DNA of 63,927 nt, counting the filler, from Stramenopiles sp. TOSAG23-6 (Eukaryota), in NCBI GenBank assembly GCA_900128565.1. It is 10 parts of 10 records of this genome, joined end to end, with 100 filler letters (N's around TTAATTAATTAA, not from the genome) between each part and the next. Parts side by side here need not be neighbours in the genome. Positions count along the whole stretch, not along the records: positions 22,722 to 33,946 come from LT636275.1; 9 more parts are not named here. The stretch is one strand, 5' to 3'. Below the pieces are notes generated by a model. That model saw only the letters and a program-made list of their open reading frames with translations, was not told the DNA's origin and searched no databases. Shown piece after piece: positions 1 through 63,927 of the stretch. The position numbers and the translations under genes are program-made. How positions within the stretch are numbered: the stretch's first letter is position 1; the number at the start of each line of letters is the position of its first letter.

Positions 1-142
1 TTTTTATTTTTTTTTTTTTTTTTTTTTTTCATATGAAATTTTGTACATAAAAAAAAATTAAAATGTTTTGTTCAATTCTTCATTTTACTTTCATACCGAA
101 TTCCTAGTGAATTTCAAATTTAATATTTTTTTGACAATACAT
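1..142 (+). mobile_element. 3' part of GT-AT introner-like intron (5' end outside window)
   Basis: ATATGAAATTTTGTACATAA core variant and ATATTTTTTTGACAATACAT terminus, followed by an open frame (GGDIARIRK). Confidence 0.7.
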
Positions 143-460
143 GGTGGAGATATCGCCCGCATCCGAAAAATGATCAAAACAAATGCAGGAGCACAAGAGA
201 TTTTCAATGATAACTCGAAATTATTGACAGCACGAGACCTCAGTCGCACTAAATCATTTATAAAGCGCCATCCATTCATTAAAAGTACAAAAGGTGCTGT
301 ATGGAAGAAAGAATTAGAAACAATGATTTATTCAGGTTCGAAATATGAAATAGAGTTATTGCATTGTTTAAATGAAAACTATAAATTGGGTGCTTTTGAT
401 AGTGCTAATTTATGTAATTGGATTGAGAAGAAGTTTGTCCAGATGGAGTATATTATTTGA
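143..460 (+). CDS. last exon of unknown protein (partial)
   Basis: Open frame GGDIARIRKMIK...QMEYII* begins right after the element terminus. Confidence 0.55.
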   Translation, partial: GGDIARIRKMIKTNAGAQEIFNDNSKLLTARDLSRTKSFIKRHPFIKSTKGAVWKKELETMIYSGSKYEIELLHCLNENYKLGAFDSANLCNWIEKKFVQMEYII

Positions 461-632
461 ATGTTTTACTTGGAAGTATTATAGTAGATTTTTGTATCCT
501 ATCCTATCTTATCAAATGTATCATTAGTTACACATTCAAACTATGAAATCAATAAAGTATAGATATATTTTAGTCGTGTTTTATTTTATATTGCATTTCG
601 ACAATGGTGTTAAAAAACTACAGAAATTCATA

Positions 633-3171
633 TTAGAAAGCACCCTTAGCGCTTGCAACATTACTTGTAGACTCACACATCAGCTTCTTTACAACTTCAT
701 TGAATGCATTCCTTTCTATACGTTGTCGTCGGGTTGTAAGTTCATTAAGTTGTATATCAAATGCATGGATAGCTTTCTTAATTTCTTCATTCATTTTATC
801 CTCCGCTTCTTTCAGAAGTGTATTGAATCTAGTTCTTTCTTCCAATACATCAGAGCGAAGATCGACACGTGCCTGTGCTAGCACACGAATTTCCCTACTG
901 TCATCATATGTTGCATGTAATGTCTTGATGATAGAATCATCATCCTTTGTGTATGCTTTATTTACATTGTGATCTTCATTGCTCTGTGTTACTGTGGATA
1001 TATGTGGTGCTTCAAAGGTGTAGCGACGTGTTGGTGATGGTAACTGATGATTGATACATTCTAAGAAGCAATTATCATCCTCAAACGTGTTCAGCTCTTT
1101 TTTTGTTTCATTAAATAAAAATGATTTTGCATTCAAACAATTTACGCCACTAGCATCATCCTTCATTACCACTGTGGAACTATTCACCAATGGGACAATC
1201 GTGCTGATATTTCCTTCATTATTTGGCTGTTTCTCAAAACTTTTAGAACTTTGAATAGCGGTACTAAATGTATTGGCACTTTCAGAAGTTTGACGTTCAG
1301 TATCACTTTCATTAAAAACATTCAAAGGTTTTTTGACAGCTTTTTCATGTACATTCTCATTTGTTGAAATATTTTTCTTTTGTGATTGCGTCGCTCGTTT
1401 TTCGCACCATTTATCGAAAAGCTTATCTGCTGTTTCCACAGCGTTTCCTTCTGGTGTACTACAGCCAAGATTCAGTTTTCTTATATTTTGATTGATTAAT
1501 TTAGGCGCTTTCAATATTTTTCTTACTTTTGACGATTGTGGAGCCTTTGCATTGATCGAAATAACCGATGTTGATTTTCGAACTTTACTTGAGAATGCCT
1601 TCCAGCTTTTTACACTACTGATTGCCCGAGGGTGTGGTGGTGGTGGTGTTTGTGGTGCTACATTTACGTTTAATAAATATATNAAATTTGAAGAAAAAGT
1701 TAGGTACAAAATTGTGTTCAAAAACAATCAAAATTCATGATGAAAAAAACGCACCCTCAAGCACTTATTCGTTTTCTTTTTGACCTTTTTTGCAATATTT
1801 TTCTTTTGTTTTTCAAGCACGAGATCTTTTTTCTGAGATGTTGCATTTACACAATTCGTTGTAAGAATGGTATACCAAATATGAGAGCCACGTGGCATTT
1901 TTTCTTTTTGGAAACAAACTGCTTCACGATACAGCATCTCATATGCTTCGGGAGTGATTTTTGTAAAAGGTGCAGTAATTTTTCTATATTTATAATTCCC
2001 ATCTTTTCCAGAAATTCCTTTTACTTTAGTCAGATTTTGAACTCTTTGGGATTCCGTTTTTCGTGTCTTTTCCATTGATGCTAACAATGGTTTCAAAATT
2101 TTGGCTAGTCCTTTTATTCGCTTCTTTTTTGATACATTCGTTTTTATTGCGTCTAAATTACCCAATCTGTATCCGGTCAATTTGTCAATTTGAACTTTAA
2201 GTTGAATGCCATCTTTTGTTGCGTCTCTACAATCAATTGGCAGTGATACGAAATTACGAAGTAGTGAAATCCATGTATTTTTGAAAAATATTTCAAAAAA
2301 AAAATCGTTAGGTACAAAATTTCGTATAAACAAATAAATTCGAATTTGAAAAAAAATAAAACATACATTTATCCGGTTCACCATTTGCTTTGCCTAAACA
2401 CTCATGCGTACTACAAATTGTCTTTTTTTTACTTGTACTTTCGGCAATAGGCTTATGTGATTCTTCCTTAGGTGTAGGGTTTTTAGGGTTTGAGTCCAAA
2501 GTCTCAGAATTAGGGTTAGGGTTTGAGTCCAAAGTCTCAGAATTATTTGTAGAACTAATGGTTACATTACTTGGCGTTTTGCCCAATACATCAAAAGTAC
2601 TAACATGAGCGCCCATAAGGGACTCTGTATTTTCTATTTTTCCTTGCGTCACATTCTGGAGTATTTTATCCGAATCGAGTTCAGCCATAACGGCCCGTAA
2701 TTCTTCGATCTCCATGGAAGATACTAAACTGTTACGACGTTTTCTTTTCTTTTTCTTCTTTTTCTTTTGATTTTTCTGACTAAGCTTTTCGAGTTTCCCC
2801 CCTACATTAAGTAGCTTTCTATTCAATTCATCATTTGAGTGAAAATGATCTTGTTGGCGATTAATGATGGAATTATTAGAAGAAAGCGGTGCTCGAAGTT
2901 CACCACTTTCTTTCAAAGCCGCGGTATTGGTATTCCACACAGTATCATTTTCATCGTTAATATTTCTCTTATGTTGAGGATCACGCTGTCCATGTTGTTT
3001 CGAATTCTTCGAAGTTTCATCTGCAACGTCGAGTTGAAAGAAACTAGGAGGATCCGGAATAGAATCAATATCAAGTGGACTAGCATCAGTTGTTGTAACA
3101 TCTCCAATAGAGCTCTCTATAGACATATCAACACTCATGTCCATACTTACATCACTGATCGAGGATGTCAT
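633..3171 (-). CDS. hypothetical coiled-coil/low-complexity protein, 3 exons (3171-2367, 2272-1755, 1661-633)
   Basis: Three consecutive minus-strand ORFs join in frame (EPDK-W-ISLL; KCLR-VAPQ) after removing two GT-AT elements. Confidence 0.75.
1662..1754 (-). mobile_element. GT-AT introner-like intron (93 nt)
   Basis: AGG|GTGCGTTTT...TTTTGTACCTAAC...GTAAAT|GTA; removal joins two ORFs in frame. Confidence 0.7.
2273..2366 (-). mobile_element. GT-AT introner-like intron (94 nt)
   Basis: AAAT|GTATGTTTT...TACGAAATTTTGTACCTAAC...AAAATACAT|GG; frame restored. Confidence 0.85.
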
Positions 3172-3463
3172 TCACAACTATGTGATGCAAAGACGTTAAA
3201 TGCACTGGAAAAAGTGAATCTCGCAATCAAAAGACGACGAAGAGAGCGTGAGATTATTTCGATTCTCGAGAGAGAGTTTGAAAATGATGGCTTTACTCTT
3301 AAAATTTTTGTTTAAAATTTTATTTTTTTTGATTGCCGATTGCAGGCAGGTTTGTCGGTTGGTTGGCCTCGTTTTAGTAACCGTTTTTTCAACTTATATT
3401 CCTACGTACCATCATTTGATTAATTCATTGTCAAGGGTTTCTTTGTTGTAAATTTATTCATCG

Positions 3464-6400
3464 ATGATGCCTGACGATGATGATGCCTTACAGACGGGAG
3501 AAACAGATATTGACCAAGGTGCAGAAGACGCCCCCGAAATAGATCCTATTCGAGATGAGGATATGGATCAAGGAGGAGGCAATGGCGAGGAGGACGATCT
3601 TGAAGAGGACCAACCTGAAGAGGACGATGAAGACCAAACAATGAAAAAAAGTGTTACAGTGACTGAAGGAAAGGAAAACGTCAAATTTGATGAAACAAAA
3701 GAGATGGAAGATAGTGCCTCATTTTCTTCTTTTGTTGATCCCAAGAAAAAGTCCAGTGCAATGCAAAGAAAATTTCGGAAAAGTGGTATAAAGGCGAAAG
3801 TCATTTCTCGTCTATCTAGTGAAGAAGAAAGTAAATGGAGCTCCGAATTAAAGGTTAGCGTTACCAATTCAATGTTTTCTAAAGAAGCACATTATTTCAT
3901 CGCCATTCAAATAGGTAAAAAGAAGGTCCGGACATCGGTGAGCGAGTCATCATCGAAAACTCCAACTTTTAGTGATTGTGATTATACTTTCAAACTTGGA
4001 GGGTCCTTAAGACATCATCAAGTTCAAGTTGGAGCCTTTGTTGTAGTTGGTAGATCGGACGACGGTTCAAGTAAAGGAACCCCAAAATTGTTAGGAACAG
4101 CTAGATTATCTCTTAATGACATTTCAGATCCTATTAACATCGGTAATTCTGTAACCAGAAATATTTTCTTCTCGAGACATGCAGGTATTTCAAAAAAAGG
4201 CAAAGTTCGAGTAGGGAGTGCAAAAGTTACATTTTGTCGCATTGGTAAAGCATTTGGAAAAGACCACCCGACTGACTTTTGTGAAGGGCTCACTAAAAAC
4301 GTAAAATCTACAGAAAAAAGTTTGCTGCAGTTAATCCTCCGGGGTGCTACTAGTTTACCTTCGATTCCTGATGGTGCTAAAGATGAAGGAATGGATTTGC
4401 GTTTAGAAGTGTCTTTACATCAAAAAGACGACGAAAAACTAGATAATAAAACAAATGAAGCAAAATCAGATAAAGTTAAACTAGATGATAAAACAAATGA
4501 AGCAAAATCAGATGAAGTAAAACAAAATGATAAAACAGATGAAGCAAAATCAGATGAAGTAAAACAAAATGATAAAACAAGTGAAGAAGACGATAAAAAA
4601 GAAGATGAGAAAAAAGAAGATGAGAAAAAAGAAGATGAGAAAAAAGAAGACGAGGAAAAAGAAGATGAGAAAAAAGAAGACGAGAAAAAAGAAGATGAGA
4701 AAAAAGAAGATGAGAAAATAGAAGATAAAAGTAAAAAAGATATCACAACATATGAAAGAATTATTTATTCGGAATCGGCTGAGTGGATGCCACTTAAATC
4801 CTTAGACATTGATGCTGATAATCCAAATAGTGAAGTTAAAAACGACCAAGGTACCGTTAAATGGAATCAGTTACTACGCTTTCAAGTTGTAAATGATCAA
4901 GTATTGGCTTTTAGAATTATGTGTCGAACGAAAAGTTCAGAAGATTCAGAAAAATGGACTCCTTTGGGTGGCGCCGATGCTGTGACGGCAGAGATATCAA
5001 CGAATGATTTGAGATTTGGTCATGAGTATAATTTGAAATTACAAATGTGTCGCGAGACAAATCAAACGAATGCCGATGGCGATGTGGAAGATGCAAACCC
5101 ATCCATGGCTTGGTTGCATTTATCAATGCATCGTAATCGATGTCAATCTGACGACATGCAGTATATGAGCCGTATTCGAGACGCAGGAAAACCTGGTGAG
5201 TGTCAAGAAAGACTTAAAGTAGAAATTGGAAAGTTAAGTGAAGTGTTAAAATTTGACCGATTAGCAATATTTGCTCAATTACTTAGACATGATATTGCTG
5301 AAAAATACACGGGAAACATTGGCGATAAAGGAAAACCACTACCAAAATGGCCAGGAGCTAATTGCGCTGCACTTGGTGAAGAAAATAAGACGGGAGTCGA
5401 TACAAGTTGTTTGCAACATAATAAGACAGATTGTAAAGAAATGCAATCCATGGGCCGAGCTTTACCAGAAGCACAAAAGTACACGATAGAAAACAACACA
5501 GTCATGGATTGGAACAGTGTTGTGTACTTTGATTGGGGAATATTTCTCCGTGATTCTCCAGAATCAAAAGTAGAGACATACCCGACTACTGCATTTAGTG
5601 ATAAATCAAGTCCTGCATCATCTGTGTTGCTTGAGTTGTATACTTGGCGAGATCCAGGGGGGGACACTGTTACTGGAGAGAGAATGGGTATTACAGGTGG
5701 ATATGACTTCGTCGGGTTTTGTATGTTTAAGTTGAATCAGCAGCAGGGATCAACCGGTCGGTGGATTGATGTTGACCAATCACCTGTTCTATTAGTGAAT
5801 GGATTGAATAGAGCTTTGAAGCCAACAGGAACATTATCCGTTCGAACCCAAATCACAAATGCTGCTATTTTATATCGTTTTGCTAAGCTTACGCAAGATA
5901 ACGATATGAGTGTAATTCAGGGATTATCATCAGCGGCAAAGTCTCGATGGCTTACTGCTGCAAGTGGAGTTTATGCAAGTCGGGGAATTCAACATGGAGT
6001 TTATGCCAAGATGTCTTCCGCAGAAGCGATGAAGAAAGCAATGAAAGAAATGCCTCCAGAGTACCGTATGTTGTTTAAGAAGCTAAAACGAACAGGAGAG
6101 GAGATGATTCGTCGAACGGAAGAGGAGGCTTCAAAATTGAGAGTAGAAACTTTAGAGAAACACACAAGGACAATGAACAAAGTTACAAATGCTTCTGATG
6201 ATTTACAGCAACGTATGAGTGAATTGTTGACGGCGACAAAACACCAAACAGAAGAGCATCAAGCTCAAACGGATCAGTTATTGAACTTATGTCAGAGGCA
6301 GAAAACACAAATTTTGAGCGCAGAAGGAAGAAATAAGCAAAAGCAAACATTAATTGACAAATTAATGAAGGAAGTAGAACGCCGAGCTGATGCTATTCGG

Positions 6401-7347
6401 AGTTGTGGTGTTGAGATCGTTAGACTTCGCAAAGCTTTTAGATTAAAAGAAGAAGAAAATAAAAAGCTCACAACTCAAATAAATCATCGGGAGGACGAAG
6501 ATGATGATATAGTAAATACACTCATTGAAGATATTAACAATAATGGTAATAGTAGTAACACCAATAGCTTCGAGAAGAAAATTTCGGTATGCAATCTCCA
6601 CCCAGAAAATGCAATCCATTACGCCCGAGTAATTGCTCGGAAATACGATGGGAGTCAAAAAATGAATCTTGATCTCACTCGTCGATTGCACATGATGCAA
6701 AAAGGATTATTAAAAACGAAAGGCGTGAAAGGTCGTTTAATTGAACTTGAAGGTGCACAATCAGAAGCGCAACATTGTATTCAGAGATTACAACATGATA
6801 ATAGCAAAGTGAAAATTCTTCGAAATACTGTGTACGTTTTCATCACATTTCAATGTTGAATTTATTTTTTTATACGAAATTCTGTACCTAACAAAAAAAT
6901 CAAATTTTTGAAAATATTTTGTCACGATACATGAGGACTCAAGAGAAAGTGATCAGTAAATTACAAAAAATTATAGAGAAACGAATTAAAAATACCGCAA
7001 TGATCCATCCACCAACTGTCCCTGACGATAACGAGTCACCAAGTGAATTATCAAAGAATTGGTCAAACGCACTGAAAAAGATAGACTCAAAAGTAATGGA
7101 GCAAGGAGCTGATGATGTTGATGGTGTTTCAGGCAATATAGTTAATCCTAGTGGTAATGCGTCTATAGAAGTGGAACACTTAAATGCACAGTTAAAGGCA
7201 AAAGATGATCGTATTAGTGTTTTGGAAGATCAAATGACTAAAACAGCCGAGGAAGCAGCAGAAGAATTAGCCGAGCTAAAACTTCAAATTATGGAGCTGC
7301 AAATGGGCGGAGGAGGAAGCAGCTCTTCCGACGATGAAAGCTTTTGA
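3464..7347 (+). CDS. C2-domain and coiled-coil protein, CCDC33-like; exons 3464-6831, 6933-7347
   Basis: N-terminal C2-like regions; C-terminal LIDKLMKEVERRADAIRSCGVEIVRLR and RNTVRTQEKVISKL coiled-coil segments resemble CCDC33; joined across one GT-AT intron. Confidence 0.65.
4430..4730 (+). repeat. coding tandem repeats (DKTNEAKSDEVKQ-type units, then 15-bp EDEKK units)
   Basis: Repeated GAAGATGAGAAAAAA and GAAGCAAAATCAGAT units visible directly. Confidence 0.85.
6832..6932 (+). mobile_element. GT-AT introner-like intron (101 nt)
   Basis: ACTGT|GTACGTTTT...TACGAAATTCTGTACCTAAC...CACGATACAT|GAGG; gives T-V-R-T-Q-E-K. Confidence 0.85.
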
Positions 7348-7426
7348 AAAATAAACTAATAATATTAAAATTGTATGCTATAAAAATATTCGAAGCTAGA
7401 ATTAATTAGATTTACTTAGATATTTG

Positions 7427-7957
7427 TTATGCAGCAAGTTCATAGAAGGTGACTCCAGCTTCACCGTTTCGATGGAACGTTTTTGCCCGCCCATCTTCAA
7501 CTAAAAGGGCAATTGCTTTATTAAAAGTGAGTTCATCCATATTATAAAACTCCGCCATCTCTTGATCTTCGCCACACCGAATTTCATAGCACGTGAATGG
7601 ATCATCAAGCATACCTTTTGAAGAAACCCATTTGTAAATGGAACCAGCCCAGTCATCGATTTTTTTGAAAAATATTGTGCAACGGAGCTTTACTTGTGAG
7701 TCTTCCCATTCCCCATTTCCTGAATCTATCATATATTGTACCACAGTTTGCCGACCTGGAAGATCAAGTTTGCGTCCGATCTTTTTATTTTCAAAGAGGG
7801 GGAACTCTGCCAGTGCCATTGAAGACTTTTTCTCCTGCTTTGCCCAGTGGACAATGTAGTCACGCCATAGACCAAGTTGCTTTGAACGAGAATCCGTGTT
7901 TGGTTGAATTGTGTAGAAAGGTGGAAATTCCACCCACTTTGAAAACGTATCTGACAT
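7427..7957 (-). CDS. VPS25: ESCRT-II subunit VPS25
   Basis: FPPFYTIQP N-terminal motif, QLGLW, W..SIYKWV and tandem winged-helix pattern; ATG at 7957. Confidence 0.9.
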   Translation of the reverse strand: MSDTFSKWVEFPPFYTIQPNTDSRSKQLGLWRDYIVHWAKQEKKSSMALAEFPLFENKKIGRKLDLPGRQTVVQYMIDSGNGEWEDSQVKLRCTIFFKKIDDWAGSIYKWVSSKGMLDDPFTCYEIRCGEDQEMAEFYNMDELTFNKAIALLVEDGRAKTFHRNGEAGVTFYELAA

Positions 7958-8112
7958 GTATAAAAATATACAGTAAATTTCACGTCGCAATCTCTTTTTG
8001 TCAGTCAACTGGAGTAGAATATTCAATATAATCCGATAATCTGATTATCTGAAATCGCAATTGATCTATCAAAAATTATATTGACTAAGTACTGAGTCCT
8101 AACGCTAACTAA

Positions 8113-8124
8113 TGCCACGTGTCA
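8113..8124. promoter_or_regulatory. G-box/E-box 12-mer TGCCACGTGTCA in divergent promoter (VPS25 / MYSM1-like)
   Basis: Identical 12-mer (reverse complement) at 14788-14799 in the DIS3/CAMTA divergent promoter. Confidence 0.4.
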
Positions 8125-8324
8125 CTCATTTTATTGATCGTTAAAAAATTCATTTATTTGCCGCGCAAGAAAAAGAGCGAGAGCGGCGATTAGAACAATT
8201 TGATTGGCAAGGCACAGTCATCATCTGATCAATCTGAATCGAACATTAATTGCAAAAGAAAGACTCTTGCTCCATTACTGCGTGCAAAGTAACTTGATCT
8301 TTCACACCAAAATCTATCATTAGA

Positions 8325-10982
8325 ATGGCAGACGCCGATGATGCGACATCTGCTTTGATTGCCCAAATGTTGGCGAATGACTATCAGAACCAGCGCAGTA
8401 GTTATTACGAAATGCCAAGTAGTGACGAGGAAGATAGGAAAAGAAAGGCAAAGAAGAGAAAACGTACCAAGTCAAAAGGAAGCAAATCTAAAGTTGCTAA
8501 GAAATCAGCGGCTGTGAAAAATCCCCCAAAGAAAAAAGTACAAGTTCCAAAGGCTTCAGTGCAATCTAATGAAAATAATGGAAAAAATACAGCTAATAAA
8601 TCATCAACGGGACAAACTGTCACAAAAAATGGCAAAGTCCGTAAAAAACCACGTCGTTGGACTGCGGAAGAAGAAGTCTTATTTCTGGAAGCATTAGAAT
8701 TGCATGGCCGCGAATGGCACAAATGTGTTGAGCACATGGGGCATACCCGTAATAAAGGATCATTTACAAGTCACGCGCAGAAACATTTCATTAAGTTATA
8801 CTTGGCAGATAAGCCATTGCCTGCAAAAGTAGTTGAAAGTGGAGAAGGTTACACTCTTTCAGGAAAGCCTCTTGATCCAAATTCAGCTGCGGCACGAGCA
8901 TATGGTGTTGGTGGTAAAGTTGGAAAAGCTGCGTATCGATTAGAAATGGAGATGAAAAAACAGAATGTCGTTGATGCTGAAAAATTAAAAAATGAAGAAC
9001 AAAATCAATCTAGAGAATCTATCTCGAATAGTAATACAATCGAAAAAAATACCGACCCTTCGACAAAAGCGACTACTGCAAACGACAATGATAAAAATAA
9101 TGAAAGCATCGGAAAAAAGAAAGTTAGTACTTTCTCAGCCAGTGGCCAATTTTTATTATTATTTACTATGAATTTAATTGATGAGGGTAAAAGTGTGATT
9201 TCGTGTAAGTATAAGGATACGATATTTACTGGCGATGTCACAGAATGTGGTCTTATTCAATGGAACGATTCAACGTATAGTTCACCTTCTAGTTTTTCAC
9301 TTGCTGCAAAGAGAAGTATTACTCCTGGGCGTCAAGGTGATAATGGTTGGGATTCATGTACTTTTAAGGGAGAAAAACTCAAGATAATTTTGGATCGCTG
9401 CCTTCATTCTGGCGAATCCGATACAGTTTCAAACGACGCGAATGAAAATGATAAAGATGTGACAAATGTGCCAGGTACTAAAGTTTCCAAATATACACTT
9501 GATGAAGCTAAGGTTGCAAAATTATCTGGACGTCAACGTAATGACTTAATGCTTGCTAAAGCTCGAGTCGAAGGAGTCAATTTAGGCCAAAAAACAAATG
9601 GAATTCGCGATACTCGAGCAACATCAGCATTTACTGCTGCTGCCGCAGCCGCTGCAGAGTTGAAGAAACAGAAAAAACTTGAAGCTCGGCAGGCAGCCGC
9701 TGAAAAGAAACGCAAGGAGGTTAACGACAGGCGATTAGCACGCGAAAAGGCAAAACGGGAAAAATTATTAGCAAAAACAATGGAAGCCGATGCGCGTAAT
9801 AGAGATTTATATGGTAGTGATGGCCGGACGGAATATTCTCGTAAGAGGCGAAGACGTAAGGTCGCGTCAGTATTTACCCATAAGCAGCAAGATTCTTTAC
9901 AGTTTGTACAGTGTCGTCGTTATCCAGGGATACCTGGTACAGGAGAGCGAAGTTCGCAACCTTTCCGTATTCTTGTTGCACCATCTGTTGTTGTAATGGC
10001 TGATCTACACGCTCATTTTACACACCGTGAAGTTATAGGTTATCTTGCAGGTCATTGGGATGCACCGAGGCGTACTATCACAATATCTAAAGTTTTTCCT
10101 GGTCGGTCAATTTGTTGTAATGATGTTTCTGCGCGCGTTGAAGCTGAGATGGACCCAGTGACTGAAGTAGGTTTGCGTTCTGAAGTTGCTGCTGCTGGAC
10201 TAAAAGTTGTTGGTTGGTATCATTCTCATCCAACATTTGAACCAATACCTTCAATGGTTGATGTTAATAATCAAGCTTCTTACCAACAACTATTTTCCGA
10301 TCCATCAACTGGTGCATCTGAATCACCTTTTGTTGCATTAATTGTTAGTCCATATGATGTACAAATGCCAACTGACGCATCTACTGCAAAATGGTTCCAT
10401 GTACGATCTCCAAATACTGAACGGGTACCGATGAAATTAGAAGTTGATGTATCTGCTCAATATGAAGTATGTGATATTTCTAGTAAATCTGTTATAATTG
10501 TAGAAAATGAAACAAAATGTAGTAATAAGGAGGAAGAAACAAAAGACAAACCTGTCAGTAAATCTCCATGGTCTGATTCAGATTCATTGAGGTTTGATAT
10601 TGGCGTAAAAATAATGAAAAGACTTCTCCCAGAAGCTTGTGCACTTGCTACGAAGCTTGGTCGTGATCCTTTAGAAGCAGCATCCATTGTTGACTGGAAT
10701 CGAGTATTTCGTGTTGTTGGCGCTGACGAACCTCGATCGAATATATCTAAGCTAATGGAATCTCTCCGGCTACGGCTCAGGAAATCATTTGGTCCAAAAG
10801 AAAATGATGATGATCCCTCTATAGAAAGTACCATTTTACCTTCTAAAAATTCTTGGTCAGAAGTTTGTGCCAAGTTTATTGCAGAGTTGAAGTTACATGT
10901 AATGAAAGTTGCGTCAAGGAATACGACTGCTGGAAAAAGTGAAAATGAAAGTGATGCTGCAAACGAAACTGTTGCAATATAA
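8325..10982 (+). CDS. Myb (SHAQK-type) + RAMA + JAMM/MPN+ deubiquitinase, MYSM1/MPND-like
   Basis: RWTAEEEVLFLEAL...SHAQKHF Myb; YSSPSSFSLAAKR...NGWDSC RAMA-like; EVIGYLAG...GWYHSHPTFEPIPSMVD JAMM motif. Confidence 0.85.
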   Translation: MADADDATSALIAQMLANDYQNQRSSYYEMPSSDEEDRKRKAKKRKRTKSKGSKSKVAKKSAAVKNPPKKKVQVPKASVQSNENNGKNTANKSSTGQTVTKNGKVRKKPRRWTAEEEVLFLEALELHGREWHKCVEHMGHTRNKGSFTSHAQKHFIKLYLADKPLPAKVVESGEGYTLSGKPLDPNSAAARAYGVGGKVGKAAYRLEMEMKKQNVVDAEKLKNEEQNQSRESISNSNTIEKNTDPSTKATTANDNDKNNESIGKKKVSTFSASGQFLLLFTMNLIDEGKSVISCKYKDTIFTGDVTECGLIQWNDSTYSSPSSFSLAAKRSITPGRQGDNGWDSCTFKGEKLKIILDRCLHSGESDTVSNDANENDKDVTNVPGTKVSKYTLDEAKVAKLSGRQRNDLMLAKARVEGVNLGQKTNGIRDTRATSAFTAAAAAAAELKKQKKLEARQAAAEKKRKEVNDRRLAREKAKREKLLAKTMEADARNRDLYGSDGRTEYSRKRRRRKVASVFTHKQQDSLQFVQCRRYPGIPGTGERSSQPFRILVAPSVVVMADLHAHFTHREVIGYLAGHWDAPRRTITISKVFPGRSICCNDVSARVEAEMDPVTEVGLRSEVAAAGLKVVGWYHSHPTFEPIPSMVDVNNQASYQQLFSDPSTGASESPFVALIVSPYDVQMPTDASTAKWFHVRSPNTERVPMKLEVDVSAQYEVCDISSKSVIIVENETKCSNKEEETKDKPVSKSPWSDSDSLRFDIGVKIMKRLLPEACALATKLGRDPLEAASIVDWNRVFRVVGADEPRSNISKLMESLRLRLRKSFGPKENDDDPSIESTILPSKNSWSEVCAKFIAELKLHVMKVASRNTTAGKSENESDAANETVAI

Positions 10983-11267
10983 TGTAGCGTTGATAGAGAA
11001 TACGGACTGATGATAAAAATACAATGAATTATTTGCGTATAAATAAAAGACTCGTACACATTAGACTTTATTTTAAAAAGAACTGCAGATTTCGTGTGTA
11101 CTCTACGGAACGAATTATCCGGGGTATTTTCAAGATAGAGTCAGCTCAGCATGCGCAGCGCTACCTTCTTCGATGGTATCATGTCTATGTCCATGTGTCG
11201 AACTATATTTGTGAAATAATTAAGGTATGTTTTGCACTTTTCTTCTAGCATCCTTGTATATTTTTAC

Positions 11268-11367
11268 NNNNNNNNNNNNNNNNNNNNNNNNNNNNNNNNN
11301 NNNNNNNNNNNTTAATTAATTAANNNNNNNNNNNNNNNNNNNNNNNNNNNNNNNNNNNNNNNNNNNN
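11268..11367. other. artificial contig linker (N44-TTAATTAATTAA-N44); same linker at 22622, 33947, 45252, 56507, 57992, 59477, 60961, 62445
   Basis: Identical 100-nt N-padded all-frame-stop spacer occurs nine times. Confidence 0.98.
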
Positions 11368-11748
11368 AGAAGATACATCGAAAGAAAACGAGACAAGAGA
11401 AGAAACAAGAGAAAAAAGCAGCAAAACAAGCTAAACAATTAGCGAAACAGAAAGCTAAAGATGCCAAGAAACTTGCAAAGGAGCAAAAAAAACTTGCAAA
11501 TGAACAAGCAAAGCAAAAGGCTAAAGAATTACAGGATGTCAAGGACGAACTCGAAGCGGCAGAGCGTGCTATTATAAATGGTGCCAATACTACTCAAATA
11601 CAAATGGGCAGAGGCAGAGGCAGAGGCAGAGGTAGAGGTAGAGGTAGGGGCAGAGGTAGAGGCAGGGGTAGAGGAGGTGGAGTATCTCGATAGAACTAAA
11701 TCATAAGCATTAGGATTGACTGTATTTTTAATAAACGAATCGATTTAT

Positions 11749-14685
11749 TTACTTTTTAATTTTACGTTTCTTCTTCTTTCTACTATTAACATCATCTTCA
11801 TCTTTTTTATTTCCAACTAACTCTAATAATACTTCATCACGATACGCTTCTGATTCCTTGACGCNGACCCTTATCATAATTTTGTCAAATACACCAATTT
11901 TCTGTCCATTTCTTGATGACAATGCTAAATTTTTCTCATCAAGAGTCCAATCATTTTCCTCCGTAGAGCGTCGGCATTGTCCAGCTTCTTCAGATTGTTG
12001 TTTTGATAAATCAGAGCCACCAAGTCGTACAAAACCTTCAAATCCGTATTTTAGAACTATGACACCAACACCAGATGCTCTTACTCGTAAGACAACACCT
12101 TCAACTATCATTGGGTTATCTTTAAAAAATACGCGTGTATACAACTGTGTGGAATCGCGACCCGCCATTTGTGCTGCATAACTACGTTTGTTAATAATTT
12201 CACAAACATTGTGAATGCGGGCTTTATCATTATACATTGCGGGCATTGGCTCAATACCAATACTAGCAGCTAGCATACGATGTGCAACAACATCAGCATA
12301 GCGACGAATTGGTGACGTAAAATGTGTATATATTGGCGTTGCGAGACCATAATGTCGGTATTCATCGGGGGTTCTTTCACCGGAACAAAAGTATACTGCC
12401 TGATTCATGCACCGAGTAGCAAGAATCCGAATAATTTTATTGAACATTGGATCATCATCACGAACTGCCTTATCAAGAGATTGTGCAAGAGCGAGCGAAG
12501 TATCAACTTTAAGTTCCACTCCAGCAATACTAGCAGCGTGTAATAATTCATCGAATCGACGACGTGAGGGTTGAGGATGTCGTCGTAGTAAAGCAAATGA
12601 CGGAAAAAAATCTTTGATTTGTTGAGCCACAGCAATATTTGCTAAAAGCATAAATTCTTCAACAACATGATTGGCTTCTACCATTTGATACATTTTCACT
12701 GATGTCGGATCATTTGTCTCTTCATTCATTTGAAATCTAACTTCAGGTGAAGCTAAAGTAAGAGCACCAGCTGCAATACGTCGAGATCGCAAAGTTCTTG
12801 ATATTTTTGCCAACAAGCGAACCGATGTAGCGATATCACTTTCACGCGAAGGATCATCCAAAAACTCCTGCGCTTGTCCATAAGTAAGACCTGCACGGGA
12901 ATGTACAATACTACGATGAAACTTTATACCATCTGGACCAGGAATCTTTTTTAAGGTTACCGGATCTAACTGCCATATACATGAAAATACAAAACGATCA
13001 ACGTTTGGTTTCACACTGCATAACGTTTCAGTGAGTAAACCTGGAAGCATATCAAGTCTCCGTTCTACAATATATGTTGTCGTAGATCTTCGTTTTGCTT
13101 CTTCGTCAATGGCCGTTCCAGGACGAACAAAATAAGTCACATCTGCGATATGGACTCCACATTCAATATTACCATTTGGCAAAACTCTGGCATGAAGAGC
13201 ATCATCTATATCTTTGCAGCCTGGAGGATCTATACTACATACTGTAAGATGTCGAAGATCTACACGATCATTCGCATTTTCTGCAGTAATTTTAAAGTCA
13301 GGTGGTGGTAAACATTGTAAGACAGCAGGAGAAAATGCTTCAGTTGGGATTTCATGTTCTAATAGAATAACTTGAGACTCAATATCCTTATCTCTAACAT
13401 CTCCAATTGTCCGCACATAATGGCCATCAGGGAAGCTACTAAAAACACCCCACGAATCTAATGCAACTACAATCCATTTCCCTTCAAGAATATCCCTTTG
13501 ACGAGTTTTTATAATTGTATTTGGAAATCGTGAGTCTCGGGGGATAAAGACGGCGCGGTCTCCAACAATAAAGTCTTCTTTTTTAATTGTTCCACATAGT
13601 TGACGCCAATTCCGTTTTACTACAGAGATTACACAACCATACACATCTGTAGAATCTTCAGATGGTTTTTGGGATATTTGTTTTGAGTTTTTATCTTTAG
13701 CATCAACGTCACCATCGATATCCATTTTGTCATCTTTGTCAATAAGCTGAATAATACAAATATCCCCATCAACAGCTCGGTTTATATGCTCCCTACTAGA
13801 TAATTTGATAAGAACCTCTTCACCATCAGATGATTTCATTACTGCTGTTGCTTCACGCCAATGGTATTTGTTCTGTCGCAAAACAGCTTCAACTAATGTT
13901 CCATCTTTCAACCCAGCAGTAACTGCTTCTTCAGGCCAATAATCTCTGAACTTTGCTCCATTCTGTAAATGACCTTTCACTGAGGATTTCTTCAATTGTT
14001 TATTTCCTTTATTTTTCGTTTTCTTCATACCCCGACGTTTATTACTCCCACTCGCAACATATGTGGCAACAAGAGGGACTAATTCTGGATATTCATCCGC
14101 CAATTTATCCACGAAATTTTGCACGGTGGACGCTTCAACACCGTCCATCTTTGCTCTATGTAAATTTTCTCTGTCATCCGTCAAAAGTAAAATATTCAAT
14201 ATACCTTCAAATTTTTTTGCATACCAAGAAGCAACTCCACGAATCAAACGGTCATTGTAATCGTTAGGTGATTCATCATTCTCCTGATCGGCATATGTAG
14301 ACCGGTGATGTTCGTTAGCGAAAAGGAAAAAACGACGAGTATTATCTCTAATGAGAGCAACTAATCTCTTGTAAATGCCAACGTCGTTGTGTTTCACTTC
14401 AGCCAAAGTAGTCTCTGGAATAATAGCATCACATAAAGGAGCACAGTTTTGCTCTAATAAATCTATTTGGTGTAATGCAACGTTTGTATCAATTACTAAG
14501 TATCGTGAGTTAAAAGGTCTCTTGGAGAGCACTGGTACAGCATGACTTCCCATATCAGATTCGTCAACTAACTCCGAGCCACAGTTTATATCATCTCTTA
14601 AATAATGCTCACGGCACACTCGAATCATTTTTTGTGAACGAGTTGCAATGTCAATAACTTTGCAGCGCCATAGATCATTCGACAT
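11749..14685 (-). CDS. DIS3: exosome catalytic subunit DIS3/RRP44 (mirror copy)
   Basis: REHYLRDDI, PIN domain (VIDTNVALHQ), RNB motif SIDPPGCKDIDDALH, HFTSPIRRYAD; ATG MSNDLW. Confidence 0.93.
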   Translation of the reverse strand: MSNDLWRCKVIDIATRSQKMIRVCREHYLRDDINCGSELVDESDMGSHAVPVLSKRPFNSRYLVIDTNVALHQIDLLEQNCAPLCDAIIPETTLAEVKHNDVGIYKRLVALIRDNTRRFFLFANEHHRSTYADQENDESPNDYNDRLIRGVASWYAKKFEGILNILLLTDDRENLHRAKMDGVEASTVQNFVDKLADEYPELVPLVATYVASGSNKRRGMKKTKNKGNKQLKKSSVKGHLQNGAKFRDYWPEEAVTAGLKDGTLVEAVLRQNKYHWREATAVMKSSDGEEVLIKLSSREHINRAVDGDICIIQLIDKDDKMDIDGDVDAKDKNSKQISQKPSEDSTDVYGCVISVVKRNWRQLCGTIKKEDFIVGDRAVFIPRDSRFPNTIIKTRQRDILEGKWIVVALDSWGVFSSFPDGHYVRTIGDVRDKDIESQVILLEHEIPTEAFSPAVLQCLPPPDFKITAENANDRVDLRHLTVCSIDPPGCKDIDDALHARVLPNGNIECGVHIADVTYFVRPGTAIDEEAKRRSTTTYIVERRLDMLPGLLTETLCSVKPNVDRFVFSCIWQLDPVTLKKIPGPDGIKFHRSIVHSRAGLTYGQAQEFLDDPSRESDIATSVRLLAKISRTLRSRRIAAGALTLASPEVRFQMNEETNDPTSVKMYQMVEANHVVEEFMLLANIAVAQQIKDFFPSFALLRRHPQPSRRRFDELLHAASIAGVELKVDTSLALAQSLDKAVRDDDPMFNKIIRILATRCMNQAVYFCSGERTPDEYRHYGLATPIYTHFTSPIRRYADVVAHRMLAASIGIEPMPAMYNDKARIHNVCEIINKRSYAAQMAGRDSTQLYTRVFFKDNPMIVEGVVLRVRASGVGVIVLKYGFEGFVRLGGSDLSKQQSEEAGQCRRSTEENDWTLDEKNLALSSRNGQKIGVFDKIMIRVXVKESEAYRDEVLLELVGNKKDEDDVNSRKKKKRKIKK

Positions 14686-14986
14686 GACGGCAAAATGGAG
14701 CCTACAGTGAGCACAAGACAGTACAATGTTTAGATTAAATAAATATTGAGCACCTAAGCTCGAATTTTGCGTGCTGACTTGAAATTTTGACACGTGGCAC
14801 TTGAAATTTGAATGCTTGAAATCTTTGTCGAAATCTTCGAAAATATAATTTTAAACGTTGAACGACCGAACGACTACTCCCATTCATCTTCAATTCTGAG
14901 ATCTCCCAATGAGATAGCATCTTGATTGATTGGCATACTAAAGAAATTATCTAGCAGTCTATTCAATAATAATAGATGATATAACA

Positions 14987-16663
14987 ATGGAACTGCCTAT
15001 GTTTTCTTCAACTAGTAAAAAACCTGTCATTAAACCCGAAACTACGGATTTTAATAGTCCAATAATTACAAACACGTATATGCGATCACTAATGAAGAAA
15101 GGAGAAACAAGCTGGCTCTCTACTGCGGAGCTAAATTGCATACTCATAAATCATAAGGTTTATGGCATGAAACTTCATGATGTTTCTCCGCAACACCCGC
15201 CTAGTGGCAGTTTCTATTTGTACGATAAAAAAGTTGTTAAATATTTTCGACAGGACGGTCATAATTGGACAAAACGTGCTGGGTCAAACGCTATAAAAGA
15301 AGCTCATATGAAGATACAACTGGACGGCAAACCAAACATGCATTGTTATTACTGTAGTCATAGAATTAACCCTGCATTTCGAAGGCGTGTATATTGGCTC
15401 ATTGAGAACCCTAAAATCGTTTTGGTTCATTATTTGGAAGAAGGAAGTAAAGGTAAACCTAGAAAGGCCTCGTCACATCTTGTAAAAAAAGAAACTCCTC
15501 CTCAACCACCAACCGTTACAATTGTTGAATTTTGTCCAGAGACTTCTATGTGCACGGGTGGAACTAAACTTATTATGTGTGTCGACCAACCTATAGATGG
15601 GAACGGGGTTTTTATTGTATTTGGAAAAAGACTCGTTCCTGCACAAAGTGTTAATCATCAAACTTTAAAGTGTATTATTCCAGAATCACTTGTACCTTGC
15701 GAAGTATCATTAAAGTTACAGTTTCGTAATACACTGAATACTATCACATTCCCTTGTACATTTAAGTACACCGCAAACTCGTTTAGAATTCCTACTAATA
15801 TTTGTGCGACCCCTCCACCTCAACCTTTACCGCTAGATGGTGCAAAACATGGTGCAAAACTTGGTACAAAACCTTTACCGCTAGATGGTGCAAAACTTGG
15901 TACAAAAAAAAGGGCAGCAAAGCAGTTAACTAGCACAGAGTTACTTGAGCTTAATCCACGGGAATTCAAAACACGTATTGTTGAACGAGTTGGCGCTGTA
16001 GACTGTGCAATGAAAAACACTTCACCAGTAAAGCTGTCGACTTCTCACATCTTTGACGATGAACAATTGGAGAATATAGACGATGAGTCTGTTTCGAAAT
16101 TATCAGCTGCGTTAGTGTCTCAAGCCATTCAACAATTAGTTGATTTTGGCCGAGAAAATAATGTTCTTGATGAAATTAATAGTCTTGATGATGATGGTTT
16201 CAGTTTATTTCATTATGTAATTTTATACAAGAATTTGGAATTAGTCAAAATGTTGCTGAGTAATGGAGCTATACTGCATTCCCGAACTAGTTCAGGTGAC
16301 TCCCCGCTTCATTTAGCAGCTCAAGCAGGTTTAGATAAAATTGTTGAGTTATTATTATCTAAAGGAGCTGATCCATCCGCAATGAATAAAGAGTTTCAAA
16401 CACCTTTTGATAAAGCAAATCTGAATGGATATGGATATCTTTCATATCTTTTACAGCCTGAAAGCATGTGCGTTTTTCATCATGAAATTCAAATTTATTT
16501 TTTTCCATACTAGATTTTGTACTGAACAATTTTTTTGACTAAACAAAATATTTTTTTCACAATACATAAAGGGTCTCCTGAATAGTCCTATACCCTCTTT
16601 TGCGCTGACAGATACCGAAGGAAAATCAACAAATTCTAATGCTACGGAAGTGGTGCAAGACAT
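14987..16663 (+). CDS. CAMTA: CAMTA-like transcription factor (CG-1, TIG, ankyrin), 3'-truncated; exons 14987-16467, 16568-16663
   Basis: CG-1 motif FRQDGHNWTKR...KEAHMK...FRRRVYWL...VLVHY, TIG domain and ankyrin repeats; breaks at the fold-back centre. Confidence 0.88.
16468..16567 (+). mobile_element. GT-AT introner-like intron (100 nt); mirror copy at 16850-16949 (-)
   Basis: AGCAT|GTGCGTTTT...TTTTGTACTGAAC...CACAATACAT|AAAG; next exon is open up to the next donor at 16664. Confidence 0.8.
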
Positions 16664-16753
16664 GTATGTTTTATTTTTTTTTTAAACAAAAAAATCGATT
16701 TTTTTCGTACGAAAAAAATCGATTTTTTTGTTTAAAAAAAAAATAAAACATAC

Positions 16754-18430
16754 ATGTCTTGCACCACTTCCGTAGCATTAGAATTTGTTGATTTTCCTTC
16801 GGTATCTGTCAGCGCAAAAGAGGGTATAGGACTATTCAGGAGACCCTTTATGTATTGTGAAAAAAATATTTTGTTTAGTCAAAAAAATTGTTCAGTACAA
16901 AATCTAGTATGGAAAAAAATAAATTTGAATTTCATGATGAAAAACGCACATGCTTTCAGGCTGTAAAAGATATGAAAGATATCCATATCCATTCAGATTT
17001 GCTTTATCAAAAGGTGTTTGAAACTCTTTATTCATTGCGGATGGATCAGCTCCTTTAGATAATAATAACTCAACAATTTTATCTAAACCTGCTTGAGCTG
17101 CTAAATGAAGCGGGGAGTCACCTGAACTAGTTCGGGAATGCAGTATAGCTCCATTACTCAGCAACATTTTGACTAATTCCAAATTCTTGTATAAAATTAC
17201 ATAATGAAATAAACTGAAACCATCATCATCAAGACTATTAATTTCATCAAGAACATTATTTTCTCGGCCAAAATCAACTAATTGTTGAATGGCTTGAGAC
17301 ACTAACGCAGCTGATAATTTCGAAACAGACTCATCGTCTATATTCTCCAATTGTTCATCGTCAAAGATGTGAGAAGTCGACAGCTTTACTGGTGAAGTGT
17401 TTTTCATTGCACAGTCTACAGCGCCAACTCGTTCAACAATACGTGTTTTGAATTCCCGTGGATTAAGCTCAAGTAACTCTGTGCTAGTTAACTGCTTTGC
17501 TGCCCTTTTTTTTGTACCAAGTTTTGCACCATCTAGCGGTAAAGGTTTTGTACCAAGTTTTGCACCATGTTTTGCACCATCTAGCGGTAAAGGTTGAGGT
17601 GGAGGGGTCGCACAAATATTAGTAGGAATTCTAAACGAGTTTGCGGTGTACTTAAATGTACAAGGGAATGTGATAGTATTCAGTGTATTACGAAACTGTA
17701 ACTTTAATGATACTTCGCAAGGTACAAGTGATTCTGGAATAATACACTTTAAAGTTTGATGATTAACACTTTGTGCAGGAACGAGTCTTTTTCCAAATAC
17801 AATAAAAACCCCGTTCCCATCTATAGGTTGGTCGACACACATAATAAGTTTAGTTCCACCCGTGCACATAGAAGTCTCTGGACAAAATTCAACAATTGTA
17901 ACGGTTGGTGGTTGAGGAGGAGTTTCTTTTTTTACAAGATGTGACGAGGCCTTTCTAGGTTTACCTTTACTTCCTTCTTCCAAATAATGAACCAAAACGA
18001 TTTTAGGGTTCTCAATGAGCCAATATACACGCCTTCGAAATGCAGGGTTAATTCTATGACTACAGTAATAACAATGCATGTTTGGTTTGCCGTCCAGTTG
18101 TATCTTCATATGAGCTTCTTTTATAGCGTTTGACCCAGCACGTTTTGTCCAATTATGACCGTCCTGTCGAAAATATTTAACAACTTTTTTATCGTACAAA
18201 TAGAAACTGCCACTAGGCGGGTGTTGCGGAGAAACATCATGAAGTTTCATGCCATAAACCTTATGATTTATGAGTATGCAATTTAGCTCCGCAGTAGAGA
18301 GCCAGCTTGTTTCTCCTTTCTTCATTAGTGATCGCATATACGTGTTTGTAATTATTGGACTATTAAAATCCGTAGTTTCGGGTTTAATGACAGGTTTTTT
18401 ACTAGTTGAAGAAAACATAGGCAGTTCCAT
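16754..18430 (-). CDS. CAMTA: CAMTA-like (mirror copy in the fold-back)
   Basis: Exact reverse complement of 14987-16663. Confidence 0.8.
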
Positions 18431-18731
18431 TGTTATATCATCTATTATTATTGAATAGACTGCTAGATAATTTCTTTAGTATGCCAATCAATCAAGATGC
18501 TATCTCATTGGGAGATCTCAGAATTGAAGATGAATGGGAGTAGTCGTTCGGTCGTTCAACGTTTAAAATTATATTTTCGAAGATTTCGACAAAGATTTCA
18601 AGCATTCAAATTTCAAGTGCCACGTGTCAAAATTTCAAGTCAGCACGCAAAATTCGAGCTTAGGTGCTCAATATTTATTTAATCTAAACATTGTACTGTC
18701 TTGTGCTCACTGTAGGCTCCATTTTGCCGTC

Positions 18732-21668
18732 ATGTCGAATGATCTATGGCGCTGCAAAGTTATTGACATTGCAACTCGTTCACAAAAAATGATTCGAGTG
18801 TGCCGTGAGCATTATTTAAGAGATGATATAAACTGTGGCTCGGAGTTAGTTGACGAATCTGATATGGGAAGTCATGCTGTACCAGTGCTCTCCAAGAGAC
18901 CTTTTAACTCACGATACTTAGTAATTGATACAAACGTTGCATTACACCAAATAGATTTATTAGAGCAAAACTGTGCTCCTTTATGTGATGCTATTATTCC
19001 AGAGACTACTTTGGCTGAAGTGAAACACAACGACGTTGGCATTTACAAGAGATTAGTTGCTCTCATTAGAGATAATACTCGTCGTTTTTTCCTTTTCGCT
19101 AACGAACATCACCGGTCTACATATGCCGATCAGGAGAATGATGAATCACCTAACGATTACAATGACCGTTTGATTCGTGGAGTTGCTTCTTGGTATGCAA
19201 AAAAATTTGAAGGTATATTGAATATTTTACTTTTGACGGATGACAGAGAAAATTTACATAGAGCAAAGATGGACGGTGTTGAAGCGTCCACCGTGCAAAA
19301 TTTCGTGGATAAATTGGCGGATGAATATCCAGAATTAGTCCCTCTTGTTGCCACATATGTTGCGAGTGGGAGTAATAAACGTCGGGGTATGAAGAAAACG
19401 AAAAATAAAGGAAATAAACAATTGAAGAAATCCTCAGTGAAAGGTCATTTACAGAATGGAGCAAAGTTCAGAGATTATTGGCCTGAAGAAGCAGTTACTG
19501 CTGGGTTGAAAGATGGAACATTAGTTGAAGCTGTTTTGCGACAGAACAAATACCATTGGCGTGAAGCAACAGCAGTAATGAAATCATCTGATGGTGAAGA
19601 GGTTCTTATCAAATTATCTAGTAGGGAGCATATAAACCGAGCTGTTGATGGGGATATTTGTATTATTCAGCTTATTGACAAAGATGACAAAATGGATATC
19701 GATGGTGACGTTGATGCTAAAGATAAAAACTCAAAACAAATATCCCAAAAACCATCTGAAGATTCTACAGATGTGTATGGTTGTGTAATCTCTGTAGTAA
19801 AACGGAATTGGCGTCAACTATGTGGAACAATTAAAAAAGAAGACTTTATTGTTGGAGACCGCGCCGTCTTTATCCCCCGAGACTCACGATTTCCAAATAC
19901 AATTATAAAAACTCGTCAAAGGGATATTCTTGAAGGGAAATGGATTGTAGTTGCATTAGATTCGTGGGGTGTTTTTAGTAGCTTCCCTGATGGCCATTAT
20001 GTGCGGACAATTGGAGATGTTAGAGATAAGGATATTGAGTCTCAAGTTATTCTATTAGAACATGAAATCCCAACTGAAGCATTTTCTCCTGCTGTCTTAC
20101 AATGTTTACCACCACCTGACTTTAAAATTACTGCAGAAAATGCGAATGATCGTGTAGATCTTCGACATCTTACAGTATGTAGTATAGATCCTCCAGGCTG
20201 CAAAGATATAGATGATGCTCTTCATGCCAGAGTTTTGCCAAATGGTAATATTGAATGTGGAGTCCATATCGCAGATGTGACTTATTTTGTTCGTCCTGGA
20301 ACGGCCATTGACGAAGAAGCAAAACGAAGATCTACGACAACATATATTGTAGAACGGAGACTTGATATGCTTCCAGGTTTACTCACTGAAACGTTATGCA
20401 GTGTGAAACCAAACGTTGATCGTTTTGTATTTTCATGTATATGGCAGTTAGATCCGGTAACCTTAAAAAAGATTCCTGGTCCAGATGGTATAAAGTTTCA
20501 TCGTAGTATTGTACATTCCCGTGCAGGTCTTACTTATGGACAAGCGCAGGAGTTTTTGGATGATCCTTCGCGTGAAAGTGATATCGCTACATCGGTTCGC
20601 TTGTTGGCAAAAATATCAAGAACTTTGCGATCTCGACGTATTGCAGCTGGTGCTCTTACTTTAGCTTCACCTGAAGTTAGATTTCAAATGAATGAAGAGA
20701 CAAATGATCCGACATCAGTGAAAATGTATCAAATGGTAGAAGCCAATCATGTTGTTGAAGAATTTATGCTTTTAGCAAATATTGCTGTGGCTCAACAAAT
20801 CAAAGATTTTTTTCCGTCATTTGCTTTACTACGACGACATCCTCAACCCTCACGTCGTCGATTCGATGAATTATTACACGCTGCTAGTATTGCTGGAGTG
20901 GAACTTAAAGTTGATACTTCGCTCGCTCTTGCACAATCTCTTGATAAGGCAGTTCGTGATGATGATCCAATGTTCAATAAAATTATTCGGATTCTTGCTA
21001 CTCGGTGCATGAATCAGGCAGTATACTTTTGTTCCGGTGAAAGAACCCCCGATGAATACCGACATTATGGTCTCGCAACGCCAATATATACACATTTTAC
21101 GTCACCAATTCGTCGCTATGCTGATGTTGTTGCACATCGTATGCTAGCTGCTAGTATTGGTATTGAGCCAATGCCCGCAATGTATAATGATAAAGCCCGC
21201 ATTCACAATGTTTGTGAAATTATTAACAAACGTAGTTATGCAGCACAAATGGCGGGTCGCGATTCCACACAGTTGTATACACGCGTATTTTTTAAAGATA
21301 ACCCAATGATAGTTGAAGGTGTTGTCTTACGAGTAAGAGCATCTGGTGTTGGTGTCATAGTTCTAAAATACGGATTTGAAGGTTTTGTACGACTTGGTGG
21401 CTCTGATTTATCAAAACAACAATCTGAAGAAGCTGGACAATGCCGACGCTCTACGGAGGAAAATGATTGGACTCTTGATGAGAAAAATTTAGCATTGTCA
21501 TCAAGAAATGGACAGAAAATTGGTGTATTTGACAAAATTATGATAAGGGTCNGCGTCAAGGAATCAGAAGCGTATCGTGATGAAGTATTATTAGAGTTAG
21601 TTGGAAATAAAAAAGATGAAGATGATGTTAATAGTAGAAAGAAGAAGAAACGTAAAATTAAAAAGTAA
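18732..21668 (+). CDS. DIS3: exosome catalytic subunit DIS3/RRP44
   Basis: PIN + CSD + RNB + S1 motifs as in the mirror copy; no introns. Confidence 0.93.
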   Translation: MSNDLWRCKVIDIATRSQKMIRVCREHYLRDDINCGSELVDESDMGSHAVPVLSKRPFNSRYLVIDTNVALHQIDLLEQNCAPLCDAIIPETTLAEVKHNDVGIYKRLVALIRDNTRRFFLFANEHHRSTYADQENDESPNDYNDRLIRGVASWYAKKFEGILNILLLTDDRENLHRAKMDGVEASTVQNFVDKLADEYPELVPLVATYVASGSNKRRGMKKTKNKGNKQLKKSSVKGHLQNGAKFRDYWPEEAVTAGLKDGTLVEAVLRQNKYHWREATAVMKSSDGEEVLIKLSSREHINRAVDGDICIIQLIDKDDKMDIDGDVDAKDKNSKQISQKPSEDSTDVYGCVISVVKRNWRQLCGTIKKEDFIVGDRAVFIPRDSRFPNTIIKTRQRDILEGKWIVVALDSWGVFSSFPDGHYVRTIGDVRDKDIESQVILLEHEIPTEAFSPAVLQCLPPPDFKITAENANDRVDLRHLTVCSIDPPGCKDIDDALHARVLPNGNIECGVHIADVTYFVRPGTAIDEEAKRRSTTTYIVERRLDMLPGLLTETLCSVKPNVDRFVFSCIWQLDPVTLKKIPGPDGIKFHRSIVHSRAGLTYGQAQEFLDDPSRESDIATSVRLLAKISRTLRSRRIAAGALTLASPEVRFQMNEETNDPTSVKMYQMVEANHVVEEFMLLANIAVAQQIKDFFPSFALLRRHPQPSRRRFDELLHAASIAGVELKVDTSLALAQSLDKAVRDDDPMFNKIIRILATRCMNQAVYFCSGERTPDEYRHYGLATPIYTHFTSPIRRYADVVAHRMLAASIGIEPMPAMYNDKARIHNVCEIINKRSYAAQMAGRDSTQLYTRVFFKDNPMIVEGVVLRVRASGVGVIVLKYGFEGFVRLGGSDLSKQQSEEAGQCRRSTEENDWTLDEKNLALSSRNGQKIGVFDKIMIRVXVKESEAYRDEVLLELVGNKKDEDDVNSRKKKKRKIKK

Positions 21669-21723
21669 ATAAATCGATTCGTTTATTAAAAATACAGTCA
21701 ATCCTAATGCTTATGATTTAGTT

Positions 21724-22566
21724 CTATCGAGATACTCCACCTCCTCTACCCCTGCCTCTACCTCTGCCCCTACCTCTACCTCTACCTCTGCCTCTGCCTC
21801 TGCCTCTGCCCATTTGTATTTGAGTAGTATTGGCACCATTTATAATAGCACGCTCTGCCGCTTCGAGTTCGTCCTTGACATCCTGTAATTCTTTAGCCTT
21901 TTGCTTTGCTTGTTCATTTGCAAGTTTTTTTTGCTCCTTTGCAAGTTTCTTGGCATCTTTAGCTTTCTGTTTCGCTAATTGTTTAGCTTGTTTTGCTGCT
22001 TTTTTCTCTTGTTTCTTCTCTTGTCTCGTTTTCTTTCGATGTATCTTCTTCTCAACTCCTTTCAATTCGCTCTCAGCAAAATGAAGCAGCGCTTCCTCGG
22101 CGTCTTTGAATCGTCCATGATTCTGGTTTGATATTTCGCGTTTGTAGCGCCTTTGGCGCTCTAATTTGTGCACTAAAGCTATATTAGCAGCAACTTTTCG
22201 AGCCCTGTTACCTCGCGCATGCCTTTGAATCATCGTGACAGCTTTCATGCGAATCCATTTTCTACGTCGCTCTGCTTTCTCCGATTTCTTTCTATTCTGT
22301 TTCTCTGCAATCCTGTTTTCTCTATCCATCTTCTTCTGAAACTTTTTTTGACGTTTTGCTTTCATATCTTCTGGTCTAGATCCTTTCAATGGTTTTAGAA
22401 TAACAGGAGGTCTCTCTGGGCGAACTAAATCTAAGGATGGTCGACTTGGACTTTTTGCCCCCATTTGCAGCACATAATCAGTGAATTTGTCAATCTCATC
22501 TTGATTTGCAGAAATGGACTCTTCAGCAGCCGTTATTTGGTCATTTAATTCTATTACTAGCTTTCC
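21724..22566 (-). CDS. IQ-motif coiled-coil protein with C-terminal RG repeat (5' partial)
   Basis: AVTMIQRHARGNRAR IQ motif and (GR)n tail; frame open upstream to 22566. Confidence 0.65.
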   Translation of the reverse strand, partial: GKLVIELNDQITAAEESISANQDEIDKFTDYVLQMGAKSPSRPSLDLVRPERPPVILKPLKGSRPEDMKAKRQKKFQKKMDRENRIAEKQNRKKSEKAERRRKWIRMKAVTMIQRHARGNRARKVAANIALVHKLERQRRYKREISNQNHGRFKDAEEALLHFAESELKGVEKKIHRKKTRQEKKQEKKAAKQAKQLAKQKAKDAKKLAKEQKKLANEQAKQKAKELQDVKDELEAAERAIINGANTTQIQMGRGRGRGRGRGRGRGRGRGRGRGGGVSR

Positions 22567-22786
22567 AGAAGATACATCGAAAGAAAACGAGACAAGAGAA
22601 GAAACAAGAGAAAAAAGCAGCNNNNNNNNNNNNNNNNNNNNNNNNNNNNNNNNNNNNNNNNNNNNTTAATTAATTAANNNNNNNNNNNNNNNNNNNNNNN
22701 NNNNNNNNNNNNNNNNNNNNNCGTACGAAATTTTGTACCTAACAAATTTAAGTTTTTTTTTTTTGAAATATTTTTCCGAAATACAT

Positions 22787-23994
22787 ATAAAAGAATAATA
22801 GACTTTTTTGGAATCAAAAAATTCGATGTCACACCTTTTGCTACAAAAGATTATATGAAAAAAAAAGGAAAATGCCGGAAATCACGTTTAAACTTTCAAT
22901 TGCATGTATGTTGTATTTGTTTTGAATTTCGAATTTGTTTTTTTTTTGGTTCGAAATTTCGTACCTAATGAGTTTTTTTTTTAAATATTTTTTCACAATA
23001 AATACACCATCACAAAATTTTGACACACGCATCGAAGAATTAGCTTCCATAGCTTCTGCTATGCAAATTAAAGGCATGAAATATTGCGGCAAATTGTCGT
23101 ATGCAAATGAGGTTGCTCGAAATTGTAATATCGCTAGTCTCGAAAACATCCAAAAATTATCAAGCGTAAATTTGACTACTGTCGATATTTTTGATAAAAT
23201 GCTTACTGAAGGTTTGTTTCCGCCCATTAAAGTTCAGTATCATTCACAGTATGGATTCGTCATGTAGGTTTTTTTTCGTACGAAATTTTGTACCTAACAT
23301 TTTTTTTTCATTCTACATTTTTATCATGAATTTCAATTTTTATTTTTAGTATTTCATCTTATCAAATGTAAAACATATTACCCCAAAATACATGGTCTCT
23401 AATGGTAAAATTAAGGATAGGACTTTAATATGTGAGTATATTGGTAGTGTAGAATTTCTTGAGGAAACTGTACGTTTTCATTATGAATTTTAAATTTATT
23501 CAGTTTTTTTTTCGTACGAAATTTTGTACCTAACAAATTTTACCAAAAAACAAATTTCACAATATATGACCACACAGACAGCGATTCTCTAATGGAACTT
23601 CTTCATAGTGGTCATACGGATACTTCGTTAATTGTCACGCCAAACAAAATAGGAAATTATGCGAGATTCATCCAGGGGATCAATAATAGTGATGTAAATT
23701 CGGTCAGACGTCAAAACGTTCGATCTGGCCGTTTTTGTATCAATGTACGTTGATAAATTTCACTATTTGTTTTTGTTTTTTTGTTTAGGTACGGAATTTC
23801 GTACAAAAAAAAAACAGGAAAAAAAATCATATGATTTTGTACCTAATACAAAAAAGATTTTTTTCTATTTTTTCACAAGATATGGCGAAAGTCGTGTATT
23901 TTTGTTTGCTGTACGAACAATAAAAAAAGGGGAGCTATTGTACTACGACTATAATGCTCATAGTAATAAATATCCTACTGAACACTTTACATAA
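22787..23994 (+). CDS. ATXR5/ATXR6-like SET-domain histone methyltransferase (5' partial); exons 22787-22905, 23004-23263, 23394-23469, 23568-23744, 23884-23994
   Basis: Spliced product has PIP-like KRIIDFF, TPSQNFDTRIEELASIASAM, GFVMVSNGKIKDRTLICEYIG, GNYARFIQGINN, INGESRVFLFA...GELLYYDYN...YPTEHF, collinear with plant ATXR5/6 as I recall them. Confidence 0.88.
22906..23003 (+). mobile_element. GT-AT intron (98 nt)
   Basis: CAT|GTATGT...TTCGTACCTAAT...CACAATAAAT|ACA. Confidence 0.85.
23264..23393 (+). mobile_element. GT-AT intron (130 nt)
   Basis: GTCAT|GTAGGT...TTCGTACGAAATTTTGTACCTAAC...AAAATACAT|GGTC; gives an ungapped SET-domain segment. Confidence 0.88.
23470..23567 (+). mobile_element. 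GT-AT intron (98 nt)
   Basis: ACT|GTACGT...TTCGTACGAAATTTTGTACCTAAC...CACAATATAT|GAC. Confidence 0.88.
23745..23883 (+). mobile_element. GT-AT intron (139 nt) containing an inverted core copy
   Basis: AAT|GTACGT...CACAAGATAT|GGC restores IN-GESRV; the AG 4 nt upstream would frameshift. Confidence 0.9.
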
Positions 23995-24210
23995 GTCAAT
24001 ACTGTTAATATGAAGTCTTCCTCTCATCATCCCAAAATCGTTAGCACAAAATTTGCTATGAAAAAAAATCAAATTTTGCAGATTTTTTTCTACAAATAAA
24101 ATTTATATTTTGAATATTATATATTTACATAGTTTATTTTTGATCATACAAGAATGTGTATGTATAAAACTAGTTTTCTTTGCGGAAATGCCTAACAAAA
24201 CCCTAACAAA

Positions 24211-24654
24211 CTAGTACATGGTCACACCTACACCTTGACCAAAGCTTGCTGTGCTTGCCCTTGCCTCGGCACGAACATCATTTTGACATGCAAGAATTAA
24301 GTATAGACCACTATCAATCAGTAGAACTGTGTGTAATACCATTAAAAAGTAGTTGCTTTGAATATAAGNGTACACATAAAGTCCTCCGATAGAAAAGGAA
24401 AAGTATAAAATAGCCCTCAGAAGATTGCTGGCAAAGACTCTAGCTATTCCTTTCTCTTCACCTGTAGTTGGTCGACAAAGGTAAGCACTTTCAAAAAGCA
24501 TACAGACAAAAGCTACGACAAGAGAGTATGTTGCATATGTTGGTGTAACCGAATAATAAGCTACACTAAATAATAGTAGTCCTAAAGTAACCATCCAAGC
24601 AATGAAGCGTGTCAGAGTATCGAATTCGCATTCGCAGCCTTTTCCTTTGCTCAT
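24211..24654 (-). CDS. small multi-pass membrane protein (possibly Golgi/COPI-associated type)
   Basis: 147 aa with about 4 hydrophobic segments; LLRAILY motif. Confidence 0.6.
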   Translation of the reverse strand: MSKGKGCECEFDTLTRFIAWMVTLGLLLFSVAYYSVTPTYATYSLVVAFVCMLFESAYLCRPTTGEEKGIARVFASNLLRAILYFSFSIGGLYVYXYIQSNYFLMVLHTVLLIDSGLYLILACQNDVRAEARASTASFGQGVGVTMY

Positions 24655-25050
24655 TTTTCGATATATCCTATAATATAATGGATTTAAAATATATACTTTA
24701 AATTGTATCAGAGGGCTACGATTAGAAAAAGGAAATCCTACAAATTATAAATGGATTAACTCACTCAATTCTTTTGAGAGATCAATATGGGGAGAAGAAG
24801 AAGAGTCTCGAGAGAGAGAGACTCAATTTGAAAAAATTTGAAAATTGAAAAAAATTCTTCGATGACGGTGAAACATGTCTGTCCATCGACATTCGTTCGA
24901 TTAGGGTTAGGGTTTGGCCATTCGTATCCTGAAAAGTGAAAACATCAGAAGATTATACATTACGATTACACGCACCTTGTGCAAGGTGACTACACAACAA
25001 CTTTGAAGGCGATACAACAACAAGCATTAATAGAATTATTTAGTAGGCAA

Positions 25051-27150
25051 ATGGCTGGACGTGGTAAAGGAAAGGGTGGTAACAAAGGTAACAAAGCTTC
25101 TAACACTCGAAAGCAAAAGCAAAAGCAGAAGCGTGGTAGTCAAGGAACAGGTGTGCAGCATGAACCTCCCTCTAAACGCGCCAAGAAAAATTCTCATGCC
25201 AACCAAGTTTCACGTGCAAAAGAAATTGCTCGAGCAAAGCAAGCGGAACGAGTGATGAAAGCAAGGGAGCAATTAAAATCCAAAAATAATAAATCCAAGA
25301 CACCGGGCAAAACTCCAGGTAGGCAGATATCTCAGAAAAAACGGATTTTGGAAATGAAACGTCAGCTAAATGTGTATTGTAAAGTTCAAAAGCCACCTAT
25401 TGTTCATACTTTATCGTATGACAACTCAAAGTCTACTGATACTCAACATATTTATAAATTAGTTGTTGGTAAAGCAACATTTCGGGGTGCTGGGCCTACA
25501 AAAAAACTTGCTCAGCTCCGAGTATATTCAATTGCGTATCAGAAACTAAAATTGAATAAGCGAAAGTCACAACCTAAAAGTCCAATTGAACCTCTGCATA
25601 AAAAGCATACTAATCCAATTGAACCTCACCATAAAAAACAATCCCCATTACAAATAGAAAAGAAAAAAGATGGTGAGGCAGCAAAAATAAACAAAACTAC
25701 AAAAACTGCAAATATGGCTCGAGTGTGTCAAAAAAAGGTACCCTCTCATAAACCAATTTCAAAAAATACTCCTTCAAATAAGAATGAAAAAAAGCTTCCT
25801 TGTGTGAAAATGTCAAAAATTAAGACAGTCAAGGAGATAGTTGCACCCAAACCAATAACATCTTTACAACCTAGTGTAACTGTTCAAACACAGTTTAATC
25901 AATCTCCTTCAAACGAAAATGCGAAAAAAATGTCTGAGCCTAAATTGTCATCTAAAATATTTTCTTCGGACAATAGTAAGAAAAATATATATAACCCTAA
26001 CCCTACTGCAGACATTTCCCCAAATATTTCCTCACCTGATTCTATGTCTTTAGTGGAAGAAAGTGATACTTTGGAGAAGAAAAAAACAAATGTTAATATA
26101 ACAACAGAAAGTGATACTTTTAATAAAATGAAAAATATTGATCAATTGGATGTTAATATAGCAACAGAAAGTGATACTTTTAATAAAATGAAAAATATTG
26201 ATCAATTGGACAAAGTTTCAATTCAACTCAAAAATGTAAAGTCGACTGGAACAAATGTGACATCACAAGAAAAGCATTCTTCTGTTACAGTTAACAATAA
26301 GTTATTAGCTGAAAAAATGATTACCAATTCTCACTTAGATGACACGAAAAAGAACGTTTTTGAAACACAAAATAATCCTAGAATAACTAAAATTGCCCCA
26401 ATAAGTGACACGAAATCATCCCTAGATACAAAAAATGATAGAATATCAGTCAATCTTTCGATTAATTTACAAAAGGATGAAAATGCATCCGACAACGACA
26501 TTGTAAAAATATCAAAATTGAAAGGAAAGAAAAGAAAAAATGCATCCGACAACGACATTATAAAAATATCGAAATTGAAAGGAAAGAAAAGAAAAAATGC
26601 ATCCGACAACGACATTGTAAAAATATCGAAATTGAAAGGAAAGAAAAGAAAATCTTTGTCGAAAAGGGAAACTCTCAGTGCTCCGATTTTAGCTTGGGGT
26701 GCATCTTTTGGTACCTCCACTTCCATTTCATCTGTGACCTCATCATCAACGACACAATTATCGAATAGTGTTGGAGTTGACCCACTCAATTGTTGGTATC
26801 TTTCCGGAGGTCCACCATTATTTGGTTCTCGCCAATCAAGAAATCTTCATGTGCCTAAAGTAAAAGGTAATTCTAGTCGCGTCTCTATTCCACCTGAAGA
26901 TTCCACCACTGAAGAAAGCGATACAGTCAACGATATTACGTGTAATCCTTTATCATCATCAAATAATATACAAAATTATACTCTAGGGTTTGCCCCAGAA
27001 AAATCACCAAGGTCATCTACAAAACAGAAGTTTAGTGAATTACTGAGACAACTTGAAAAAGAAAGAAAGGAGACAATGATATTTTCAAAGAAGCTTCTCA
27101 ATAATCTCCTCGGTGGGGGTGTTTGTAGTAGCACTGATTCAGAATTATAG
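25051..27150 (+). CDS. basic low-complexity protein with one putative dsRNA-binding motif
   Basis: KRQLNVYC...YKLVVGKATFRGAGPTKKLAQ fits a dsRBM; internal 60-bp x2 and 57-bp x3 tandem repeats. Confidence 0.6.
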   Translation: MAGRGKGKGGNKGNKASNTRKQKQKQKRGSQGTGVQHEPPSKRAKKNSHANQVSRAKEIARAKQAERVMKAREQLKSKNNKSKTPGKTPGRQISQKKRILEMKRQLNVYCKVQKPPIVHTLSYDNSKSTDTQHIYKLVVGKATFRGAGPTKKLAQLRVYSIAYQKLKLNKRKSQPKSPIEPLHKKHTNPIEPHHKKQSPLQIEKKKDGEAAKINKTTKTANMARVCQKKVPSHKPISKNTPSNKNEKKLPCVKMSKIKTVKEIVAPKPITSLQPSVTVQTQFNQSPSNENAKKMSEPKLSSKIFSSDNSKKNIYNPNPTADISPNISSPDSMSLVEESDTLEKKKTNVNITTESDTFNKMKNIDQLDVNIATESDTFNKMKNIDQLDKVSIQLKNVKSTGTNVTSQEKHSSVTVNNKLLAEKMITNSHLDDTKKNVFETQNNPRITKIAPISDTKSSLDTKNDRISVNLSINLQKDENASDNDIVKISKLKGKKRKNASDNDIIKISKLKGKKRKNASDNDIVKISKLKGKKRKSLSKRETLSAPILAWGASFGTSTSISSVTSSSTTQLSNSVGVDPLNCWYLSGGPPLFGSRQSRNLHVPKVKGNSSRVSIPPEDSTTEESDTVNDITCNPLSSSNNIQNYTLGFAPEKSPRSSTKQKFSELLRQLEKERKETMIFSKKLLNNLLGGGVCSSTDSEL

Positions 27151-27282
27151 AAATAAAGATGTATTTGTATGAAATTTTCTGTAATTTTGATAGAATTGAG
27201 AATACTACTTTATTCACTTGCTATTTTTATTACATTTAGTATAAATAATATTAATAAATTATAGATTGCTTTTGTGTTTGTA

Positions 27283-30200
27283 TTATTTTCTAAGACGTGG
27301 TCCGAATTTCTTTCTTCGTTGAACTTCATTGCTCTTCAGTACATCTATATTACTATAGTGTTTAATCAACCATATTCCNACTTCTTCTTCTTTTGTTATG
27401 AATGAACCGTATTCATCTTTTATTGATATCAATTCATTTGTTTTGATATCGCGGAAAAAATACGTCGGAATCTTTCTACTCAACGCCTTTTGGCATTGTG
27501 AAAAGTACAAAGAAGACAGTTGCCACAACTTACTCTGACAGAAATTTTTGTCTCCTTGAAAAATTGGAATAATTCCAAAATTGCGTTCATTTTGCTTTAT
27601 TACGTCCTCACAGAAGATAGATGATGCTATATTATTAGCTTCAATACACTTATCCTTGCATCCGATAATAACAAGCATGTCGCCGAGTAATTTTTCTTCA
27701 GAGGAGTGAATCATTTTTGAAGTGCTTCCTTGAATAATTGTCCCATTAATGCCGTCGTTGGCATATGAGAAGATAGGATACTTTGCAGACTTTTGATTAC
27801 CAGCAGTAATTTCGATATCAACGCAAAGTTTTTCGCTATCAACTTCTGGAATTCGACAATATAATTTTGAATCCGAATTTGATTCATTGCGTTTGTTTTC
27901 CTTTTCGTCAAATTGACATATATTGCCTCCGATTTTTATCTCGGTAATATTATTTTGACCCATTGGACCAAAATTCGCACCTATTATGGTAAGTAAATCG
28001 CCGCCGTGTTTTTCACTAACATTTGGCGAAACTCTTTGAATGATAGGTCCATAGAAGCTTACACTTTTGTTAGTAGAAGGAACCGAAGATTGGCCATCCA
28101 CTGTTACTACTACTGGATTGTTCGCCCCTAAACCATATCCAACCAGACAACGCAGAAAATATTCTTTTTCTCCAGATTTGGTAGAACTGTTATCAAATGA
28201 AATATTAGTGCAAGGATACTTACCAATATTGATTTCGACTTTTGCTACACCTGGATTCCTTGGCACATTATCGGCATGAATACTTACCCACATGTCACCT
28301 CCCGAGGAAATGTTTGGCGAAACATTTTTCAAAATTGGTGCGTCATAACTGATTGCATTTTCTTTGTGGGCTACTTGACCATGCACGTACACCGTGACAG
28401 TTTTATTGGCACCAAAAGCATATGGGGGTTTACAAGTAATAAAGTTGTCACCTCCCCAGAGTGGATTTGTACAAATCTTATCCCCAATAAGAACTTTGAG
28501 TACACTTGTTTGTGTACCAAAGTTCCCATTAATTGAAATTCGTTTCTGGTGATTTTTATGTTCAGTCGGTAAGGATTTTCCTCCATGATAAACTACAGAT
28601 ATTATTTCTGCAGTCGACTTGTAACTAAATGTATCTACAGGTATGGATGCTTGACCTGCAACCACTGCAATAACACGCTTGTTTGATCCTAGACCATTAG
28701 GTACCACACAATTAATCTGGAAATTACTTACCCATGTCGACATTGAACAAGGCTTTCCATCAATAATTACCATTGGATTCGTATCTTTCATGCCAAAGTT
28801 GTGTCCTTTTATTGCAACGACTTCATTCGAGGCAGCCATAATTTTGGATTTTGACACAACCGGAGCAAAATAAGAAAACACAGCATCGTCATTAAGCTTT
28901 GACCAATTTCCTTCTTTATTAGTGTGAATTCGAATGTGTCTATTCTTGCCAACTCCTGGTGGGGTTAAACAAGTGATAACATTCTTTGATATTGGCTGAA
29001 CATTTGTACATGGTTCATTATTAATTATAACGGATGCGTCCCACATGTTACCGTCGAAAGTTATTGGGCCAAACTGAAAACCATAAATAATAAGTAAGTC
29101 TCCGCCTGTACAATTACCTATTGGAGTTTTAACTTTCGGAATAACTCTATTCTGCATCTTCACTCCAGACGTACTCCAAGAAGAAACATGTTTTTTAATG
29201 AGAGCATTACATTTTGTTTTATCATGGTGAAGGACGGCGTTGTGATCTTTCATAGTATCGACACATACTCCTATTTCTGTGACATCGATTCCATTTACAG
29301 TACACAATGTCAATCCTGGCTTTTCCGTCCAAACACCAACAACACCGTTATGTTTCTGTGAACATTTGAAGTTGTCATATCTTTGATCATACCACCTGAA
29401 ACGTGATATTTCAATAAAGGCTACACGATTGTTTTCATATTCTATAAATGTACTCAGGCGTCCTCCGCCATTCTTGATCTCAAGTATAGCAGGAACATCT
29501 GAACCTCCACCACTTGGTGGGAAACACGAAAACTTATAACGAGATGTCCATGCCATTTCTGTACACGCTTTTCCTCCAATAGTAAATTGAAGTTGTTGTA
29601 ACTCTTTCATTGTCAAACCAGCATTTGAAATAGTCGCACTTATGCGACTTCCGACATGAATCGGATTTGGTAATACTGTGAGCTTTGCATTTTTTGAAAA
29701 AGTATAACTAAAAGTTGCACTTGTCCATTCATTAGAAATTCTGAGCGTGATATACCCTTTCGTACCTTTAGCATCTGATTGGGGAATAATGCAACTTACT
29801 TGTTTATTTGATATCCAGGTAATATTTGTGCATTCGATAAATTTACCAACCCACTTAGCTTTTGAATCATCATTCATTTCGTCATATCCCTTCCCAATTA
29901 ATATACTTTTTGAAAGTTCTCCTGTCCTAAAACCATTTCCTGTAATAAGAATAGTATCACCTTCCGAAACTTGAAAAGGTGTAATTTTTGTTATAACTGG
30001 CCTGTCATATTTAATTTTCACATTACTTTTCTGGAGGGAAGTTTTTGATTCAACTGTTACTACAATAGTCGCAATTTTATCGTGTTTAGCCTTTGGAGGG
30101 ACTGTACAGCGTAATAATGCTGATGATATCACTTTAGGGGAAAGACATAGATTTGAACCAACCCGCGCAGATAATGATGCACCTGCTTCCTGATTAAATT

Positions 30201-33200
30201 GATTTTTAAAATTCAATCCGTGAATGCTAATCTCTTCACCTGGATATACAATTGTCGGTTCAACACTATTAACTATTGGTATTTTGAAAGATATTTTTGC
30301 ATCTCCTTCAGATTGAATATTGTCGATACGTATAGTCAGTGGATAAGGACCAGTACCTGTCATCTTGGGAATAACACATCGTACTAAAGTATTTGTTTTC
30401 CATTCTGTTCGAATACACGGAGTATCACCAACAAAGACATTCCTTGATTTCTGAAAATTATACAAAAAGTTTTTTCCGGTCACTTCAATCATTTCACCAG
30501 TGAAAACATTTGATGAAGAAACACCACTTATGAAGAGAATACCACGTTTCAGAAAAATTGTAGAATTACGAGAACTTGAACCTTCAACTTCTACTCTAAT
30601 GTTTAAATCTTCATTAAATCCAATTTCAGGAATTCTACAACTAATAACCTCGCTCGAAATTATTTTTGCTTGTAAGCATCTGTGAGCACCAATATACACG
30701 GTACATCCAAGTTTGTTTGATCCAAAATGAGAACCTTTAATAATTATCGTGTCATTTACATAAACTGTTTTTGGGCTCACACTAAGTAAACGAGGATAGT
30801 CTCTTGTAATGCTTTCTACTTTGCCAAAAGCGTCATGTCCACCTAAATTTACCGCAACTGAAGCTTTGTCTACAGAAGAGAATATCGGGGGTACAATACA
30901 GTGAATCTCTCTAGCACCAGAGGAAATATTGGGCACTACTTTGGCTTCCAAGCATGAAACATTATTGATTAAAACTTTTGGAGATAATTTTGGATTTGAG
31001 CTAAAATTTTCGCCCCTAATTGTGATTTGCTCATACGAATAGGTCTTAGTTGGATGTACACTGGTGAGGTATGGACGCATTGTAGTCATTATTATATCAC
31101 TCGTAGTTTTCATTCCATCGACAACAATTGTAACAGATACTAAGTCGCCCAAAACATAATTAGGTGGTATCAGACATGTTACCTTTGTATCAGAAATCCA
31201 ATCAGTATGCTGACATGATATATTATCAACTAAAACATCTTTTTGTTTTATGTCAACTTTCGAACCAAAATTACTCCCCGTTATTATAATTGTATCATTT
31301 AGATGTAAAATCCTTGGCTGAATTTCATCAATAATAGGAGGTGTGTCTGAAATACCTATAACTGTTTGCTTTGTGGTTACATTGTGATGTTGTTTTACTA
31401 TTGTCAAATTCTTCTGGTTTTTCGGGAAGACGGACGATACATCGGAAATATTAAAATGTTTACTATCTTTTAAAAGAAATCTGAAAGATTGTGCTGAATT
31501 ATTTCCATTCTTTTCAATAGAGACGCTACTATTTTCAGTCGAGTTCATACTTTTCGTCTTATTTGTATTTTCAGAAACATTCAAAGATGAGCCCATACGT
31601 TTTAAATATTTTTCAGGATTCTGCATCACAATTTTTATATCCATTTGCTTTCCAGGTTCACATGAAGGTATTTTGATTTTGAGGAAGGATGGTGTAACAC
31701 AAATTGATTCAACTTCTTTTCCGTCAAAATACACTATTTGTAATTCTTTTCGCTTGGATGATTTCGTTTCTGTAGTATCTTTTTGCGATGTGTTAATCTC
31801 AGAGAGATATCCGCGGAAGCGTTGATTTTGACTTTCACTATCTGCTTGAGTTTTGATATCTTTATCTTTTATGATTTTGTCAATTCCAAAAGAAGAGCCT
31901 AGTGACATCAAGTTTGAGATAAATCCGTTAATTCCATTAGATTTTTGTTTCGATCGACTTTTATCTCGTCTCCTATGCAACATAGTAGATGTTTCAACAA
32001 AAACAGGAAATGGTGATTGATTCATTCCCCCGTACTGCTGCATTCCTTCAACAGGAAATGGTGGTTGATTTATTCCCCCGAACTGCTGCATTCCTTCACT
32101 ATTTCTTTTGAAATCTTCTACTCCTTGTTTTAATGTACGAATTGCATTTTTCACGATCTTTTCATGTAAAATTATGTCGTTTTGAACATTCTTCGTAATG
32201 AGAGATTTTTCTGCATCTTCACTATGTCTATAAAATCTTTTAGCCGCCTCCAGTTTTGTCTTCGCCTGTGTCTCAACTCTGTCCATCATGGTGTTCCATA
32301 AGATGAAAGAATTTTCATTCTCAAGCGTAAAATTAGCCACGATTGATTTGCGGTCGAATGCATGATTGTGCGATTTTTCTTCGTCTAACTCTTCCTGAGC
32401 ATTCTTCATAATTATTTCTTCTACTTTTTTATAATTGTATTCTTTCGGAAATCTCCATGCCTGTTCTTTCCGAGTTTTTTCAGCGATTAAACCTTTCCAT
32501 AATTTGAATACGTCTTCATAGTTCTCCAACAGCATATTATTATCAATATCTCTATTGTGTTGCAATTGCAACATTTCATTCCAAACATCTGTGTTATTGA
32601 AAGTTTTTCTAACTTGTTCTTGAAGATGCTGATTAATATGTAAGGACATTATCAAACTATTGAAAGTTATACAAAGATTTTTGCCTTTTATACTCATCCA
32701 TGTAGGTTCCTTATCACATTTTTGATTTACACTGGTCACAATTTCATTACCATAACTAAACATTGCTTTTGCACTCTTTTCAGATTGAGCTCCTCCACTA
32801 ACTGTCACAGAAACAGTTTTATCACGCCCAAAACCTACAGGAACAGCACACTGTATCAGGTTGTTTGTTGTAATAGAAGCAAACTTACACTCTTTCCCCC
32901 CAACAGTCACATATACAGGTCTATCTGGGGGACCAAAGTTTTTGCCTATAATTTTGATTACACATTGCTCATCATAATCACAAACGTTTGGTTTAATCTC
33001 TTCAATGACTGGTTCATTATATGAAAACAATGCGTTACTCATTACGATAGTTTCATTCGTTTTAAAATGAAAAGGTAGATTTTTTCCTGTACCAGGAGGC
33101 ATGATGCATTCTAGGGTGGTTTCATTTAATTGTCTAAATGGATTACACATATCTTTACCAAAGCTTCCCTGTACTTTATTTTCTACAATGAGTTTTTGTA

Positions 33201-33946
33201 AGTTAAAAGGGCCACCATGAATGAAAACATGATAACGGCATTTGTCACACCTCTTTTGTTTTGTAGTAAATGCTTGAAAATTTCCGATTGGATCCATGAA
33301 AGTAAATGGCTTTCTATTTTTAGATTGTAGATTTCCAGCAATTACATTAACGTCCTTTGTAATATTACGACTATTTTTTGATTCTTGTTCTTTTGCTAAT
33401 ATTTTAGATGAAAGAACGGATGTAGCAGCGTTTAAGTGCATTTGTGAAAGATGAGATTTCTTACTTCTAAATCGAAAATTGGCTGCAGTTGAATTAAACT
33501 TCACGAGCTTATCTTCTCTTCTTTGTAATGCTGGAACTATACAATGAATAGTATCTAAAATTAAAGTACTGTTTCTACAAACTTCATCGCCAACCATGAC
33601 TTTTAATAATTCGCCTCTTGTGCCAAGAAATTTACCTTTAATAGAAACTTCGGTGTTGATAATATCTATGCCGTGATTTGGAGATACGTTTAAAATTTCG
33701 GGTTGTTTATATTCATAGAAAATTGTTGATAGACTCTGACGAAGTATTTTATGACTTGCTACAAATACAGGATGTTTACCTAATCTACCAAAATTATTCG
33801 TTGGAATGTTACATTCTATATGATTGTCATCAATTGTAATTGGATCAGTACAGACCCTATCACCAATATAAACTTTAGAGTATACATGTGTACTATTTGT
33901 AGCTCCAAAATACTTTCCAACCACAGTCAATTTTGCTGGAGGGGTT
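27283..33946 (-). CDS. giant IPT/TIG-repeat protein (5' partial, >2200 aa)
   Basis: Many P.I..V.P...I.I.G.NFG...V.IG...C......I.C..P units. Confidence 0.85.
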
Positions 33947-34503
33947 NNNNNNNNNNNNNNNNNNNNNNNNNNNNNNNNNNNNNNNNNNNNTTAATTAATT
34001 AANNNNNNNNNNNNNNNNNNNNNNNNNNNNNNNNNNNNNNNNNNNNTTAGATCATCTAGCCCAAATTCCTGGAGATTTGTGAGGTTTTCGATCCATATAT
34101 TCAATGTATCACGTACTATATGCTTATATAAATATCATGACTTTTCATTTCTCATTTAGTATACAAATCATTATATGGTTTAACAAGGAGAGCGAAAGTA
34201 CTACCTATTGTGTGTTTGTGGGGATTAATTACTATAGTACTACGATATAAAAATATAAAAATATGGATATTTCAACTGACGTCGTCAGTTACATTTTTTG
34301 GAGCGATGTTTTGCAATTTCTCAGATTATATGGAAAATTCAAAATTGAATAATACGTTACGGTTGGTGGTCAAATTTGCTATCACAACTTCAATATTATT
34401 CAATTGTGTCATACTTTTGTGTGGATAACAAATAATAGCCACAAAAAAAACTTATCATTCATCTGTGTTTCCTTTTCACTACCCTTTTTGTATTCATTGT
34501 ATA

Positions 34504-35131
34504 ATGAAACTTTTCGTTCTCACGACCCTCGCACTTGTCAGCAAAGCATCTGCAAAGAATGGGCTTTTTATGAATATTGTAGGAGACGATATCCACCGTG
34601 TCTCGCAAGAGTTTCGTCCAAACCACTCAAATGATTTTGTCCGACCTCATGTCACGGAAGTTTCACTCTCTTTCCCTAAAGTTCCAGGTACAGCTTGGAA
34701 TAATGCTGTATGTGTTTCTGAATTAGCTCTTCAGAGTGGATATGCTCCTCTTAAAAACATTGCTAAAGTCTGTGGTTGTGACTCAGTATTGAAGGATGTT
34801 TCGCCATTTTCGAGCTGTGGAATTAGTTACAACCCAATTGCTTGTAAACCAACTGCTTCCCCACCTTGCCGCGGAGCTCTAATAAATTGGAGTAAAAGTG
34901 TTAACAATGTATCAGCTTGTAAAACTACAGAAGTTGGAATCATGGCTGAAGCATTTTCAAAATCGTGTACGTTTTATGTACGAATATTTTTTCCAATATA
35001 ATTTTTTTTATGATTTATTTTTTTTGACAAATTTTGAAATTTTACATTGTTTTTACAAAACATGTTCAGTGCCTTCACGTACCGGTAGCTTTCGAAATGT
35101 ACCAAATTTGAATATACCAAGATATGTTTAA
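34504..35131 (+). CDS. small secreted Cys-rich protein; exons 34504-34966, 35064-35131
   Basis: Signal-peptide-like MKLFVLTTLALVSKASA; GT-AT intron 34967-35063. Confidence 0.65.
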
Positions 35132-35448
35132 TTTTAAAAAATGATAATGGTTTCAAATTCAGAGAAACTTTAGGGTAAAAAACAAAAAAAAAAAAAATGA
35201 ACAAATTGAAATTATCCTTTTTTGCTTTTTTCTTGATTTTTTGTTAGGTACAAAATTTGGTATGAATTTTGTTTTCATTACCTATCAAAACGATTCTGTA
35301 ATAAAGTTATTGTAATAATTTATCTGAAACTACTTTTTTTATATTTTTATCTTTTTTGAAGTTTTCATCTGTGCTAGATTTTTTTTTCTCAATTTCAAAA
35401 ATTTTTTTTCGCACGAAATTTTGTACCTAACAAAAAAAACTCAAGAAA

Positions 35449-35850
35449 TTAGTTTGCTTCATTATTTGATAAACTATCAATCAAGGACACTTGATCTAAT
35501 TCAACTCTCTGTAAAGAATCATATTGTACTTTATATCTTCGTAATTCATTTTGTTTTTCAAGAATGAGCGCTTTAATATTTGCTCTTTGTCTCTTCAATT
35601 CCGTTTTTGCACTTTCAGATCGGTTACGTTGGCCAATGGCTTTCAACTTCATTTTCTCGATTTTAGCCGCACTTGTATCGAGCATTTCTACTAAATTTTG
35701 TACTGTTTCATTAAAGTTACCCAACTTTGAGACAAATTCTGTACATTCCATCTCTAACTCTTTTGTTTGTTTGAATTTTTCCTGGTCCAAGACGCGAACT
35801 CGACAGTTATCGTCAAAAGAGATATTGATTTCGTTTTGTTGTTTGTACAT
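35449..35850 (-). CDS. IFT20: intraflagellar transport protein 20
   Basis: FDDNCRVRVLD...ECTEFVSK...IEKMKLKAIGQRN...ELRRY..QYDSL pattern. Confidence 0.92.
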   Translation of the reverse strand: MYKQQNEINISFDDNCRVRVLDQEKFKQTKELEMECTEFVSKLGNFNETVQNLVEMLDTSAAKIEKMKLKAIGQRNRSESAKTELKRQRANIKALILEKQNELRRYKVQYDSLQRVELDQVSLIDSLSNNEAN

Positions 35851-36251
35851 TTTATTTCTTGTAATGCACTATAGCTTTTGTTCTATAGCTTGTGTTCACC
35901 CACAGATTTCGATTTGAATAGAATAAAATCAGTATTGAAGACTTTTTTCTCTTTATACTCTCTTAATAGACGTAGTAACGATGTGTTATACTTGCCTACG
36001 TATATATATACTATACTATACTGCCAATACGAAATAACACTTGAGCCAACTACAATCTTGATAAGAAAGAAACCGCTATAATTTGGTCCGACGGTTAGAA
36101 AAAAAAATCGAAAAATAGTAGTCAGCTCCTTTTTCGAATTCTCTACATTTTCTTTGCGCCTATATAGCAATTGAAATTACGTAGCTAGTATCACCTAAAA
36201 GTCACTATATTACAAAATTGACGATTGATATTTATTCAATTTACATTGCCA

Positions 36252-38157
36252 ATGAGACTTATGCTCCCATCTCTCATTCGTTATGGTAAACACCATAGAA
36301 TATCAGAGCTTAGACGGTATTTTTATGCAGAGAGTACATCCAGTTTTGCTAATTATGGACTCCATGACTCACTCGTTACAGCTCTATCTAAAGCTGGATT
36401 TTCTCGCCCTACGCAAATACAGGCTCTTACATGTGATAAATTAAGATGTGCAACACGACAGAATTACAAACATACAGATCTACATTCAGTCGAACACAGT
36501 AAACCATTTGCAAAAGTTGTAGCTGCTGAAACAGGTAGTGGAAAGACTCTCGCTTACTTGGCGCCATTAGTATCCGATTTACTTGACTCTCCAGGCAAAC
36601 GTTCTTTAATTCTCTGTCCTAATCAAATGTTATGTGAACAAGTTGCTCAAATAGCATCAAATATGCCTGTACAAGTGGCTATTTTGACTGCTCACTCGGC
36701 TCCTTTGGCTGATAGAGGACTCCCAGATCCAAATGTACTCATTTCTACACCAAGTAGTTTCTTACGACATGTTGAAGCGTATATGGATAAAGGCAGACAA
36801 GCGAATTTTGTGAATAATTTACAGCAAGTTGTATTCGATGAGGCTGATCTGCTTCTTACGGGTGGATATGACGATTCAATTCGTGAAATCTTTTCTTTTT
36901 TTGTATACAAACAACTTCAAAAACATGGATTTCGTGGTGTTCATTCCCTTCATAACAAACATTTGGGCAAATATATGCGAAAATTAGTATGGAAAATTGG
37001 TGATAATAAGCTAAACGATGATATGAAGAAGGAGTTATATGTAAAACATTCAACAAATTTAACAAATTCAACAAATTCAACAAATTTAACAAATAATAAT
37101 AATGAAAAAAATGATTTTTCTTCTTCGACAGTTTTGGAAAATGAACCATTACAGTTTGTTTTTGTTGCTGCTACTTTACCAACCAAAGCTGAAAAATCCG
37201 CTGGTAATCATATTTATACTGCTTTTGGTAAAAATAGTGAATGGATTGGATCACCTGGTCTTCATCGAGGTGCTCCTAATGCGACATTTGAGTGGGTGAC
37301 TTTACATGTATGTTTTCATCATTCATATCAAATTTCAAATTTATATATTTTTTTTTTTTTTTGTACCTAACAATTTTTTTTATTGTAAAACATAATGTTT
37401 CACAATTCATACAAAAGGCCCAGATTCATATGATGAATCTAGTGGTTTATTTATTGGTGATGAACAGTGTGAGGAACAAAAAAAAGAAAATATTGAAATG
37501 AAATATCGGGCAGTTATTGAGACTTTACACAATCAATATGATGAAAGAATTAAAAAATACGAAAATATTGAAAATATGGATAAAACAACACTTTTATTTT
37601 GTAATACAATTAAATCAGCAGATGCATTAACAAAAGTATTAAATGAAGCGAATTTCGCAGCGTTTTCATATCATAAAAAAATTCCATCTCTTGAACGAAC
37701 TCAATTATTAAAACGAGTATCTAGAAAAAATTCAATAGATTTAAAAAGTAATTCTCAGAATTCTCTAAAAGATGATGAAATGAATCATTCAATTGATATA
37801 TCTACAAATACAAAAAATACAAAAAATACAAAAAATACAAAAAACAAAAACTTTGAAAATGATCATATTTATATTGTCAGTACAGGAATTGCAGCACGTG
37901 GTTTAGATATACCTAATTTAGAAAATGTTTTACAAGTTGATTTTGCTGAATCAGCAGTTCAATTTCTTCATAGATCCGGTCGGACAGCACGAGCAGGACA
38001 GCGAGGTATAGTGACGTCATTTTATACAAAAGGAACATCAGAAGAATTTCTTGTCAATGCAGTAAAAACTGCATTGGATTCAGGTGAAGCACTTGAAGAT
38101 TGTTTCAGTCGTCGACGTTCTTTTCGAAAAAATCTAAAAAAGTCCAAAAATTGTTAG
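36252..38157 (+). CDS. DEAD-box RNA helicase (organellar type); exons 36252-37307, 37411-38157
   Basis: Q motif, AETGSGKT, DEAD, AAT, ARGLD and HRSGRTAR motifs; the halves join in frame across GT-AT intron 37308-37410. Confidence 0.9.
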
Positions 38158-38711
38158 GTACAAAATTTTTATAAAAAAATAAATTAGAATTTGAAAGACA
38201 ATTTAAATTTTGAAATATATTTTTTTAAAAATAAAAAAAATCAAAGAAATAAAGTAACTTATCGAAAAGAATTTCAAACTTGAAGATATTTTTTCATACG
38301 AAATTTTGTATCGAATCAAAAATCAAAAAAAAATCAAAGAAATAAAAAAGTTGCAGCTATAAAAAGTTTAAAAACTTTTTTGACACGAAATTCATTCAAG
38401 ACCTTAAAACAAACTCTGAAGAATTTTCTCTCAAAAATTGTATAATGGAGCACTACTTCAACAATGTCAACACGGGTGTGTGAGAAGAAGAAGAGTATAA
38501 AAAAATAGTCGTAGGAAGTCTCTGACTTTTTGCGCTTTTTGCGGTCATCAAATGACGGTTATAAAAAAAAAAAAAAAAAATTTGAAAAAATCCGTCAATC
38601 CGGTGATAAACGACGGTTAAAATCTTGAGTGAGAATCGGACGATTCTTTCTTGTTTGCGACATCTTCTTACTCATTTCAATCATTGTATTGTTTTATATT
38701 GTTCATAAAAA

Positions 38712-41700
38712 ATGAAAACTTCAATTGTTTTTGCGTTTTTTGCCGTCACAGCACAGCTACATTCAGCATATTCAATGAACCAAAGTGCATCCCAGTATCA
38801 ACCTGATCAAGCTCTTCCTTTCATAAAGGGAAAGATAAAAAGCCTAAAAGAGAAAATAAAAGAGCTATTTGAACAACAACCTGTGAAACTATTTGAACAA
38901 CCTGCGAAATTCGATGTAGGACTCGTCAACGAAGTTGTAAAAATGGCACAATTGTGGAAAAAATGGGATATCACTCATGATGACTTGAAAGCATATAATG
39001 TGAGACCAGCCGGTAGAAGGATAAAAATGATCGAGTTATTACATGAGTTATATAAACAAGTGCAAACAGAAACGATATTGGAGGCAGAGCAAAAGAGAGA
39101 ACTTGATATAGAAGCAGAGAAAAAGAGAGAACTTAATATAGAAGCAGAGCAAAAGAGAGAACTTGATATAGAAGCAGAGCAAAAGAGAGAACTTGATATA
39201 GAAGCAGAGCAAAAGAGAAAACAAATGAAAGGACTACAATTACTTTGTAGATTAACAGAAGATGATTTGAATGATCAAACATATTGCTCTCGTGGTAAAT
39301 CGTATAACTACCTACCATGTGGAAAATATGTATGCAATGCTGAAGGAGATGTGATAGAGTTTCACAAATATTCTTACCATGTACGAAACTTCAAACCTAG
39401 ATTCCTCGTATATCTATCACAACTCACACATCTCTCGATGCCAAACAGAGTGAAAGGATTTCTTCCAGGTTCTATTGGCACTCTTCAAAATCTTACACAT
39501 CTCGATATCTCAAATAATCGCCTAAATTATGTACCTAAATTCATTACGAATCGTCAAAACCTTGAAGAATTAAATTTGTCTAACAATAAGCTTACAGAGT
39601 TACCACAGTCTATGCGTCAACTCCAAAAACTACGTGAATTAAATTTGTTCAACAATAAGCTTACAGAGTTACCACAGTCTATGCGTCAACTCCAACAATG
39701 TATGTTTTATTTTTTTTTTACAAAAAAATCGTTTTTTTTTTCGTACGAAATTTTGTACCTAACGAATTTTTTAGATTTTTTTTTGAAATATTTTTCCAAA
39801 ATACATTACGTGTGTTAAACATTCATGACAATCCAATTCTACGAGATCCAAAAGTCATTGGTCATCTGAAAAATTTGGTAACACTAAGAATGGATTCTCA
39901 AATGAAAGGTAAACGATTCATGAAGCGACATAGACGAAACATCCCAAAAGAAGAATTATGGGAAAATTTTATGCCTGATTGTACGTTTTAAATGTTTTTT
40001 TTCATAGTAAATTTTGTACCTAACAAACATTTAAAATGTTTTTGTAAAATATATTTTTTTTTTTTTTGTATATATGTTATTGAAATTGAATGTTTTAATA
40101 ATTTGTTTTTACTATGAAACTTTCATAAATACCAAAATACCTAACTTTTTACTATAAAACTTAGATAAATCGGCCAACTAACAAATAATTTTTAAACCAA
40201 AAATCTTTTTTTTTTTACAATATATGGATCGAAAACCTCACAAATCTCCAGGAATTTGGGCTAGATGATCTAAAATATGGACCACATCATATACACTCTC
40301 TTTATTTGAAATCACTCAAAAAAGACAAGAAAACGTTATTAACTCACTTGAAGGGTCGTTTTCCAACAGAAATTAATGATTTTGAAAGTGTTGTGCATGA
40401 AGTAAAGGATGTAATTGCTTGTGATGGTAAAGTCATTTTGAATGGAACTACTTTGCCTGGAGCACTCTTTCTTGCTGCGTATAAAAAAAAAAAAAACAAA
40501 TCCTATTTGTATGAATATCCAGTAACATTACATGTAACCAAAAGAGAAGTAGAGAGCAAAGTAGAGGAAAAAACAGATACAAAGACAAGAAAGAAAAGTG
40601 CATTGATAATTACAACTAGCGCTAGTGCTGATGACAATAAAGCATTTTCAAGCTTTGAAATTGATCCTCGTCATATTATTGGTCAACACGATAGATCATC
40701 CGCAAACATAGAAGGGCTCAAAAAGGGCAAAGAAAATTTTTGCAATAAAATGGAATGTCTTACAAGAGAACATAATGTCAAAATTGTTGTAGCATTAACA
40801 ATTGAACAAATTACTGAAGAGGTCAAAAATTCTGAGAATCTTGATTATTTAGAGATTCAAGGTCATGGTAATTCACAAAGTATTCAATTGAGTCCTCAGT
40901 TACAATTACATGCGAATGGAGGTTTCGTTAGACATTTACAATATATTAAAGCAGAAGATACACTATTCTGGTCTGAAATTCCAAAAGCTTTAAGTACATA
41001 TGGTACGTTTTTAATTAACGCTTGCTCTACAGGGGCAGATACCAGGCAAAGTAATTCGGAAGAAATAGGGATGTGGGGGAAATCTTTGTATCAACAATTA
41101 ATCACATTTGAAGATGTAATACACAAGAAATACACAAATGATGTTGCCACCAGAATTCGTCGAATGTTACCCGCTATAAAACTGTTCTACTTTATTGAAG
41201 ATTCTAACAGTGCAATAGTTGTGGAAAACCCAAAGACGAATCAACGTTGTTTACCAGGACAGGGTGATCGCGATGCGGACAAAGCTGGATATCAAGGATC
41301 AAAAAAAATAGGCTTCTCTGGCCATGTTCAAATCCCACTTTGTTCCAATACTGATAAGAAAAATATGTATTGTTTCTTACCCAAGTGCTTTGATGCAATT
41401 GATGTGAGTCAAACCAAAGGTAAATTTCAAGGAGTTCATCTTATAGTCAATCAAGAAATTCAAAATTTGTGTCATTCTTTTAGATATAGTACTGAAGATG
41501 ATGAAAAACGTAATGATACAAATGCAGCTATGAAAGGCGATCAATTTTTAACCCATCCTCTTGGAGCCTGCAAACCAAGAAGAGCAGTTGATCAAGCACA
41601 AAGACTTATTGAACTACGTAGGAATAACCAAATACCAAGCCCAGAATCTTTTAGTATACTTCGATATTTCTCTCGGCTTTCCCAAAACGAACCATCCCGT

Positions 41701-41949
41701 TCAAACAAAAATATTTTTCATTCTGTCATCAAGTGTATAAAAGAGAGATTAAACGATGTGAAAACGTTCGAAACATGTTTACAAAGCCTATACTATTTAA
41801 GAAACATACAAATGACAGCTACAATGTATCGTCCTATATGTTTGATCAATGACAGAGCAGCAGCTACGATTGCAACAAACGTAAAAAAATTATATAGAGC
41901 TAGAAAGAAACGCATTGTTCAACCAATACATACAAATGCATTCCCTTGA
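38712..41949 (+). CDS. secreted LRR protein fused to a putative His-Cys peptidase-like domain; exons 38712-39699, 39807-39980, 40226-41949
   Basis: Signal peptide, 30-bp AEQKRELDIE repeats, LRRs; splicing gives LQQ-LRVLNI and FMPD-W-IENLTNLQEF (LRR register); IQGHGN...INACSTG downstream. Confidence 0.75.
39700..39806 (+). mobile_element. GT-AT intron (107 nt)
   Basis: CAAT|GTATGT...TCGTACGAAATTTTGTACCTAAC...AAAATACAT|TACGT; register confirmed by the preceding near-identical LRR unit. Confidence 0.9.
39981..40225 (+). mobile_element. GT-AT intron (245 nt, expanded)
   Basis: GATT|GTACGT...TTTTACAATATAT|GGATC; fuses the LRR ORF to the 40306 ORF. Confidence 0.75.
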
Positions 41950-42521
41950 AGCCTGGGTTGAAAAACATATACAGGTGGCAATAGGTGATGCATTTTTGTG
42001 ATGATTATATATTATATTATAGAAGAATTTCTGATATGATGATGGCAGATGTAAGGCCAAGTGTGTACTAGATCTTGGTTGCGTGAACTGTAAATCATTG
42101 TAGTTTCATCAAATATAAATACAGAATTCTGGATATATATTATAATTATTGTTGTTTTTTTGATTTTTTTGTTATTTTATTATTTTATTATGTATATTCT
42201 CATCATCATTTGGAATCGTTTTCTTCAGCGAGTTGAGTTTCCTAATCTTGTTTGTTGCTCTTTGCCTTCTTGTGACACGAAATCATGGATTCACCGGTTG
42301 CCTCATTGGTTGAGCTAGTAGCCTATAGCTACTACACTGAATTGAGGAAATATAAGTTAGAGCAGAAGAACAGCGACATGTTATTGTTACAATGATTCAA
42401 TGTGATACACGTTGTCATCAAGTATATAGTAAACGATTAAAAAAAATTGAATATAAAACGAATTTATTTCAAAGAAATCCTATGATTTTGTAAAGTTTTA
42501 AAGTATTTATAATTTTTTTTA

Positions 42522-43583
42522 TTATCCGAGTCGTTTATTACGACGAACTGGAGCGGCATAAGCACCTTTAATAGAACTACCACCAATTGAAGGTAATCGT
42601 TTCTCATGGATTGCTCTTCGTTTTTTATCAAAATCTCGTTTAAGTGTATTGAAATCATTTGATTGGTTATTTTTTTTACTTGCTTCATTTCTTCTTTTTT
42701 CTTGACGTCTACGTAAAATTTCATTTTGTTTTTTTAAATTTTCTCTTCTTTTTCGCATGGCCACTTTTCGAGCATCTACTATTTTGTTATAACTTTTATT
42801 TGATGTTCTTGATCTAGATGCAGCTGAACGTCTTGAACGAACATCGAAGATTGTAGTCGCAGGTTGAGTTAAGCTTGCTGCTATTCTAGATTTACGAATA
42901 CTTAACGAAGATGTCGCATCGCCACGTCGTCGATTCATTTTTATCCGAGTTGCAATTTCAGTCTCAGCTTCAAGTTCAGCTACACGTTTCCCCAATTGTA
43001 CTAGTTTATCTAAACTTCCTACGACTGCGCTTATATTACTACTATCAGCATATTGTTCCATAATGGGAGGTGGCAGATTCGCAGTAGAATCTTCCCCTCG
43101 CAAAGCTTCTTCTTTAATCTTTGCTTTTCTTTGATTCAAAGCAGCTTCATGTGCTTTTAATATGCTTTTATTCTTTACATAATTGACTCTTCTCATTTTT
43201 ACTGATTCGCGCTTTTCAAGTCCATCCTTCAATTTTTTCAAACTAATTATATGACGTTGAATGTCCCTATCCAATCGTTCTTCATAGGATTTGTCATCTT
43301 CTTCATATTTTCTTATAAACTCCTTGCTCACCTGTAAAGGTTTTCTCTGTTCTTCTTGAATGACTTGTGACATCCAAGCAGCCTTTTCTCGCTGATATTG
43401 TTGCCTTTGAGCAGCTTTATGATCTACACGTTTCATTTTTTTTGTACGTATCAAAGCAGCCTTGAGGGCAGCATCATTAGCTAGTTTATGCCAGTGTAAA
43501 AGTTTCATTTCCTGCTCTATTGCCTGGATCTTATTTTCAGGTGTATCTGTTGTTGGTAATGTCGAGTAATCTGGTTCTATCAT
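42522..43583 (-). CDS. hypothetical coiled-coil protein
   Basis: 353-aa ATG-initiated ORF, charged helical. Confidence 0.7.
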   Translation of the reverse strand: MIEPDYSTLPTTDTPENKIQAIEQEMKLLHWHKLANDAALKAALIRTKKMKRVDHKAAQRQQYQREKAAWMSQVIQEEQRKPLQVSKEFIRKYEEDDKSYEERLDRDIQRHIISLKKLKDGLEKRESVKMRRVNYVKNKSILKAHEAALNQRKAKIKEEALRGEDSTANLPPPIMEQYADSSNISAVVGSLDKLVQLGKRVAELEAETEIATRIKMNRRRGDATSSLSIRKSRIAASLTQPATTIFDVRSRRSAASRSRTSNKSYNKIVDARKVAMRKRRENLKKQNEILRRRQEKRRNEASKKNNQSNDFNTLKRDFDKKRRAIHEKRLPSIGGSSIKGAYAAPVRRNKRLG

Positions 43584-43965
43584 TTTGAGTTAAAATGTAT
43601 TTGAATAGAAAGAAAAATATAGGTACACTTTTGTTGAAATATAGATATATTGAAGAGGTACTACTACTAGTACTACTACTACTACTCTTGAGAAAAAAAA
43701 AAAAACGTTACATTGGAACAAACCTGTTACACGGAGAATTCACAGACTAAATTTTATTTCAGAGATATATTTCATAGATCAAAGATTTTCAAGTCAGTAA
43801 TGACAATAAAGCGTTTTTTCAATGTTTCTTAAATTGGAGCAAAAAAATCAAATTTTATTATTTCAAATCTAATTAAAATCAGAAATACAACATAGTAATT
43901 GTATTTATGAGTAGTATATTTGAAACAAGATTAATTTCTACATATAGATAAAATATAATTTTTTT

Positions 43966-45228
43966 TTAAAAAAAATCATCAAGCACTTCTCGTGCATCCC
44001 GATTACCAGCTTTAGCCGATTTAGTAAACCATTTTTTAGCTTCTTCTTTGTCTTCTTCAACACCATCACCTTCAGAAAAGCAGTAACCAATCTTAAGTTG
44101 TGCTTCACTATGACCAGCATTAGCTGATTTCATAAACCACTTGAAAGCTTCTTTTTTGTCTTGAGCAACACCATCACCACGAAAATAGCATTCACCAAGC
44201 TTGTATTGTGCTTCACTATGACCAGCATTAGCTGATTTCATAAACCACTTGAAAGCTTCTTTTTCGTCTTGAGCAACACATTCACCATCAAAATAACAAT
44301 GACCAAGATTATATTGAGCATCACTATTTCCAGCATTAGCAGATTTAGTATACCACTTGAATGCTTCTTTTTTGTCTTCAGCAACACCATTACCATATTG
44401 ATAAGACAAACCAATTTTACTTTGAGCATAACTATAATCACTATTATCCATAAACATCTTAAATGCTTTTTCATCATCCTCTTTATAACCGTTCAAACCC
44501 AGATATGTACATACTGCAATTGCTGTTGGGAAACCAGCAATAGCAGCAGATTCAATCATTAGTTGTCCATTCTCTCCATCAATTTTCTGAAAGTTATTGC
44601 CCCAGTATTTTGCATCACCAAGTTCAAATAATATCTGTGCACCTTTAGTTTCAATCTTTTGACGTTTCACTGCACTATTAGATGACGATGATGAACTTGT
44701 TTTTCGTTTTTTCCCACTACTACTACTACTTGATACTGCAGGTGGTACATTCTCTTCATCGATATCTTCCAAAGGTTCCATTACAGCAGATAGTTTTGTC
44801 TCCTCTTCTTTGAGTAGTTTTGTCAATTTTTTAAAACCATTCAAACGATCACTTTGTTTCTTCTGTGCTTTAACAGCTTCATTTTGTTTTTGTTGAGCAT
44901 CTTTCATAGCTTTTACTGCCTTTGCCACAGTTTGTTGTGCTGCTTCAAGTTGTTTTTCTGCTGCTGATAATTTCTCTTTTACCTTTTCAACTGCAGCATT
45001 TGCTTTCATTATTACATTATTCATTTCTTTCCCTTCCATCATCTCTTTTAAAACAACAACGGATTTTTCATTGACTTTTCTCATTTCTCGCAATTTCAAA
45101 ATTTCTTGCATTCCTTGGTCATGTTTCTCTTTACATATAACTTGTAGTGTATCCAATGCGGATTCAACTCCTTTTGAATAATTACTGGCCACAACGAAAA
45201 CTGATTTCAACTTATCAAGACTTGACAT
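43966..45228 (-). CDS. coiled-coil + Sel1-like repeat protein
   Basis: AQY.LG.CY..G.GVAQDKKEAFKWF.KSANAG repeats. Confidence 0.9.
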   Translation of the reverse strand: MSSLDKLKSVFVVASNYSKGVESALDTLQVICKEKHDQGMQEILKLREMRKVNEKSVVVLKEMMEGKEMNNVIMKANAAVEKVKEKLSAAEKQLEAAQQTVAKAVKAMKDAQQKQNEAVKAQKKQSDRLNGFKKLTKLLKEEETKLSAVMEPLEDIDEENVPPAVSSSSSSGKKRKTSSSSSSNSAVKRQKIETKGAQILFELGDAKYWGNNFQKIDGENGQLMIESAAIAGFPTAIAVCTYLGLNGYKEDDEKAFKMFMDNSDYSYAQSKIGLSYQYGNGVAEDKKEAFKWYTKSANAGNSDAQYNLGHCYFDGECVAQDEKEAFKWFMKSANAGHSEAQYKLGECYFRGDGVAQDKKEAFKWFMKSANAGHSEAQLKIGYCFSEGDGVEEDKEEAKKWFTKSAKAGNRDAREVLDDFF

Positions 45229-45431
45229 TTGAAGANTNCANGAATCAGACTNNNNNNNNNNNNNNNNNNNNNNNNNNNNNNNNNNNNNNNNNNNNTTAAT
45301 TAATTAANNNNNNNNNNNNNNNNNNNNNNNNNNNNNNNNNNNNNNNNNNNNAAAAAAAATTAAATTCGAAATTTGTTAGGTACAAAATTTCGTACGAAAA
45401 AAACAATTTGAAATTCATAATGAAAACGTGC

Positions 45432-45511
45432 GGTATTTGCTAACTTGGGATTTCCTTTATATATCAAACCACCAAAGCATTCCACGCCAACACTTGAAAA
45501 AATAGAGAAGA
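45432..45511 (-). CDS. orphan exon resembling the S5/pore segment of a two-pore-type Ca2+ channel
   Basis: Only open frame between two elements reads FSIFSSVGVECFGGLIYKGNPKLANT. Confidence 0.5.
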
Positions 45512-45611
45512 ATGTATTTTGGAAAAATATTTCAAAAAAAAAGACCTAAAATTTGTTAGGTACAAAATTTCGTACGAAAAAAAATTCGAATTTGAAAAAA
45601 ATAAAACATAC

Positions 45612-47972
45612 ATCTGACCGTAGAAAAACTCGCCAGATAAATCGACCAAATAATCCAACAAGTGATACGATGACAAATGCTGGAAAAGTTGCCATAAGCT
45701 GTGCTGTAAAGTGATTTTCTCTTAATAATTCATCAATTGCAGACATTGCTGTTAAAAGTTCTTTCTTGATGAATTGTACTTGAATGAGCGCCAGACGTAC
45801 CATGTCTCCAGTTACTAGATTTTTCACTGGTTCCTTTACTTCTTCATCGTAAACAGCACTAAGCGCAGACATATCCATTTTTGCGGTTGCTATTGCTATT
45901 TCAGCATCTGTTAAATTATGATGATCGCCTTTAGTATCAATTAGAAAATCTCCTATCATTTTTTGTAATGATAATTTTGAATCTTCCATTGCTTCTACAT
46001 CACTTATAACTATCATTTCATTAAATACAATATCAGCAAACATTTCACTTGCAGGCTCAGTGACATGGAGATACCACCATCGTTTCACACTATTTATACT
46101 TCGTTTCATGGCTTGAAGAGCTTTTCCTCGATAAAAGGCAACAGAACATATGATCCCTATACCTAAAAGACCTACCATTGCAATCTCAGGTGTTTTACAG
46201 ATCCAATATTTTGGAATACTTACCTTTTTATACACCAAAAAACTTTGTAACTCTCCAAATGCACTGTTTACATTCATTTCATCACTTGTAGGTAATATTT
46301 CTTCACAACGGTGCATTTCTTCTCCTTGTGCCATGGCTAAAGTCCTTCCAATTTGTAGTTGCAAAGTACTGGAACGAATCACTTCTCGCCATCCTGAATC
46401 GTCACCTACCCCATTTTCTCTCGCCCAAGACCAAGCCCAGCTTCTATCAATTTCATTATTTGCTCGAGTTTTACTGACACTAAACCATGGGGGAAGCTTT
46501 TTATCCCAGTAATTCACAGGAAACTTTGATATAGCAGCATCAACCAGAAGCAAACCATTCAATGCTACATCGACCAATTCTTTATGATGCACAAAATAAT
46601 CTTCAGTTTCAAGATATAGATTGATCTCATATAGCTTGATCTTCTCCGCAGTAACACCGGCAACAAGAGGAATTGTATAATGTTCAAGCTGCTGAATTTG
46701 AAGTTGAATACTTCCTAAAACAGGAAGAATTTGTTCTTTCATATTTGATAAAAGTTGTAACTTCAACTGAAAAGAAGAGCGAAGATCACATGTATTGTAA
46801 AAAAAATTAAATTCAAAAATTTGTTAGGTACAAAATTTCGTACGAAAAAAAAATAAATTTGAAATTCATAATGAAAACGTACCTACCATATCTCGCATAC
46901 TTCGAGATGTTTGACGTAAAAGAAGAGACAATTGTGAGAGAGAATAGAATGAATTTTCTTCTTCGTAGATGTTGTCGTGGTTGGAATTATGTTGTAAATT
47001 CTTCATTTTATCTGGGTAAGTCTCATAAAAATATAAAGAGAAGCCACGTATTATCAACTCACTATCATTCAAAAGCAATAAACGACACCAATACTCTTGA
47101 CATTCTTCAAATTCTCGTAAAATGATATATAAATGTTCTCTAATTATTTGTAGTTGTAACATTGTAGAACTTGTGAGTAAATCAAGCTCTGTAATTTTTT
47201 GGGATGGATCACGCCATTTTGTTGCTAAACCCGCATCGCCTCCAGAGAGTGCGACATCTGCGTCTGCTTTAACCAAATCAAATAGTTTTTCACTAAGATT
47301 ACAGAGACTTTGACTTAATTCAGGTATACGTATTCTGGACGAGAGACCAGAAACTTTCTTGTATCTTTTCTGCGCTATTCTCTTTTTCTCTGAGGTCGGT
47401 AAAAAAGAGGCAGTAGAATTGGAATTTGATTGTCGGCGACTTAGAGATGGTGTTGCCCATCCATCTGGAAGTTTTCGTCCTTTTGGTGATACAGGTGATT
47501 TGCTTTGGTCTTTTGAATTGCTCTTCTTGTTCATAGATTTACGTTTATTTAACAGTGGCGATGAAATGTCTTTTGTATTTGGAGACAAATTTGGGGACGC
47601 ATTTGAAGCAGATATCATAGAATCACGCTTACTAGCAAGACGTTTTCGTTTTTGTTGAGCAATTTCTGCTGCATGAGTTTGAGAATAGTATTTATATAAA
47701 GCTGACATTGCCCACGCAGAAGCTAAAGTGACACCAGCGCGAAAAACCCACTTTAAAGCTGCTGGGGGATCAGATAAATCAAATCCCAACCAATGAGCAA
47801 CAGCATTAGGAGTTTCAAAATATGCCTTTCGCCAATATCGATTTTTATTATTTGTTTGAGGTGGAATCGAAGTTTCGACACCGGGAGGTTTTCTAATAGA
47901 CGTAATAGACTTTAGAGCCTTTTTCATGTCTGTGGCCAAGTCAGATGCGAATTCCTTTGCCTTTGACGCCAT
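45612..47972 (-). CDS. NCA2: NCA2/DGS1-family mitochondrial membrane protein (3' end uncertain); exons 47972-46883, 46789-45612
   Basis: YDEEVKEPVKNLVTGDMVRLALIQVQ...MSAIDELLREN...ATFPA motif; GT-AT intron 46790-46882. Confidence 0.8.
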
Positions 47973-48237
47973 GATCCTTGTATTATATGTTACTTGTCAT
48001 TACTAGAAACAGTAGCCGCTTTCTCATAATAATGTTTAAATTGATTCTTCGGCAATGAAATTGAAGTAATACGTAAATAATAGCATATTTTTTTTTAGTA
48101 ATGGGGTAATGGGATGTCAAAAAAAAATTTGATTTGATTTTTGAATGACGTCATTTCGATTTTGACTCGAGTCAAAATGGTTGTTGTGACAGACACGTTT
48201 GTTCGACGCACATAATATAGTCAAGGTCTATTTTCCG

Positions 48238-49995
48238 ATGAGCAAAATGTCTAAAACTGTACCAAACACAACAAAAGATGAAGAAAATCTCTTTGACAAA
48301 GTCTTTAGTGGGCTTGGACCTGCCATCGTAATTACTAGCTATTTATGTCTTAACGACAGATTCTCTGGACGAGCTGTCTCGAATGACAAATACCGTCCTT
48401 GGATGGTCGGTGCTGATTGGGGTAAAGTAACGTCTTGGAAAGCATCAAAGGCTGGTAACTTGGAATTTATTCAATGGTTAAGAATTCAAAATCCACCTTG
48501 TCCATGGGATAGACGGACGTGTTATGAGGCAGCTGCAAATGGTCACTTGGAAGTATTACAATGGGTAAGAAGTCAAAATCCACCTTGTCCGTGGGATAAA
48601 GAGGCATGTAGTGCAGCAGCTTCTGCAGGTCACTTAAAAATATTGAAATGGGTAAGAAGTCAAAACCCACCTTGTCCATGGGATAGATGGACGTGTGTTT
48701 ATGCAGCTAAAAATAGTCATTTGGAAGTATTGAAATGGGTAAGAAGTCAAAATCCACCTTGTCCGTGGAATGAATGGACGTGTGATTATGCAGCTGAAAA
48801 TGGTCATTTAGAAGTATTGAAATGGGTTAGAAGTCAAAATCCACCTTGCCCATGGGATAAACGTACGTGTCGTGATGCAGCTCGAAAAGGTCACTTAGAA
48901 GTATTGAAATGGGTAAGAAGTCAAAATCCACCTTGTCCATGGGATAAAGAAACGTGTTATTGTGCAGCTGCAAGTGGTCACTTAGAAGTATTGAAATATC
49001 TAAGAAGTCAAAATCCACCTTGTCCATGGGATGAAGAGACGTGTCAAAATGCAGCTTCCAATGGTCAATTGGAAGTATTGAAATGGTTGAGAAGTCAAAA
49101 TCCACCTTGTCCATGGAATTGGAGTACATGTTCGTTTGCAGTGAAAGAACGTCACTTCAAAATATTGAAATGGGTCAGAAGTCAAAATCCACCTTGTCCA
49201 TGGGATGAAAGTACATGTAGTTGGGCAGGTCGAACTGGTCAATTAGAAGTATTACGATGGTTAAGAAGTCAAAATCCACCTTGTCCATGGGATGGAAAAA
49301 CATGTGGTTGGGCAGCTAAAACTGGTCATTTAGAAGTATTGGAATGGTTAAGAAGTCAAAATCCACCTTGTCCATGGGATGAAGGAACGTGTTGGAGAGC
49401 AGCTAAAAATGGTCACTTGGAAGTATTAAAATGGTTAAGAAGTCAAAATCCACCTTGTCCTTGGGATGATCAAACGTATGATGAGGCAGCTGGGGGAGGT
49501 CACTTGGAAATATTAAAATGGGTGAGAAGTCAAAATCCACCGTTCCAGTGCGAAGAATGGACGTGTCGTATGGCAGCTGGAAATGGTCAGTTAGAAGTAT
49601 TGAAATGGTTAAGAAGTCAAAATCCATCTTGTCCTTGGGATAAAGAGACGTGTTCGGAAGCAGCTAGATATGGTCAATTAGAAGTATTGGAATGGTTAAG
49701 AAGTCAAAATCCACCTTGTCCTTGGGATGAAGGGACGTGTTTTGAAGCAGCTGACAATGGTCACGTAGAAGTAATAGAATGGGTAAGAAGTCAAAATCCA
49801 CCTTGTCCATGGGATGAATTAACATGTTCTTATGCAGTTACTGACGGTCACTTGGACGTATTGAAATGGATAAGAAGTCAAAACCCACCTTGTCCATGGA
49901 GTAATAATCCGTGTTATTGGGCAGCTCGGTTTGGTCACTTAGAAGTATTGAAATGGTTAAAAGAGGTAGAAGCCCCAGGTTATGAACTTAACTAG
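48238..49995 (+). CDS. ankyrin-like tandem repeat protein (17 x 29 aa)
   Basis: 87-bp units encoding QNPPCPWDxxTCxxAAxxGHLEVLKWLRS. Confidence 0.9.
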   Translation: MSKMSKTVPNTTKDEENLFDKVFSGLGPAIVITSYLCLNDRFSGRAVSNDKYRPWMVGADWGKVTSWKASKAGNLEFIQWLRIQNPPCPWDRRTCYEAAANGHLEVLQWVRSQNPPCPWDKEACSAAASAGHLKILKWVRSQNPPCPWDRWTCVYAAKNSHLEVLKWVRSQNPPCPWNEWTCDYAAENGHLEVLKWVRSQNPPCPWDKRTCRDAARKGHLEVLKWVRSQNPPCPWDKETCYCAAASGHLEVLKYLRSQNPPCPWDEETCQNAASNGQLEVLKWLRSQNPPCPWNWSTCSFAVKERHFKILKWVRSQNPPCPWDESTCSWAGRTGQLEVLRWLRSQNPPCPWDGKTCGWAAKTGHLEVLEWLRSQNPPCPWDEGTCWRAAKNGHLEVLKWLRSQNPPCPWDDQTYDEAAGGGHLEILKWVRSQNPPFQCEEWTCRMAAGNGQLEVLKWLRSQNPSCPWDKETCSEAARYGQLEVLEWLRSQNPPCPWDEGTCFEAADNGHVEVIEWVRSQNPPCPWDELTCSYAVTDGHLDVLKWIRSQNPPCPWSNNPCYWAARFGHLEVLKWLKEVEAPGYELN

Positions 49996-50468
49996 TAAAA
50001 ATTATGGAGTGTAAAAATAGAGTGAAATATATATTTATTTGTAGTACATCATCGTATGTATTGTTTGAAGATGAGTTTTTGATATCATTGGATATATAAT
50101 CATTAAAGAATTTCGTAATTAAATTTTTAATGTACATGTGTTTGGTAGATTATTTTACTATAATATCATACACAAACTACACCTATGAAAAAATTAGATA
50201 ATTATATTTTATAATAATTCCGGAATTATCATTCTTAGACCCAGAGTTTGTGGGTGTCAAAAATGAGTTATTCGTGGTTACCGGGTAATAATGAATTCAA
50301 ATTTTCAAATTTTCAAACTCGAATCTCTTTTTCGCGCTCGACCTCGAGAGGGAAGAAAAAGAATTCAAACAAAGGTAAATATCGTGTGACACTCTCCTTC
50401 AGAAAGTGTACTAGTTTTTCTTTTTCATTGCCCAACTGTAGACTTGGATAGTGGTATATTTATCTGCA

Positions 50469-53359
50469 ATGTTTAGCTGGACTCATCAAGGTGGTGACTC
50501 TGTCCCAGTATTTACTCCAAAGGGGAAAAACCCAACCGAAAATTGGGACCTGTCTGGTAATGTTGTTAAAGTGTATGACCGAGTCGCTCGTGGGTATACA
50601 TACGAGTGTAGCGGTGGCCCTTCCACATCAATGCGTCTACCCGCAGATTTGCGTTCGTCTCTTGGTTTGACGCAGTCCTTTTTAACTTTACAAATACTCG
50701 TTCCATCGACTACCCCATTTTCAATGGACATTGAAGTACAAGCAGAAGCTACACAGGAGACTCAAGCAAAACTTCAAAGTCCAGAAAAAATGGTATCTAC
50801 AATCAAGCGCCGCCCAGTTCATTTGAAATTCTCAACTGCATTCAAAGATTCTAATTTTAATGGACTCCACGCTCAAATACCTCTTTCAAAGATACCTCGT
50901 AATAGATGGCTAAACTTGTGTTTAGATCTGCCTGACTTAGTTTCAAGTTGTTTTTTACACAGTCCCAATTTTATCTCTTGTGCAGCAATTACAATTGGTG
51001 CAACATGTCGACTTCGACGAATATTTACTATGCGAGATCCTCCTAGTGTTGCACATCAAACCTTGTGGTTATCTGACAAAGAAAATATGCAGTCTTTGGA
51101 TGAAAGAAACCCTAACCCTAACTCTACACAAGATTTTTCTGAAACATATACAAATATTGGATATATTCCAAGGCGTTATCAATTTTCACCCGATGCGAAT
51201 TCGTCTACTATTATTATGAATTCAAAGGTATTACAAAAGTCTTTCACGTCAAAAGATACAAAATTAAAAAAAAGAAACCAAAAGAGTCCAAAAAATCCTA
51301 CCCCTACAAACCCTAACCCTACAAACCCTAACCCTTCGCAAAAATCCAATGGAACAAAATTAAAAGGTGTAACTATATCTGCACTTCGTGGACTTGAAGC
51401 TGCTCGGAAGCGGCGAGATTCCCTCTCAAAAAAAAAACGAAACTCTGCTGGGCTTGGCACAAAATTTCCAGGTTTTGGTTCAGTGCCCATTCGGAAACCG
51501 AGACGAAACCCTAACCCTAAAGCAAAAAGGAGTTTACATAAAAAATTTTCAAATGTAAAAAAAAAGACTGTTCCTACAAATTCTACAAATCGTACAAGAA
51601 AACTCAAAACATCAGCAATTGAAAAAAATGAAAAAAATGAAAAAAATGAAAATTTGAAGTTTGAAGGACGAAAAAAAAAATTGAAAGAAATGAATGAAAA
51701 TTTGAAGTTTGATACAAAATTTAGTACAAAATTTGGTACTCTGTCGCCTCACGTAGAATGGAGGAATAGAATGCCAACAAAAGAGTCAAACGATTTTGAA
51801 TTTTCTACAGCTGACAATTCTTCAGAAAAGTCACAAATTCGAAATTCAATAGAATTTAAGACAAATCCTCAAGATTCAATTTCGAATTTATCTCTTAGTA
51901 CTCCAAATATGACTACTACTCAATCTACTCCTACTGCAAGACCACCTTTAACAATATCATCAAATAAATTTGGTGTGTTTGAAATTGGTAGTCCTGAATA
52001 TTCAGAAATGTTGATGAAACAGGGTTATAAACCTATTATAACTCCAGTGTTGGGTTCTTCCCTCTGTATGTTTTCATTTTTTTTTTTTTACCATTTGTTT
52101 TTCGTACGAAATTTCGTACCTAACGTTTTTTTTCAATTTTTTTTTTTCACAATACATATTCAAAATATACGAAATCACCCAAGAAGGGTACAAATGATAA
52201 AAAACTACATCATTCTCCATTATTAACTTTAGACGATTTAACAAATCCAAATTTCATTGACCAAAATGAAAATATGGATAATGGTAATGTTGATGAAGGA
52301 AAGCCAAAGTTAAGCCCTAAATATAATTATTCAAAAAATTCAAGTTATTACGAAAAAAGGATGAAAGTTCTAGAAGAAAAAAAAAGAGAATTACTTGATT
52401 TAGAAAAAAAATTAGAAATGCAAAAAACGAAAATAGGTGATAATTTGATGAATGTAGATATAAAATCAGATTTCCATAATGATAAAAACAAATCAAATAA
52501 ACACAATAAAATAAATGAAACAAATGAAAGTATTTCAGAACAAGACATTTTACATGATGTTTTTGCCAACATAAGTATTAAAAATAGCAAATATGATATT
52601 AGAAATTACATGAACAAAAATATAAAGTCAGAAAAATATGAAAAAAGTGGAAAAAGTGGAAAAGATGAAGATACAAAAATGTCCCGAAACCTAATCAGAA
52701 AAGAACCCTCGAAAGAAAATCATAACCCTAATAACACTAATAATCTTAATAGTACTCAAAATCTAATCCAACCTATGAAAAAAATACAAGAGCAAACTGT
52801 ACATCAAAAAGTCCATGAGGATGACATAAAGCAAAAACCACAGAAAACTTTTGTACATTCCTCAAGTGAAACAAAGGTAGAAACGAAAGGATCAAACATC
52901 GTTAAGGAACAAAACTGCTTTCATCAAAAGCCTTCGACTCATCGAACATTTGAAGAAAAACTTAGAGAATTACATGAGAGAACTTGTACAAGACTTGCAA
53001 ATACATCTAGATTACAAACTATGCATCCAAACACTATAAGAATTCAACATCGGTTACTGCAAAATAAGGAACTGAGTAGTACTGGCAGTGACTCTCAGCA
53101 CATTCAAAATTCATTACGATTTGGTACAAATTTAATTTCGAATTTGTCAAGTCCTGCCCCTTTGCCTAATAGTGTAGCTCTTATTAAACATTCTAACCCT
53201 AACCCTAATCTCATTCCTAACTATAATAAAAGACATATTCTTGGAAAAGACAATCAAATGACCACAAATAGAACAGAACTGGCTGAGTTGATGTTTGATC
53301 CATTACTTAATTGTTATTTTAATCCTGTTACAAATCAATTTTTCAAATTAAAAAAATAA
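50469..53359 (+). CDS. CFAP20DC: CFAP20-domain-containing protein (C3orf67-like); exons 50469-52065, 52158-53359
   Basis: N-terminal CFAP20/DUF667-like domain (SLGLTQSFLTLQ, WLNLCLDL, CRLRRIFTM) and C-terminal LMFDPLLNCYFNPVTNQFF; GT-AT intron 52066-52157. Confidence 0.8.
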
Positions 53360-53701
53360 AATTCGAAATTGAGAATTTTCTTTTGCAAAAGCCATTTTAT
53401 TTATAGGTTCTAGTGAATTTACACACTGGAAAAATATATAACCTCTGTTGGTTCATGATGTAGTACTTTCAGTTCATTTGCATTGCATTCAATCACGAAA
53501 TATCCGTAATCATAATTATTCAATTCTTTTTTCTCGGAGGTTTTTTTTCTTGTCGAGGAGGTATCTGCCAGACTGCGACGTCGACGTGGTATGTATACGT
53601 AATACAAGAATTCAAAACACAATTCAAAACTGTGGTTACACGCGTCGTGCGAGTTTGGAATACTCCAACTCTAAAAATATTATCTAAAGAACTCTGGGAA
53701 A

Positions 53702-55344
53702 ATGGAAGAAATAAGCAGCAACCTTATCCATACTTTTGAACAGACCAAAATTCCTCCATCGCAAATTCGGTGTACCTCGTCCCTGAAACCGTTATCTTGG
53801 GTTCTTCAATATCGCGAAGATTACAATAGTTTTCGCCGAGGCGCTAGTTCAGGCTCTCAAGGTGAAATTAATTACCCAAAAAATGGTTTCGTTGACATAA
53901 TGACGAAATATGAATGTTTTTCTGAAAGTCCAAGACGAAAGTTTCTCAATAAGAATCGTAATCATGAGGCGTGGTCAATACAGCGTCCTAGAAAAATATC
54001 AATGGACGATCATTTCGACTGGATACGTAGGGAGATACCTGCTATTCAGAAGGTATCACAATTTAATTTTCGGAAGCGTTATCGGATGTTTCGACGAGGA
54101 GCATACAGAAAAAGTCGAACTTTAGAACATTTTGTAGGTTGGGAAAATGAATATAAGAAAGGAATAAAAAGTAAAGTTTCAAGTAGATCGACTATCGGTA
54201 TTTTTGATTCTGGCATAGGTGGATTAACCGTATATAAAGAAATTCGTCGTGTATTTCCAAAGAATGACATTGTTTACTTTGCAGATATGTTGAGACAACC
54301 TTGTTTGTTGTCACTATAATTTCACTTTTTTTTCCCATGAACATTTCGTACCTTAGCTAACAAATTTCAAACGTAAAACACTTTTTTTTCCATAGAACAT
54401 TTCGTACCTTTGCTAACAAATTTCAAACGTAAAACATATTTTTTCACAATATATGGGGTAATCAAAAGCAGTCTACTGTAGCGTTTTATTGTCGTGAAAT
54501 TATGAATTTTTTAAAGAGGGAAAATTGCACAGTAATCATAGTTGCATGCAAATATCATATATTTTTTACACTCAGATTATAACAAATCCTACACCAAGTC
54601 ATCTTTTGCTAATTTATTTCTAAAAACATGAAATATTACACACAAATTATCACAGCCACAGCAGCAATATTTGATAATAGAGTAAATTTTCTTGAAGAAT
54701 ATTCCAATATACCAATTATAGGAACAATTCCATTTGCTTGTCGAGAGGCTCTATCATTAAAGATGAAAAGAAATAACCTAAATAATAAGATGACTAGAAT
54801 ACGTCACATTGGAGTCATTGCAACTGAAGGTACTGTTACATCTGGTGCTTATTCTCGTGCATTGACTGCATTCGCCACCGCTGATGGTCGACCGGTGCTT
54901 GTGACTGAAATGCCATGCCCAATGTTCATGCATATTGCAGAAAGTGGAATTATCATGACTCCTGAAAATATCGAACTCGCATCAAAATATTTATTCCCAG
55001 TACAACTGAAAACAAAACCAAAAACTCACAAAAAATGCAATACATTACAATACCCAATAGATACTATAATATACGGTTGTACTCATTACCCGGTTCTCTC
55101 TGAACTATTGGAAGATTTGGTATTTAAAACGTTTCAACGGCCGGACGTCAAATTTGTTGACCCTGCAAACGCAATGATGAATGATATTAAGAAAGCTGTC
55201 TTTGTGGGAAATAATGAAGATCTAATGAATGTGAAGGGTAATACTCGATTTTGTGTCAATTCTTTAGTGGATCGTTTTGGAAAAAGTGCATCAAGAATTC
55301 TTAAAATGGATGTAAGAGAACAAGTCGAATTAGTAAAATTATAA
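53702..55344 (+). CDS. murI: glutamate racemase (MurI-like) with N-terminal extension; exons 53702-54302, 54455-54551, 54651-55344
   Basis: IGIFDSGIGGLTV, D..RQPWG, IIVAC-N-TATA (after splicing), IGVIATEGTV.SGAY, IYGCTHYP, FVDPA. Confidence 0.85.
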
Positions 55345-55368
55345 TGAATTTTTTTTTTTAAATAAAAA

Positions 55369-56415
55369 CTAAATAACAAAATTTATGATTTTGTCCGCCG
55401 ACCAATGTACTTGTTTAATATAATATTTAATCAGAGATTGGGCGCCTGAAGAAACAAATAATAGAAAAGGAAACGGAGTTACAACGCGAACGATCGGGAT
55501 CTCGCACGAAGAATCAAAATGGGGAAAGAGGAAGTTGATTATCGTAAACGTTTATTAGGGTTGGGGAAAGAAAAAGTTGTTTATCGTAAACGTTTCTTTT
55601 AAACTTGTCACGTACCAGTCGTCTGTAACAAAGCTAATACATGTAATGAACGCTCAAGAAATACTTTAACACGTGTTCTTGCATCCATATCTAAATAAAC
55701 AGAATGCTTTCCATTATTTTCCACTCTTGAATCACAAACTTGAAATCCATTAGGTACAAAATTTGTATGAATAGGATTTTCTATACGTGTTCTAGATGCT
55801 AAAGCGATAAGAACATCTCCTTGATGGGTCGGATAAAAGACAACATATTGTGAAAAAATATTTTTGTTTTTTTGGTTGAAAAAAAAAAATCATTTAGGTA
55901 CGAAATTGCAAAAAAAAAAATGAACTTTGAAAATTTGTTAGGTATAGAATTTTTTTTTTACTAAAAAAAAAAAAAAATGATTTTTTTTTTTGAAAACCTA
56001 CACAAAAGGTAATTGTATGGAAGGAAATATTTTTGGTGAATATAAACACTCAATAAATGAAACTAAAAGTTTTTTTGTTTTAACCGCATCTTCTGATGTT
56101 ACAAAATCATCTCTGTGCCGTGTACTATGATATACTGTGAAAAAAAAATTGTTTTTGTAAAATTTGTTAGGTACGAAATTTCGTACGAAAAAAAAATCGA
56201 AATTCAAAATTGAAAAAAAAATAAAACATACATATATATTTTCCAACATGGAGCAAACATCTTCAGCCCAATACAAAATTTTCCGAAACAGAGCCGCTTT
56301 GAGATTCATTTCAGATGGATTTTGTGTTTTCTTTTTCTTTGAGGCAGCAACAAGAACAGGACCAAGAATAGATGGAACTATTTGTGTGTCTGAGGTTTGA
56401 AGAAAAGCCAATAAC
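55369..56415 (-). CDS. hypothetical protein (5' partial); exons 56415-56232, 56129-56002, 55842-55616, probably 55445-55369
   Basis: Frames join across element introns 56130-56231 and 55843-56001 and a likely canonical GT-AG intron 55446-55615. Confidence 0.5.
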
Positions 56416-56472
56416 AAGTATTGTGAAAAAATATTTTTTTTTGTAAAATTTGTTAGGTACGAAATTTCATAC

Positions 56473-56506
<34 letters not shown>

Positions 56507-56706
56507 NNNNNNNNNNNNNNNNNNNNNNNNNNNNNNNNNNNNNNNNNNNNTTAATTAATTAANNNNNNNNNNNNNNNNNNNNNNNNNNNNNNNNNNNNNN
56601 NNNNNNATTTTGGAAAAATTTTTAAAAAAAAAACTAAAATTTTTTAGGTACAAAATTTCGTACGAAAAAAAAAAAAAAAAAAAAAAAATGTCTAATGAAA
56701 ACAAAC

Positions 56707-57171
56707 ATGCATACGAGGGACCCACTGATCCTCCGTTATTGGTGGATTCAGAAAATTTGGAGCCCAATCTTGATGTAAAATGGCATCTGCGTTCTCACGT
56801 AGAACAATGTTCATTGCACCTTTAGCACCATACCTTGCAAATAATTGACTGGGTGATCCAGGGGTGTAACTGTCACCTGCTAACCAATTTTTCCTGACTT
56901 TTTCCTTCTGTTTCTCCATTTTCCGAATTCTTTCAGCACGAATCGCTGCCTTTGATGCTGCTCTTATCGAACCAGGACGTTTATTAAGCATAGGTGCTTC
57001 CCAGCTATATAAACTAGGTAATTCGCACCATAACTCAGCACGATTCTTGACAAGTTTGGACGTTGGATTCACGTTATAGAGATTTCCTATACGTGAAGAT
57101 GACTTTTGAAACTTTGTCAATTCGGGAGTTCCTCGAAAGGTTTGCTTTTTCTTTCTTATAGATTTTCTCAT
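56707..57171 (-). CDS. hypothetical protein, first exon (3' partial)
   Basis: Open frame ending at an element donor GTTTGT at 56706. Confidence 0.5.
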
Positions 57172-57590
57172 CAACAAAATCAATGTGTACAGATAATTTT
57201 AGAGTTTTACACTACACAAAAACTGCGGTAGTAAAGAATGAAAGTATCGTCGAAACGTTTTGTGTCAAATGTTTTGGTAGTACTACCTTTTCATTATTAT
57301 TATTATTATTATTCTAGGGTATAATATATATGTAACTGTTTTTGAAACCGTAGAGCTCCTAAAAATAGTTATACGTAGTAGCTATATATAGTACTAGTCA
57401 TTTTTTTGTATATCACAATTATACCTGGCTGCTCTACAAAAATACAAAAATACAAAACTACAAAATAGTGATTATATAAATAGGCTAGTAGCAATGTCAT
57501 TGTGAATAATAGATACTGATATTTTGATATTCTTGGTCTATTCTTTATAAATTATATTTCTACTTCAAGGTAAACCTTTTCACAAATTCA

Positions 57591-57959
57591 ATGAACGGGC
57601 TCAACCTAGATGATGATACGTGGTACTACAAAGATAACGAAAATATCACACAGGGTCCTTTTACACCCATAAAAATGCAGGAATACTTTGAAAGGAAACA
57701 ACTTCCGCCAGATCTGATAATATCTAATTCTCCTATTGGTCCTTGGGTAAAATTAAAGACTAAAGGTTCAGACCCATTTAGGGTTAATGAGGAGAAAATT
57801 TCAAAAGAAGCTCTGGAAGCTGAAGTTGAAAGAATTGAGAAGATGCGCCAAGATAGAGAGGCTGGGAATGCTGGTACACTTGAAGAAAGATTTCCCATTG
57901 GAATCCCCTTGTCAAAAGTTGTTAAATTAGAATGTAGCAAATTATACTCGAGAGGAGGC
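57591..57959 (+). CDS. GYF-domain protein, first exon (3' partial)
   Basis: WYYKDNENITQGPF...M...F GYF pattern; ends at GTATGT donor 57960. Confidence 0.7.
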
Positions 57960-58147
57960 GTATGTTTTTTTTTTTTTTCATAANTTTTTTTNNNNNNNNN
58001 NNNNNNNNNNNNNNNNNNNNNNNNNNNNNNNNNNNTTAATTAATTAANNNNNNNNNNNNNNNNNNNNNNNNNNNNNNNNNNNNNNNNNNNNAAAAAAAAA
58101 TAAAAAAAAAAAAAAATTACAAAAAAAAAAAAATTAAAATTACATGC

Positions 58148-59299
58148 ATAACTGCTCATCGTACCCATATTTGGATTTAAAAGATTTTTCTTTTTCAAGT
58201 AAGTTTTAACAAGAAGTAGGACATGTGTAGCATGTATACCAAAAGTATCCAAATCTCTTTTGATATAGTCAACTGTGTTTGAAACGGAACTCTCGGAAAA
58301 ATTGTTGTTTATCGTAATGTCGACTGTAATACCGTTATCACGTTTAAATATCCTCTGAATGTGTAAAAAAATATGTTTTATATTGTGTTGTGGGATATTA
58401 GTATTATGTGTGTAGAAACGTAGAAATGTAGAAATGTAGAAAAACATATCGAAGCATTACAAAGAGGAAAAAAATGAAATATATAATGATATATATAATA
58501 TAATCATATACATAATAATATATATGGTGATATATATAATAGTAAATTAGTTGTTATGATAAATACGATGAATAGATTGAAAAATTACCAATAATTGATG
58601 TAGTTGTCCCACAACGTCTATTTCTTGAGAATCTTGACGTAGATGACGTTCTACAGTTTGACCTAGATGATGGTCTACAGTTGAAACGTCAACTACAAAA
58701 TCTGCATCTGAATGACCAGGTAAAAAAAGACCATTTGCAGCAGAACCGTATATTTTCACTGTAGCACTTGGCCATATGTGCTTTTGAATAGTATTTTCTA
58801 TTAAATCACGTGCATCGTGTACTTTTTGTAATTGAATCGTTTGTTGACGAGTGATTTCAACGAGAATTGGTTGTAATTTTGTATCCACTGACCTTGTCAA
58901 TAACTTGTATTGTTGTTGTTGTTGTTCTTGCAGTTTGGCATCAAATTCGGATTCTAATTCGTGCAAAGATGTGGCTTCCATAAAATGCTCTTGAACAATT
59001 TCGTTTAAACTATTTTCCAACTGATTAATCAAAACTAGTTTTTGTTTTGCTGCATCTTTTAACATCCAAAGCCGAGTGTTGAAAGAATCCTTTATTACGG
59101 TACTGCCATCAATTGAGTCTAACATCAATTGGATTCGTTCACTCTGAGATAGAATCTGGTTACGAATGTTGGACAACGGAGAATAATATGGTTGAAAAAC
59201 TGGACTTGATGGTCTTAGTCCATGTTGCATTGCTAAAGCAATTTCGAAAAAAGTACAAATTGTACAATATATACATATTAATTTTGTATTTACACTCAT
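58148..59299 (-). CDS. TUTase/non-canonical poly(A) polymerase-like nucleotidyltransferase (partial, exon structure uncertain)
   Basis: IYGSAANGL...SDADF, VDITINN and GTMSSY motifs. Confidence 0.65.
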
Positions 59300-59653
59300 T
59301 GTATTTGTTTATAACCGAATATATTCAAGTATATATGCTGATGGGAGTGTTGTAACAATATTATTCGTATTTGTATACTATTGTATGTACCAACAACAAC
59401 AAACTCTTAAAAACTGTAAAGAACATATGGACTTTTTTGATTTTCGATTTGAGATGTGACGCTGGCTCTCGAATCTNNNNNNNNNNNNNNNNNNNNNNNN
59501 NNNNNNNNNNNNNNNNNNNNTTAATTAATTAANNNNNNNNNNNNNNNNNNNNNNNNNNNNNNNNNNNNNNNNNNNNCCAACCCCCTGACCCACAAAACCC
59601 CCGCCCTCTTGACCCTTTTAAGGGCCTGAGAAAGCCAGGCCGCACAAGGTTAT

Positions 59654-59725
59654 AGGCGCTACCGGGGCTTGAACCCGAGACCTTCCGGTTAACAGCCGGA
59701 CGCTCTACCACTGAGCTATAACGCA
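59654..59725 (-). tRNA. trnN: tRNA-Asn (GUU)
   Basis: Cloverleaf: AGCTCAGTGGTAGAGC D-arm, TCCGG-CTGTTAA-CCGGA anticodon arm, GGTTCAAGCC T-loop. Confidence 0.92.
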
Positions 59726-60001
59726 CAAGCCCCCACTAGAGCTAGGGCGACCCACGAGTCCAGTGCGGTGGCAGGGACTGTTAGGGCCCTCAAGTGAGCC
59801 CCGGTAAACTTAAGGAAATAAAGGGGAGATCACCCCTATAAAAGAAGCTTAAGAACGGGGGTACCCCAAGACCTGCCGTGCTGTAGCCCAAACGCACTCC
59901 CCACCCAGCAGCAAAGGCCTGGGAGGGCGGGAGCATAGGTTGCAGGGCCTAAGCCCTAACGGCCCACGAGCTAAAGCCCACTAAAAGGCAGAATAGGCCA
60001 A

Positions 60002-60072
60002 CGCAGGTAAGAGGAATTGAACCCCTACTCCCGGCTTTGAAGGCCGGTGTGCTACCGTTACACCACACCTGT
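60002..60072 (-). tRNA. trnW: tRNA-Trp (UCA), reads UGA as Trp
   Basis: CCGGC-CTTCAAA-GCCGG anticodon arm, short variable loop, GGTTCAATTCC, G73. Confidence 0.88.
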
Positions 60073-60154
60073 GACGTGAGGGAAGGCCAGTGGCGTAGAA
60101 AACCTTTGACGCAAATAACTCAGACCCCTCTACCAAAGGCCCAGCACCCAGCCC

Positions 60155-60306
60155 CTAGAAGGCGAACAGGGTGGGGAAGGCCATCGCCAGCCCGGGATGG
60201 CATAAATAAACATCTGCTGCTTCTCGCCGGGTTTGCGCGATAGTCCTATGATGAGAGGCCCGAACACGGTACCGATCCCTACTCCAGGCCCGGCTATGAA
60301 GACGGC
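60155..60306 (-). pseudogene. atp9: atp9 (ATP synthase subunit c) fragment, 5'-truncated, with internal deletion/frameshift
   Basis: [36 protein letters not shown], then [11 protein letters not shown] in a shifted frame. Confidence 0.75.
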
Positions 60307-60384
60307 TCATGTATTTCTAGATAAGGGGGGAGCAAAGGTAGGGTGCGGCACGCCTTTGCTCCCCCCTTATCTAGAAATACATGA
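60307..60384. repeat. perfect 32-bp inverted repeat with 14-nt loop
   Basis: TCATGTATTTCTAGATAAGGGGGGAGCAAAGG / CCTTTGCTCCCCCCTTATCTAGAAATACATGA. Confidence 0.95.
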
Positions 60385-60829
60385 TAAGGATGAAGCATAT
60401 GAGGCACCCCAGAAGGGCGAGCACCTCTAGCTGGGAAAAACCGTAGGGCCGTAGGATGGCTTCTTCCAGTATGAAGAAGGCCAGGAGGGCGAGAAAAAAC
60501 ACCCGCCGCCTGTGGTCTAACGACCATCACCACCAGCTTCACCACCAGACGACATACACCACCCGCGCTACTACGATCAACCCCAACTCCAGGAGCCAAT
60601 ACCCGGCACGGGTTCTAAGACGGCCCAGGTAGGCCTTCATGTAGGCCACGCACGCTTTTAGTTTCTGACTAGGCGAGAGGCCCACAAGCTCTTTCTTTAT
60701 CGCGATCAAATAAACACATCCACCAACAAAAAGTACTAGTAAAGCAATCACACAGTGAGCCGGGTCCCTTGATTGGAGCGCATAAACAGCAACTAATACG
60801 CTTGCGAGGTAAAGGAGCGCTGTAAGCAT
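60371..60829 (-). CDS. nad6-like hydrophobic ORF (152 aa with UGA=Trp); only the N-terminus is nad6-like
   Basis: MLTALLYLASVLVAVYALQSRDPAHCVIALLVLF resembles Nad6 S.NPVHSVL.L; two in-frame TGA in a Trp-rich stretch. Confidence 0.5.
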
Positions 60830-61135
60830 ATAACGTAGGCGTAGTATTACGCCACCCAGGGCCAAACCCGAGCTCTGGGCGCACCCCAAACCTCAGGTTT
60901 GAAGACAACTGGCCTTAATTCTTTTAAGTCAGACCCCCAACGCAAGGTNGCGCGGACCACNNNNNNNNNNNNNNNNNNNNNNNNNNNNNNNNNNNNNNNN
61001 NNNNTTAATTAATTAANNNNNNNNNNNNNNNNNNNNNNNNNNNNNNNNNNNNNNNNNNNNTTAATTTTTTTTTTTTTTTGTAAAAAAATTTCGTACCTAA
61101 CGATTTTTTTTTTGAAATATTTTTTCACAATACTT

Positions 61136-62385
61136 TTAATCTACAACAAAAGAGAATTAATAAAGAACAATGGCAAAACTCACATACATTACTTCAAAAA
61201 GCCTCTATAGGAACATTGGCAAAAGTTCATCATATTTGCAGTACAATAGCCAGCATAATTCAACTAGATATACAACGTGAAATTCGATATTTACAAAGAG
61301 TAAAATCTAAAAGAAATAAAGAAATTCCGTCATTGGGTCATTGTGACATTGATAATAACTATAAAAGTATCGATACATTGAATGATTCAATACAGTTAAT
61401 CCATAATCAAGGAATGAAATATGTACAACTGATATCTAAGAAAATAAGTAAAGAAACTTCGAAAAGTCACCGAGGCAATATCTTAAAAAAAACTAAATCT
61501 CGTGCTGATTTGCTATTAGAACGCCGAAGTCCATTAAAAGTTAGAAAAAGAAGAAAAAAAAAACGACCAAGAAAAGATTTAAATGATTGTAAAACGGATC
61601 AAAAACGACCAAGAAAAGATTTAAATGATTGCAAGGATGACTCAGGCATTGACCTTTTCAAACGTCGCAAAACAAGAAAGGAAGAAATATCCAACAATGA
61701 TCAAAGTAAGAATAAAAATAAGAAAGAATCTTATTATGATGAAAATATTGAAAATGATGTGAAATTTGGATCACTTGGAGAAAATTCATCTGATAAAAGA
61801 ACATGTCCGTTTCAATGATAAATTTCAAATATTTTTTTTTTCGTACGAAATTCTGTACCTAACAAATTTATGTTTTTTTTTTCTAAAATATTTTTTCACA
61901 ATACATCAAACTCATCGAACTGTAAAGAATTTTCACCAACGAATGCTAGAATAGAAGAAATACAAAAAATACATCAATCTAATGTAACTAAAAGTGCTAT
62001 AAACACCCAAACACTTGCAATAAGTACAAGTACACTGTCATCTAGTAATCCTAACCCTAGGATAAATGTTATAGGAAATCAAATGAGCTCAATTATTCTT
62101 GAACCAAATGAAAACTCTACACTATCCAGTGATGTACAGAGTAAAAGACTCGATACCAAAACAAATGTATCGAATGATTATGTAAAAAATGGTACGAATC
62201 CTTCACTCCGTACATCACAAACAGAATCTGAAACCCAATCTAAAAATAACCCTAACCCTAACATGAAAAATACTACTGAAAAAGATCTTTTACGGTCTTG
62301 TATTCGAACCGAATTGAAACGTTTGTTACCTAAGCGTATCACTCTTGATTATGATTACTTTGAGCGTATATTTTGTGTAGCTCAT
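61136..62385 (+). CDS. hypothetical low-complexity protein (partial); exons 61136-61804, 61907-62385
   Basis: Frames join across GT-AT intron 61805-61906; flanked by elements at both contig ends. Confidence 0.65.
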
Positions 62386-62599
62386 GTACGTTTTCATTAT
62401 GAATTTCAAATTTATTTTTTTTTCATACGAAATTTTGTACCTAANNNNNNNNNNNNNNNNNNNNNNNNNNNNNNNNNNNNNNNNNNNNTTAATTAATTAA
62501 NNNNNNNNNNNNNNNNNNNNNNNNNNNNNNNNNNNNNNNNNNNNTCGTACGAAATTTTGTACCTAACGATTTTTTTTGAAATATTTTTCCAAAATACAT

Positions 62600-63875
62600 A
62601 ATCGACAGTTTGAAAGAAAGATTCCTGGAGAAGGTAGTTCTTTAGCGAATGCTGTGAAGCAATGTACTGTACGTTTTCATCATTCATCATTCAAATTTCA
62701 AATTTATATTTTTTGTAGTACATTTTGTACCTGACGATTTTGTTTTTTTGGTCAAAAAAAAAAAAATATTTTTATACAATATCTGAAGCTGCCCGTTCAA
62801 TATTTTTTGCAGAACTCACCCAAGTTGGTCAAAATGTCTTAGCTCAAAAACCACCATCCAGTCTTGGAGTTTCTACTGGCCTTTCTCATGTATTGGCTAA
62901 TCTTTCAGCTGTTTTAAAGGTGCATGTATGTTTTATTTTTTTTTTTAACAAAAAAATCGAAATGTTTTTCGTACGAAATGTTGTACCTAACGATTTTTCT
63001 TGAAATATTTTTCCAAAATACATTCTCGTTCACTTGTATTTGCTACAACTAATGATCGTATAGAGAGTTTCACAGATACACTAAGTGCTTTTGTAGAACC
63101 TTTGTTGCAATTGTATATTTTATTTTTTTTCAATTTCGAATGTATTGTTTTTTTTCATACGAAATTTCGTACCTAACAAATTTTACAAAAACAAAATATT
63201 TTTTTACAATATATGTGTCGAATGGGAAAGAAAAGTTTACAACCAACAGATTCTGCAATATATGCTATTAATAATATTTTAGCAATACAGAATGCTCTTG
63301 TACCTTATGATTTCACATCATTTTGGGTACAGAAATTAGCAGAAGAGGCGTCATCGTATGTCGACATTGTGGTTGATGAAGAATCAAGAAGTGTTTTAGA
63401 GAAATGTTCGTTTTCATCATTCATTTCAAATTATTTTTTCATACGAAATTTTGTACCTAAACAAAAAACAAAAAAGATTTTTTTTGTGACATCTTCGTTT
63501 TTTCATCATTCATTTCAAATTTCAAATTTCAAAATTATTTTTTTGTACCTTACTCCAAAGATTCCTTCTATGATTTCAAATAATATCATTTTTTTTGTTT
63601 GACGTTTAATAGACTAACAAAACAATCGATTGTGACATATTTTTTCAAAAACATGTGATATTTTCGAAAAATTACAATGTATTGAGTCTAAGGATAGAGA
63701 TATTCCACTGAGTACACTCCCTAGAATGAGTGCAAGTAATGTAAAAGATGCTGTACAAAAACTGTATTCTGCATTCATACAAAATTCACTACCTGAGTTT
63801 GATGGTATATTGAGTCCAAGGCTTCGTGGAATGGTACGAACCGGCTGTCAGGATGCTCTTGCAAGGGCTCATCAT
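62600..63875 (+). CDS. COG6: conserved oligomeric Golgi complex subunit 6, C-terminal part; exons 62600-62668, 62785-62925, 63024-63112, 63215-63405, 63655-63875
   Basis: Spliced: PPSSLGVS...VLKVHSRSLV...FTDTLSAFVEPLLQLCR...AIYAINNILAIQNALVPYDFT...LPEFDGILSPRLR; six element introns. Confidence 0.75.
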
Positions 63876-63927
63876 GTATGTTTTATTTTTTTTCAAATTC
63901 GATTTTTTTTCGTACGAAATTTTGTAC

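Follow-up and report, generated by a model that had tools for sequence, protein, structure and literature searches.

Short T-ending inserts in protist genes as a probable introner-like family of mobile introns with a non-AG 3′ end

Few signals in eukaryotic gene expression are as constant as the AG that closes major-type introns, and no major spliceosome so far studied is known to complete the second step with U as the last intron base. The genes of an uncultured marine protist in the window (the whole stretch of DNA analysed here, 63,927 nucleotides) are interrupted by short, related inserts that open with a 5′ splice site and close on T, which raises the question of what these inserts are and how they leave the message. 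Judged from the sequence, they are probably introner-like: mobile spliceosomal introns, short and non-coding, whose 3′ ends lack AG and which form a family that has multiplied in the host genome.

The window consists of ten eukaryotic contigs separated by N linkers, and belongs to an assembly of many short contigs joined by N; contig 2 is a perfect palindrome, an assembly artefact. The host genes use the standard genetic code (stops TAA 13, TAG 4 and TGA 3 in 20 genes). Allowing one mismatch at most, the window contains 34 occurrences of the motif TGTACCTAAC, compared with an expectation of 2.47 and a maximum of 7 in 100 shuffles. An nhmmer profile of the family, seeded with 14 of the previously reported examples (which match by construction), gives 85 matches in the window at E ≤ 10, of which 29 reach E ≤ 1e-5; the matches include one mirror-image duplicate and one inverted internal fragment. 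The catalogue contains 22 complete and 10 truncated genic copies in at least 14 genes, the truncated ones interrupted at a contig end or at the centre of the palindrome, and there are about five intergenic fragments. The inserts are ~93–159 nt long, with a single one of 249 nt, and share one layout: a GTAYGT start (GC in one copy), TACCTAAC at 33–50 nt from the end, then a T-run and ACAATAYAT. Pairwise identity between copies has a median of 70.7% and ranges from 51 to 92%. The family is real, and inside genes every copy lies in the sense orientation (32/32); the sequence-only reading had likewise described repeated inserts co-oriented with their hosts, and on the strand given all 18 of its examples have G-T as their first two bases and T as their last. 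A marine metagenome contig unrelated to these, L001, carries another copy. That the inserts form one diverged repeat family points to introner-like mobile introns.

Nine of the 20 contig ends lie inside a family copy, as would be expected if the repeat is high-copy. On the + strand, partial copies comprise a 5′ part at the centre of the contig 2 palindrome (16664..16708), a 3′ part cut by a contig start that is the first intron seen in an ATXR5-like SET gene (22722..22786), a 5′ part with flank gc (57960..57991), a copy cut by a contig start with an ...ATACTT end by family alignment (61061..61135), a 5′ part cut by a contig end (62386..62444), a 3′ part where the COG6 contig begins (62545..62599) and a 5′ part at the end of the window (63876..63927). 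On the − strand, copies are cut by a contig start at 45352..45431 (GC donor, GCACGT) and 56607..56706 (GTTTGT donor), and by a contig end at 56416..56506 (...ATACTT, again by family alignment).

Whether the inserts are removed can be read from the frames of their hosts. Removal of GT...AT joins the longest upstream and downstream open frames in 18 of the 19 introns tested; at a chance of 1/3 per intron, p is about 3e-8 by our arithmetic, and the earlier claim that exact removal restores the frame in nearly all cases is borne out. After removal, the host genes have open frames of, for example, 783, 1264, 610 and 941 aa. On the + strand the frame test covers introns at 6832..6932 (GTACGT...ACAT, flank gt), 16468..16567 (in a CAMTA-like gene and also matched by the profile, its mirror copy at 16850-16949 on the − strand being part of the palindromic artefact), 34967..35063 (a diverged, family-like intron, GTACGT...AACAT), 37308..37410 (...TCAT, in a DEAD-box helicase gene), 39700..39806 (in an LRR gene), 52066..52157 (in a CFA20-domain gene) and 61805..61906; in the SET gene it covers 22906..23003 (...AAAT) and 23264..23393 (rearranged, GTAGGT...ACAT, with profile support). 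On the − strand it covers 46790..46882 (flank ag) and 56130..56231 (...TATAT). Two further − strand introns are in frame, 1662..1754 (GTGCGT...AAAT, flank gg, phase 0/0), a diverged copy for which homology does not settle the 3′ boundary because the downstream exon is low-complexity, and 2273..2366 (GTATGT...ACAT, flank at, phase 1). The sole failure is 45512..45611 (−) in an NCA2-like gene, possibly owing to a 1-nt assembly error in a T-run or to an alternative donor further downstream. A sense copy at 39981..40075 (+, ...ATAT), found as a profile match, starts 4 nt past the stop of the LRR-gene open frame ahead of it (38709-39988) and apparently lies in the 3′-UTR of that gene.

Homologues fix the boundaries more closely at seven junctions (four in COG6, two in the SET gene and one in a glutamate-racemase-like gene), all of which match without gaps after removal. 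In the SET gene, the numbering of chain 5va6_A is continuous at 134/135 and 193/194: for 23470..23567 (+, flank ct) exon 3 ends at 134 (the alignment covers 112-132, and the last two residues are extrapolated) with exon 4 beginning at 135, and for 23745..23883 (+, ...ATAT, a composite intron with an inverted internal fragment) exon 4 corresponds to positions 135-193 and exon 5 to 194-228; both also pass the frame test. In the racemase gene, removal of 54303..54454 (+, a family variant with an internal duplication, frame-tested) rebuilds P-W-G at a P-Y-G position and leaves the 1b73_A numbering continuous, with 38 followed by W at 39 and then 40 onward. The four COG6 junctions, all on the + strand, align without gaps to 13 homologues. 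They are 62669..62784 (flank ct, GTACGT...ATATCT, an end needed for both frame and homology), 62926..63023 and 63113..63214 (flank tt), both also frame-tested, and 63406..63654, the 249-nt tandem or composite intron (GTTCGT...AACAT), across which the COG6_C profile runs from position 353 through five residues to position 359, the split codon being a conserved Cys. The sequence-only reading had stated that removal rebuilds conserved motifs; matches to homologues are restored residue by residue at the SET, COG6 and MurI junctions, but no motif is rebuilt in the DEAD-box gene, where the junction falls within a linker that is not conserved.

The first AG in frame downstream of the insert is found at +3 in 6832..6932, at +6 in 34967..35063 and at +18 or beyond in the rest of the 19 introns, with none within 200 nt of 61805..61906, and downstream in-frame AGs are excluded by homology at the SET, COG6 and MurI junctions. 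Read from frames and homology together, exact excision of the inserts is required and their 3′ ends hold no usable AG. Since the frame is restored exactly when the cut is made at the final U, the 3′ cut would fall after U and not after AG.

A rival proposal is that the inserts are never removed and are amplification or assembly artefacts, or recent gene-killing insertions. The assembly does contain artefacts, as the palindromic contig 2 and the many short N-joined contigs show, but the copies are diverged, occupy distinct loci and include one in an independent metagenome contig (L001), and at the seven junctions the exons to either side keep open frames and homology; we regard this proposal as scarcely credible.

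The terminal signals were counted over the window copies and the L001 copy (n=28 for the 5′ side and n=27 for the 3′ side, where the 3′ end of four copies cut at the 5′ side was set by family alignment and not by frame). The first intron base is G in 28/28, the second T in 27/28 (C once), position +5 G in 27/28, and +6 and +7 are T in all 28. At the other end the last intron base is T in 27/27, preceded by A in 23, C in 1, G in 1 and T in 2, so that the 3′ dinucleotides are AT (23), CT (1), GT (1) and TT (2), and never AG or AC. An AT ending had been proposed; only the final T is invariant, the exceptions to AT including 62669-62784 (...ATATCT) and 55843-56001 (−, GTAGGT...ATATGT, which gives the same mRNA as GTGTAG...AT). 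These conserved 5′ and 3′ positions are kept even in diverged copies. The last intron base carries 2.0 bit of information, whereas the first exon base (G in 14/27 only) carries 0.30 bit and positions in the 3′ exon do not exceed about 0.3 bit. In the upstream exon, −1 carries 1.27 bit (T 24, C 2 and G 2 of 28) and −2 carries 0.45 bit (A in 17/28), while −3 is C in 12/28; family similarity thus reaches the exon borders, and in the exons only −1 and −2 on the 5′ side are enriched. A branch-like A lies 33–50 nt from the end in 18 of the 19 rows with a CTRAY motif. In the rearranged 23264-23393 it lies 96 nt from the end, and the CTRAY motif is absent from two family copies, among them 34967..35063.

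The enrichment at −1 and −2 bears on the register of the cut. The same elements could be removed from RNA with both ends shifted 1 or 2 nt upstream (TG...CA or AT...AC-like), taking out the upstream duplicate, an arrangement that the T at −1 and A at −2 would suit and that gives an identical mRNA in 15/23 copies. AT-AC is, moreover, a known intron class (PMC1557818). With the shift, however, the 5′ terminus would vary (AT, GT, CT, TT, AG, GG, GC, CC), the conserved GTAYGT would begin 1-2 nt downstream of the intron start, and −1 is C or G in 4/28 copies, all of which makes a shifted register unlikely. Homologues at 63113-63214 show both L and M at the junction and so fit either register. Only in the GT...(A)T register are the termini constant, in line with the preference of the sequence-only reading for GT...AT over TG...CA and with its remark that the base before GT varies.

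In the GU...U register, the two nucleotides before GT equal the last two of the insert in 15 of 23 complete copies, and both testable variant ends equal their own flank (CT/CT and GT/GT). The flank preference is symmetric, with C at −3 and G at +1. The last two bases would thus probably copy a 2-nt target, mostly AT in a C-AT-G context, and splicing would then take out the element and one duplicate copy. In a model reportedly put forward by Huff et al. (2016), the duplicated target supplies one splice site of an introner. The flank differs from the terminal AT in 8/23 copies, for which the duplication model needs later exon substitutions; by our codon reading, three of these eight would be synonymous, two conservative and three neither. 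A DNA-transposon origin is unproven from these data, because the inverted termini are weak (only GTAT...ATAC, in 11/22 copies) and no transposase domain was seen in the open frames scanned in the window.

The identity of the splicing machinery is a separate matter. U12-type non-canonical introns and U2-type AT-AC introns are spliceosomal and do not end in AG (PMC1557818), and a minor or minor-like spliceosome tolerant of non-AG 3′ ends could in principle process the family. The box ACCTAAC is similar to CCTTAAC, the branch consensus of U12-type introns, and an intron outside the family, 54552..54650, starts with ATATCA, near the U12-type ATATCC. Against this, the family 5′ site is GTAYGTTTT and not RTATCCTT, the branch box lies 33–50 nt from the 3′ end compared with roughly 10–20 nt in U12-type introns, and no snRNA genes, including U11, U12, U4atac and U6atac, were found in the window, itself a small sample of the genome. 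Neither of these non-AG intron types is known to be common in any described genome, and both differ from the family in 5′ consensus and branch-to-3′ distance. Minor-type splicing of the family is therefore very improbable, and removal at the RNA level would fall to the major spliceosome.

Removal could also take place in DNA. The internal eliminated sequences of ciliates interrupt coding DNA as short segments with repeated-dinucleotide borders and are excised exactly from DNA, whatever their orientation; the assembly would then represent an unprocessed genome. The inserts share the short length, the repeated dinucleotide borders (15/23 copies) and the need for exact excision. However, all 32 genic copies are sense and carry 5′ splice-site and branch-site signals, which DNA excision would not select, the genetic code is standard, and no ciliate affinity appears among the database matches of Dis3. 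Independent metagenome runs contain 26-46% of the words of one 10-kb stretch, a figure for words of the whole stretch and not specific to the inserts. We judge excision from DNA very improbable.

Introners are described as many similar introns at unrelated loci whose similarity ends near the exon borders and whose splice signals are element-borne or co-opted from the target, with accepted 3′ sites of AG and AC only, in the excerpted account (PMC12130899). As in the introners of Micromonas, Aureococcus, fungi and many aquatic protists, the present family shows similar introns at many loci and similarity limited by the borders; it differs in ending in T (AT 23/27), outside the AG and AC classes of that excerpt, and in having inverted termini of at most 4 nt. 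The introner elements of Amoebophrya are repeated non-GT-AG introns with 3-5 nt direct repeats overlapping the exon/intron boundary, no dinucleotide signature, and 8-20 nt inverted repeats forming hairpins (PMC7789003). The family resembles them in its repetition, non-GT-AG borders, short direct repeats and occurrence in a marine protist, but has a canonical 5′ site and branch box, a fixed 3′ T and weak hairpins. A further comparison is offered by Fritillaria borealis, whose MITE-derived introns with non-AG ends are spliced by the major spliceosome and have borders that are mostly AG-AC, AG-AT and similar, with a non-GT 5′ end; the family, in contrast, starts with GT in 27/28. Nonconventional introns of euglenids and hemistasiid diplonemids have non-AG ends in protist nuclear genes, as the present family does, and can bring these ends together by base-pairing (PMC12621601, PMC12501133). 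Unlike the family, they have neither GT nor a conserved branch box and depend on extensive pairing of the ends. A euglenid-type nonconventional intron was considered and rejected, as the family borders are conserved and eight copies folded as RNA give z-scores between −2.3 and +0.25, with paired ends in one of the eight; no euglenozoan occurs among the 120 Dis3 matches listed. No description of a T-ending introner-like family was found in the literature.

How far the unusual ending extends beyond the family can be gauged from the other introns. The intron at 54552..54650 (+) in the racemase gene, between VIIVAC and (N)TATAA, is AT...AT (ATATCA...TTAT). Another, 58355..58588 (−, GTAATT donor), in a Cid1-like nucleotidyltransferase gene, has two in-frame ends, at 58373 (...AACAT) and at 58355 (T-run and ACATTCAG). 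Two non-family introns offer an in-frame T-run and CAG end alongside an in-frame AT end, so one or two AG-ending introns may coexist with the T-ending family. The window thus holds 22 complete introns that require a T end, one AT...AT and at most one or two that are possibly AG. The earlier proposal of introns with an altered 3′ splice-site rule stands as regards their intron-like behaviour and the lack of a usable AG, but a globally changed spliceosome is not established, given the non-family AT...AT intron and the possible AG introns; the AT end may belong to the element and not characterise the organism's introns in general.

In the favoured model of introner-like mobile introns, each copy would bring its own 5′ splice site GUAYGU, UACCUAAC as branch-site box, a run of U and, at the 3′ end, ACAAUAY plus two bases, usually AU. 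Pre-mRNA splicing would excise everything from the G of GUAYGU through the final U, restoring the host frame exactly, and a changed second-step proofreading of the 3′ site would permit ligation after U. In its fullest form the model, which we hold only tentatively and at somewhat less than even odds, is that the major spliceosome routinely ligates after U, that the introner has made GU...AU the commonest class by way of a 2-nt duplication, and that the 3′ cut falls two bases past ACAAUAY whatever these bases are (AU, CU, GU or UU).

In practice, most intron-bearing genes of the organism would be broken by standard gene finders, which expect GT-AG, and contig breaks induced by the repeat land within genes. 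Large introner surveys filter out such non-AG families unless RNA data rescue them (PMC12130899). If the reading is true, U-ending introns with textbook 5′ and branch sites would be a natural experiment on second-step 3′ splice-site recognition, with Prp8, Prp18, Slu7, Prp22 and U2AF as the factors of interest, and the concept of introners as transposon-like elements that create introns would be widened to a non-AG class.

The inserts form a genuine repeat family of probable introns ending in T, as the sequence-only reading had proposed: the core word TGTACCTAAC, allowing at most one mismatch, occurs 34 times in the window against 2.47 expected, and with a profile derived from 14 examples 29 sites score at E ≤ 1e-5. 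The catalogue contains 22 complete family copies and 10 that a contig end or the centre of a palindrome truncates, and adds one apparent 3'-UTR copy and a few intergenic fragments on both strands. Nine of the 20 contig ends fall inside a family copy, which suggests that the genomic copy number is high. Pairwise identity between copies ranges from 51 to 92% (median 70.7%; nearest neighbours 71-92%), indicating a family old enough to have diverged, with at least two subtypes. Intergenic or UTR sequence at 35241-35434 and 38131-38318 holds truncated fragments on both strands: one pair is found between convergent genes, shortly after the stop codon of a candidate IFT20-like gene (read from translation), and the other between the helicase and LRR genes; copies outside coding sequence are thus not strictly oriented or intact.

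The anatomy of the element was compiled from 28 5' ends and 27 3' ends, including one copy on L001, a marine metagenome contig outside the window. The 5' end is G+1 (28/28), T+2 (27/28, with one GC), A+3 (22), Y+4 (26), G+5 (27/28) and T+6 and T+7 (both 28/28). Within family copies, a palindromic TTTCGTACGAAA sits directly upstream of TTTTGTACCTAAC, and a branch-like A is located 33-50 nt from the intron end in 18 of 19 rows; the branch-like box is followed by a T-run and then by C-A-C-A-A-T-A-Y-A-T. Of the AT end originally described, the last base is T in all 27 copies and the full dinucleotide is present in 23, the remaining penultimate bases being C (1), G (1) and T (2). Conservation falls to 0.30 bit at the first exon base, and the upstream exon favours T at −1 (24/28), A at −2 (17/28) and C at −3 (12/28). 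Long terminal inverted repeats were considered and rejected, as only GTAT...ATAC is present, in 11 of 22 copies. A structure pairing the two ends was likewise rejected, since folding reveals no strong structure.

When the inserts are removed from G to T, the longest open frames on either side connect in 18 of 19 introns, and the host genes become single long frames, so that the earlier claim of near-universal frame restoration stands. Only 45512-45611 fails; a T-run there may contain a 1-nt error, or the next copy, whose own donor is GC, may use a cryptic donor upstream. Homology pins seven junctions to the residue, in COG6, the SET gene and the racemase. COG6 exon d ends at position 353 of Pfam COG6_C, and exactly five residues separate this point from position 359, where exon e picks up the profile; aligned by MAFFT with 13 homologues, COG6 is gap-free at all four junctions, including that of the 249-nt composite intron, where the split codon yields a conserved Cys. 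SET exon 3 aligns to residues 112-132 of 5va6_A and hence ends, by extrapolation, at 134, with exon 4 corresponding to 135-193 and exon 5 to 194-228. In the racemase, P-W-G is rebuilt at the position of P-Y-G and the 1b73_A numbering is continuous across the junction. The DEAD-box junction, also cited initially, lies in an unconserved linker and is uninformative. Two introns have their nearest downstream in-frame AG at +3 and +6, and in the others it is no closer than +18; the homology-checked junctions exclude such AGs.

Taken with the frames and homology, the orientation and sequence of the inserts indicate that they would be removed by splicing. The 32 genic copies all run in sense, confirming that inserts are co-oriented with their hosts, and a textbook 5' site and branch box are kept even in diverged copies; excision at the DNA level needs neither property and is very improbable. 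The exact register of the cuts would follow from the 5' end: to our knowledge, all known spliceosomal introns that begin with GTAYGT are cut before its G, and, together with the frames and homology, a cut here would place the 3' cut after the final T. For 15 of 23 copies the mRNA would be identical in a register shifted by 1 or 2 nt, but the 5' terminus would then vary, and we regard such a register as unlikely. At the five introns informative for the register (1662-1754, 6832-6932, 23470-23567, 46790-46882 and 63113-63214), the junctions fall where residues are not conserved or where the protein has no homologues, and homology does not set the register there.

Two exceptional copies bear on how the family inserts. 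The intron at 62669-62784 must end in ...ATATCT and is directly preceded by CT, whilst that at 55843-56001 ends in ...ATATGT and is directly preceded by GT, so the penultimate base co-varies with the upstream flank. This co-variation and the symmetric C-AT-G preference suggest that 2 nt of the target are duplicated and that the 3' cut falls two bases past ACAATAY. Counting against a duplication, the flank differs from the terminal dinucleotide in 8 of 23 copies; of the exon changes that this implies, three would be synonymous. The short inverted termini also weigh against it. The family could have spread by either DNA transposition or reverse splicing.

Few introns in the window lie outside the family. 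The second racemase intron, 54552-54650, runs from ATATCA to TTAT and so combines a T end with an A start; its boundaries are set by the need to keep VIIVAC|N|TATAA, which holds the catalytic C-N-T motif. The donors of the Cid1-like gene are GTAATT (58092-58143 and 58355-58588), unlike those of the family; the first, on the minus strand, is a further intron start (gcat|GTAATT...) that runs into the contig end. The GTAATT intron at 58355-58588 could end in frame either at 58373 with ...AACAT or, 18 nt further on at 58355, with a T-run followed by ACATTCAG, and a plus-strand GTACGT intron on L001 can end in frame at ...CACAG or ...CACTAT. Comparisons with PDB and Pfam did not choose between the AT and AG ends of these two introns. 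The AG options resemble ordinary 3' sites and closely parallel the T-run and CACAATACAT of the family; AG introns thus probably coexist with the family, whose end is probably the same kind of site with T replacing G. In all, the window contains 22 complete introns that need a T end, one AT...AT intron and one with both AT and AG options. No snRNA genes were found in the window, the only sub-threshold Rfam matches being hairpin artefacts (miRNA hits, 16641-16776) of the palindrome centre.

The ten contigs of the window, five of about 11.2 kb and five of about 1.38 kb, are joined by N44-TTAATTAATTAA-N44 linkers. Their genes, nuclear and of eukaryotic type, follow the standard genetic code, with TAA, TAG and TGA as stop codons in 13, 4 and 3 of 20 genes. 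They encode Dis3/Rrp44, a CG-1/ankyrin (CAMTA-like) protein, a Myb+JAB protein, a CFA20-domain protein, an ESCRT-II subunit, a TIG-repeat protein of 2,200 aa, a DEAD-box helicase, an LRR protein, an NCA2-like protein, a Cid1-like nucleotidyltransferase, an ATXR5-like SET protein, COG6 and a bacterial-type glutamate racemase. The TIG-repeat gene (27286-33948, minus strand) has no intron, its open frame spanning about 2,220 aa with at least 13 IPT/TIG repeats, and further long genes without introns encode Dis3 (1033 aa), Myb+JAB (894 aa) and ankyrin (601 aa) proteins, so intron density is low and uneven. The racemase (MurI-like, 53675-55341) has an N-terminal extension of ~170 aa and, carrying two introns in a protist contig, looks integrated and possibly transferred.

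Among the matches listed, the closest relatives of Dis3 are 52-53% identical, with Blastocystis, green algae, plants and animals at 38-47%. Exon 636-1661 (minus strand) had no match among database proteins of 188-599 aa, nor the Cid1-like exon among longer ones; with 53% as the best for Dis3, this indicates that the protein database does not include the organism. An atlas search placed the sequence in Eukaryota only. As word sharing only, 26-46% of the words of a sampled 10-kb stretch (46501-56500) occur in three independent seawater metagenome runs and 5-11% in three seawater metatranscriptome runs; two small DNA runs, probably the source of the sequence, also share words with it. In our reading the organism is a marine protist, uncultured and of uncertain affiliation.

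Contig 2 contains a perfect palindrome (11368-22049), in which 11368-16708 matches the reverse complement of 16709-22049 at every position (5341/5341 bases), doubling the Dis3 and CAMTA-like genes. Its centre lies in the palindromic core (TTTCGTACGAAA) of a family copy, and it is probably an amplification or assembly chimera; the assembly accordingly looks like that of an amplified single cell. Contig 8 (59577-60960) has a G+C content of 55.7%, against 28.5-37.9% in the other nine, and lacks family copies. It carries tRNA-Asn(GTT) and a 73-nt tRNA with anticodon TCA, called SeC by ARAGORN yet without a long extra arm, and may belong to a different genome, for instance that of a contaminant or an organelle.

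Beyond the window, L001, an unrelated 3.2-kb contig, was the only locus with a family copy in the core-motif metagenome scan. Single matches in prokaryote genomes (70) and viral contigs (19) are attributable to chance, and the profile accepts only L001, with two weak partial hits (E 1e-4 and 5e-4) among the scan matches. At about 880-960 and 1230-1370 in reverse complement, L001 also carries telomere-like CCCTAA/TTAGGG words and a tandem repeat of ~60 nt, lying between a pair of convergent genes.

Non-canonical introns have several precedents: those of Fritillaria derive from MITEs, and U12-type introns tolerate non-AG ends. The nonconventional introns of diplonemids and Euglena are described as lacking GT and depending on end pairing (PMC12621601). 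Amoebophrya introner elements share boundary direct repeats with the present family but differ in having long, hairpin-forming inverted repeats and no dinucleotide signature (PMC7789003). The lack of a strong fold sets the family apart from the non-canonical introns of euglenids, diplonemids and Amoebophrya. The main texts of the openly accessible literature yielded no lineage in which GT-AT introns are common and, with single-cell genome papers included, no report of introners in single-cell genomes. The closest known kind is the introner, a transposable element spliced from exons through carried or co-opted splice signals (PMC12130899). In that introner survey the accepted 3' sites were AG and AC, unlike the T end seen here, and families with unfamiliar sites were discarded unless supported by RNA (PMC12130899). 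On the sequence evidence, we consider it likely that the family consists of mobile introns of an introner-like kind, whose 5' site and branch site are canonical and whose 3' site ends in U, mostly AU. On the best reading, this U-ending 3' site is what would be new relative to known introners.

Follow-up and report, generated by a model that had tools for sequence, protein, structure and literature searches.

An ATXR5/6-type SET gene of Stramenopiles sp. TOSAG23-6 with introner-like introns that very probably end in AT

Introns that start with GT and end with AT are otherwise rare (PMC1557818). In Fritillaria borealis and F. pellucida, AT is the commonest 3′ end (34% and 44%, respectively; PMC13326754), and Amoebophrya has varied intron ends with no U1 found (PMC7789003). 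The structural explanation of the terminal AG comes from the yeast P complex, where its G pairs with the first G of the intron and its A(-2) with the branch A, the site being clamped by Prp18 together with Prp8 (bioRxiv 10.1101/212811). When yeast is deprived of Prp18, HAU and BG are the main non-AG ends, which are aided by poly(U); a U(-1)-G(+1) pair has been proposed for such ends, whereas a clash is expected from C or A (PMC10711555). The literature searched contained no account of a protist in which GT-AT introns predominate. As for the protein treated below, Tetrahymena TXR1 is the known ciliate orthologue of ATXR5/6 (PMC9409234).

The gene analyzed here lies in a stretch of 63,927 nucleotides of Stramenopiles sp. 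TOSAG23-6 DNA, hereafter called the window, in which contigs follow one another with spacers between them. An artificial spacer between contigs occupies positions 22622-22721, and the contig of the gene (G000:C325) begins at 22722. All exons are on the plus strand. The first exon of this part of the gene (22787-22905) carries a PIP-like motif, KRIIDFF (22789-22809), without the usual Q. It is followed by an exon for the nSET region (23004-23263), which matches positions 26-107 of 5VA6 with an E value of 0.024, and by a short exon for the start of SET (23394-23469; 5VA6 112-132). The SET core (23568-23744) aligns with 5VA6 135-193 without a gap (E 2.8e-10), and the last exon (23884-23994) provides the SET C-terminus and the stop codon (5VA6 194-228, E 1.8e-10). 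When the exons were searched singly against structure sequences, the ATXR5/6-type structures 5VA6, 5VAC, 5VBC, and 4O30 were the best and nearly the sole matches per exon. The best four matches of exon 23004-23263 are all ATXR5/6, ATXR5/6 entries alone match exon 23568-23744 at E<=1, and the next family after ATXR5/6 for exon 23884-23994 is KMT2A (E 0.053). Among solved SET domains, the nearest to this one is that of ATXR5/6, and the exon-by-exon matches to 5VA6 bear out the ATXR5/6 assignment made in the first-pass annotation. I found a single copy of the gene in the assembly, with all exons intact, in frame, and conserved. Its 93 relatives, 54 of which cover the SET region, include Blastocystis and Triparma proteins, and PHD occurs together with SET in 11 of the 12 relatives scanned. 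The presence of ATXR5/6 in a protist, which had been thought notable, is not so in view of Tetrahymena TXR1 and the Blastocystis and Triparma homologues. The SET gene itself is ordinary, an added member of a known family.

Where is the 5′ half of the gene? A complete C4-H-C3 PHD pattern was found across three exons on another contig, G000:C167, and a motif in common with homologue P0015 follows the PHD there (E 0.004). The middle PHD exon searched alone gave no Pfam match. One PHD intron on C167 is GT...TT after a TT-ending exon, its place being pinned by a conserved W-F-C-P motif. The repeat at the end of C167 overlaps the cut intron 0 of the window by 51 nt, and the same overlap is present at other contig ends. 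The two contigs are probably to be joined, judging from homology, frame, and the continuous alignment of the joined product with the best relative (40% over 391 columns). Another contig, C1097, was dropped as a candidate for the 5′ half; it is without the first PHD cysteines, which C167 has, and it is seemingly mis-joined at an element. C1097 and C167 (L152, L153, from position 637) share one end and diverge inside the element. Contigs starting or ending in elements are many, so gene models across them need care.

The locus is likely to be the 3′ half of a working ATXR5/6-type H3K27 monomethyltransferase gene with PHD, PIP-like motif, and SET. The PIP box announced by the first-pass annotation is indeed at 22789-22809, but in a non-canonical form; it keeps I-x-D-F-F and lacks the Q of Q-x-x-I-x-x-F-F. 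Among the 11 homologues with the motif, Q is present at this position in six and absent in five. The codon at the usual Q position ends in AT and reads Y in the joined model.

As first noticed, the gene contains four complete elements and a partial one. The partial element, intron 0 (22722-22786, plus strand as are all introns here), is the 3′ part of a family copy cut by the contig start and ends in AT; its 5′ part is probably at the end of C167, which would give a 100-nt GT...AT intron. Intron A (22906-23003, 98 nt) has its branch box at 22962 and its branch A 35 nt from the end, and the preceding exon ends in AT. In intron B (23264-23393, 130 nt), the branch box is at 23291, 96 nt from the end. 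Intron C (23470-23567, 98 nt; branch box at 23527) follows an exon ending in CT, which makes an AT-AC reading impossible there, and a CAG downstream at 23577 is out of frame. Intron D (23745-23883, 139 nt; branch box at 23840) contains an inverted second core on the minus strand at about 23784-23803. Doubled or nested family copies were also seen at several places beyond intron D. All four complete introns read GT...AT with the branch box TACCTAA(C/T), and each carries in-frame stops or shifts the frame.

The branch A lies 34-37 nt from the end in introns A, C, and D. Intron B departs from this fixed distance unless a weak hairpin forms. A 57-nt hairpin is predicted at 23314-23370 on the plus strand (-6.0 kcal/mol; 10 of 300 shuffles were as stable), and this folding may hide the out-of-frame AG at 23349, which is skipped over, in its loop, leaving 39 unpaired nucleotides from branch A to end. 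Recursive splicing of intron B was considered and rejected, as the inner AT and GT sites restore neither frame nor donor.

It was then assessed what homology says about the joints. Splicing at GT...AT gives the sole open frame among 81 frame combinations, with 246 amino acid residues. At joints B, C, and D, the exon matches to 5VA6 adjoin each other residue by residue, so the alignment to this plant ATXR5 needs no indel there. The span over the joint equals that of the SET gene in 30 of 40 (A), 50 of 52 (B), 45 of 54 (C), and 54 of 54 (D) homologues from the set of 54 SET-covering relatives. Joints B, C, and D are tightly anchored, but joint A sits in a looser region. A profile of the 54 relatives was used to score every GT/GC-AG pair found up to 60 nt from a joint. 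Every such alternative hits a stop codon or costs 6.1-79.9 bits, the best one losing 6.1 bits at A, 18.3 at B, 9.9 at C, and 16.2 at D. The best alternative for intron A combines a GC donor with an AG only 4 nt from the branch A. For intron D, an AG at 23856 is in frame and adds nine residues where 54 of the 54 homologues have none (-16.2 bits). The CAAG just 4 nt before the AT end (23876-23879, plus strand) causes a frameshift with the GT donor, as had been stated; use of the AG at 23879 gives a 234-residue product that has lost the SET C-terminus. Since no GT/GC-AG pair gives an intact protein, no normal intron fits.

The exact register is another matter. Slides of 1-3 nt yield an identical mRNA at all four joints, and other slides cost 0-3 bits (2.9 bits for a CA...AG slide at joint D and 0 bits for CT...AT at joint C). 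Homology thus settles how long the introns are and that no AG is usable, but it does not settle the register. The four joints, put forward as tests of the AT acceptor, are thus tests of the absence of any GT/GC-AG pair with an intact product and leave AT itself and its register unfixed. Evidence for the AT register comes from the GT donor, from the pairing with U1, and from joints seen in the RNA of other genes. Taken together, the introns of the SET gene very probably end in AT, not AG.

The spliceosomal RNAs were searched for in the assembly. U5, U2, U1, and U4 are in one compact 640-nt cluster (L036:9-645, G000:C1146), with U6 elsewhere. The U2 branch box, the U5 loop, and the U6 box match the Rfam consensus. 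The predicted U1 scores 54.1 bits versus the Rfam cut-off of 69.5 and differs from the consensus at positions 2, 5, and 9. Its first 11 bases are the complement of exon CAT followed by intron GTACGTTT, and G5 also pairs with T, fitting both donor types. The four SET donors make 9.5, 10, 9, and 9 of 11 pairs with this U1, compared with 7, 8.5, 6, and 6 of 11 with the consensus U1; when set in the -2 register, they make 3-5 of 11 pairs with the organism's U1. The exon part of the pairing amounts to 2.09 of 3 pairs versus 1.29 in the census of family copies described below (n=87), in which the pairing of U1 with the intron, but not with the exon, is partly built into the filter. The sole U1 found sits on two duplicate contigs, and a second, canonical U1 was not found in the assembly. 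Judging from these predicted pairs, it is U1 pairing, including that with the last T of the exon, that fixes the GT register. Neither U12 nor U6atac was found in the approximately 60% complete assembly by a search without a positive control.

RNA joints were read on locus L119 (G000:C178), whose digestive-enzyme genes contain a family copy as well as one intron ending in AT and one ending in AG. Fourteen marine metatranscriptome runs contain 0.05-0.21 of the words of the SET contig. Four of these runs (X1-X4) were compared with L119. In two of them, X1 and X2, RNA contigs skip a 94-nt GT..AT intron of a cathepsin gene, with zero slide possible; an AG 23 nt from the end of this intron is passed by, and the family core is absent from it. 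A GT..AG intron of 102 nt in this gene, which serves as a control, is likewise skipped exactly by the X1 and X2 contigs. A contig of run X3 skips a 92-nt family copy, GT..AT, with a 2-nt slide, and the RNA contig and the genome have three differences in 418 nt at this family joint. The lengths of the joined records sum exactly (66+91+200=357, 226+91+135+22=474, and 419+34=453), with the letters between marked as not known. The joined contigs have a depth of 2.7-7.9 and come from three samples of one study (X1, X2, and X3), and run X4 of a second study gave no joint at L119. Hundreds of RNA contigs are drawn by an element core at L119:8168-8474, where the depth is 7068 in X1, 5235 in X4, 13 in X2, and 263 in X3, with exon depth being similar across runs. 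The deep element RNA of X1 and X4 may be due to frequent retention, DNA carry-over, or a related organism. An intron-less allele or a relative may be the source of the joined RNA. The RNA contigs speak for AT ends in this organism, at two introns outside the SET gene, and are no proof for the SET gene itself.

How common are these elements? A 24-nt family core has 2564 exact occurrences in the 21 Mb assembly (duplicate contigs included) and none in the reversed control; the repeat is therefore not due to chance. The copies occur in many unrelated genes. For a census, 385 core hits in the window and in sampled loci were reduced to 87 single, complete copies by excluding 72 duplicates, 78 hits at edges or N's, 57 with multiple cores, 53 without the end motif, 12 without a donor, and 26 ties. 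The census loci were partly picked by the core and are non-random, and several of the automatic boundaries are visibly wrong. With this in mind, the copies have a median length of 99 nt and a median distance of 37 nt between branch A and end. The end motif is followed by the two bases AT in 69 copies, GT in six, TT in four, AG in three, CT in two, and others in three. T is the last base of the intron in 81 of 87 copies, T or G in 84, and A is at -2 in 74. The last base of the exon, which was outside the census filter, is T in 74 of 87. A cut after these two end bases keeps the frame open over 150 nt in 72 of the 87 copies; cuts displaced by three bases do so in 66-71, and out-of-phase ones in 24-29. 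In copies whose exon ends otherwise than in AT, the exon end is repeated at the intron end in seven of 32 cases (1.05 expected; 0 of 20000 shuffles). It is unrepeated in the other 25, which agree equally well with a duplication, with drift at a later time, or with an element whose end is fixed.

Introns without the core were also read by eye; six end in AG (in L074, L076, L078, L079, L065, and L138) and one in AT. The AG-ending introns in L065, L078, and L079 often end in TATAG, one letter from the TATAT or TACAT of the family. These TATAG introns may be aged family copies, or the family may mimic the host end. A family copy on the minus strand of the window (45370-45440) seemingly starts with GC, not GT. 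One gene on contig C13 (L122:1-3500) carries about 15 elements in 3.4 kb. At L048, L050, and L144, which presumably encode eEF2, Snu114, and Prp8, the portions covered have long open frames free of elements. Family elements seem to avoid highly expressed genes. No empty-site orthologue was found in metagenome contigs or among longer proteins (six candidates, none scored). A search for the element core gave no viral locus, and in metagenomes it was found at one locus, L143, which has one complete CAT/GT...ACAT copy.

Some other features of the window may be mentioned. A perfect 5341-nt inverted repeat at 11368-22049 is centred on a repeat element, and the first 54 nt of its contig recur at the contig end; this is most likely an artefact of assembly or amplification. 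Telomere-like TTAGGG repeats occur between genes and inside some introns (at about 24840 and 62250 of the window, and in L045 and L053). At 48355-50046, about 19 tandem 87-nt units encode ankyrin-like repeats.

Protein factors that may bear on the choice of the intron end were examined next to the RNAs. Both Slu7 and Prp8 were found. The alpha-finger of Prp8 was rejected as the cause of AT ends, this stretch being near-identical to the human one. A divergent U2AF65-like protein (L085:1108-3069, minus strand, G000:C433) scores 188.7 bits, below the cut-off of 310.3; its two RRMs resemble each other. U2AF35 was not found with two motif patterns, which gave no match and chance-level matches, and none of the 11 zf-CCCH loci (15 matches) resembles U2AF35. 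Prp18 was not found in the approximately 60% complete assembly, again by a search without a positive control. Eight of the 14 proteasome core subunits, as presumptively identified, were found; therefore, the chance that a missing gene merely falls in an assembly gap is about four in ten. The rule for yeast without Prp18 matches the ends seen here, because T or G is last and A is at -2 in most copies of the census (84 and 74 of 87).

From these results, I consider it probable (about 0.8) that the SET introns are copies of a family of introner-like introns of about 100 nt, removed by the major (U2) spliceosome at GT...AT. The rewritten 5′ end of U1, complementary by sequence to exon CAT and intron GTA(C/T)GTTT, would set the cut before GT, and the unchanged U2 box can pair, again by sequence, with TACCTAAC. 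The intron would end some 35 nt downstream of the branch A, where a U-rich tract and a CA(A/C)AATAY motif have been passed. The A at -2 would still pair with the branch A, and the U at -1 would pair with the first G of the intron. The joining of both AT and AG ends in RNA contigs at other genes suggests a relaxed YA(G/T) rule. U1/U2 assembly would thus be normal, the end would be chosen by distance and end motif, and the second step would be relaxed. It is conceivable, though doubtful, that the relaxation arose because a fidelity factor of the second step, such as Prp18, and the reading of AG by U2AF35 were lost or altered.

As to the origin of the family, it may well have been a small DNA element that had GTA...TAC ends and duplicated 2 nt of its target as it spread, the copies being kept mostly at AT sites; I lean toward this history. 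At such sites, insertion would be harmless because the upstream copy of the target suits U1 and the downstream copy is the acceptor. A more far-reaching and tentative idea is that the code of the major spliceosome has shifted at both intron ends, from CAG/GT...YAG/ to CAT/GT...YAT/ (slashes marking the cuts). U1 position 9 would read the last T of the exon, U2AF35 and Prp18 would have been lost, and a transposon duplicating 2 nt would have made thousands of AT sites perfect introns, with older AG introns still spliced.

Could the elements be spliced inefficiently in this gene, the copy being damaged or its protein altered through AG sites, with the joined RNA derived from intron-less alleles or a close relative? 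The RNA joints are known from other genes and from RNA records alone, the element contigs are far deeper than the exons (7068 in X1 and 5235 in X4 versus 0-9), and open GT/GC-AG alternatives exist for every SET intron. I regard this as unlikely, nevertheless, because the exons of this single-copy gene are all intact, in frame, and conserved, and a switch to AG sites would lose 6-80 bits. The RNA contigs hardly differ from the genome (at three places in 418 nt at the family joint), and one contig set exactly joins the AT and AG introns of the same gene.

Major-spliceosome removal at GT...AT must also be weighed against a slid register (AT...AC/AA/AT or TG...NA) or a non-spliceosomal, hairpin-guided removal as in euglenids, in which case the AT would be an artefact of flanking repeats. 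Slides of 1-3 nt are silent in the mRNA at all four joints, and the ends of the SET introns are short inverted repeats, limited to GTA...TAY, with 4-8 of 12 matches. On the other hand, no more than 3-5 of 11 positions pair with U1 in the -2 register, which would turn intron C into CT...AT, and the cathepsin joint, which has zero slide, reads GT..AT. Strong end-to-end hairpins were looked for in the SET introns and found no support, the folding z-scores being weak (-0.4 to -1.9), and the U2-type branch box is conserved. A slid register or a hairpin route is still less likely than inefficient splicing. Handling of the SET introns by the minor (U12) spliceosome is the most improbable of these explanations. 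It is tolerant of GT-AT, and GT-AT introns of the U12 type are spliced productively in seven human and mouse cases (PMC1557818). The branch-to-end distance of 34-37 nt speaks against it, as does, with the reservations about control and incomplete genome given above, the failure to find U12 and U6atac. Moreover, the GTA(C/T)GT donors fit the organism's U1 and differ from the U12-type donor.

If the SET introns are removed by the major spliceosome at GT...AT, thousands of U2 introns with a strong GT donor end in AT beside AG introns, in an organism with a normal Prp8 alpha-finger. This is a natural test of the factors that enforce AG. The change at U1 position 9 ties donor context, transposon target choice, and acceptor identity into one testable model. 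In practice, gene finders requiring AG will mis-build these genes.

Compared with known systems, the SET gene resembles ATXR5, ATXR6, and Tetrahymena TXR1 in the order of PHD, PIP-like motif, and nSET-SET, and differs from them in the absence of the first Q of the PIP box and in a longer linker after the PHD. The introns resemble those of Fritillaria, which are transposon-like, U2-spliced, and marked by YAY before the donor and at the intron end (PMC13326754). However, the main Fritillaria classes start with AG, the two versions of U1 have identical 5′ ends with weak complementarity, and the U2AF subunits are duplicated (PMC13326754), whereas a strong GT donor and a rewritten U1 are found here and U2AF35 was not found. 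The introners of Micromonas, Aureococcus, Chrysochromulina, and others are likewise thousands of similar short introns; they have short inverted ends and a flank repeat, and one class of them carries its 5′ site and obtains its 3′ site from the duplication, as may be the case here (PMC9860276; PMC12130899; PMC11282704). The 3′ sites given in these introner surveys are AG or AC, whereas the putatively borrowed end here is mostly AT. Entamoeba, Mastigamoeba, and Physarum are alike in having a U1 5′ end changed to suit an atypical donor, and the Mastigamoeba U1 has the same ACGUAC core as the U1 found here (bioRxiv 10.1101/2022.06.08.495308). The changes described there affect positions that read the intron; the U1 found here has a further change, C to A at position 9, which reads the last base of the exon, and is accompanied by an AT acceptor. 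Finally, yeast without Prp18 shares the CAU and UAU ends after poly(U) and the proposed U(-1)-G(+1) pair; the HAU ends that are rare mutant errors in yeast are apparently the main route in this stramenopile (PMC10711555).

Follow-up and report, generated by a model that had tools for sequence, protein, structure and literature searches.

Inside an intron of a probable leucine-rich-repeat (LRR) gene of Stramenopiles sp. TOSAG23-6 lies a palindromic motif fused to a branch-like word, and the intron around it does not end in AG. We asked what this motif is, which part of it is under constraint and how such an intron could be recognized. The window, i.e. the whole stretch of DNA that was analysed, comprises 63,927 nucleotides. 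In the reading that we favour, with a probability of roughly 0.7, the motif is an internal block of a MITE- or introner-like element that is removed as GT...AT independently of AG, and U1 is adapted to the donor of this element.

The motif is real and recurrent, as the initial annotation had claimed. Cores of the TTCGTACGAAATTTTGTACCTAAC type occur 24 times in the window at up to three mismatches, compared with none in 100 shuffles, and TACCTAAC occurs 25 times against an expected mean of 1.04. Exact matches to the core number 2,564 in the 21.1-Mb assembly (1310 + 1254; none for the reversed pattern), which is not a copy number because the assembly includes duplicated contigs. A 663-kb sample gave 266 distinct branch-block matches, as opposed to 2 in reversed sequence. 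Core-like boxes are also present outside full elements. The conservation sample covered about 987 kb of the window and further loci, with overlaps removed by flank. A search by the two ends of the element, which demanded a G start and left non-G starts uncounted, returned 192 elements versus 9 in the reversed control, and the branch block was present in 178 of them; detection by ends depends partly on the core, since copies with the core served to train the end matrices. The 14 candidates without the branch block were excluded from the conservation counts; five of them still contain CTAAC, and some resemble false calls.

The flagged motif forms the middle of a transposon-like repeated intron family of about 100 nt (median 99 nt, range 82–134). 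Of 158 copies in the first sample, 153 were sense-oriented and lay inside reading frames that their removal restores. For the larger set of 178 copies, the called end was uniquely best by frame in 132, tied in 32 and worse than a 1-nt shift in 14. All three intron phases are used (53/43/36), and removal of the copies rejoins conserved motifs such as ILADE/MGLGKT of CHD, AAAYH/AGL of RecQ and GPQGIVH/GTT of urocanase (slash, junction). Many similar introns therefore sit at unrelated coding sites, which is what introner- or MITE-derived introns look like. Outside the core, the median nearest-neighbour identity of the copies is 0.87 (n = 178). At this value the copies are old, so that their uniformity could partly reflect selection on signals and not copying. 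In the reading that we favour, a MITE/introner-like element now accounts for the majority of introns in the DNA sampled from this marine stramenopile. The top match of the urocanase was EukProt entry GSMAST32 (90% over 89% of the query; next match 62%), a label that we take to denote a MAST-3 stramenopile; in its urocanase model, residues derived from introns are included and exon residues are missing.

The flagged intron and further copies in the window are listed in Table 1. The exons of the LRR gene (38712–39699, 39807–39980 and 40226–41949) join into a single frame once both introns are taken out, and removal of the flagged intron restores the LRR frame as QLQQ/LRVLNI. Its putative branch A lies 44 nt from the 3′ end, and the sole AG downstream of it (39773–39774) would give a frameshift and a stop. 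The 3′ end box is a short inverted repeat of the donor (GTAT/ATAC). The second intron of the gene contains a decayed core (40001–40024) and further branch-like boxes, among them TACCTAAC at 40138.

Table 1. Positions in the window of the flagged intron, its host gene and other copies of the family.
Feature	Position	Strand	Remark
Flagged core TTCGTACGAAATTTTGTACCTAAC	39740..39763	+	Exact location in the window
5′ arm TTCGTACG of flagged core	39740–39747	+	Decaying part
AAATTT-Y-GTACCTAAC of flagged core	39748–39763	+	Constrained extended branch box
Putative branch A of flagged intron	39762	+	
Introner-like intron, 107 nt, GTATGT...ATACAT	39700..39806	+	AT precedes; AT = last two bases
Donor GTATGTTTTA	39700..39709	+	With exon AAT complements variant U1 5′ end AAACGUACAUG
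3′ end box GAAATATTTTTCCAAAATAC and terminal AT	39785..39806	+	Candidate acceptor determinant
Second intron of the LRR gene, 245 nt, GTACGT...ATATAT	39981..40225	+	Removal gives one 961-aa open frame
Host gene, probable secreted LRR protein	38712..41949	+	Pfam LRR_4/LRR_8 in exon 1; frame test
Copy in DEAD-box helicase gene	37308..37410	+	5′ palindrome arm changed to T run; TTTTGTACCTAAC intact
Copy, GT...AT	2273..2366	-	
Copy, GT...AT	6832..6932	+	Exon end GT
Copy, GT...AT	23470..23567	+	Exon end CT
Copy, GT...AT	45512..45611	-	
Copy, GT...AT	46790..46882	-	Exon end AG
Copy, GT...AT	52066..52157	+	Exon end CT
Copy, GT...AT	56130..56231	-	
Copy, GTCCGT...AT	61805..61906	+	
Copy, GT...CT	62669..62784	+	Exon end CT; two-base repeat other than AT
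Copy, GT...AT	62926..63023	+	
Copy, GTATAT...AT	63113..63214	+	

To describe the intron ends, we counted the terminal bases of the 178 copies. The start is GTATGT in 96 and GTACGT in 52, with a family consensus of GTAYGTTT, and the 3′ end is AT in 135, TT in 12, AG in 10, GT in 8 and another dinucleotide in 13. The last two exon bases equal the last two intron bases in 134 of the 178 copies, and in 24 of the 43 that do not end in AT. Identity between exon end and intron end exceeded all 5000 shuffles at positions -1 and -2 and did not at -3 to -5 (n = 158). Such a locus-specific two-base identity is the test for target-site duplication described in 10.1101/2022.06.06.494994, and the identity seen here is confined to the two bases expected of a duplication. 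Any terminal inverted repeat amounts to no more than GTAT/ATAC, 4 bp in the predicted fold. The acceptor is non-canonical because the duplicated bases are usually AT and not AG. The reading with a GT donor is set by RNA and by homologs: both informative FTHFS junctions need this register (L in 85/87 and P in 85/87 homologs). An AT-AC (U12-type) register was rejected, as the shift breaks conserved residues and is excluded at the RNA joints, and the donors read GTAYGT and not RTATCCTT.

Part of the EF2 locus is present in 20 seawater metatranscriptome runs from 8 studies. We compared assembled contigs of 4 runs (2 studies) with a 6.1-kb stretch that contains 10 element junctions. A contig of 252 nt from run X5 skips a 99-nt GT..AT copy with no mismatches; this joint slides by 3, and none of its four registers ends in AG. 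A 97-nt GT..AG copy is skipped both by this contig and by one from run X2; the joint does not slide, and its short sides span 22 and 28 letters. A contig from run X3 skips a 93-nt GT..AT copy with 104 and 36 letters on either side. In run X4, a loose end of 15 letters matches the exon that follows a 95-nt GT..AT copy. Three junctions of the 10 were therefore bridged and one more had a loose end, at a contig depth of about 3–4; the remaining six had neither a bridging contig nor an informative loose end, or a donor departure only (9909), and the uncovered parts of the stretch are evidence neither way. Eight of ten listed joints were set aside, six of which join intron copies to each other and two of which come from contigs with foreign letters. 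An allele devoid of the insertions would give the same contigs as splicing. Splicing is the simpler reading, since one contig lacks two old copies and yet its exons are exact. Family copies are thus removed exactly from RNA, two of the three bridged ones without an AG. Together with the 10 AG ends among 178, this bears out the earlier proposal that the 3′ end is set without a canonical AG acceptor.

Next, we analyzed which part of the core is conserved. The per-position conservation among 178 copies was 99/89% for the leading TT, 71/62/86/88/71/67% for CGTACG, 93–96% for AAATTT, 77% T and 22% C for the following Y, and 95/99/99/98/97/99/99/100/93% for GTACCTAAC. The conserved palindromic core of the initial annotation accordingly holds for its 3′ half and for AAATTT and fails for CGTACG, at just 62–88%. 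Intact TTCGTACGAA is found in 79 copies and the intact 16-mer palindrome in 64. The branch-like word is TACCTAAC in 150 of the 178 copies, as had been noted; a deletion form, GTACTAAC, is represented by one element among 6 pattern matches. Of the other palindromes named at that time, AAATATTT is frequent (129/178), while AAATTCGAATTT (3/178) and AAAATCGATTTT (2/178) are not features of the family. Nor is the core alone the most conserved part of the intron: the donor block is about equal to the 3′ half of the core (GT 100/97%, positions +5 to +9 93–100%, for donors selected by score).

Copy age could account for such differences, so we compared pairs of copies across bins of divergence outside the core. 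Pair identity (pairs are not independent) fell from 0.97 to 0.93 for GTACCTAAC and from 0.72 to 0.39 for CGTACG, and a cruder proxy of age agreed, with 0.016–0.044 versus 0.17–0.40 mismatches per site. Controlling for age thus splits the motif. (Y)GTACCTAAC is under constraint and the 5′ palindrome arm is not; the branch site is indeed longer than usual, in that this 3′ half forms an extended branch box.

A hairpin, GUACGA-AAUU-UUGUAC, directly 5′ of CUAAC could present the branch site or, as the initial annotation suggested, bind a dedicated factor; a stem-loop before the branch reportedly enhances binding of BBP in yeast. Folding of the 28-mer predicts this hairpin, which is retained in the fold of the full intron; at least five of its six pairs are possible in 121 of 178 copies, and the common C/T variant preserves a G-C or G.U pair. 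As a requirement it is nevertheless largely refuted. All six pairs are present in just 81 copies and four or fewer in 57, two-sided changes account for 4 of 1068 cells, and the two sides of the G/Y pair are not associated (Fisher p 0.18). A perfect GTACCTAAC persists in 34 of the 47 copies whose 5′ arm is broken. The 28-mer has a folding z-score of -1.5, and 20 of 200 shuffles do equally well. We find no support for a required hairpin, because the 5′ arm decays with divergence (0.72 to 0.39) next to a fixed 3′ arm and shows no compensatory change, and we regard this role as quite unlikely. From the one-sided constraint and the missing covariation, it follows that the constrained unit is the extended branch box and not the palindrome.

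The palindrome and the spaced A/T tracts might instead be signals of a mobile element at the DNA level, for a dimeric transposase or another protein, which the branch site came to overlap later. In the founder form, a perfect palindrome of 16 bp sits close to the centre of the element, its 5′ arm decays like sequence that is no longer used, the branch-to-end modes of the GTATGTTTTA subfamily lie about 10 nt apart (33–35 and 41–45), and the isolated core-like boxes fit as well. However, the constrained part is one-sided and on the sense strand, which fits recognition of RNA; the two spacing modes may be two subfamilies, and the core had no match in viral contigs. As an account of what the motif does today, a DNA-level signal is unlikely; as an account of its origin it is compatible with the element reading, in which the 16-bp palindrome is probably a feature inherited from the founder element.

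To see how the branch box may be read, we searched for the spliceosomal snRNAs. Genes for U5, U2, U1 and U4 lie in one cluster on contig C1146, and U6 on C3740; U2 has the standard GUAGUA, and loop 1 of U5 and the ACAGAGA box of U6 are standard. CTAAC is present in most copies, and CUAAC fits the CURAY part of the mammalian consensus YNCURAY (PMC3061054). It would thus serve as the branch site for the standard U2. The GUAC that precedes it can pair with U2 G36–U39 in a second register, with a weak U2:core duplex (-2.7 kcal/mol). C(-4) and C(-3) are both 97–98% fixed, more than a simple bulge model accounts for.

This fixation raises the question of whether a second, variant U2- or U12-like snRNA pairs with UUUUGUACCUAAC in the core introns and leaves the standard U2 to the coreless ones, which carry ordinary branch-like words. 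Both Cs and GUA are 95–99% fixed, more than pairing with standard U2 needs, and in an incomplete assembly a gene may be missing. Against this idea, a family search for a variant U2 returned the standard gene (2 duplicate matches; 47 of 1185 candidates scored), and a U12 search of the same assembly had no match at E up to 1 (42 of 1595 candidates scored). A metagenome scan for the U2 5′ end followed by GTAGGT gave 6 matches, none of them a U2 with the needed complement: one is a degraded U2-like fragment that continues GTAGGTG, and the other five lack a U2 match. The variant U2-like partner put forward in the initial annotation is therefore very unlikely.

The snRNA that appears adapted is U1, which matches the donor, rather than U2. 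The only U1 found starts with AAACGUACAUG (also written AAACGUACAU), compared with AUACUUACCUG in the Rfam consensus. It scored 54.1 bits (Rfam cut-off 69.5; E 7.5e-12), has an Sm site and lies inside the snRNA cluster; a second match is a duplicate contig. Three changes face donor positions +7 (T in 99%) and +4 (T or C in 98%) and exon position -1 (T in 89%), and each complements the donor. On average the variant U1 forms 9.1 Watson-Crick pairs with the donor, versus 6.9 for the Rfam consensus, of 11; with the flagged donor, a 10-bp duplex of -9.6 kcal/mol is predicted. A second, textbook U1 was discarded as a candidate, as the family search found the variant alone (41 of 253 candidates scored), and the textbook word ACTTACCTG occurs 87 times versus 148 for a control (the 87 sites were counted without folding).

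The donor could also pair with the core itself. If the fixed YGUAC bound GUAYG, the 5′ splice site would be tethered four bases away from the branch A, and 857 of 890 donor–core cells do form standard pairs, with both variable positions G.U-compatible. Yet both sides are conserved for other reasons, changes in the donor are unmatched by changes in the core, and a helix of 5 bp would compete with the U1 duplex. We consider this pairing highly improbable.

The initial annotation also had the core position the 3′ end, which our data do not bear out. The branch-to-end distance is mostly 32–50 nt, with modes at 33–36 and 41–45, and does not correlate with the 5′ distance; the core is for this reason no fixed ruler. 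The acceptor follows two bases after a conserved box of the TTTT(T/C)C(A/C)(A)AATAC type, which may determine it.

Introns that lack the core offer a comparison. The HSP60 introns are coreless (GTAAGT...AG), and one of them hosts a SNORD96-like RNA; coreless introns were also found in RPS9 (GTATGT...CAG) and eIF1A (GTACGT...CAG), and CCT6 has a coreless intron and a family element in the same gene. These introns contain ordinary branch-like words. The core is hence specific to the repeat family, and GTAYGT donors are common to both kinds. In Rab7, judged by the protein frame, only a coreless intron of 164 nt with GT...CAT ends restores GDSGVGKTS without a stop, and exon 2 aligns from V19 of a solved Rab7. 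A coreless cathepsin intron has three candidate ends (TA, AT and AT), and neither nearby AG is in frame. Since these two coreless introns also end without AG on the evidence of protein frames, AG-independence does not seem to need the core. Pattern scans for coreless introns performed no better than the control (85 vs 63; 40 vs 78). Read by eye, coreless introns looked like a small minority of the sample.

Taken at the level of sequence, the element reading suggests the following mechanism. The element would bring its own donor, branch site and 3′ box, and its last two bases would come from a 2-bp target duplication, mostly AT, which is why it would be removed as GT...AT. A U1 whose changed 5′ end matches (C/T)AU/GUAYGUUU (slash, exon–intron boundary) would define the donor by about 10 pairs. 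The fixed GUAC before CUAAC may extend recognition through the second U2 register (G36–U39) or a branch-binding protein. With a strong donor and a strong branch, the first step would be independent of AG, and in the second, AU as well as other dinucleotides may be accepted at a site two bases downstream of the AATAC box. The founder element would have passed on the 16-bp palindrome. Possible, though tentative, is a more far-reaching version in which the major spliceosome of a stramenopile lineage adjusted to a single invading element: three positions at the 5′ end of U1 changed so as to read AU/GUAYGUUU, AG ceased to be recognized in older as well as newer introns, and the fixed GUACCUAAC is recognized by a modified branch-binding factor or through an undescribed two-register pairing with U2. 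In the protein components, the Prp8 stretch matching human 1309–1700 is gap-free with NAQRSGLNQIPNRRF unchanged, a segment that presumably has a role in contacting the 3′ site. Two weak searches, with one U2AF1 zinc-finger motif and for SF1-HH (whose control gave no signal either), found no match.

Several known systems share parts of this picture. Budding yeast has a GUAUGU donor and a first step that is weakly AG-dependent. Its introns contain a near-invariant UACUAAC (PMC3061054). The introns studied here resemble them in having a strong GUAUGU donor and a fixed branch box at a long distance from the 3′ end, and differ in the branch word UACCUAAC, in a 3′ end other than AG and in their origin from a repeat. 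Introners that bring along a 5′ splice site and rely on a target-site duplication for the 3′ end are described as the Micromonas pusilla and Chrysochromulina type (PMC11282704; 10.1101/2022.06.06.494994). With those introners our family shares the many similar short introns at unrelated sites and in all phases, the target-site-like repeat at the junction, a possible short terminal inverted repeat and the exact restoration of mRNA. It differs from them in that AT and not AG is usually duplicated, in the old age of its copies, in making up most of the sampled introns and in a U1 that matches the donor.

A second parallel is found in Fritillaria borealis and F. pellucida, for which non-canonical U2-type introns with 3′ AT in 44% and 34% are reported, the main classes being AG/AC and AG/AT (PMC13326754). 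According to the same source, U2AF is duplicated, two versions of U1 have identical 5′ ends, and divergence of U1 was not the route taken. Common to both systems are a transposon-derived majority class, frequent 3′ AT and a YAY-like triplet that precedes the donor and recurs at the end of the intron; a minor spliceosome is absent there, and here the incomplete assembly gave no U12 match. In contrast, AG/AC and AG/AT do not form the main classes here, as donors are GT; U1 is changed and the branch box is long and fixed. Co-evolution of U1 with the donor, called rare, is described for Entamoeba and Mastigamoeba (10.1101/2022.06.08.495308), where, as here, the U1 5′ end has become fully complementary to an extended, atypical donor (+7 U). 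Here, however, U1 differs at three positions, one of which pairs with exon -1, and one repeat family without AG acceptors is the source of the introns.

A literature search, with most subscription papers outside its reach, found no description of this intron family. The main texts of two introner surveys contain no mention of MAST. Two MAST genome papers mention introns and, in the parts available, no non-canonical ends. The family would escape introner surveys that start from annotated introns, and gene finders that assume GT-AG introns mis-model these genes, as in the nearest public urocanase model. The finding offers a natural system in which thousands of introns of the major spliceosome appear to lack an AG acceptor, with a compensatory change of U1 that is visible in the sequence. 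It runs parallel to Fritillaria in another supergroup and by a different route. How the second step picks a 3′ end in the absence of AG can be tested here, and so can the order in which the invasion and the change in the machinery took place, on which the coreless, AT-ending Rab7 intron bears.

The U1 snRNA with the variant 5′ end AAACGUACAUG was found at L023:349-508, a sampled locus on genome contig G000:C1146, where it lies inside a U5-U2-U1-U4 cluster that fits in 650 nt. Its 5′ end carries three changes, each complementary to the donor of the introner-like element. On an unrelated metagenome contig (L129:381-512) there is a degraded U2-like fragment scoring 32.9 bits. In Prp8 (L127), the region matching human residues 1441-1452 includes a short stretch, KHFRQYIQYRTD, that is strongly unlike human, in surroundings otherwise near-identical to it.

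Within the GTATGTTTTA subfamily of elements, the distance from the branch to the 3′ end is bimodal (33-35 and 41-45), with modes about 10 nt apart. The commonest variants at core positions 2-3, 6-7 and 14 and at donor +4 are CG to CA or TG, despite a genome CpG observed/expected ratio of 0.91. The core also forms the terminus of many contigs (e.g. L043, L059, L060, L063, L065), and a 5.4-kb inverted duplication at about 11323-22094 of the window pivots on TTCGTACGAA at 16704-16713. Pivot and contig ends are probably artefacts that arose at the palindrome during amplification or assembly.

No element was found in the most strongly codon-biased genes, namely EF2 (L100), RPL21/RPL28 (L007), RPS9 (L053) and HSP60 (L099). 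Across codon-bias classes, element density per kb is 0.51, 0.32, 0.17, 0.29 and 0.16, a comparison that is not monotonic and is confounded by AT content. The canonical HSP60 introns contain C/D-box snoRNA-like sequences, e.g. L099:6190-6289 (minus strand), some of them duplicated; a SNORD96-like match among these introns scored 39.6 bits, below cut-off. The window also holds a 2235-aa open frame (27283-33990, minus strand) whose repeated modules look by eye like candidate IPT/TIG domains.

Coreless introns and core-like boxes
Feature	Locus	Position	Strand	Remark
Rab7 coreless intron	L061	directly upstream of exon 5811-6296	minus	removable only without AG end
Cathepsin coreless intron	L116	near 5030-5130		removable only without AG end
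Core-like box	window	35243-35266	-	no donor or 3′ box
Core-like box	window	35408-35431	+	no donor or 3′ box
Core-like box	window	38153-38176	-	no donor or 3′ box
Core-like box	window	38293-38316	+	no donor or 3′ box
Core-like boxes	window	23784-23846		no donor or 3′ box
Core-like box	L053	RPS9 3′ UTR		no donor or 3′ box

The core-like boxes are sited intergenically or at gene ends; remnants and another use are candidate readings for such boxes outside full elements. At least two tandem cores occur in longer introns (L045, L040, L030, L049, L076; window 39981-40225), an arrangement that suggests nested or internally duplicated elements.

Follow-up and report, generated by a model that had tools for sequence, protein, structure and literature searches.

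Ordinary protein-coding genes in the 63,927-base stretch of DNA that we analysed (hereafter the window) are interrupted by a family of repeated, element-like and probably mobile introns that begin with GT and nearly always end in AT. Judged from their sequences, these introns are introner-like and have come to occupy unrelated genes. Nearly all spliceosomal introns end in AG, and the family has no AG end (0/29): among the intron ends seen in complete and cut copies, 25 are AT, two are TT, one is CT and one is GT. The last base is T in all of them, and the preceding base is mostly A, also T, C or G. We favor, at roughly even odds (a probability of about 0.5), the reading that each element carries its own acceptor, the location of which would be set by position. 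The earlier note had proposed a MITE-like transposon with a duplicated 2-bp target (AT preferred, NT allowed), the downstream copy of which serves as the 3′ splice site. We regard this proposal as possible, if doubtful.

The window consists of ten contigs (positions 1-11267, 11368-22621, 22722-33946, 34047-45251, 45352-56506, 56607-57991, 58092-59476, 59577-60960, 61061-62444 and 62545-63927) joined by N44-TTAATTAATTAA-N44 linkers, and contigs that adjoin in the window are not adjacent in the genome. The DNA is AT-rich (~31-40% G+C) and contains long ORFs for ordinary eukaryotic proteins, namely Dis3, ESCRT-II, a DEAD-box helicase, CG-1/ankyrin, NCA2, CFA20 and COG6. The best relatives of the Dis3 protein are 52-53% identical to it, and a Blastocystis protein (42%) is among the first named matches. 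Three seawater metatranscriptome runs contain 0.06-0.11 of the words sampled from positions 46400-56399. The second contig is a palindromic chimera with an identical 1033-aa ORF on both strands; the mirror at 16850-16949 of the intron copy at 16468-16567 belongs to this assembly chimera and was excluded from the counts.

A scan of the window for canonical GT-AG introns identified none, each of the 44 GTRAGT sites being off-frame or inside a continuous ORF. The intron family is represented by 23 complete copies and by 12 that are cut by contig ends, six at the 5′ side and six at the 3′ side. We aligned 17 copies end to end, and a profile built from this alignment (nhmmer) yielded 48 matches in the window. 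When the segment that begins at the GT and closes two bases past CACAATAY is removed, the host reading frame is restored for all 23 complete copies; one of these (34967-35063, the weakest member, nhmmer E = 0.0066) passed in a shorter test only, its ORF stopping 22 codons downstream. The lengths of the complete copies span all three classes modulo 3, and identity to the nearest neighbour ranges from 0.51 to 0.90. The hosts are unrelated genes (ESCRT-II, DEAD-box helicase, LRR, NCA2, CFA20, racemase and COG6), and every full-length profile match is in the sense orientation relative to the ORF that it interrupts. Between genes or in antisense, only degenerate fragments with uninformative flanks were found (24031-24078, 35241-35266, 35383-35434 and 38131-38196). 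A search elsewhere with a 20-nt core pattern returned one metagenome contig (L001, one copy, AT/AT) and nothing in viral contigs. Another match (L002) sits inside a bacterial AraC-like ORF and was rejected as chance.

Copies of the family share a layout in which GTAYGT is followed by a palindrome and a TACCTAAC box, a T-run, CACAATAY and then two nucleotides. With at most one mismatch, the box GTACCTAAC occurs 40 times versus 6.7 expected, a number reached in none of 100 shuffles. Immediately before CTAAC lies a strong internal inverted repeat, GTACGA-AATT-TYGTAC; the palindrome is perfect in a minority of copies, includes a G-T pair in 14 of 30 and exhibits no compensatory changes. A script placed the branch box in 21 copies; in 19 of them it lies 33-50 nt from the 3′ end, and the values of 95-96 nt for the remaining two arose where the script had taken an upstream box. 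In 15 of these 21 copies there is no AG after the branch box. The copy at 56130-56231 bypasses a CAG located 5 nt before its end, the use of which would break the frame.

We propose that each copy would bring with it GTAYGT, an imperfect palindrome (GTACGAAATTYGTAC) leading into the TACCTAAC branch box, a T-run and the CACAATAY box. The 3′ cut would be made two bases past CACAATAY, at a distance of 33-50 nt from the branch box; the last base would have to be T, and A would be preferred before it. The 3′ site would thereby be set by position relative to the 3′ box of the element, not by recognition of a fixed dinucleotide. The usual AT would be the element's own rather than a copy of the target, and CT, GT and TT would be tolerated point variants. 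In the copy at 62669-62784 (copy R), AT would have mutated to CT, and the match to the CT at the exon end would most likely be chance (~3 in 23). In the copy at 55843-56001 (copy Z), an A-to-G change in the acceptor would have been harmless, since both cuts can slide by 2 nt to yield an identical mRNA, and the match there may reflect survivorship. A related but rather unlikely variant would keep measurement from the internal box and assign the 3′ site to the insertion: an active DNA element would duplicate a two-base target with any first letter, and the spliceosome would find this copy by measuring from the box rather than by searching for AG.

Copy R was singled out in the earlier note for its CT/CT borders. 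This 116-nt sequence on the plus strand (nhmmer E = 6.6e-12) resides in a COG6-like gene and reads CT^GTACGTTTTCAT...GTACCTGAC...ACAATAT-CT^GAAGCT, where ^ marks a predicted cut; the letters reported for it, CT^GTACG...ACAATAT-CT^G, are indeed present. Its candidate 5′ splice site is GTACGT (62669-62674), which conforms to the family consensus GTAYGT. The alignment places a branch-box variant, TACCTGAC, at 62728-62735 with a degenerate left palindrome arm, and the 3′ box ACAATAT with its terminal CT (62776-62784) is in register with the CACAATAY plus AT of other copies. The exon-side CT (62667-62668) represents codon positions 2-3 of a Thr codon, ACT. Reading through copy R encounters a stop codon, and its flanking exons join in frame after removal.

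The host assignment is based on single exons: on Pfam COG6_C, exon 63216-63404 aligns with positions 291-353 (E = 2.6e-09) and the exon after it with positions 359-428. Exon 62785-62925 has no match among the longer proteins of the protein collection. To place the borders of copy R, we fetched 18 relatives with one exon, built a profile from the 11 that are 300-1000 aa in length, and scored three spliced forms against it. The form produced by cuts at GT62669...CT62784 scores 203.3 bits, versus 197.3 bits when the AT at 62775 is used as the acceptor and 195.6 bits for GT62664...AT62782, which places the alternatives 6.0 and 7.7 bits lower, respectively. In pairwise comparisons, the CT form outscores the 62664 form for five relatives, equals it for three and falls below it for three (n = 11), and it is behind the 62775 form for none.

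These scores bear on the alternative that copy R is not cut at CT, but is instead processed from the donor GTACTG at 62664 to the AT at 62782, or to the AT at 62775, or that C62783 stems from misassembly or from a disabling mutation. Both alternative cut patterns keep an open frame and GT...AT ends, and the exon upstream of 62664 would end in AT. The mRNA from the 62664 donor would be 3 nt shorter, and the spacing between COG6 anchors is 18-20 residues in most aligned relatives, with which the form that is one residue shorter is also compatible. Moreover, the assembly derives from a single cell and may contain a base error at 62783. Against these possibilities stand the profile scores, a QC-x-E motif common to the COG6 relative P0004 and the CT-junction form, and the lack in GTACTG of the G at +5 that is present in most copies. 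In addition, TT acceptors at 61135 and 56416 indicate that non-AT ends exist elsewhere in the family. We consider it quite improbable that copy R is cut at a site other than CT or owes its CT to a sequence error. An AG preceded by a good T-run, at 62811-62812, was examined as a canonical acceptor and rejected; it is 28 nt beyond 62784 and out of frame.

Thus, homology moderately favors the exact removal of 116 nt from copy R. With the donor at the conserved GTACGT, removal of 116 nt makes CT the predicted acceptor. As far as sequence can establish it, 62669-62784 is a genuine, diverged copy of the introner-like family with a non-AG end. Given that frame and COG6 profile place the end of this unit at CT, the 3′ end of the family appears to tolerate C, G or T at position -2.

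The ends of the remaining copies permit the two readings of the acceptor to be compared across the family. Twelve of the 23 complete copies have AT at both the exon end and the intron end (AT/AT; plus strand unless noted): 2273-2366 (minus), 16468-16567, 22906-23003, 23264-23393 and 23745-23883 (both internally rearranged), 37308-37410 (DEAD-box helicase gene), 39700-39806, 45512-45611 (minus; NCA2-domain gene), 56130-56231 (minus), 61805-61906 (which starts with GTCCGT), 62926-63023 (in the gene shared with copy R) and 63406-63654 (two copies head to tail, whose flanking exons are collinear on Pfam COG6_C at positions 353 and 359). One copy is CT/CT (copy R), one is GT/GT (copy Z, 159 nt, minus) and nine are mismatched. 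The mismatches are CT/AT at 23470-23567 (near consensus) and 52066-52157; TT/AT at 39981-40225 (a 245-nt composite), 54303-54454 (glutamate-racemase-like gene) and 63113-63214 (in the gene shared with copy R; the least diverged copy, 0.90 identical to that at 56130-56231); GT/AT at 6832-6932 and 34967-35063; AG/AT at 46790-46882 (minus; near consensus, 54.7 bits); and GG/AT at 1662-1754 (minus). Two cut copies, each a 3′ part that has lost its 5′ side at a contig end, finish in TT at 61135 (61071-61135) and, on the minus strand, at 56416 (56416-56481), as had been stated. Exon 56232-56414, upstream of the latter acceptor, has no match among the longer proteins of the protein collection. The earlier note was correct about the mismatches at 23470, 52066, 54303 and 63113, but its list omitted those at 6832, 34967, 39981, 46882 (minus) and 1754 (minus), and its description of AT as the usual flank at either end fits the 12 AT/AT copies but not the other 11.

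Exon and intron ends are identical in 14 of the 23 complete copies versus 11.2 expected (permutation p = 0.017), although this test is post hoc, in that the same data suggested the idea. The excess favors a duplicated target, and it derives entirely from copies R and Z. Both complete non-AT acceptors therefore match the exon end (2/2), which counts against an element-borne acceptor. A target duplication that prefers AT would also be expected to produce a bias at exon ends, and this too would weigh against the element-borne acceptor. The letters reported for copy Z on the minus strand are correct (GT^GTAGG...CACAATAT-GT^T), but its register is ambiguous: with GT at the exon end and AT closing the 3′ box, both cuts can slide 2 nt upstream to give a GT...AT intron and an identical mRNA. 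When copy Z is recoded in this manner, as GT(GTAGG)...CAATAT^, identity drops to 13/23 (p = 0.13). Register sliding offers no explanation for copy R, where the exon-side CT could not serve as a donor. The repeated, element-like intron family with a non-AG acceptor described in the earlier note stands, whereas the evidence for duplication from exon-intron identity hangs on two copies, one of which is ambiguous.

Several asymmetries disfavor duplication. The acceptor is AT in 9 of the 11 copies with a non-AT exon end. Complete copies have AT at 21 of 23 intron ends versus 12 of 23 exon ends, and inclusion of cut copies gives 25/29 versus 16/29. Acceptors that have drifted while the exon end stayed AT were not seen (0 copies), but nine copies differ in the reverse direction, which points to selection for A at position -2 and disfavors non-AT targets as usable sites. 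Under duplication, the mismatches would be explained by a later change on the intron side, as in the original proposal, or by a change on the exon side, a variant that we consider here. Some mismatches could indeed represent exon drift from an original AT. The exon base at -2 is a synonymous third codon position in three of the nine (52066, 34967 and 54303), and at the 63113 junction the TTG (Leu) of this gene corresponds to Met (ATG) in 6 of 17 COG6 relatives, a substitution that amounts to 1.4 bits on the COG6 profile and leaves the register undecided. However, restoring AT to the exon would alter an amino acid in six of the nine. Later optimization of the acceptor to AT is less economical than an AT borne by the element, because it would be needed in seven of the nine mismatches (those with non-AT NT exon ends), including copies near the consensus.

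Duplication had also been expected to leave identity enriched among the youngest copies, and this is not what we observe. In a ranking of 22 copies by nearest-neighbour identity, R and Z are 17th and 18th, the top-ranked copy (63113-63214) is mismatched, and match status is unrelated to divergence (Mann-Whitney p = 0.33). The copy at 46790-46882 is likewise mismatched yet near consensus. Given these results, a 2-bp duplication may have occurred in some form, but we lean against it.

The exon sequences that flank the family have T at -1 (25/29), A at -2 (17/29), C or A at -3 (22/29) and G after the intron (15/28). Exon ends of CT, GT and TT each make up ~10-15% in the window. The classical proto-splice pattern is (C/A)AG^GT...AG^G, and the context observed here is this pattern with T replacing both Gs. 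Such a context would be expected from a target preference, from duplication or from a requirement of the splicing machinery.

A further alternative is that these are AT...AC introns of the U12-like class, with both cuts located 2 nt upstream (^ATGTA...TAC^). For the 12 AT/AT copies this register would produce an identical mRNA, and the branch box TACCTAAC loosely resembles the U12 branch consensus. U12-type introns carry a 5′ box of ATATCC or GTATCC and the branch box TCCTTAAC. The conserved start of the present family is GTAYGT, not ATATCC. Furthermore, AT is absent before the GT in 11 of 23 copies and the final C is replaced by T in 8 of 23, and thus the AT...AC register is not general. We judge this alternative to be very improbable. 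A search of the window with Rfam models detected two tRNAs only and no snRNA, an outcome that is neutral with respect to a U12-like reading.

The anatomy of the elements also fails to support a MITE. The terminal inverted repeats described in the earlier note are, in the register used there, perfect matches of 1.7 nt on average. Five of the 23 copies reach the maximum of 4 nt (GTAT...ATAC), and ten, among them copy R, have no terminal match (0 nt). MITEs are expected to have terminal inverted repeats of ~10 bp or longer. The self-complementary AT does give AT^GTA...TAC-AT^ an inverted-repeat axis, as duplication would have it, and the axis consists mostly of this AT adjoining GTA...TAC; no inverted repeat other than the internal one at the branch box is strong. 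The 30 ORFs of the window yielded no transposase domain. That all full-length copies are sense to the host gene is a further point against insertion with target duplication. Sense-only copies with intact ends fit reverse splicing as well as they fit selection on DNA insertions. The copies, their orientation, the restored frames and the COG6 scores are observed directly, whereas we infer that the transcripts are spliced, that the 3′ site is chosen by position and that the family is mobile.

Fungal introner-like elements are not known to duplicate a target or to carry inverted repeats as they spread, and they have canonical GT...AG ends. The family described here resembles them in that its members are similar introns, present in sense only and lacking clear transposon hallmarks, but differs in its ends. 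The shared absence of these hallmarks fits our preferred reading, in which the element carries both splice sites.

Other known systems share some of these properties. As described in the portions of PMC11282704 and PMC7789003 that concern them, Micromonas IE1 and the introners of Aureococcus anophagefferens are likewise many similar, short, non-coding introns that occur in unrelated genes and carry their own splice signals. According to the same portions, these introners have GT/GC...AG ends, duplications of 3 nt or of constant length, and clear terminal inverted repeats. In Micromonas pusilla IE1, the 3-nt target duplication supplies the 3′ ag (as presented in PMC11282704), a precedent for the duplication reading. 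The present family differs in its AT ends (also TT, CT and GT) and in its terminal inverted repeats of 0-4 nt, and any target duplication in it is questionable.

A second precedent comes from the tunicate Fritillaria borealis (Henriet et al. 2019, as summarized in part of PMC11282704), which has non-canonical, MITE-derived introns whose 3′ site comes from an exonic TAC. It follows from the origin of this site that a non-AG acceptor supplied by duplication has precedent. Like those of F. borealis, the introns reported here are transposon-like and have a non-AG 3′ end. In that summary, however, the F. borealis introns mostly have AG...AC or AG...AT ends without a normal GT start, whereas the present family has a strong, yeast-like GTAYGT and a fixed branch box. 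The repeated introns of Amoebophrya lack GT-AG ends, and direct repeats of 3-5 nt overlap their exon/intron borders and render these borders ambiguous, as outlined in the relevant part of PMC7789003. The same part describes inverted repeats of 8-20 nt that pair the ends of the intron, and no preferred end dinucleotides. In the present family the ends pair over 0-4 nt at most, and the end letters (GT...AT) are nearly fixed. Thus, the family differs from those of Micromonas, Fritillaria and Amoebophrya in its combination of a strong GT start, a branch box, a near-fixed AT end and almost no terminal inverted repeat.

Within the limited literature collection that we searched, nothing describes a protist intron family with GT...AT ends. 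A family with a GT start and a branch box that ends in AT, TT, CT or GT would mean that the spliceosome picks the 3′ cut by position or by some other signal. Standard gene finders would be expected to misread most genes of the host organism. If the intron end also duplicated the target of insertion, each newly inserted element would erase itself from the mRNA, which could explain how coding sequence came to be filled with these elements. Self-erasing insertion, if true, would bear on how introns invade genes in bulk.

The internal palindrome of the intron family consists of the arms GTACGA and TYGTAC, which precede CTAAC and, judged from the sequence of the branch-box region in 30 copies (for example at 23512-23534), would pair with one another in the RNA. 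The pairing of the arms before CTAAC includes a G-U pair in 14 of the 30 copies and a G-C pair in 10, and in 13 of them the first pair of the arms is disrupted. The arms show no compensatory changes among these copies.

A palindrome of a different scale is presented by the contig at 11368-22621, which is perfectly palindromic about a centre at 16664-16753 and is an amplification chimera. Its turning point falls exactly within the internal palindrome (...TTTCGTACGAAA...) of one family copy, the 5′ end of which, an exon ending in AT followed by GTATGTTTT, lies at 16664. The contig at 59577-60960 is G+C-rich and looks different from the remainder of the window. It carries two tRNA genes on the minus strand (59654-59725 and 60002-60072), and possibly represents DNA of foreign or organellar origin within the assembly.

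Two family copies lie head to tail at 63406-63654, with no intervening exon. The second of these starts with CTTCG, where GTTCG would be expected, which leaves the outermost GT and the final AT as the sole usable ends. In the minus-strand copy at 56130-56231, TTTTTCACAG lies 5 nt upstream of the AT end and resembles a consensus acceptor. Splicing at this acceptor would shift the reading frame into a stop codon, and thus the AG there is apparently passed over. The DEAD-box helicase ORF runs at its end into a degenerate antisense copy (38131-38196, minus strand), so that its final residues and stop codon are encoded by the element's reverse strand.

The racemase-like gene contains a second interruption (about 54555-54640) that lacks a GT start, and nhmmer yielded no family assignment for it. 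Joining ...IIVAC to TATAAIFDN cannot yield the usual ACNTA motif; in-frame joins across the interruption give only Lys or Ile, with ends AT...AT or TA...TA. The 5′ side reads ATATCAT, which recalls U12-type starts.

Outside the window, the 20-nt core pattern has a match at 401-420 of a Bacteroidales MAG contig, within an ORF reading ...HRHDFYEILYLTNGSGF...; this match is due to chance and is no copy of the family. A metagenome contig bears a family copy on its minus strand (about 352-464), in which an exon ending in AT is followed by an intron running from GTATGTTTT to CACAATACAT and then by G. This copy sits in a gene of higher G+C, and downstream of it are an apparent canonical intron (GTAAGT...AG, after an exon ending in AG) and TTAGGG-like repeats. 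The presence of the copy on this contig indicates that the family also occurs in a relative of the window's organism.
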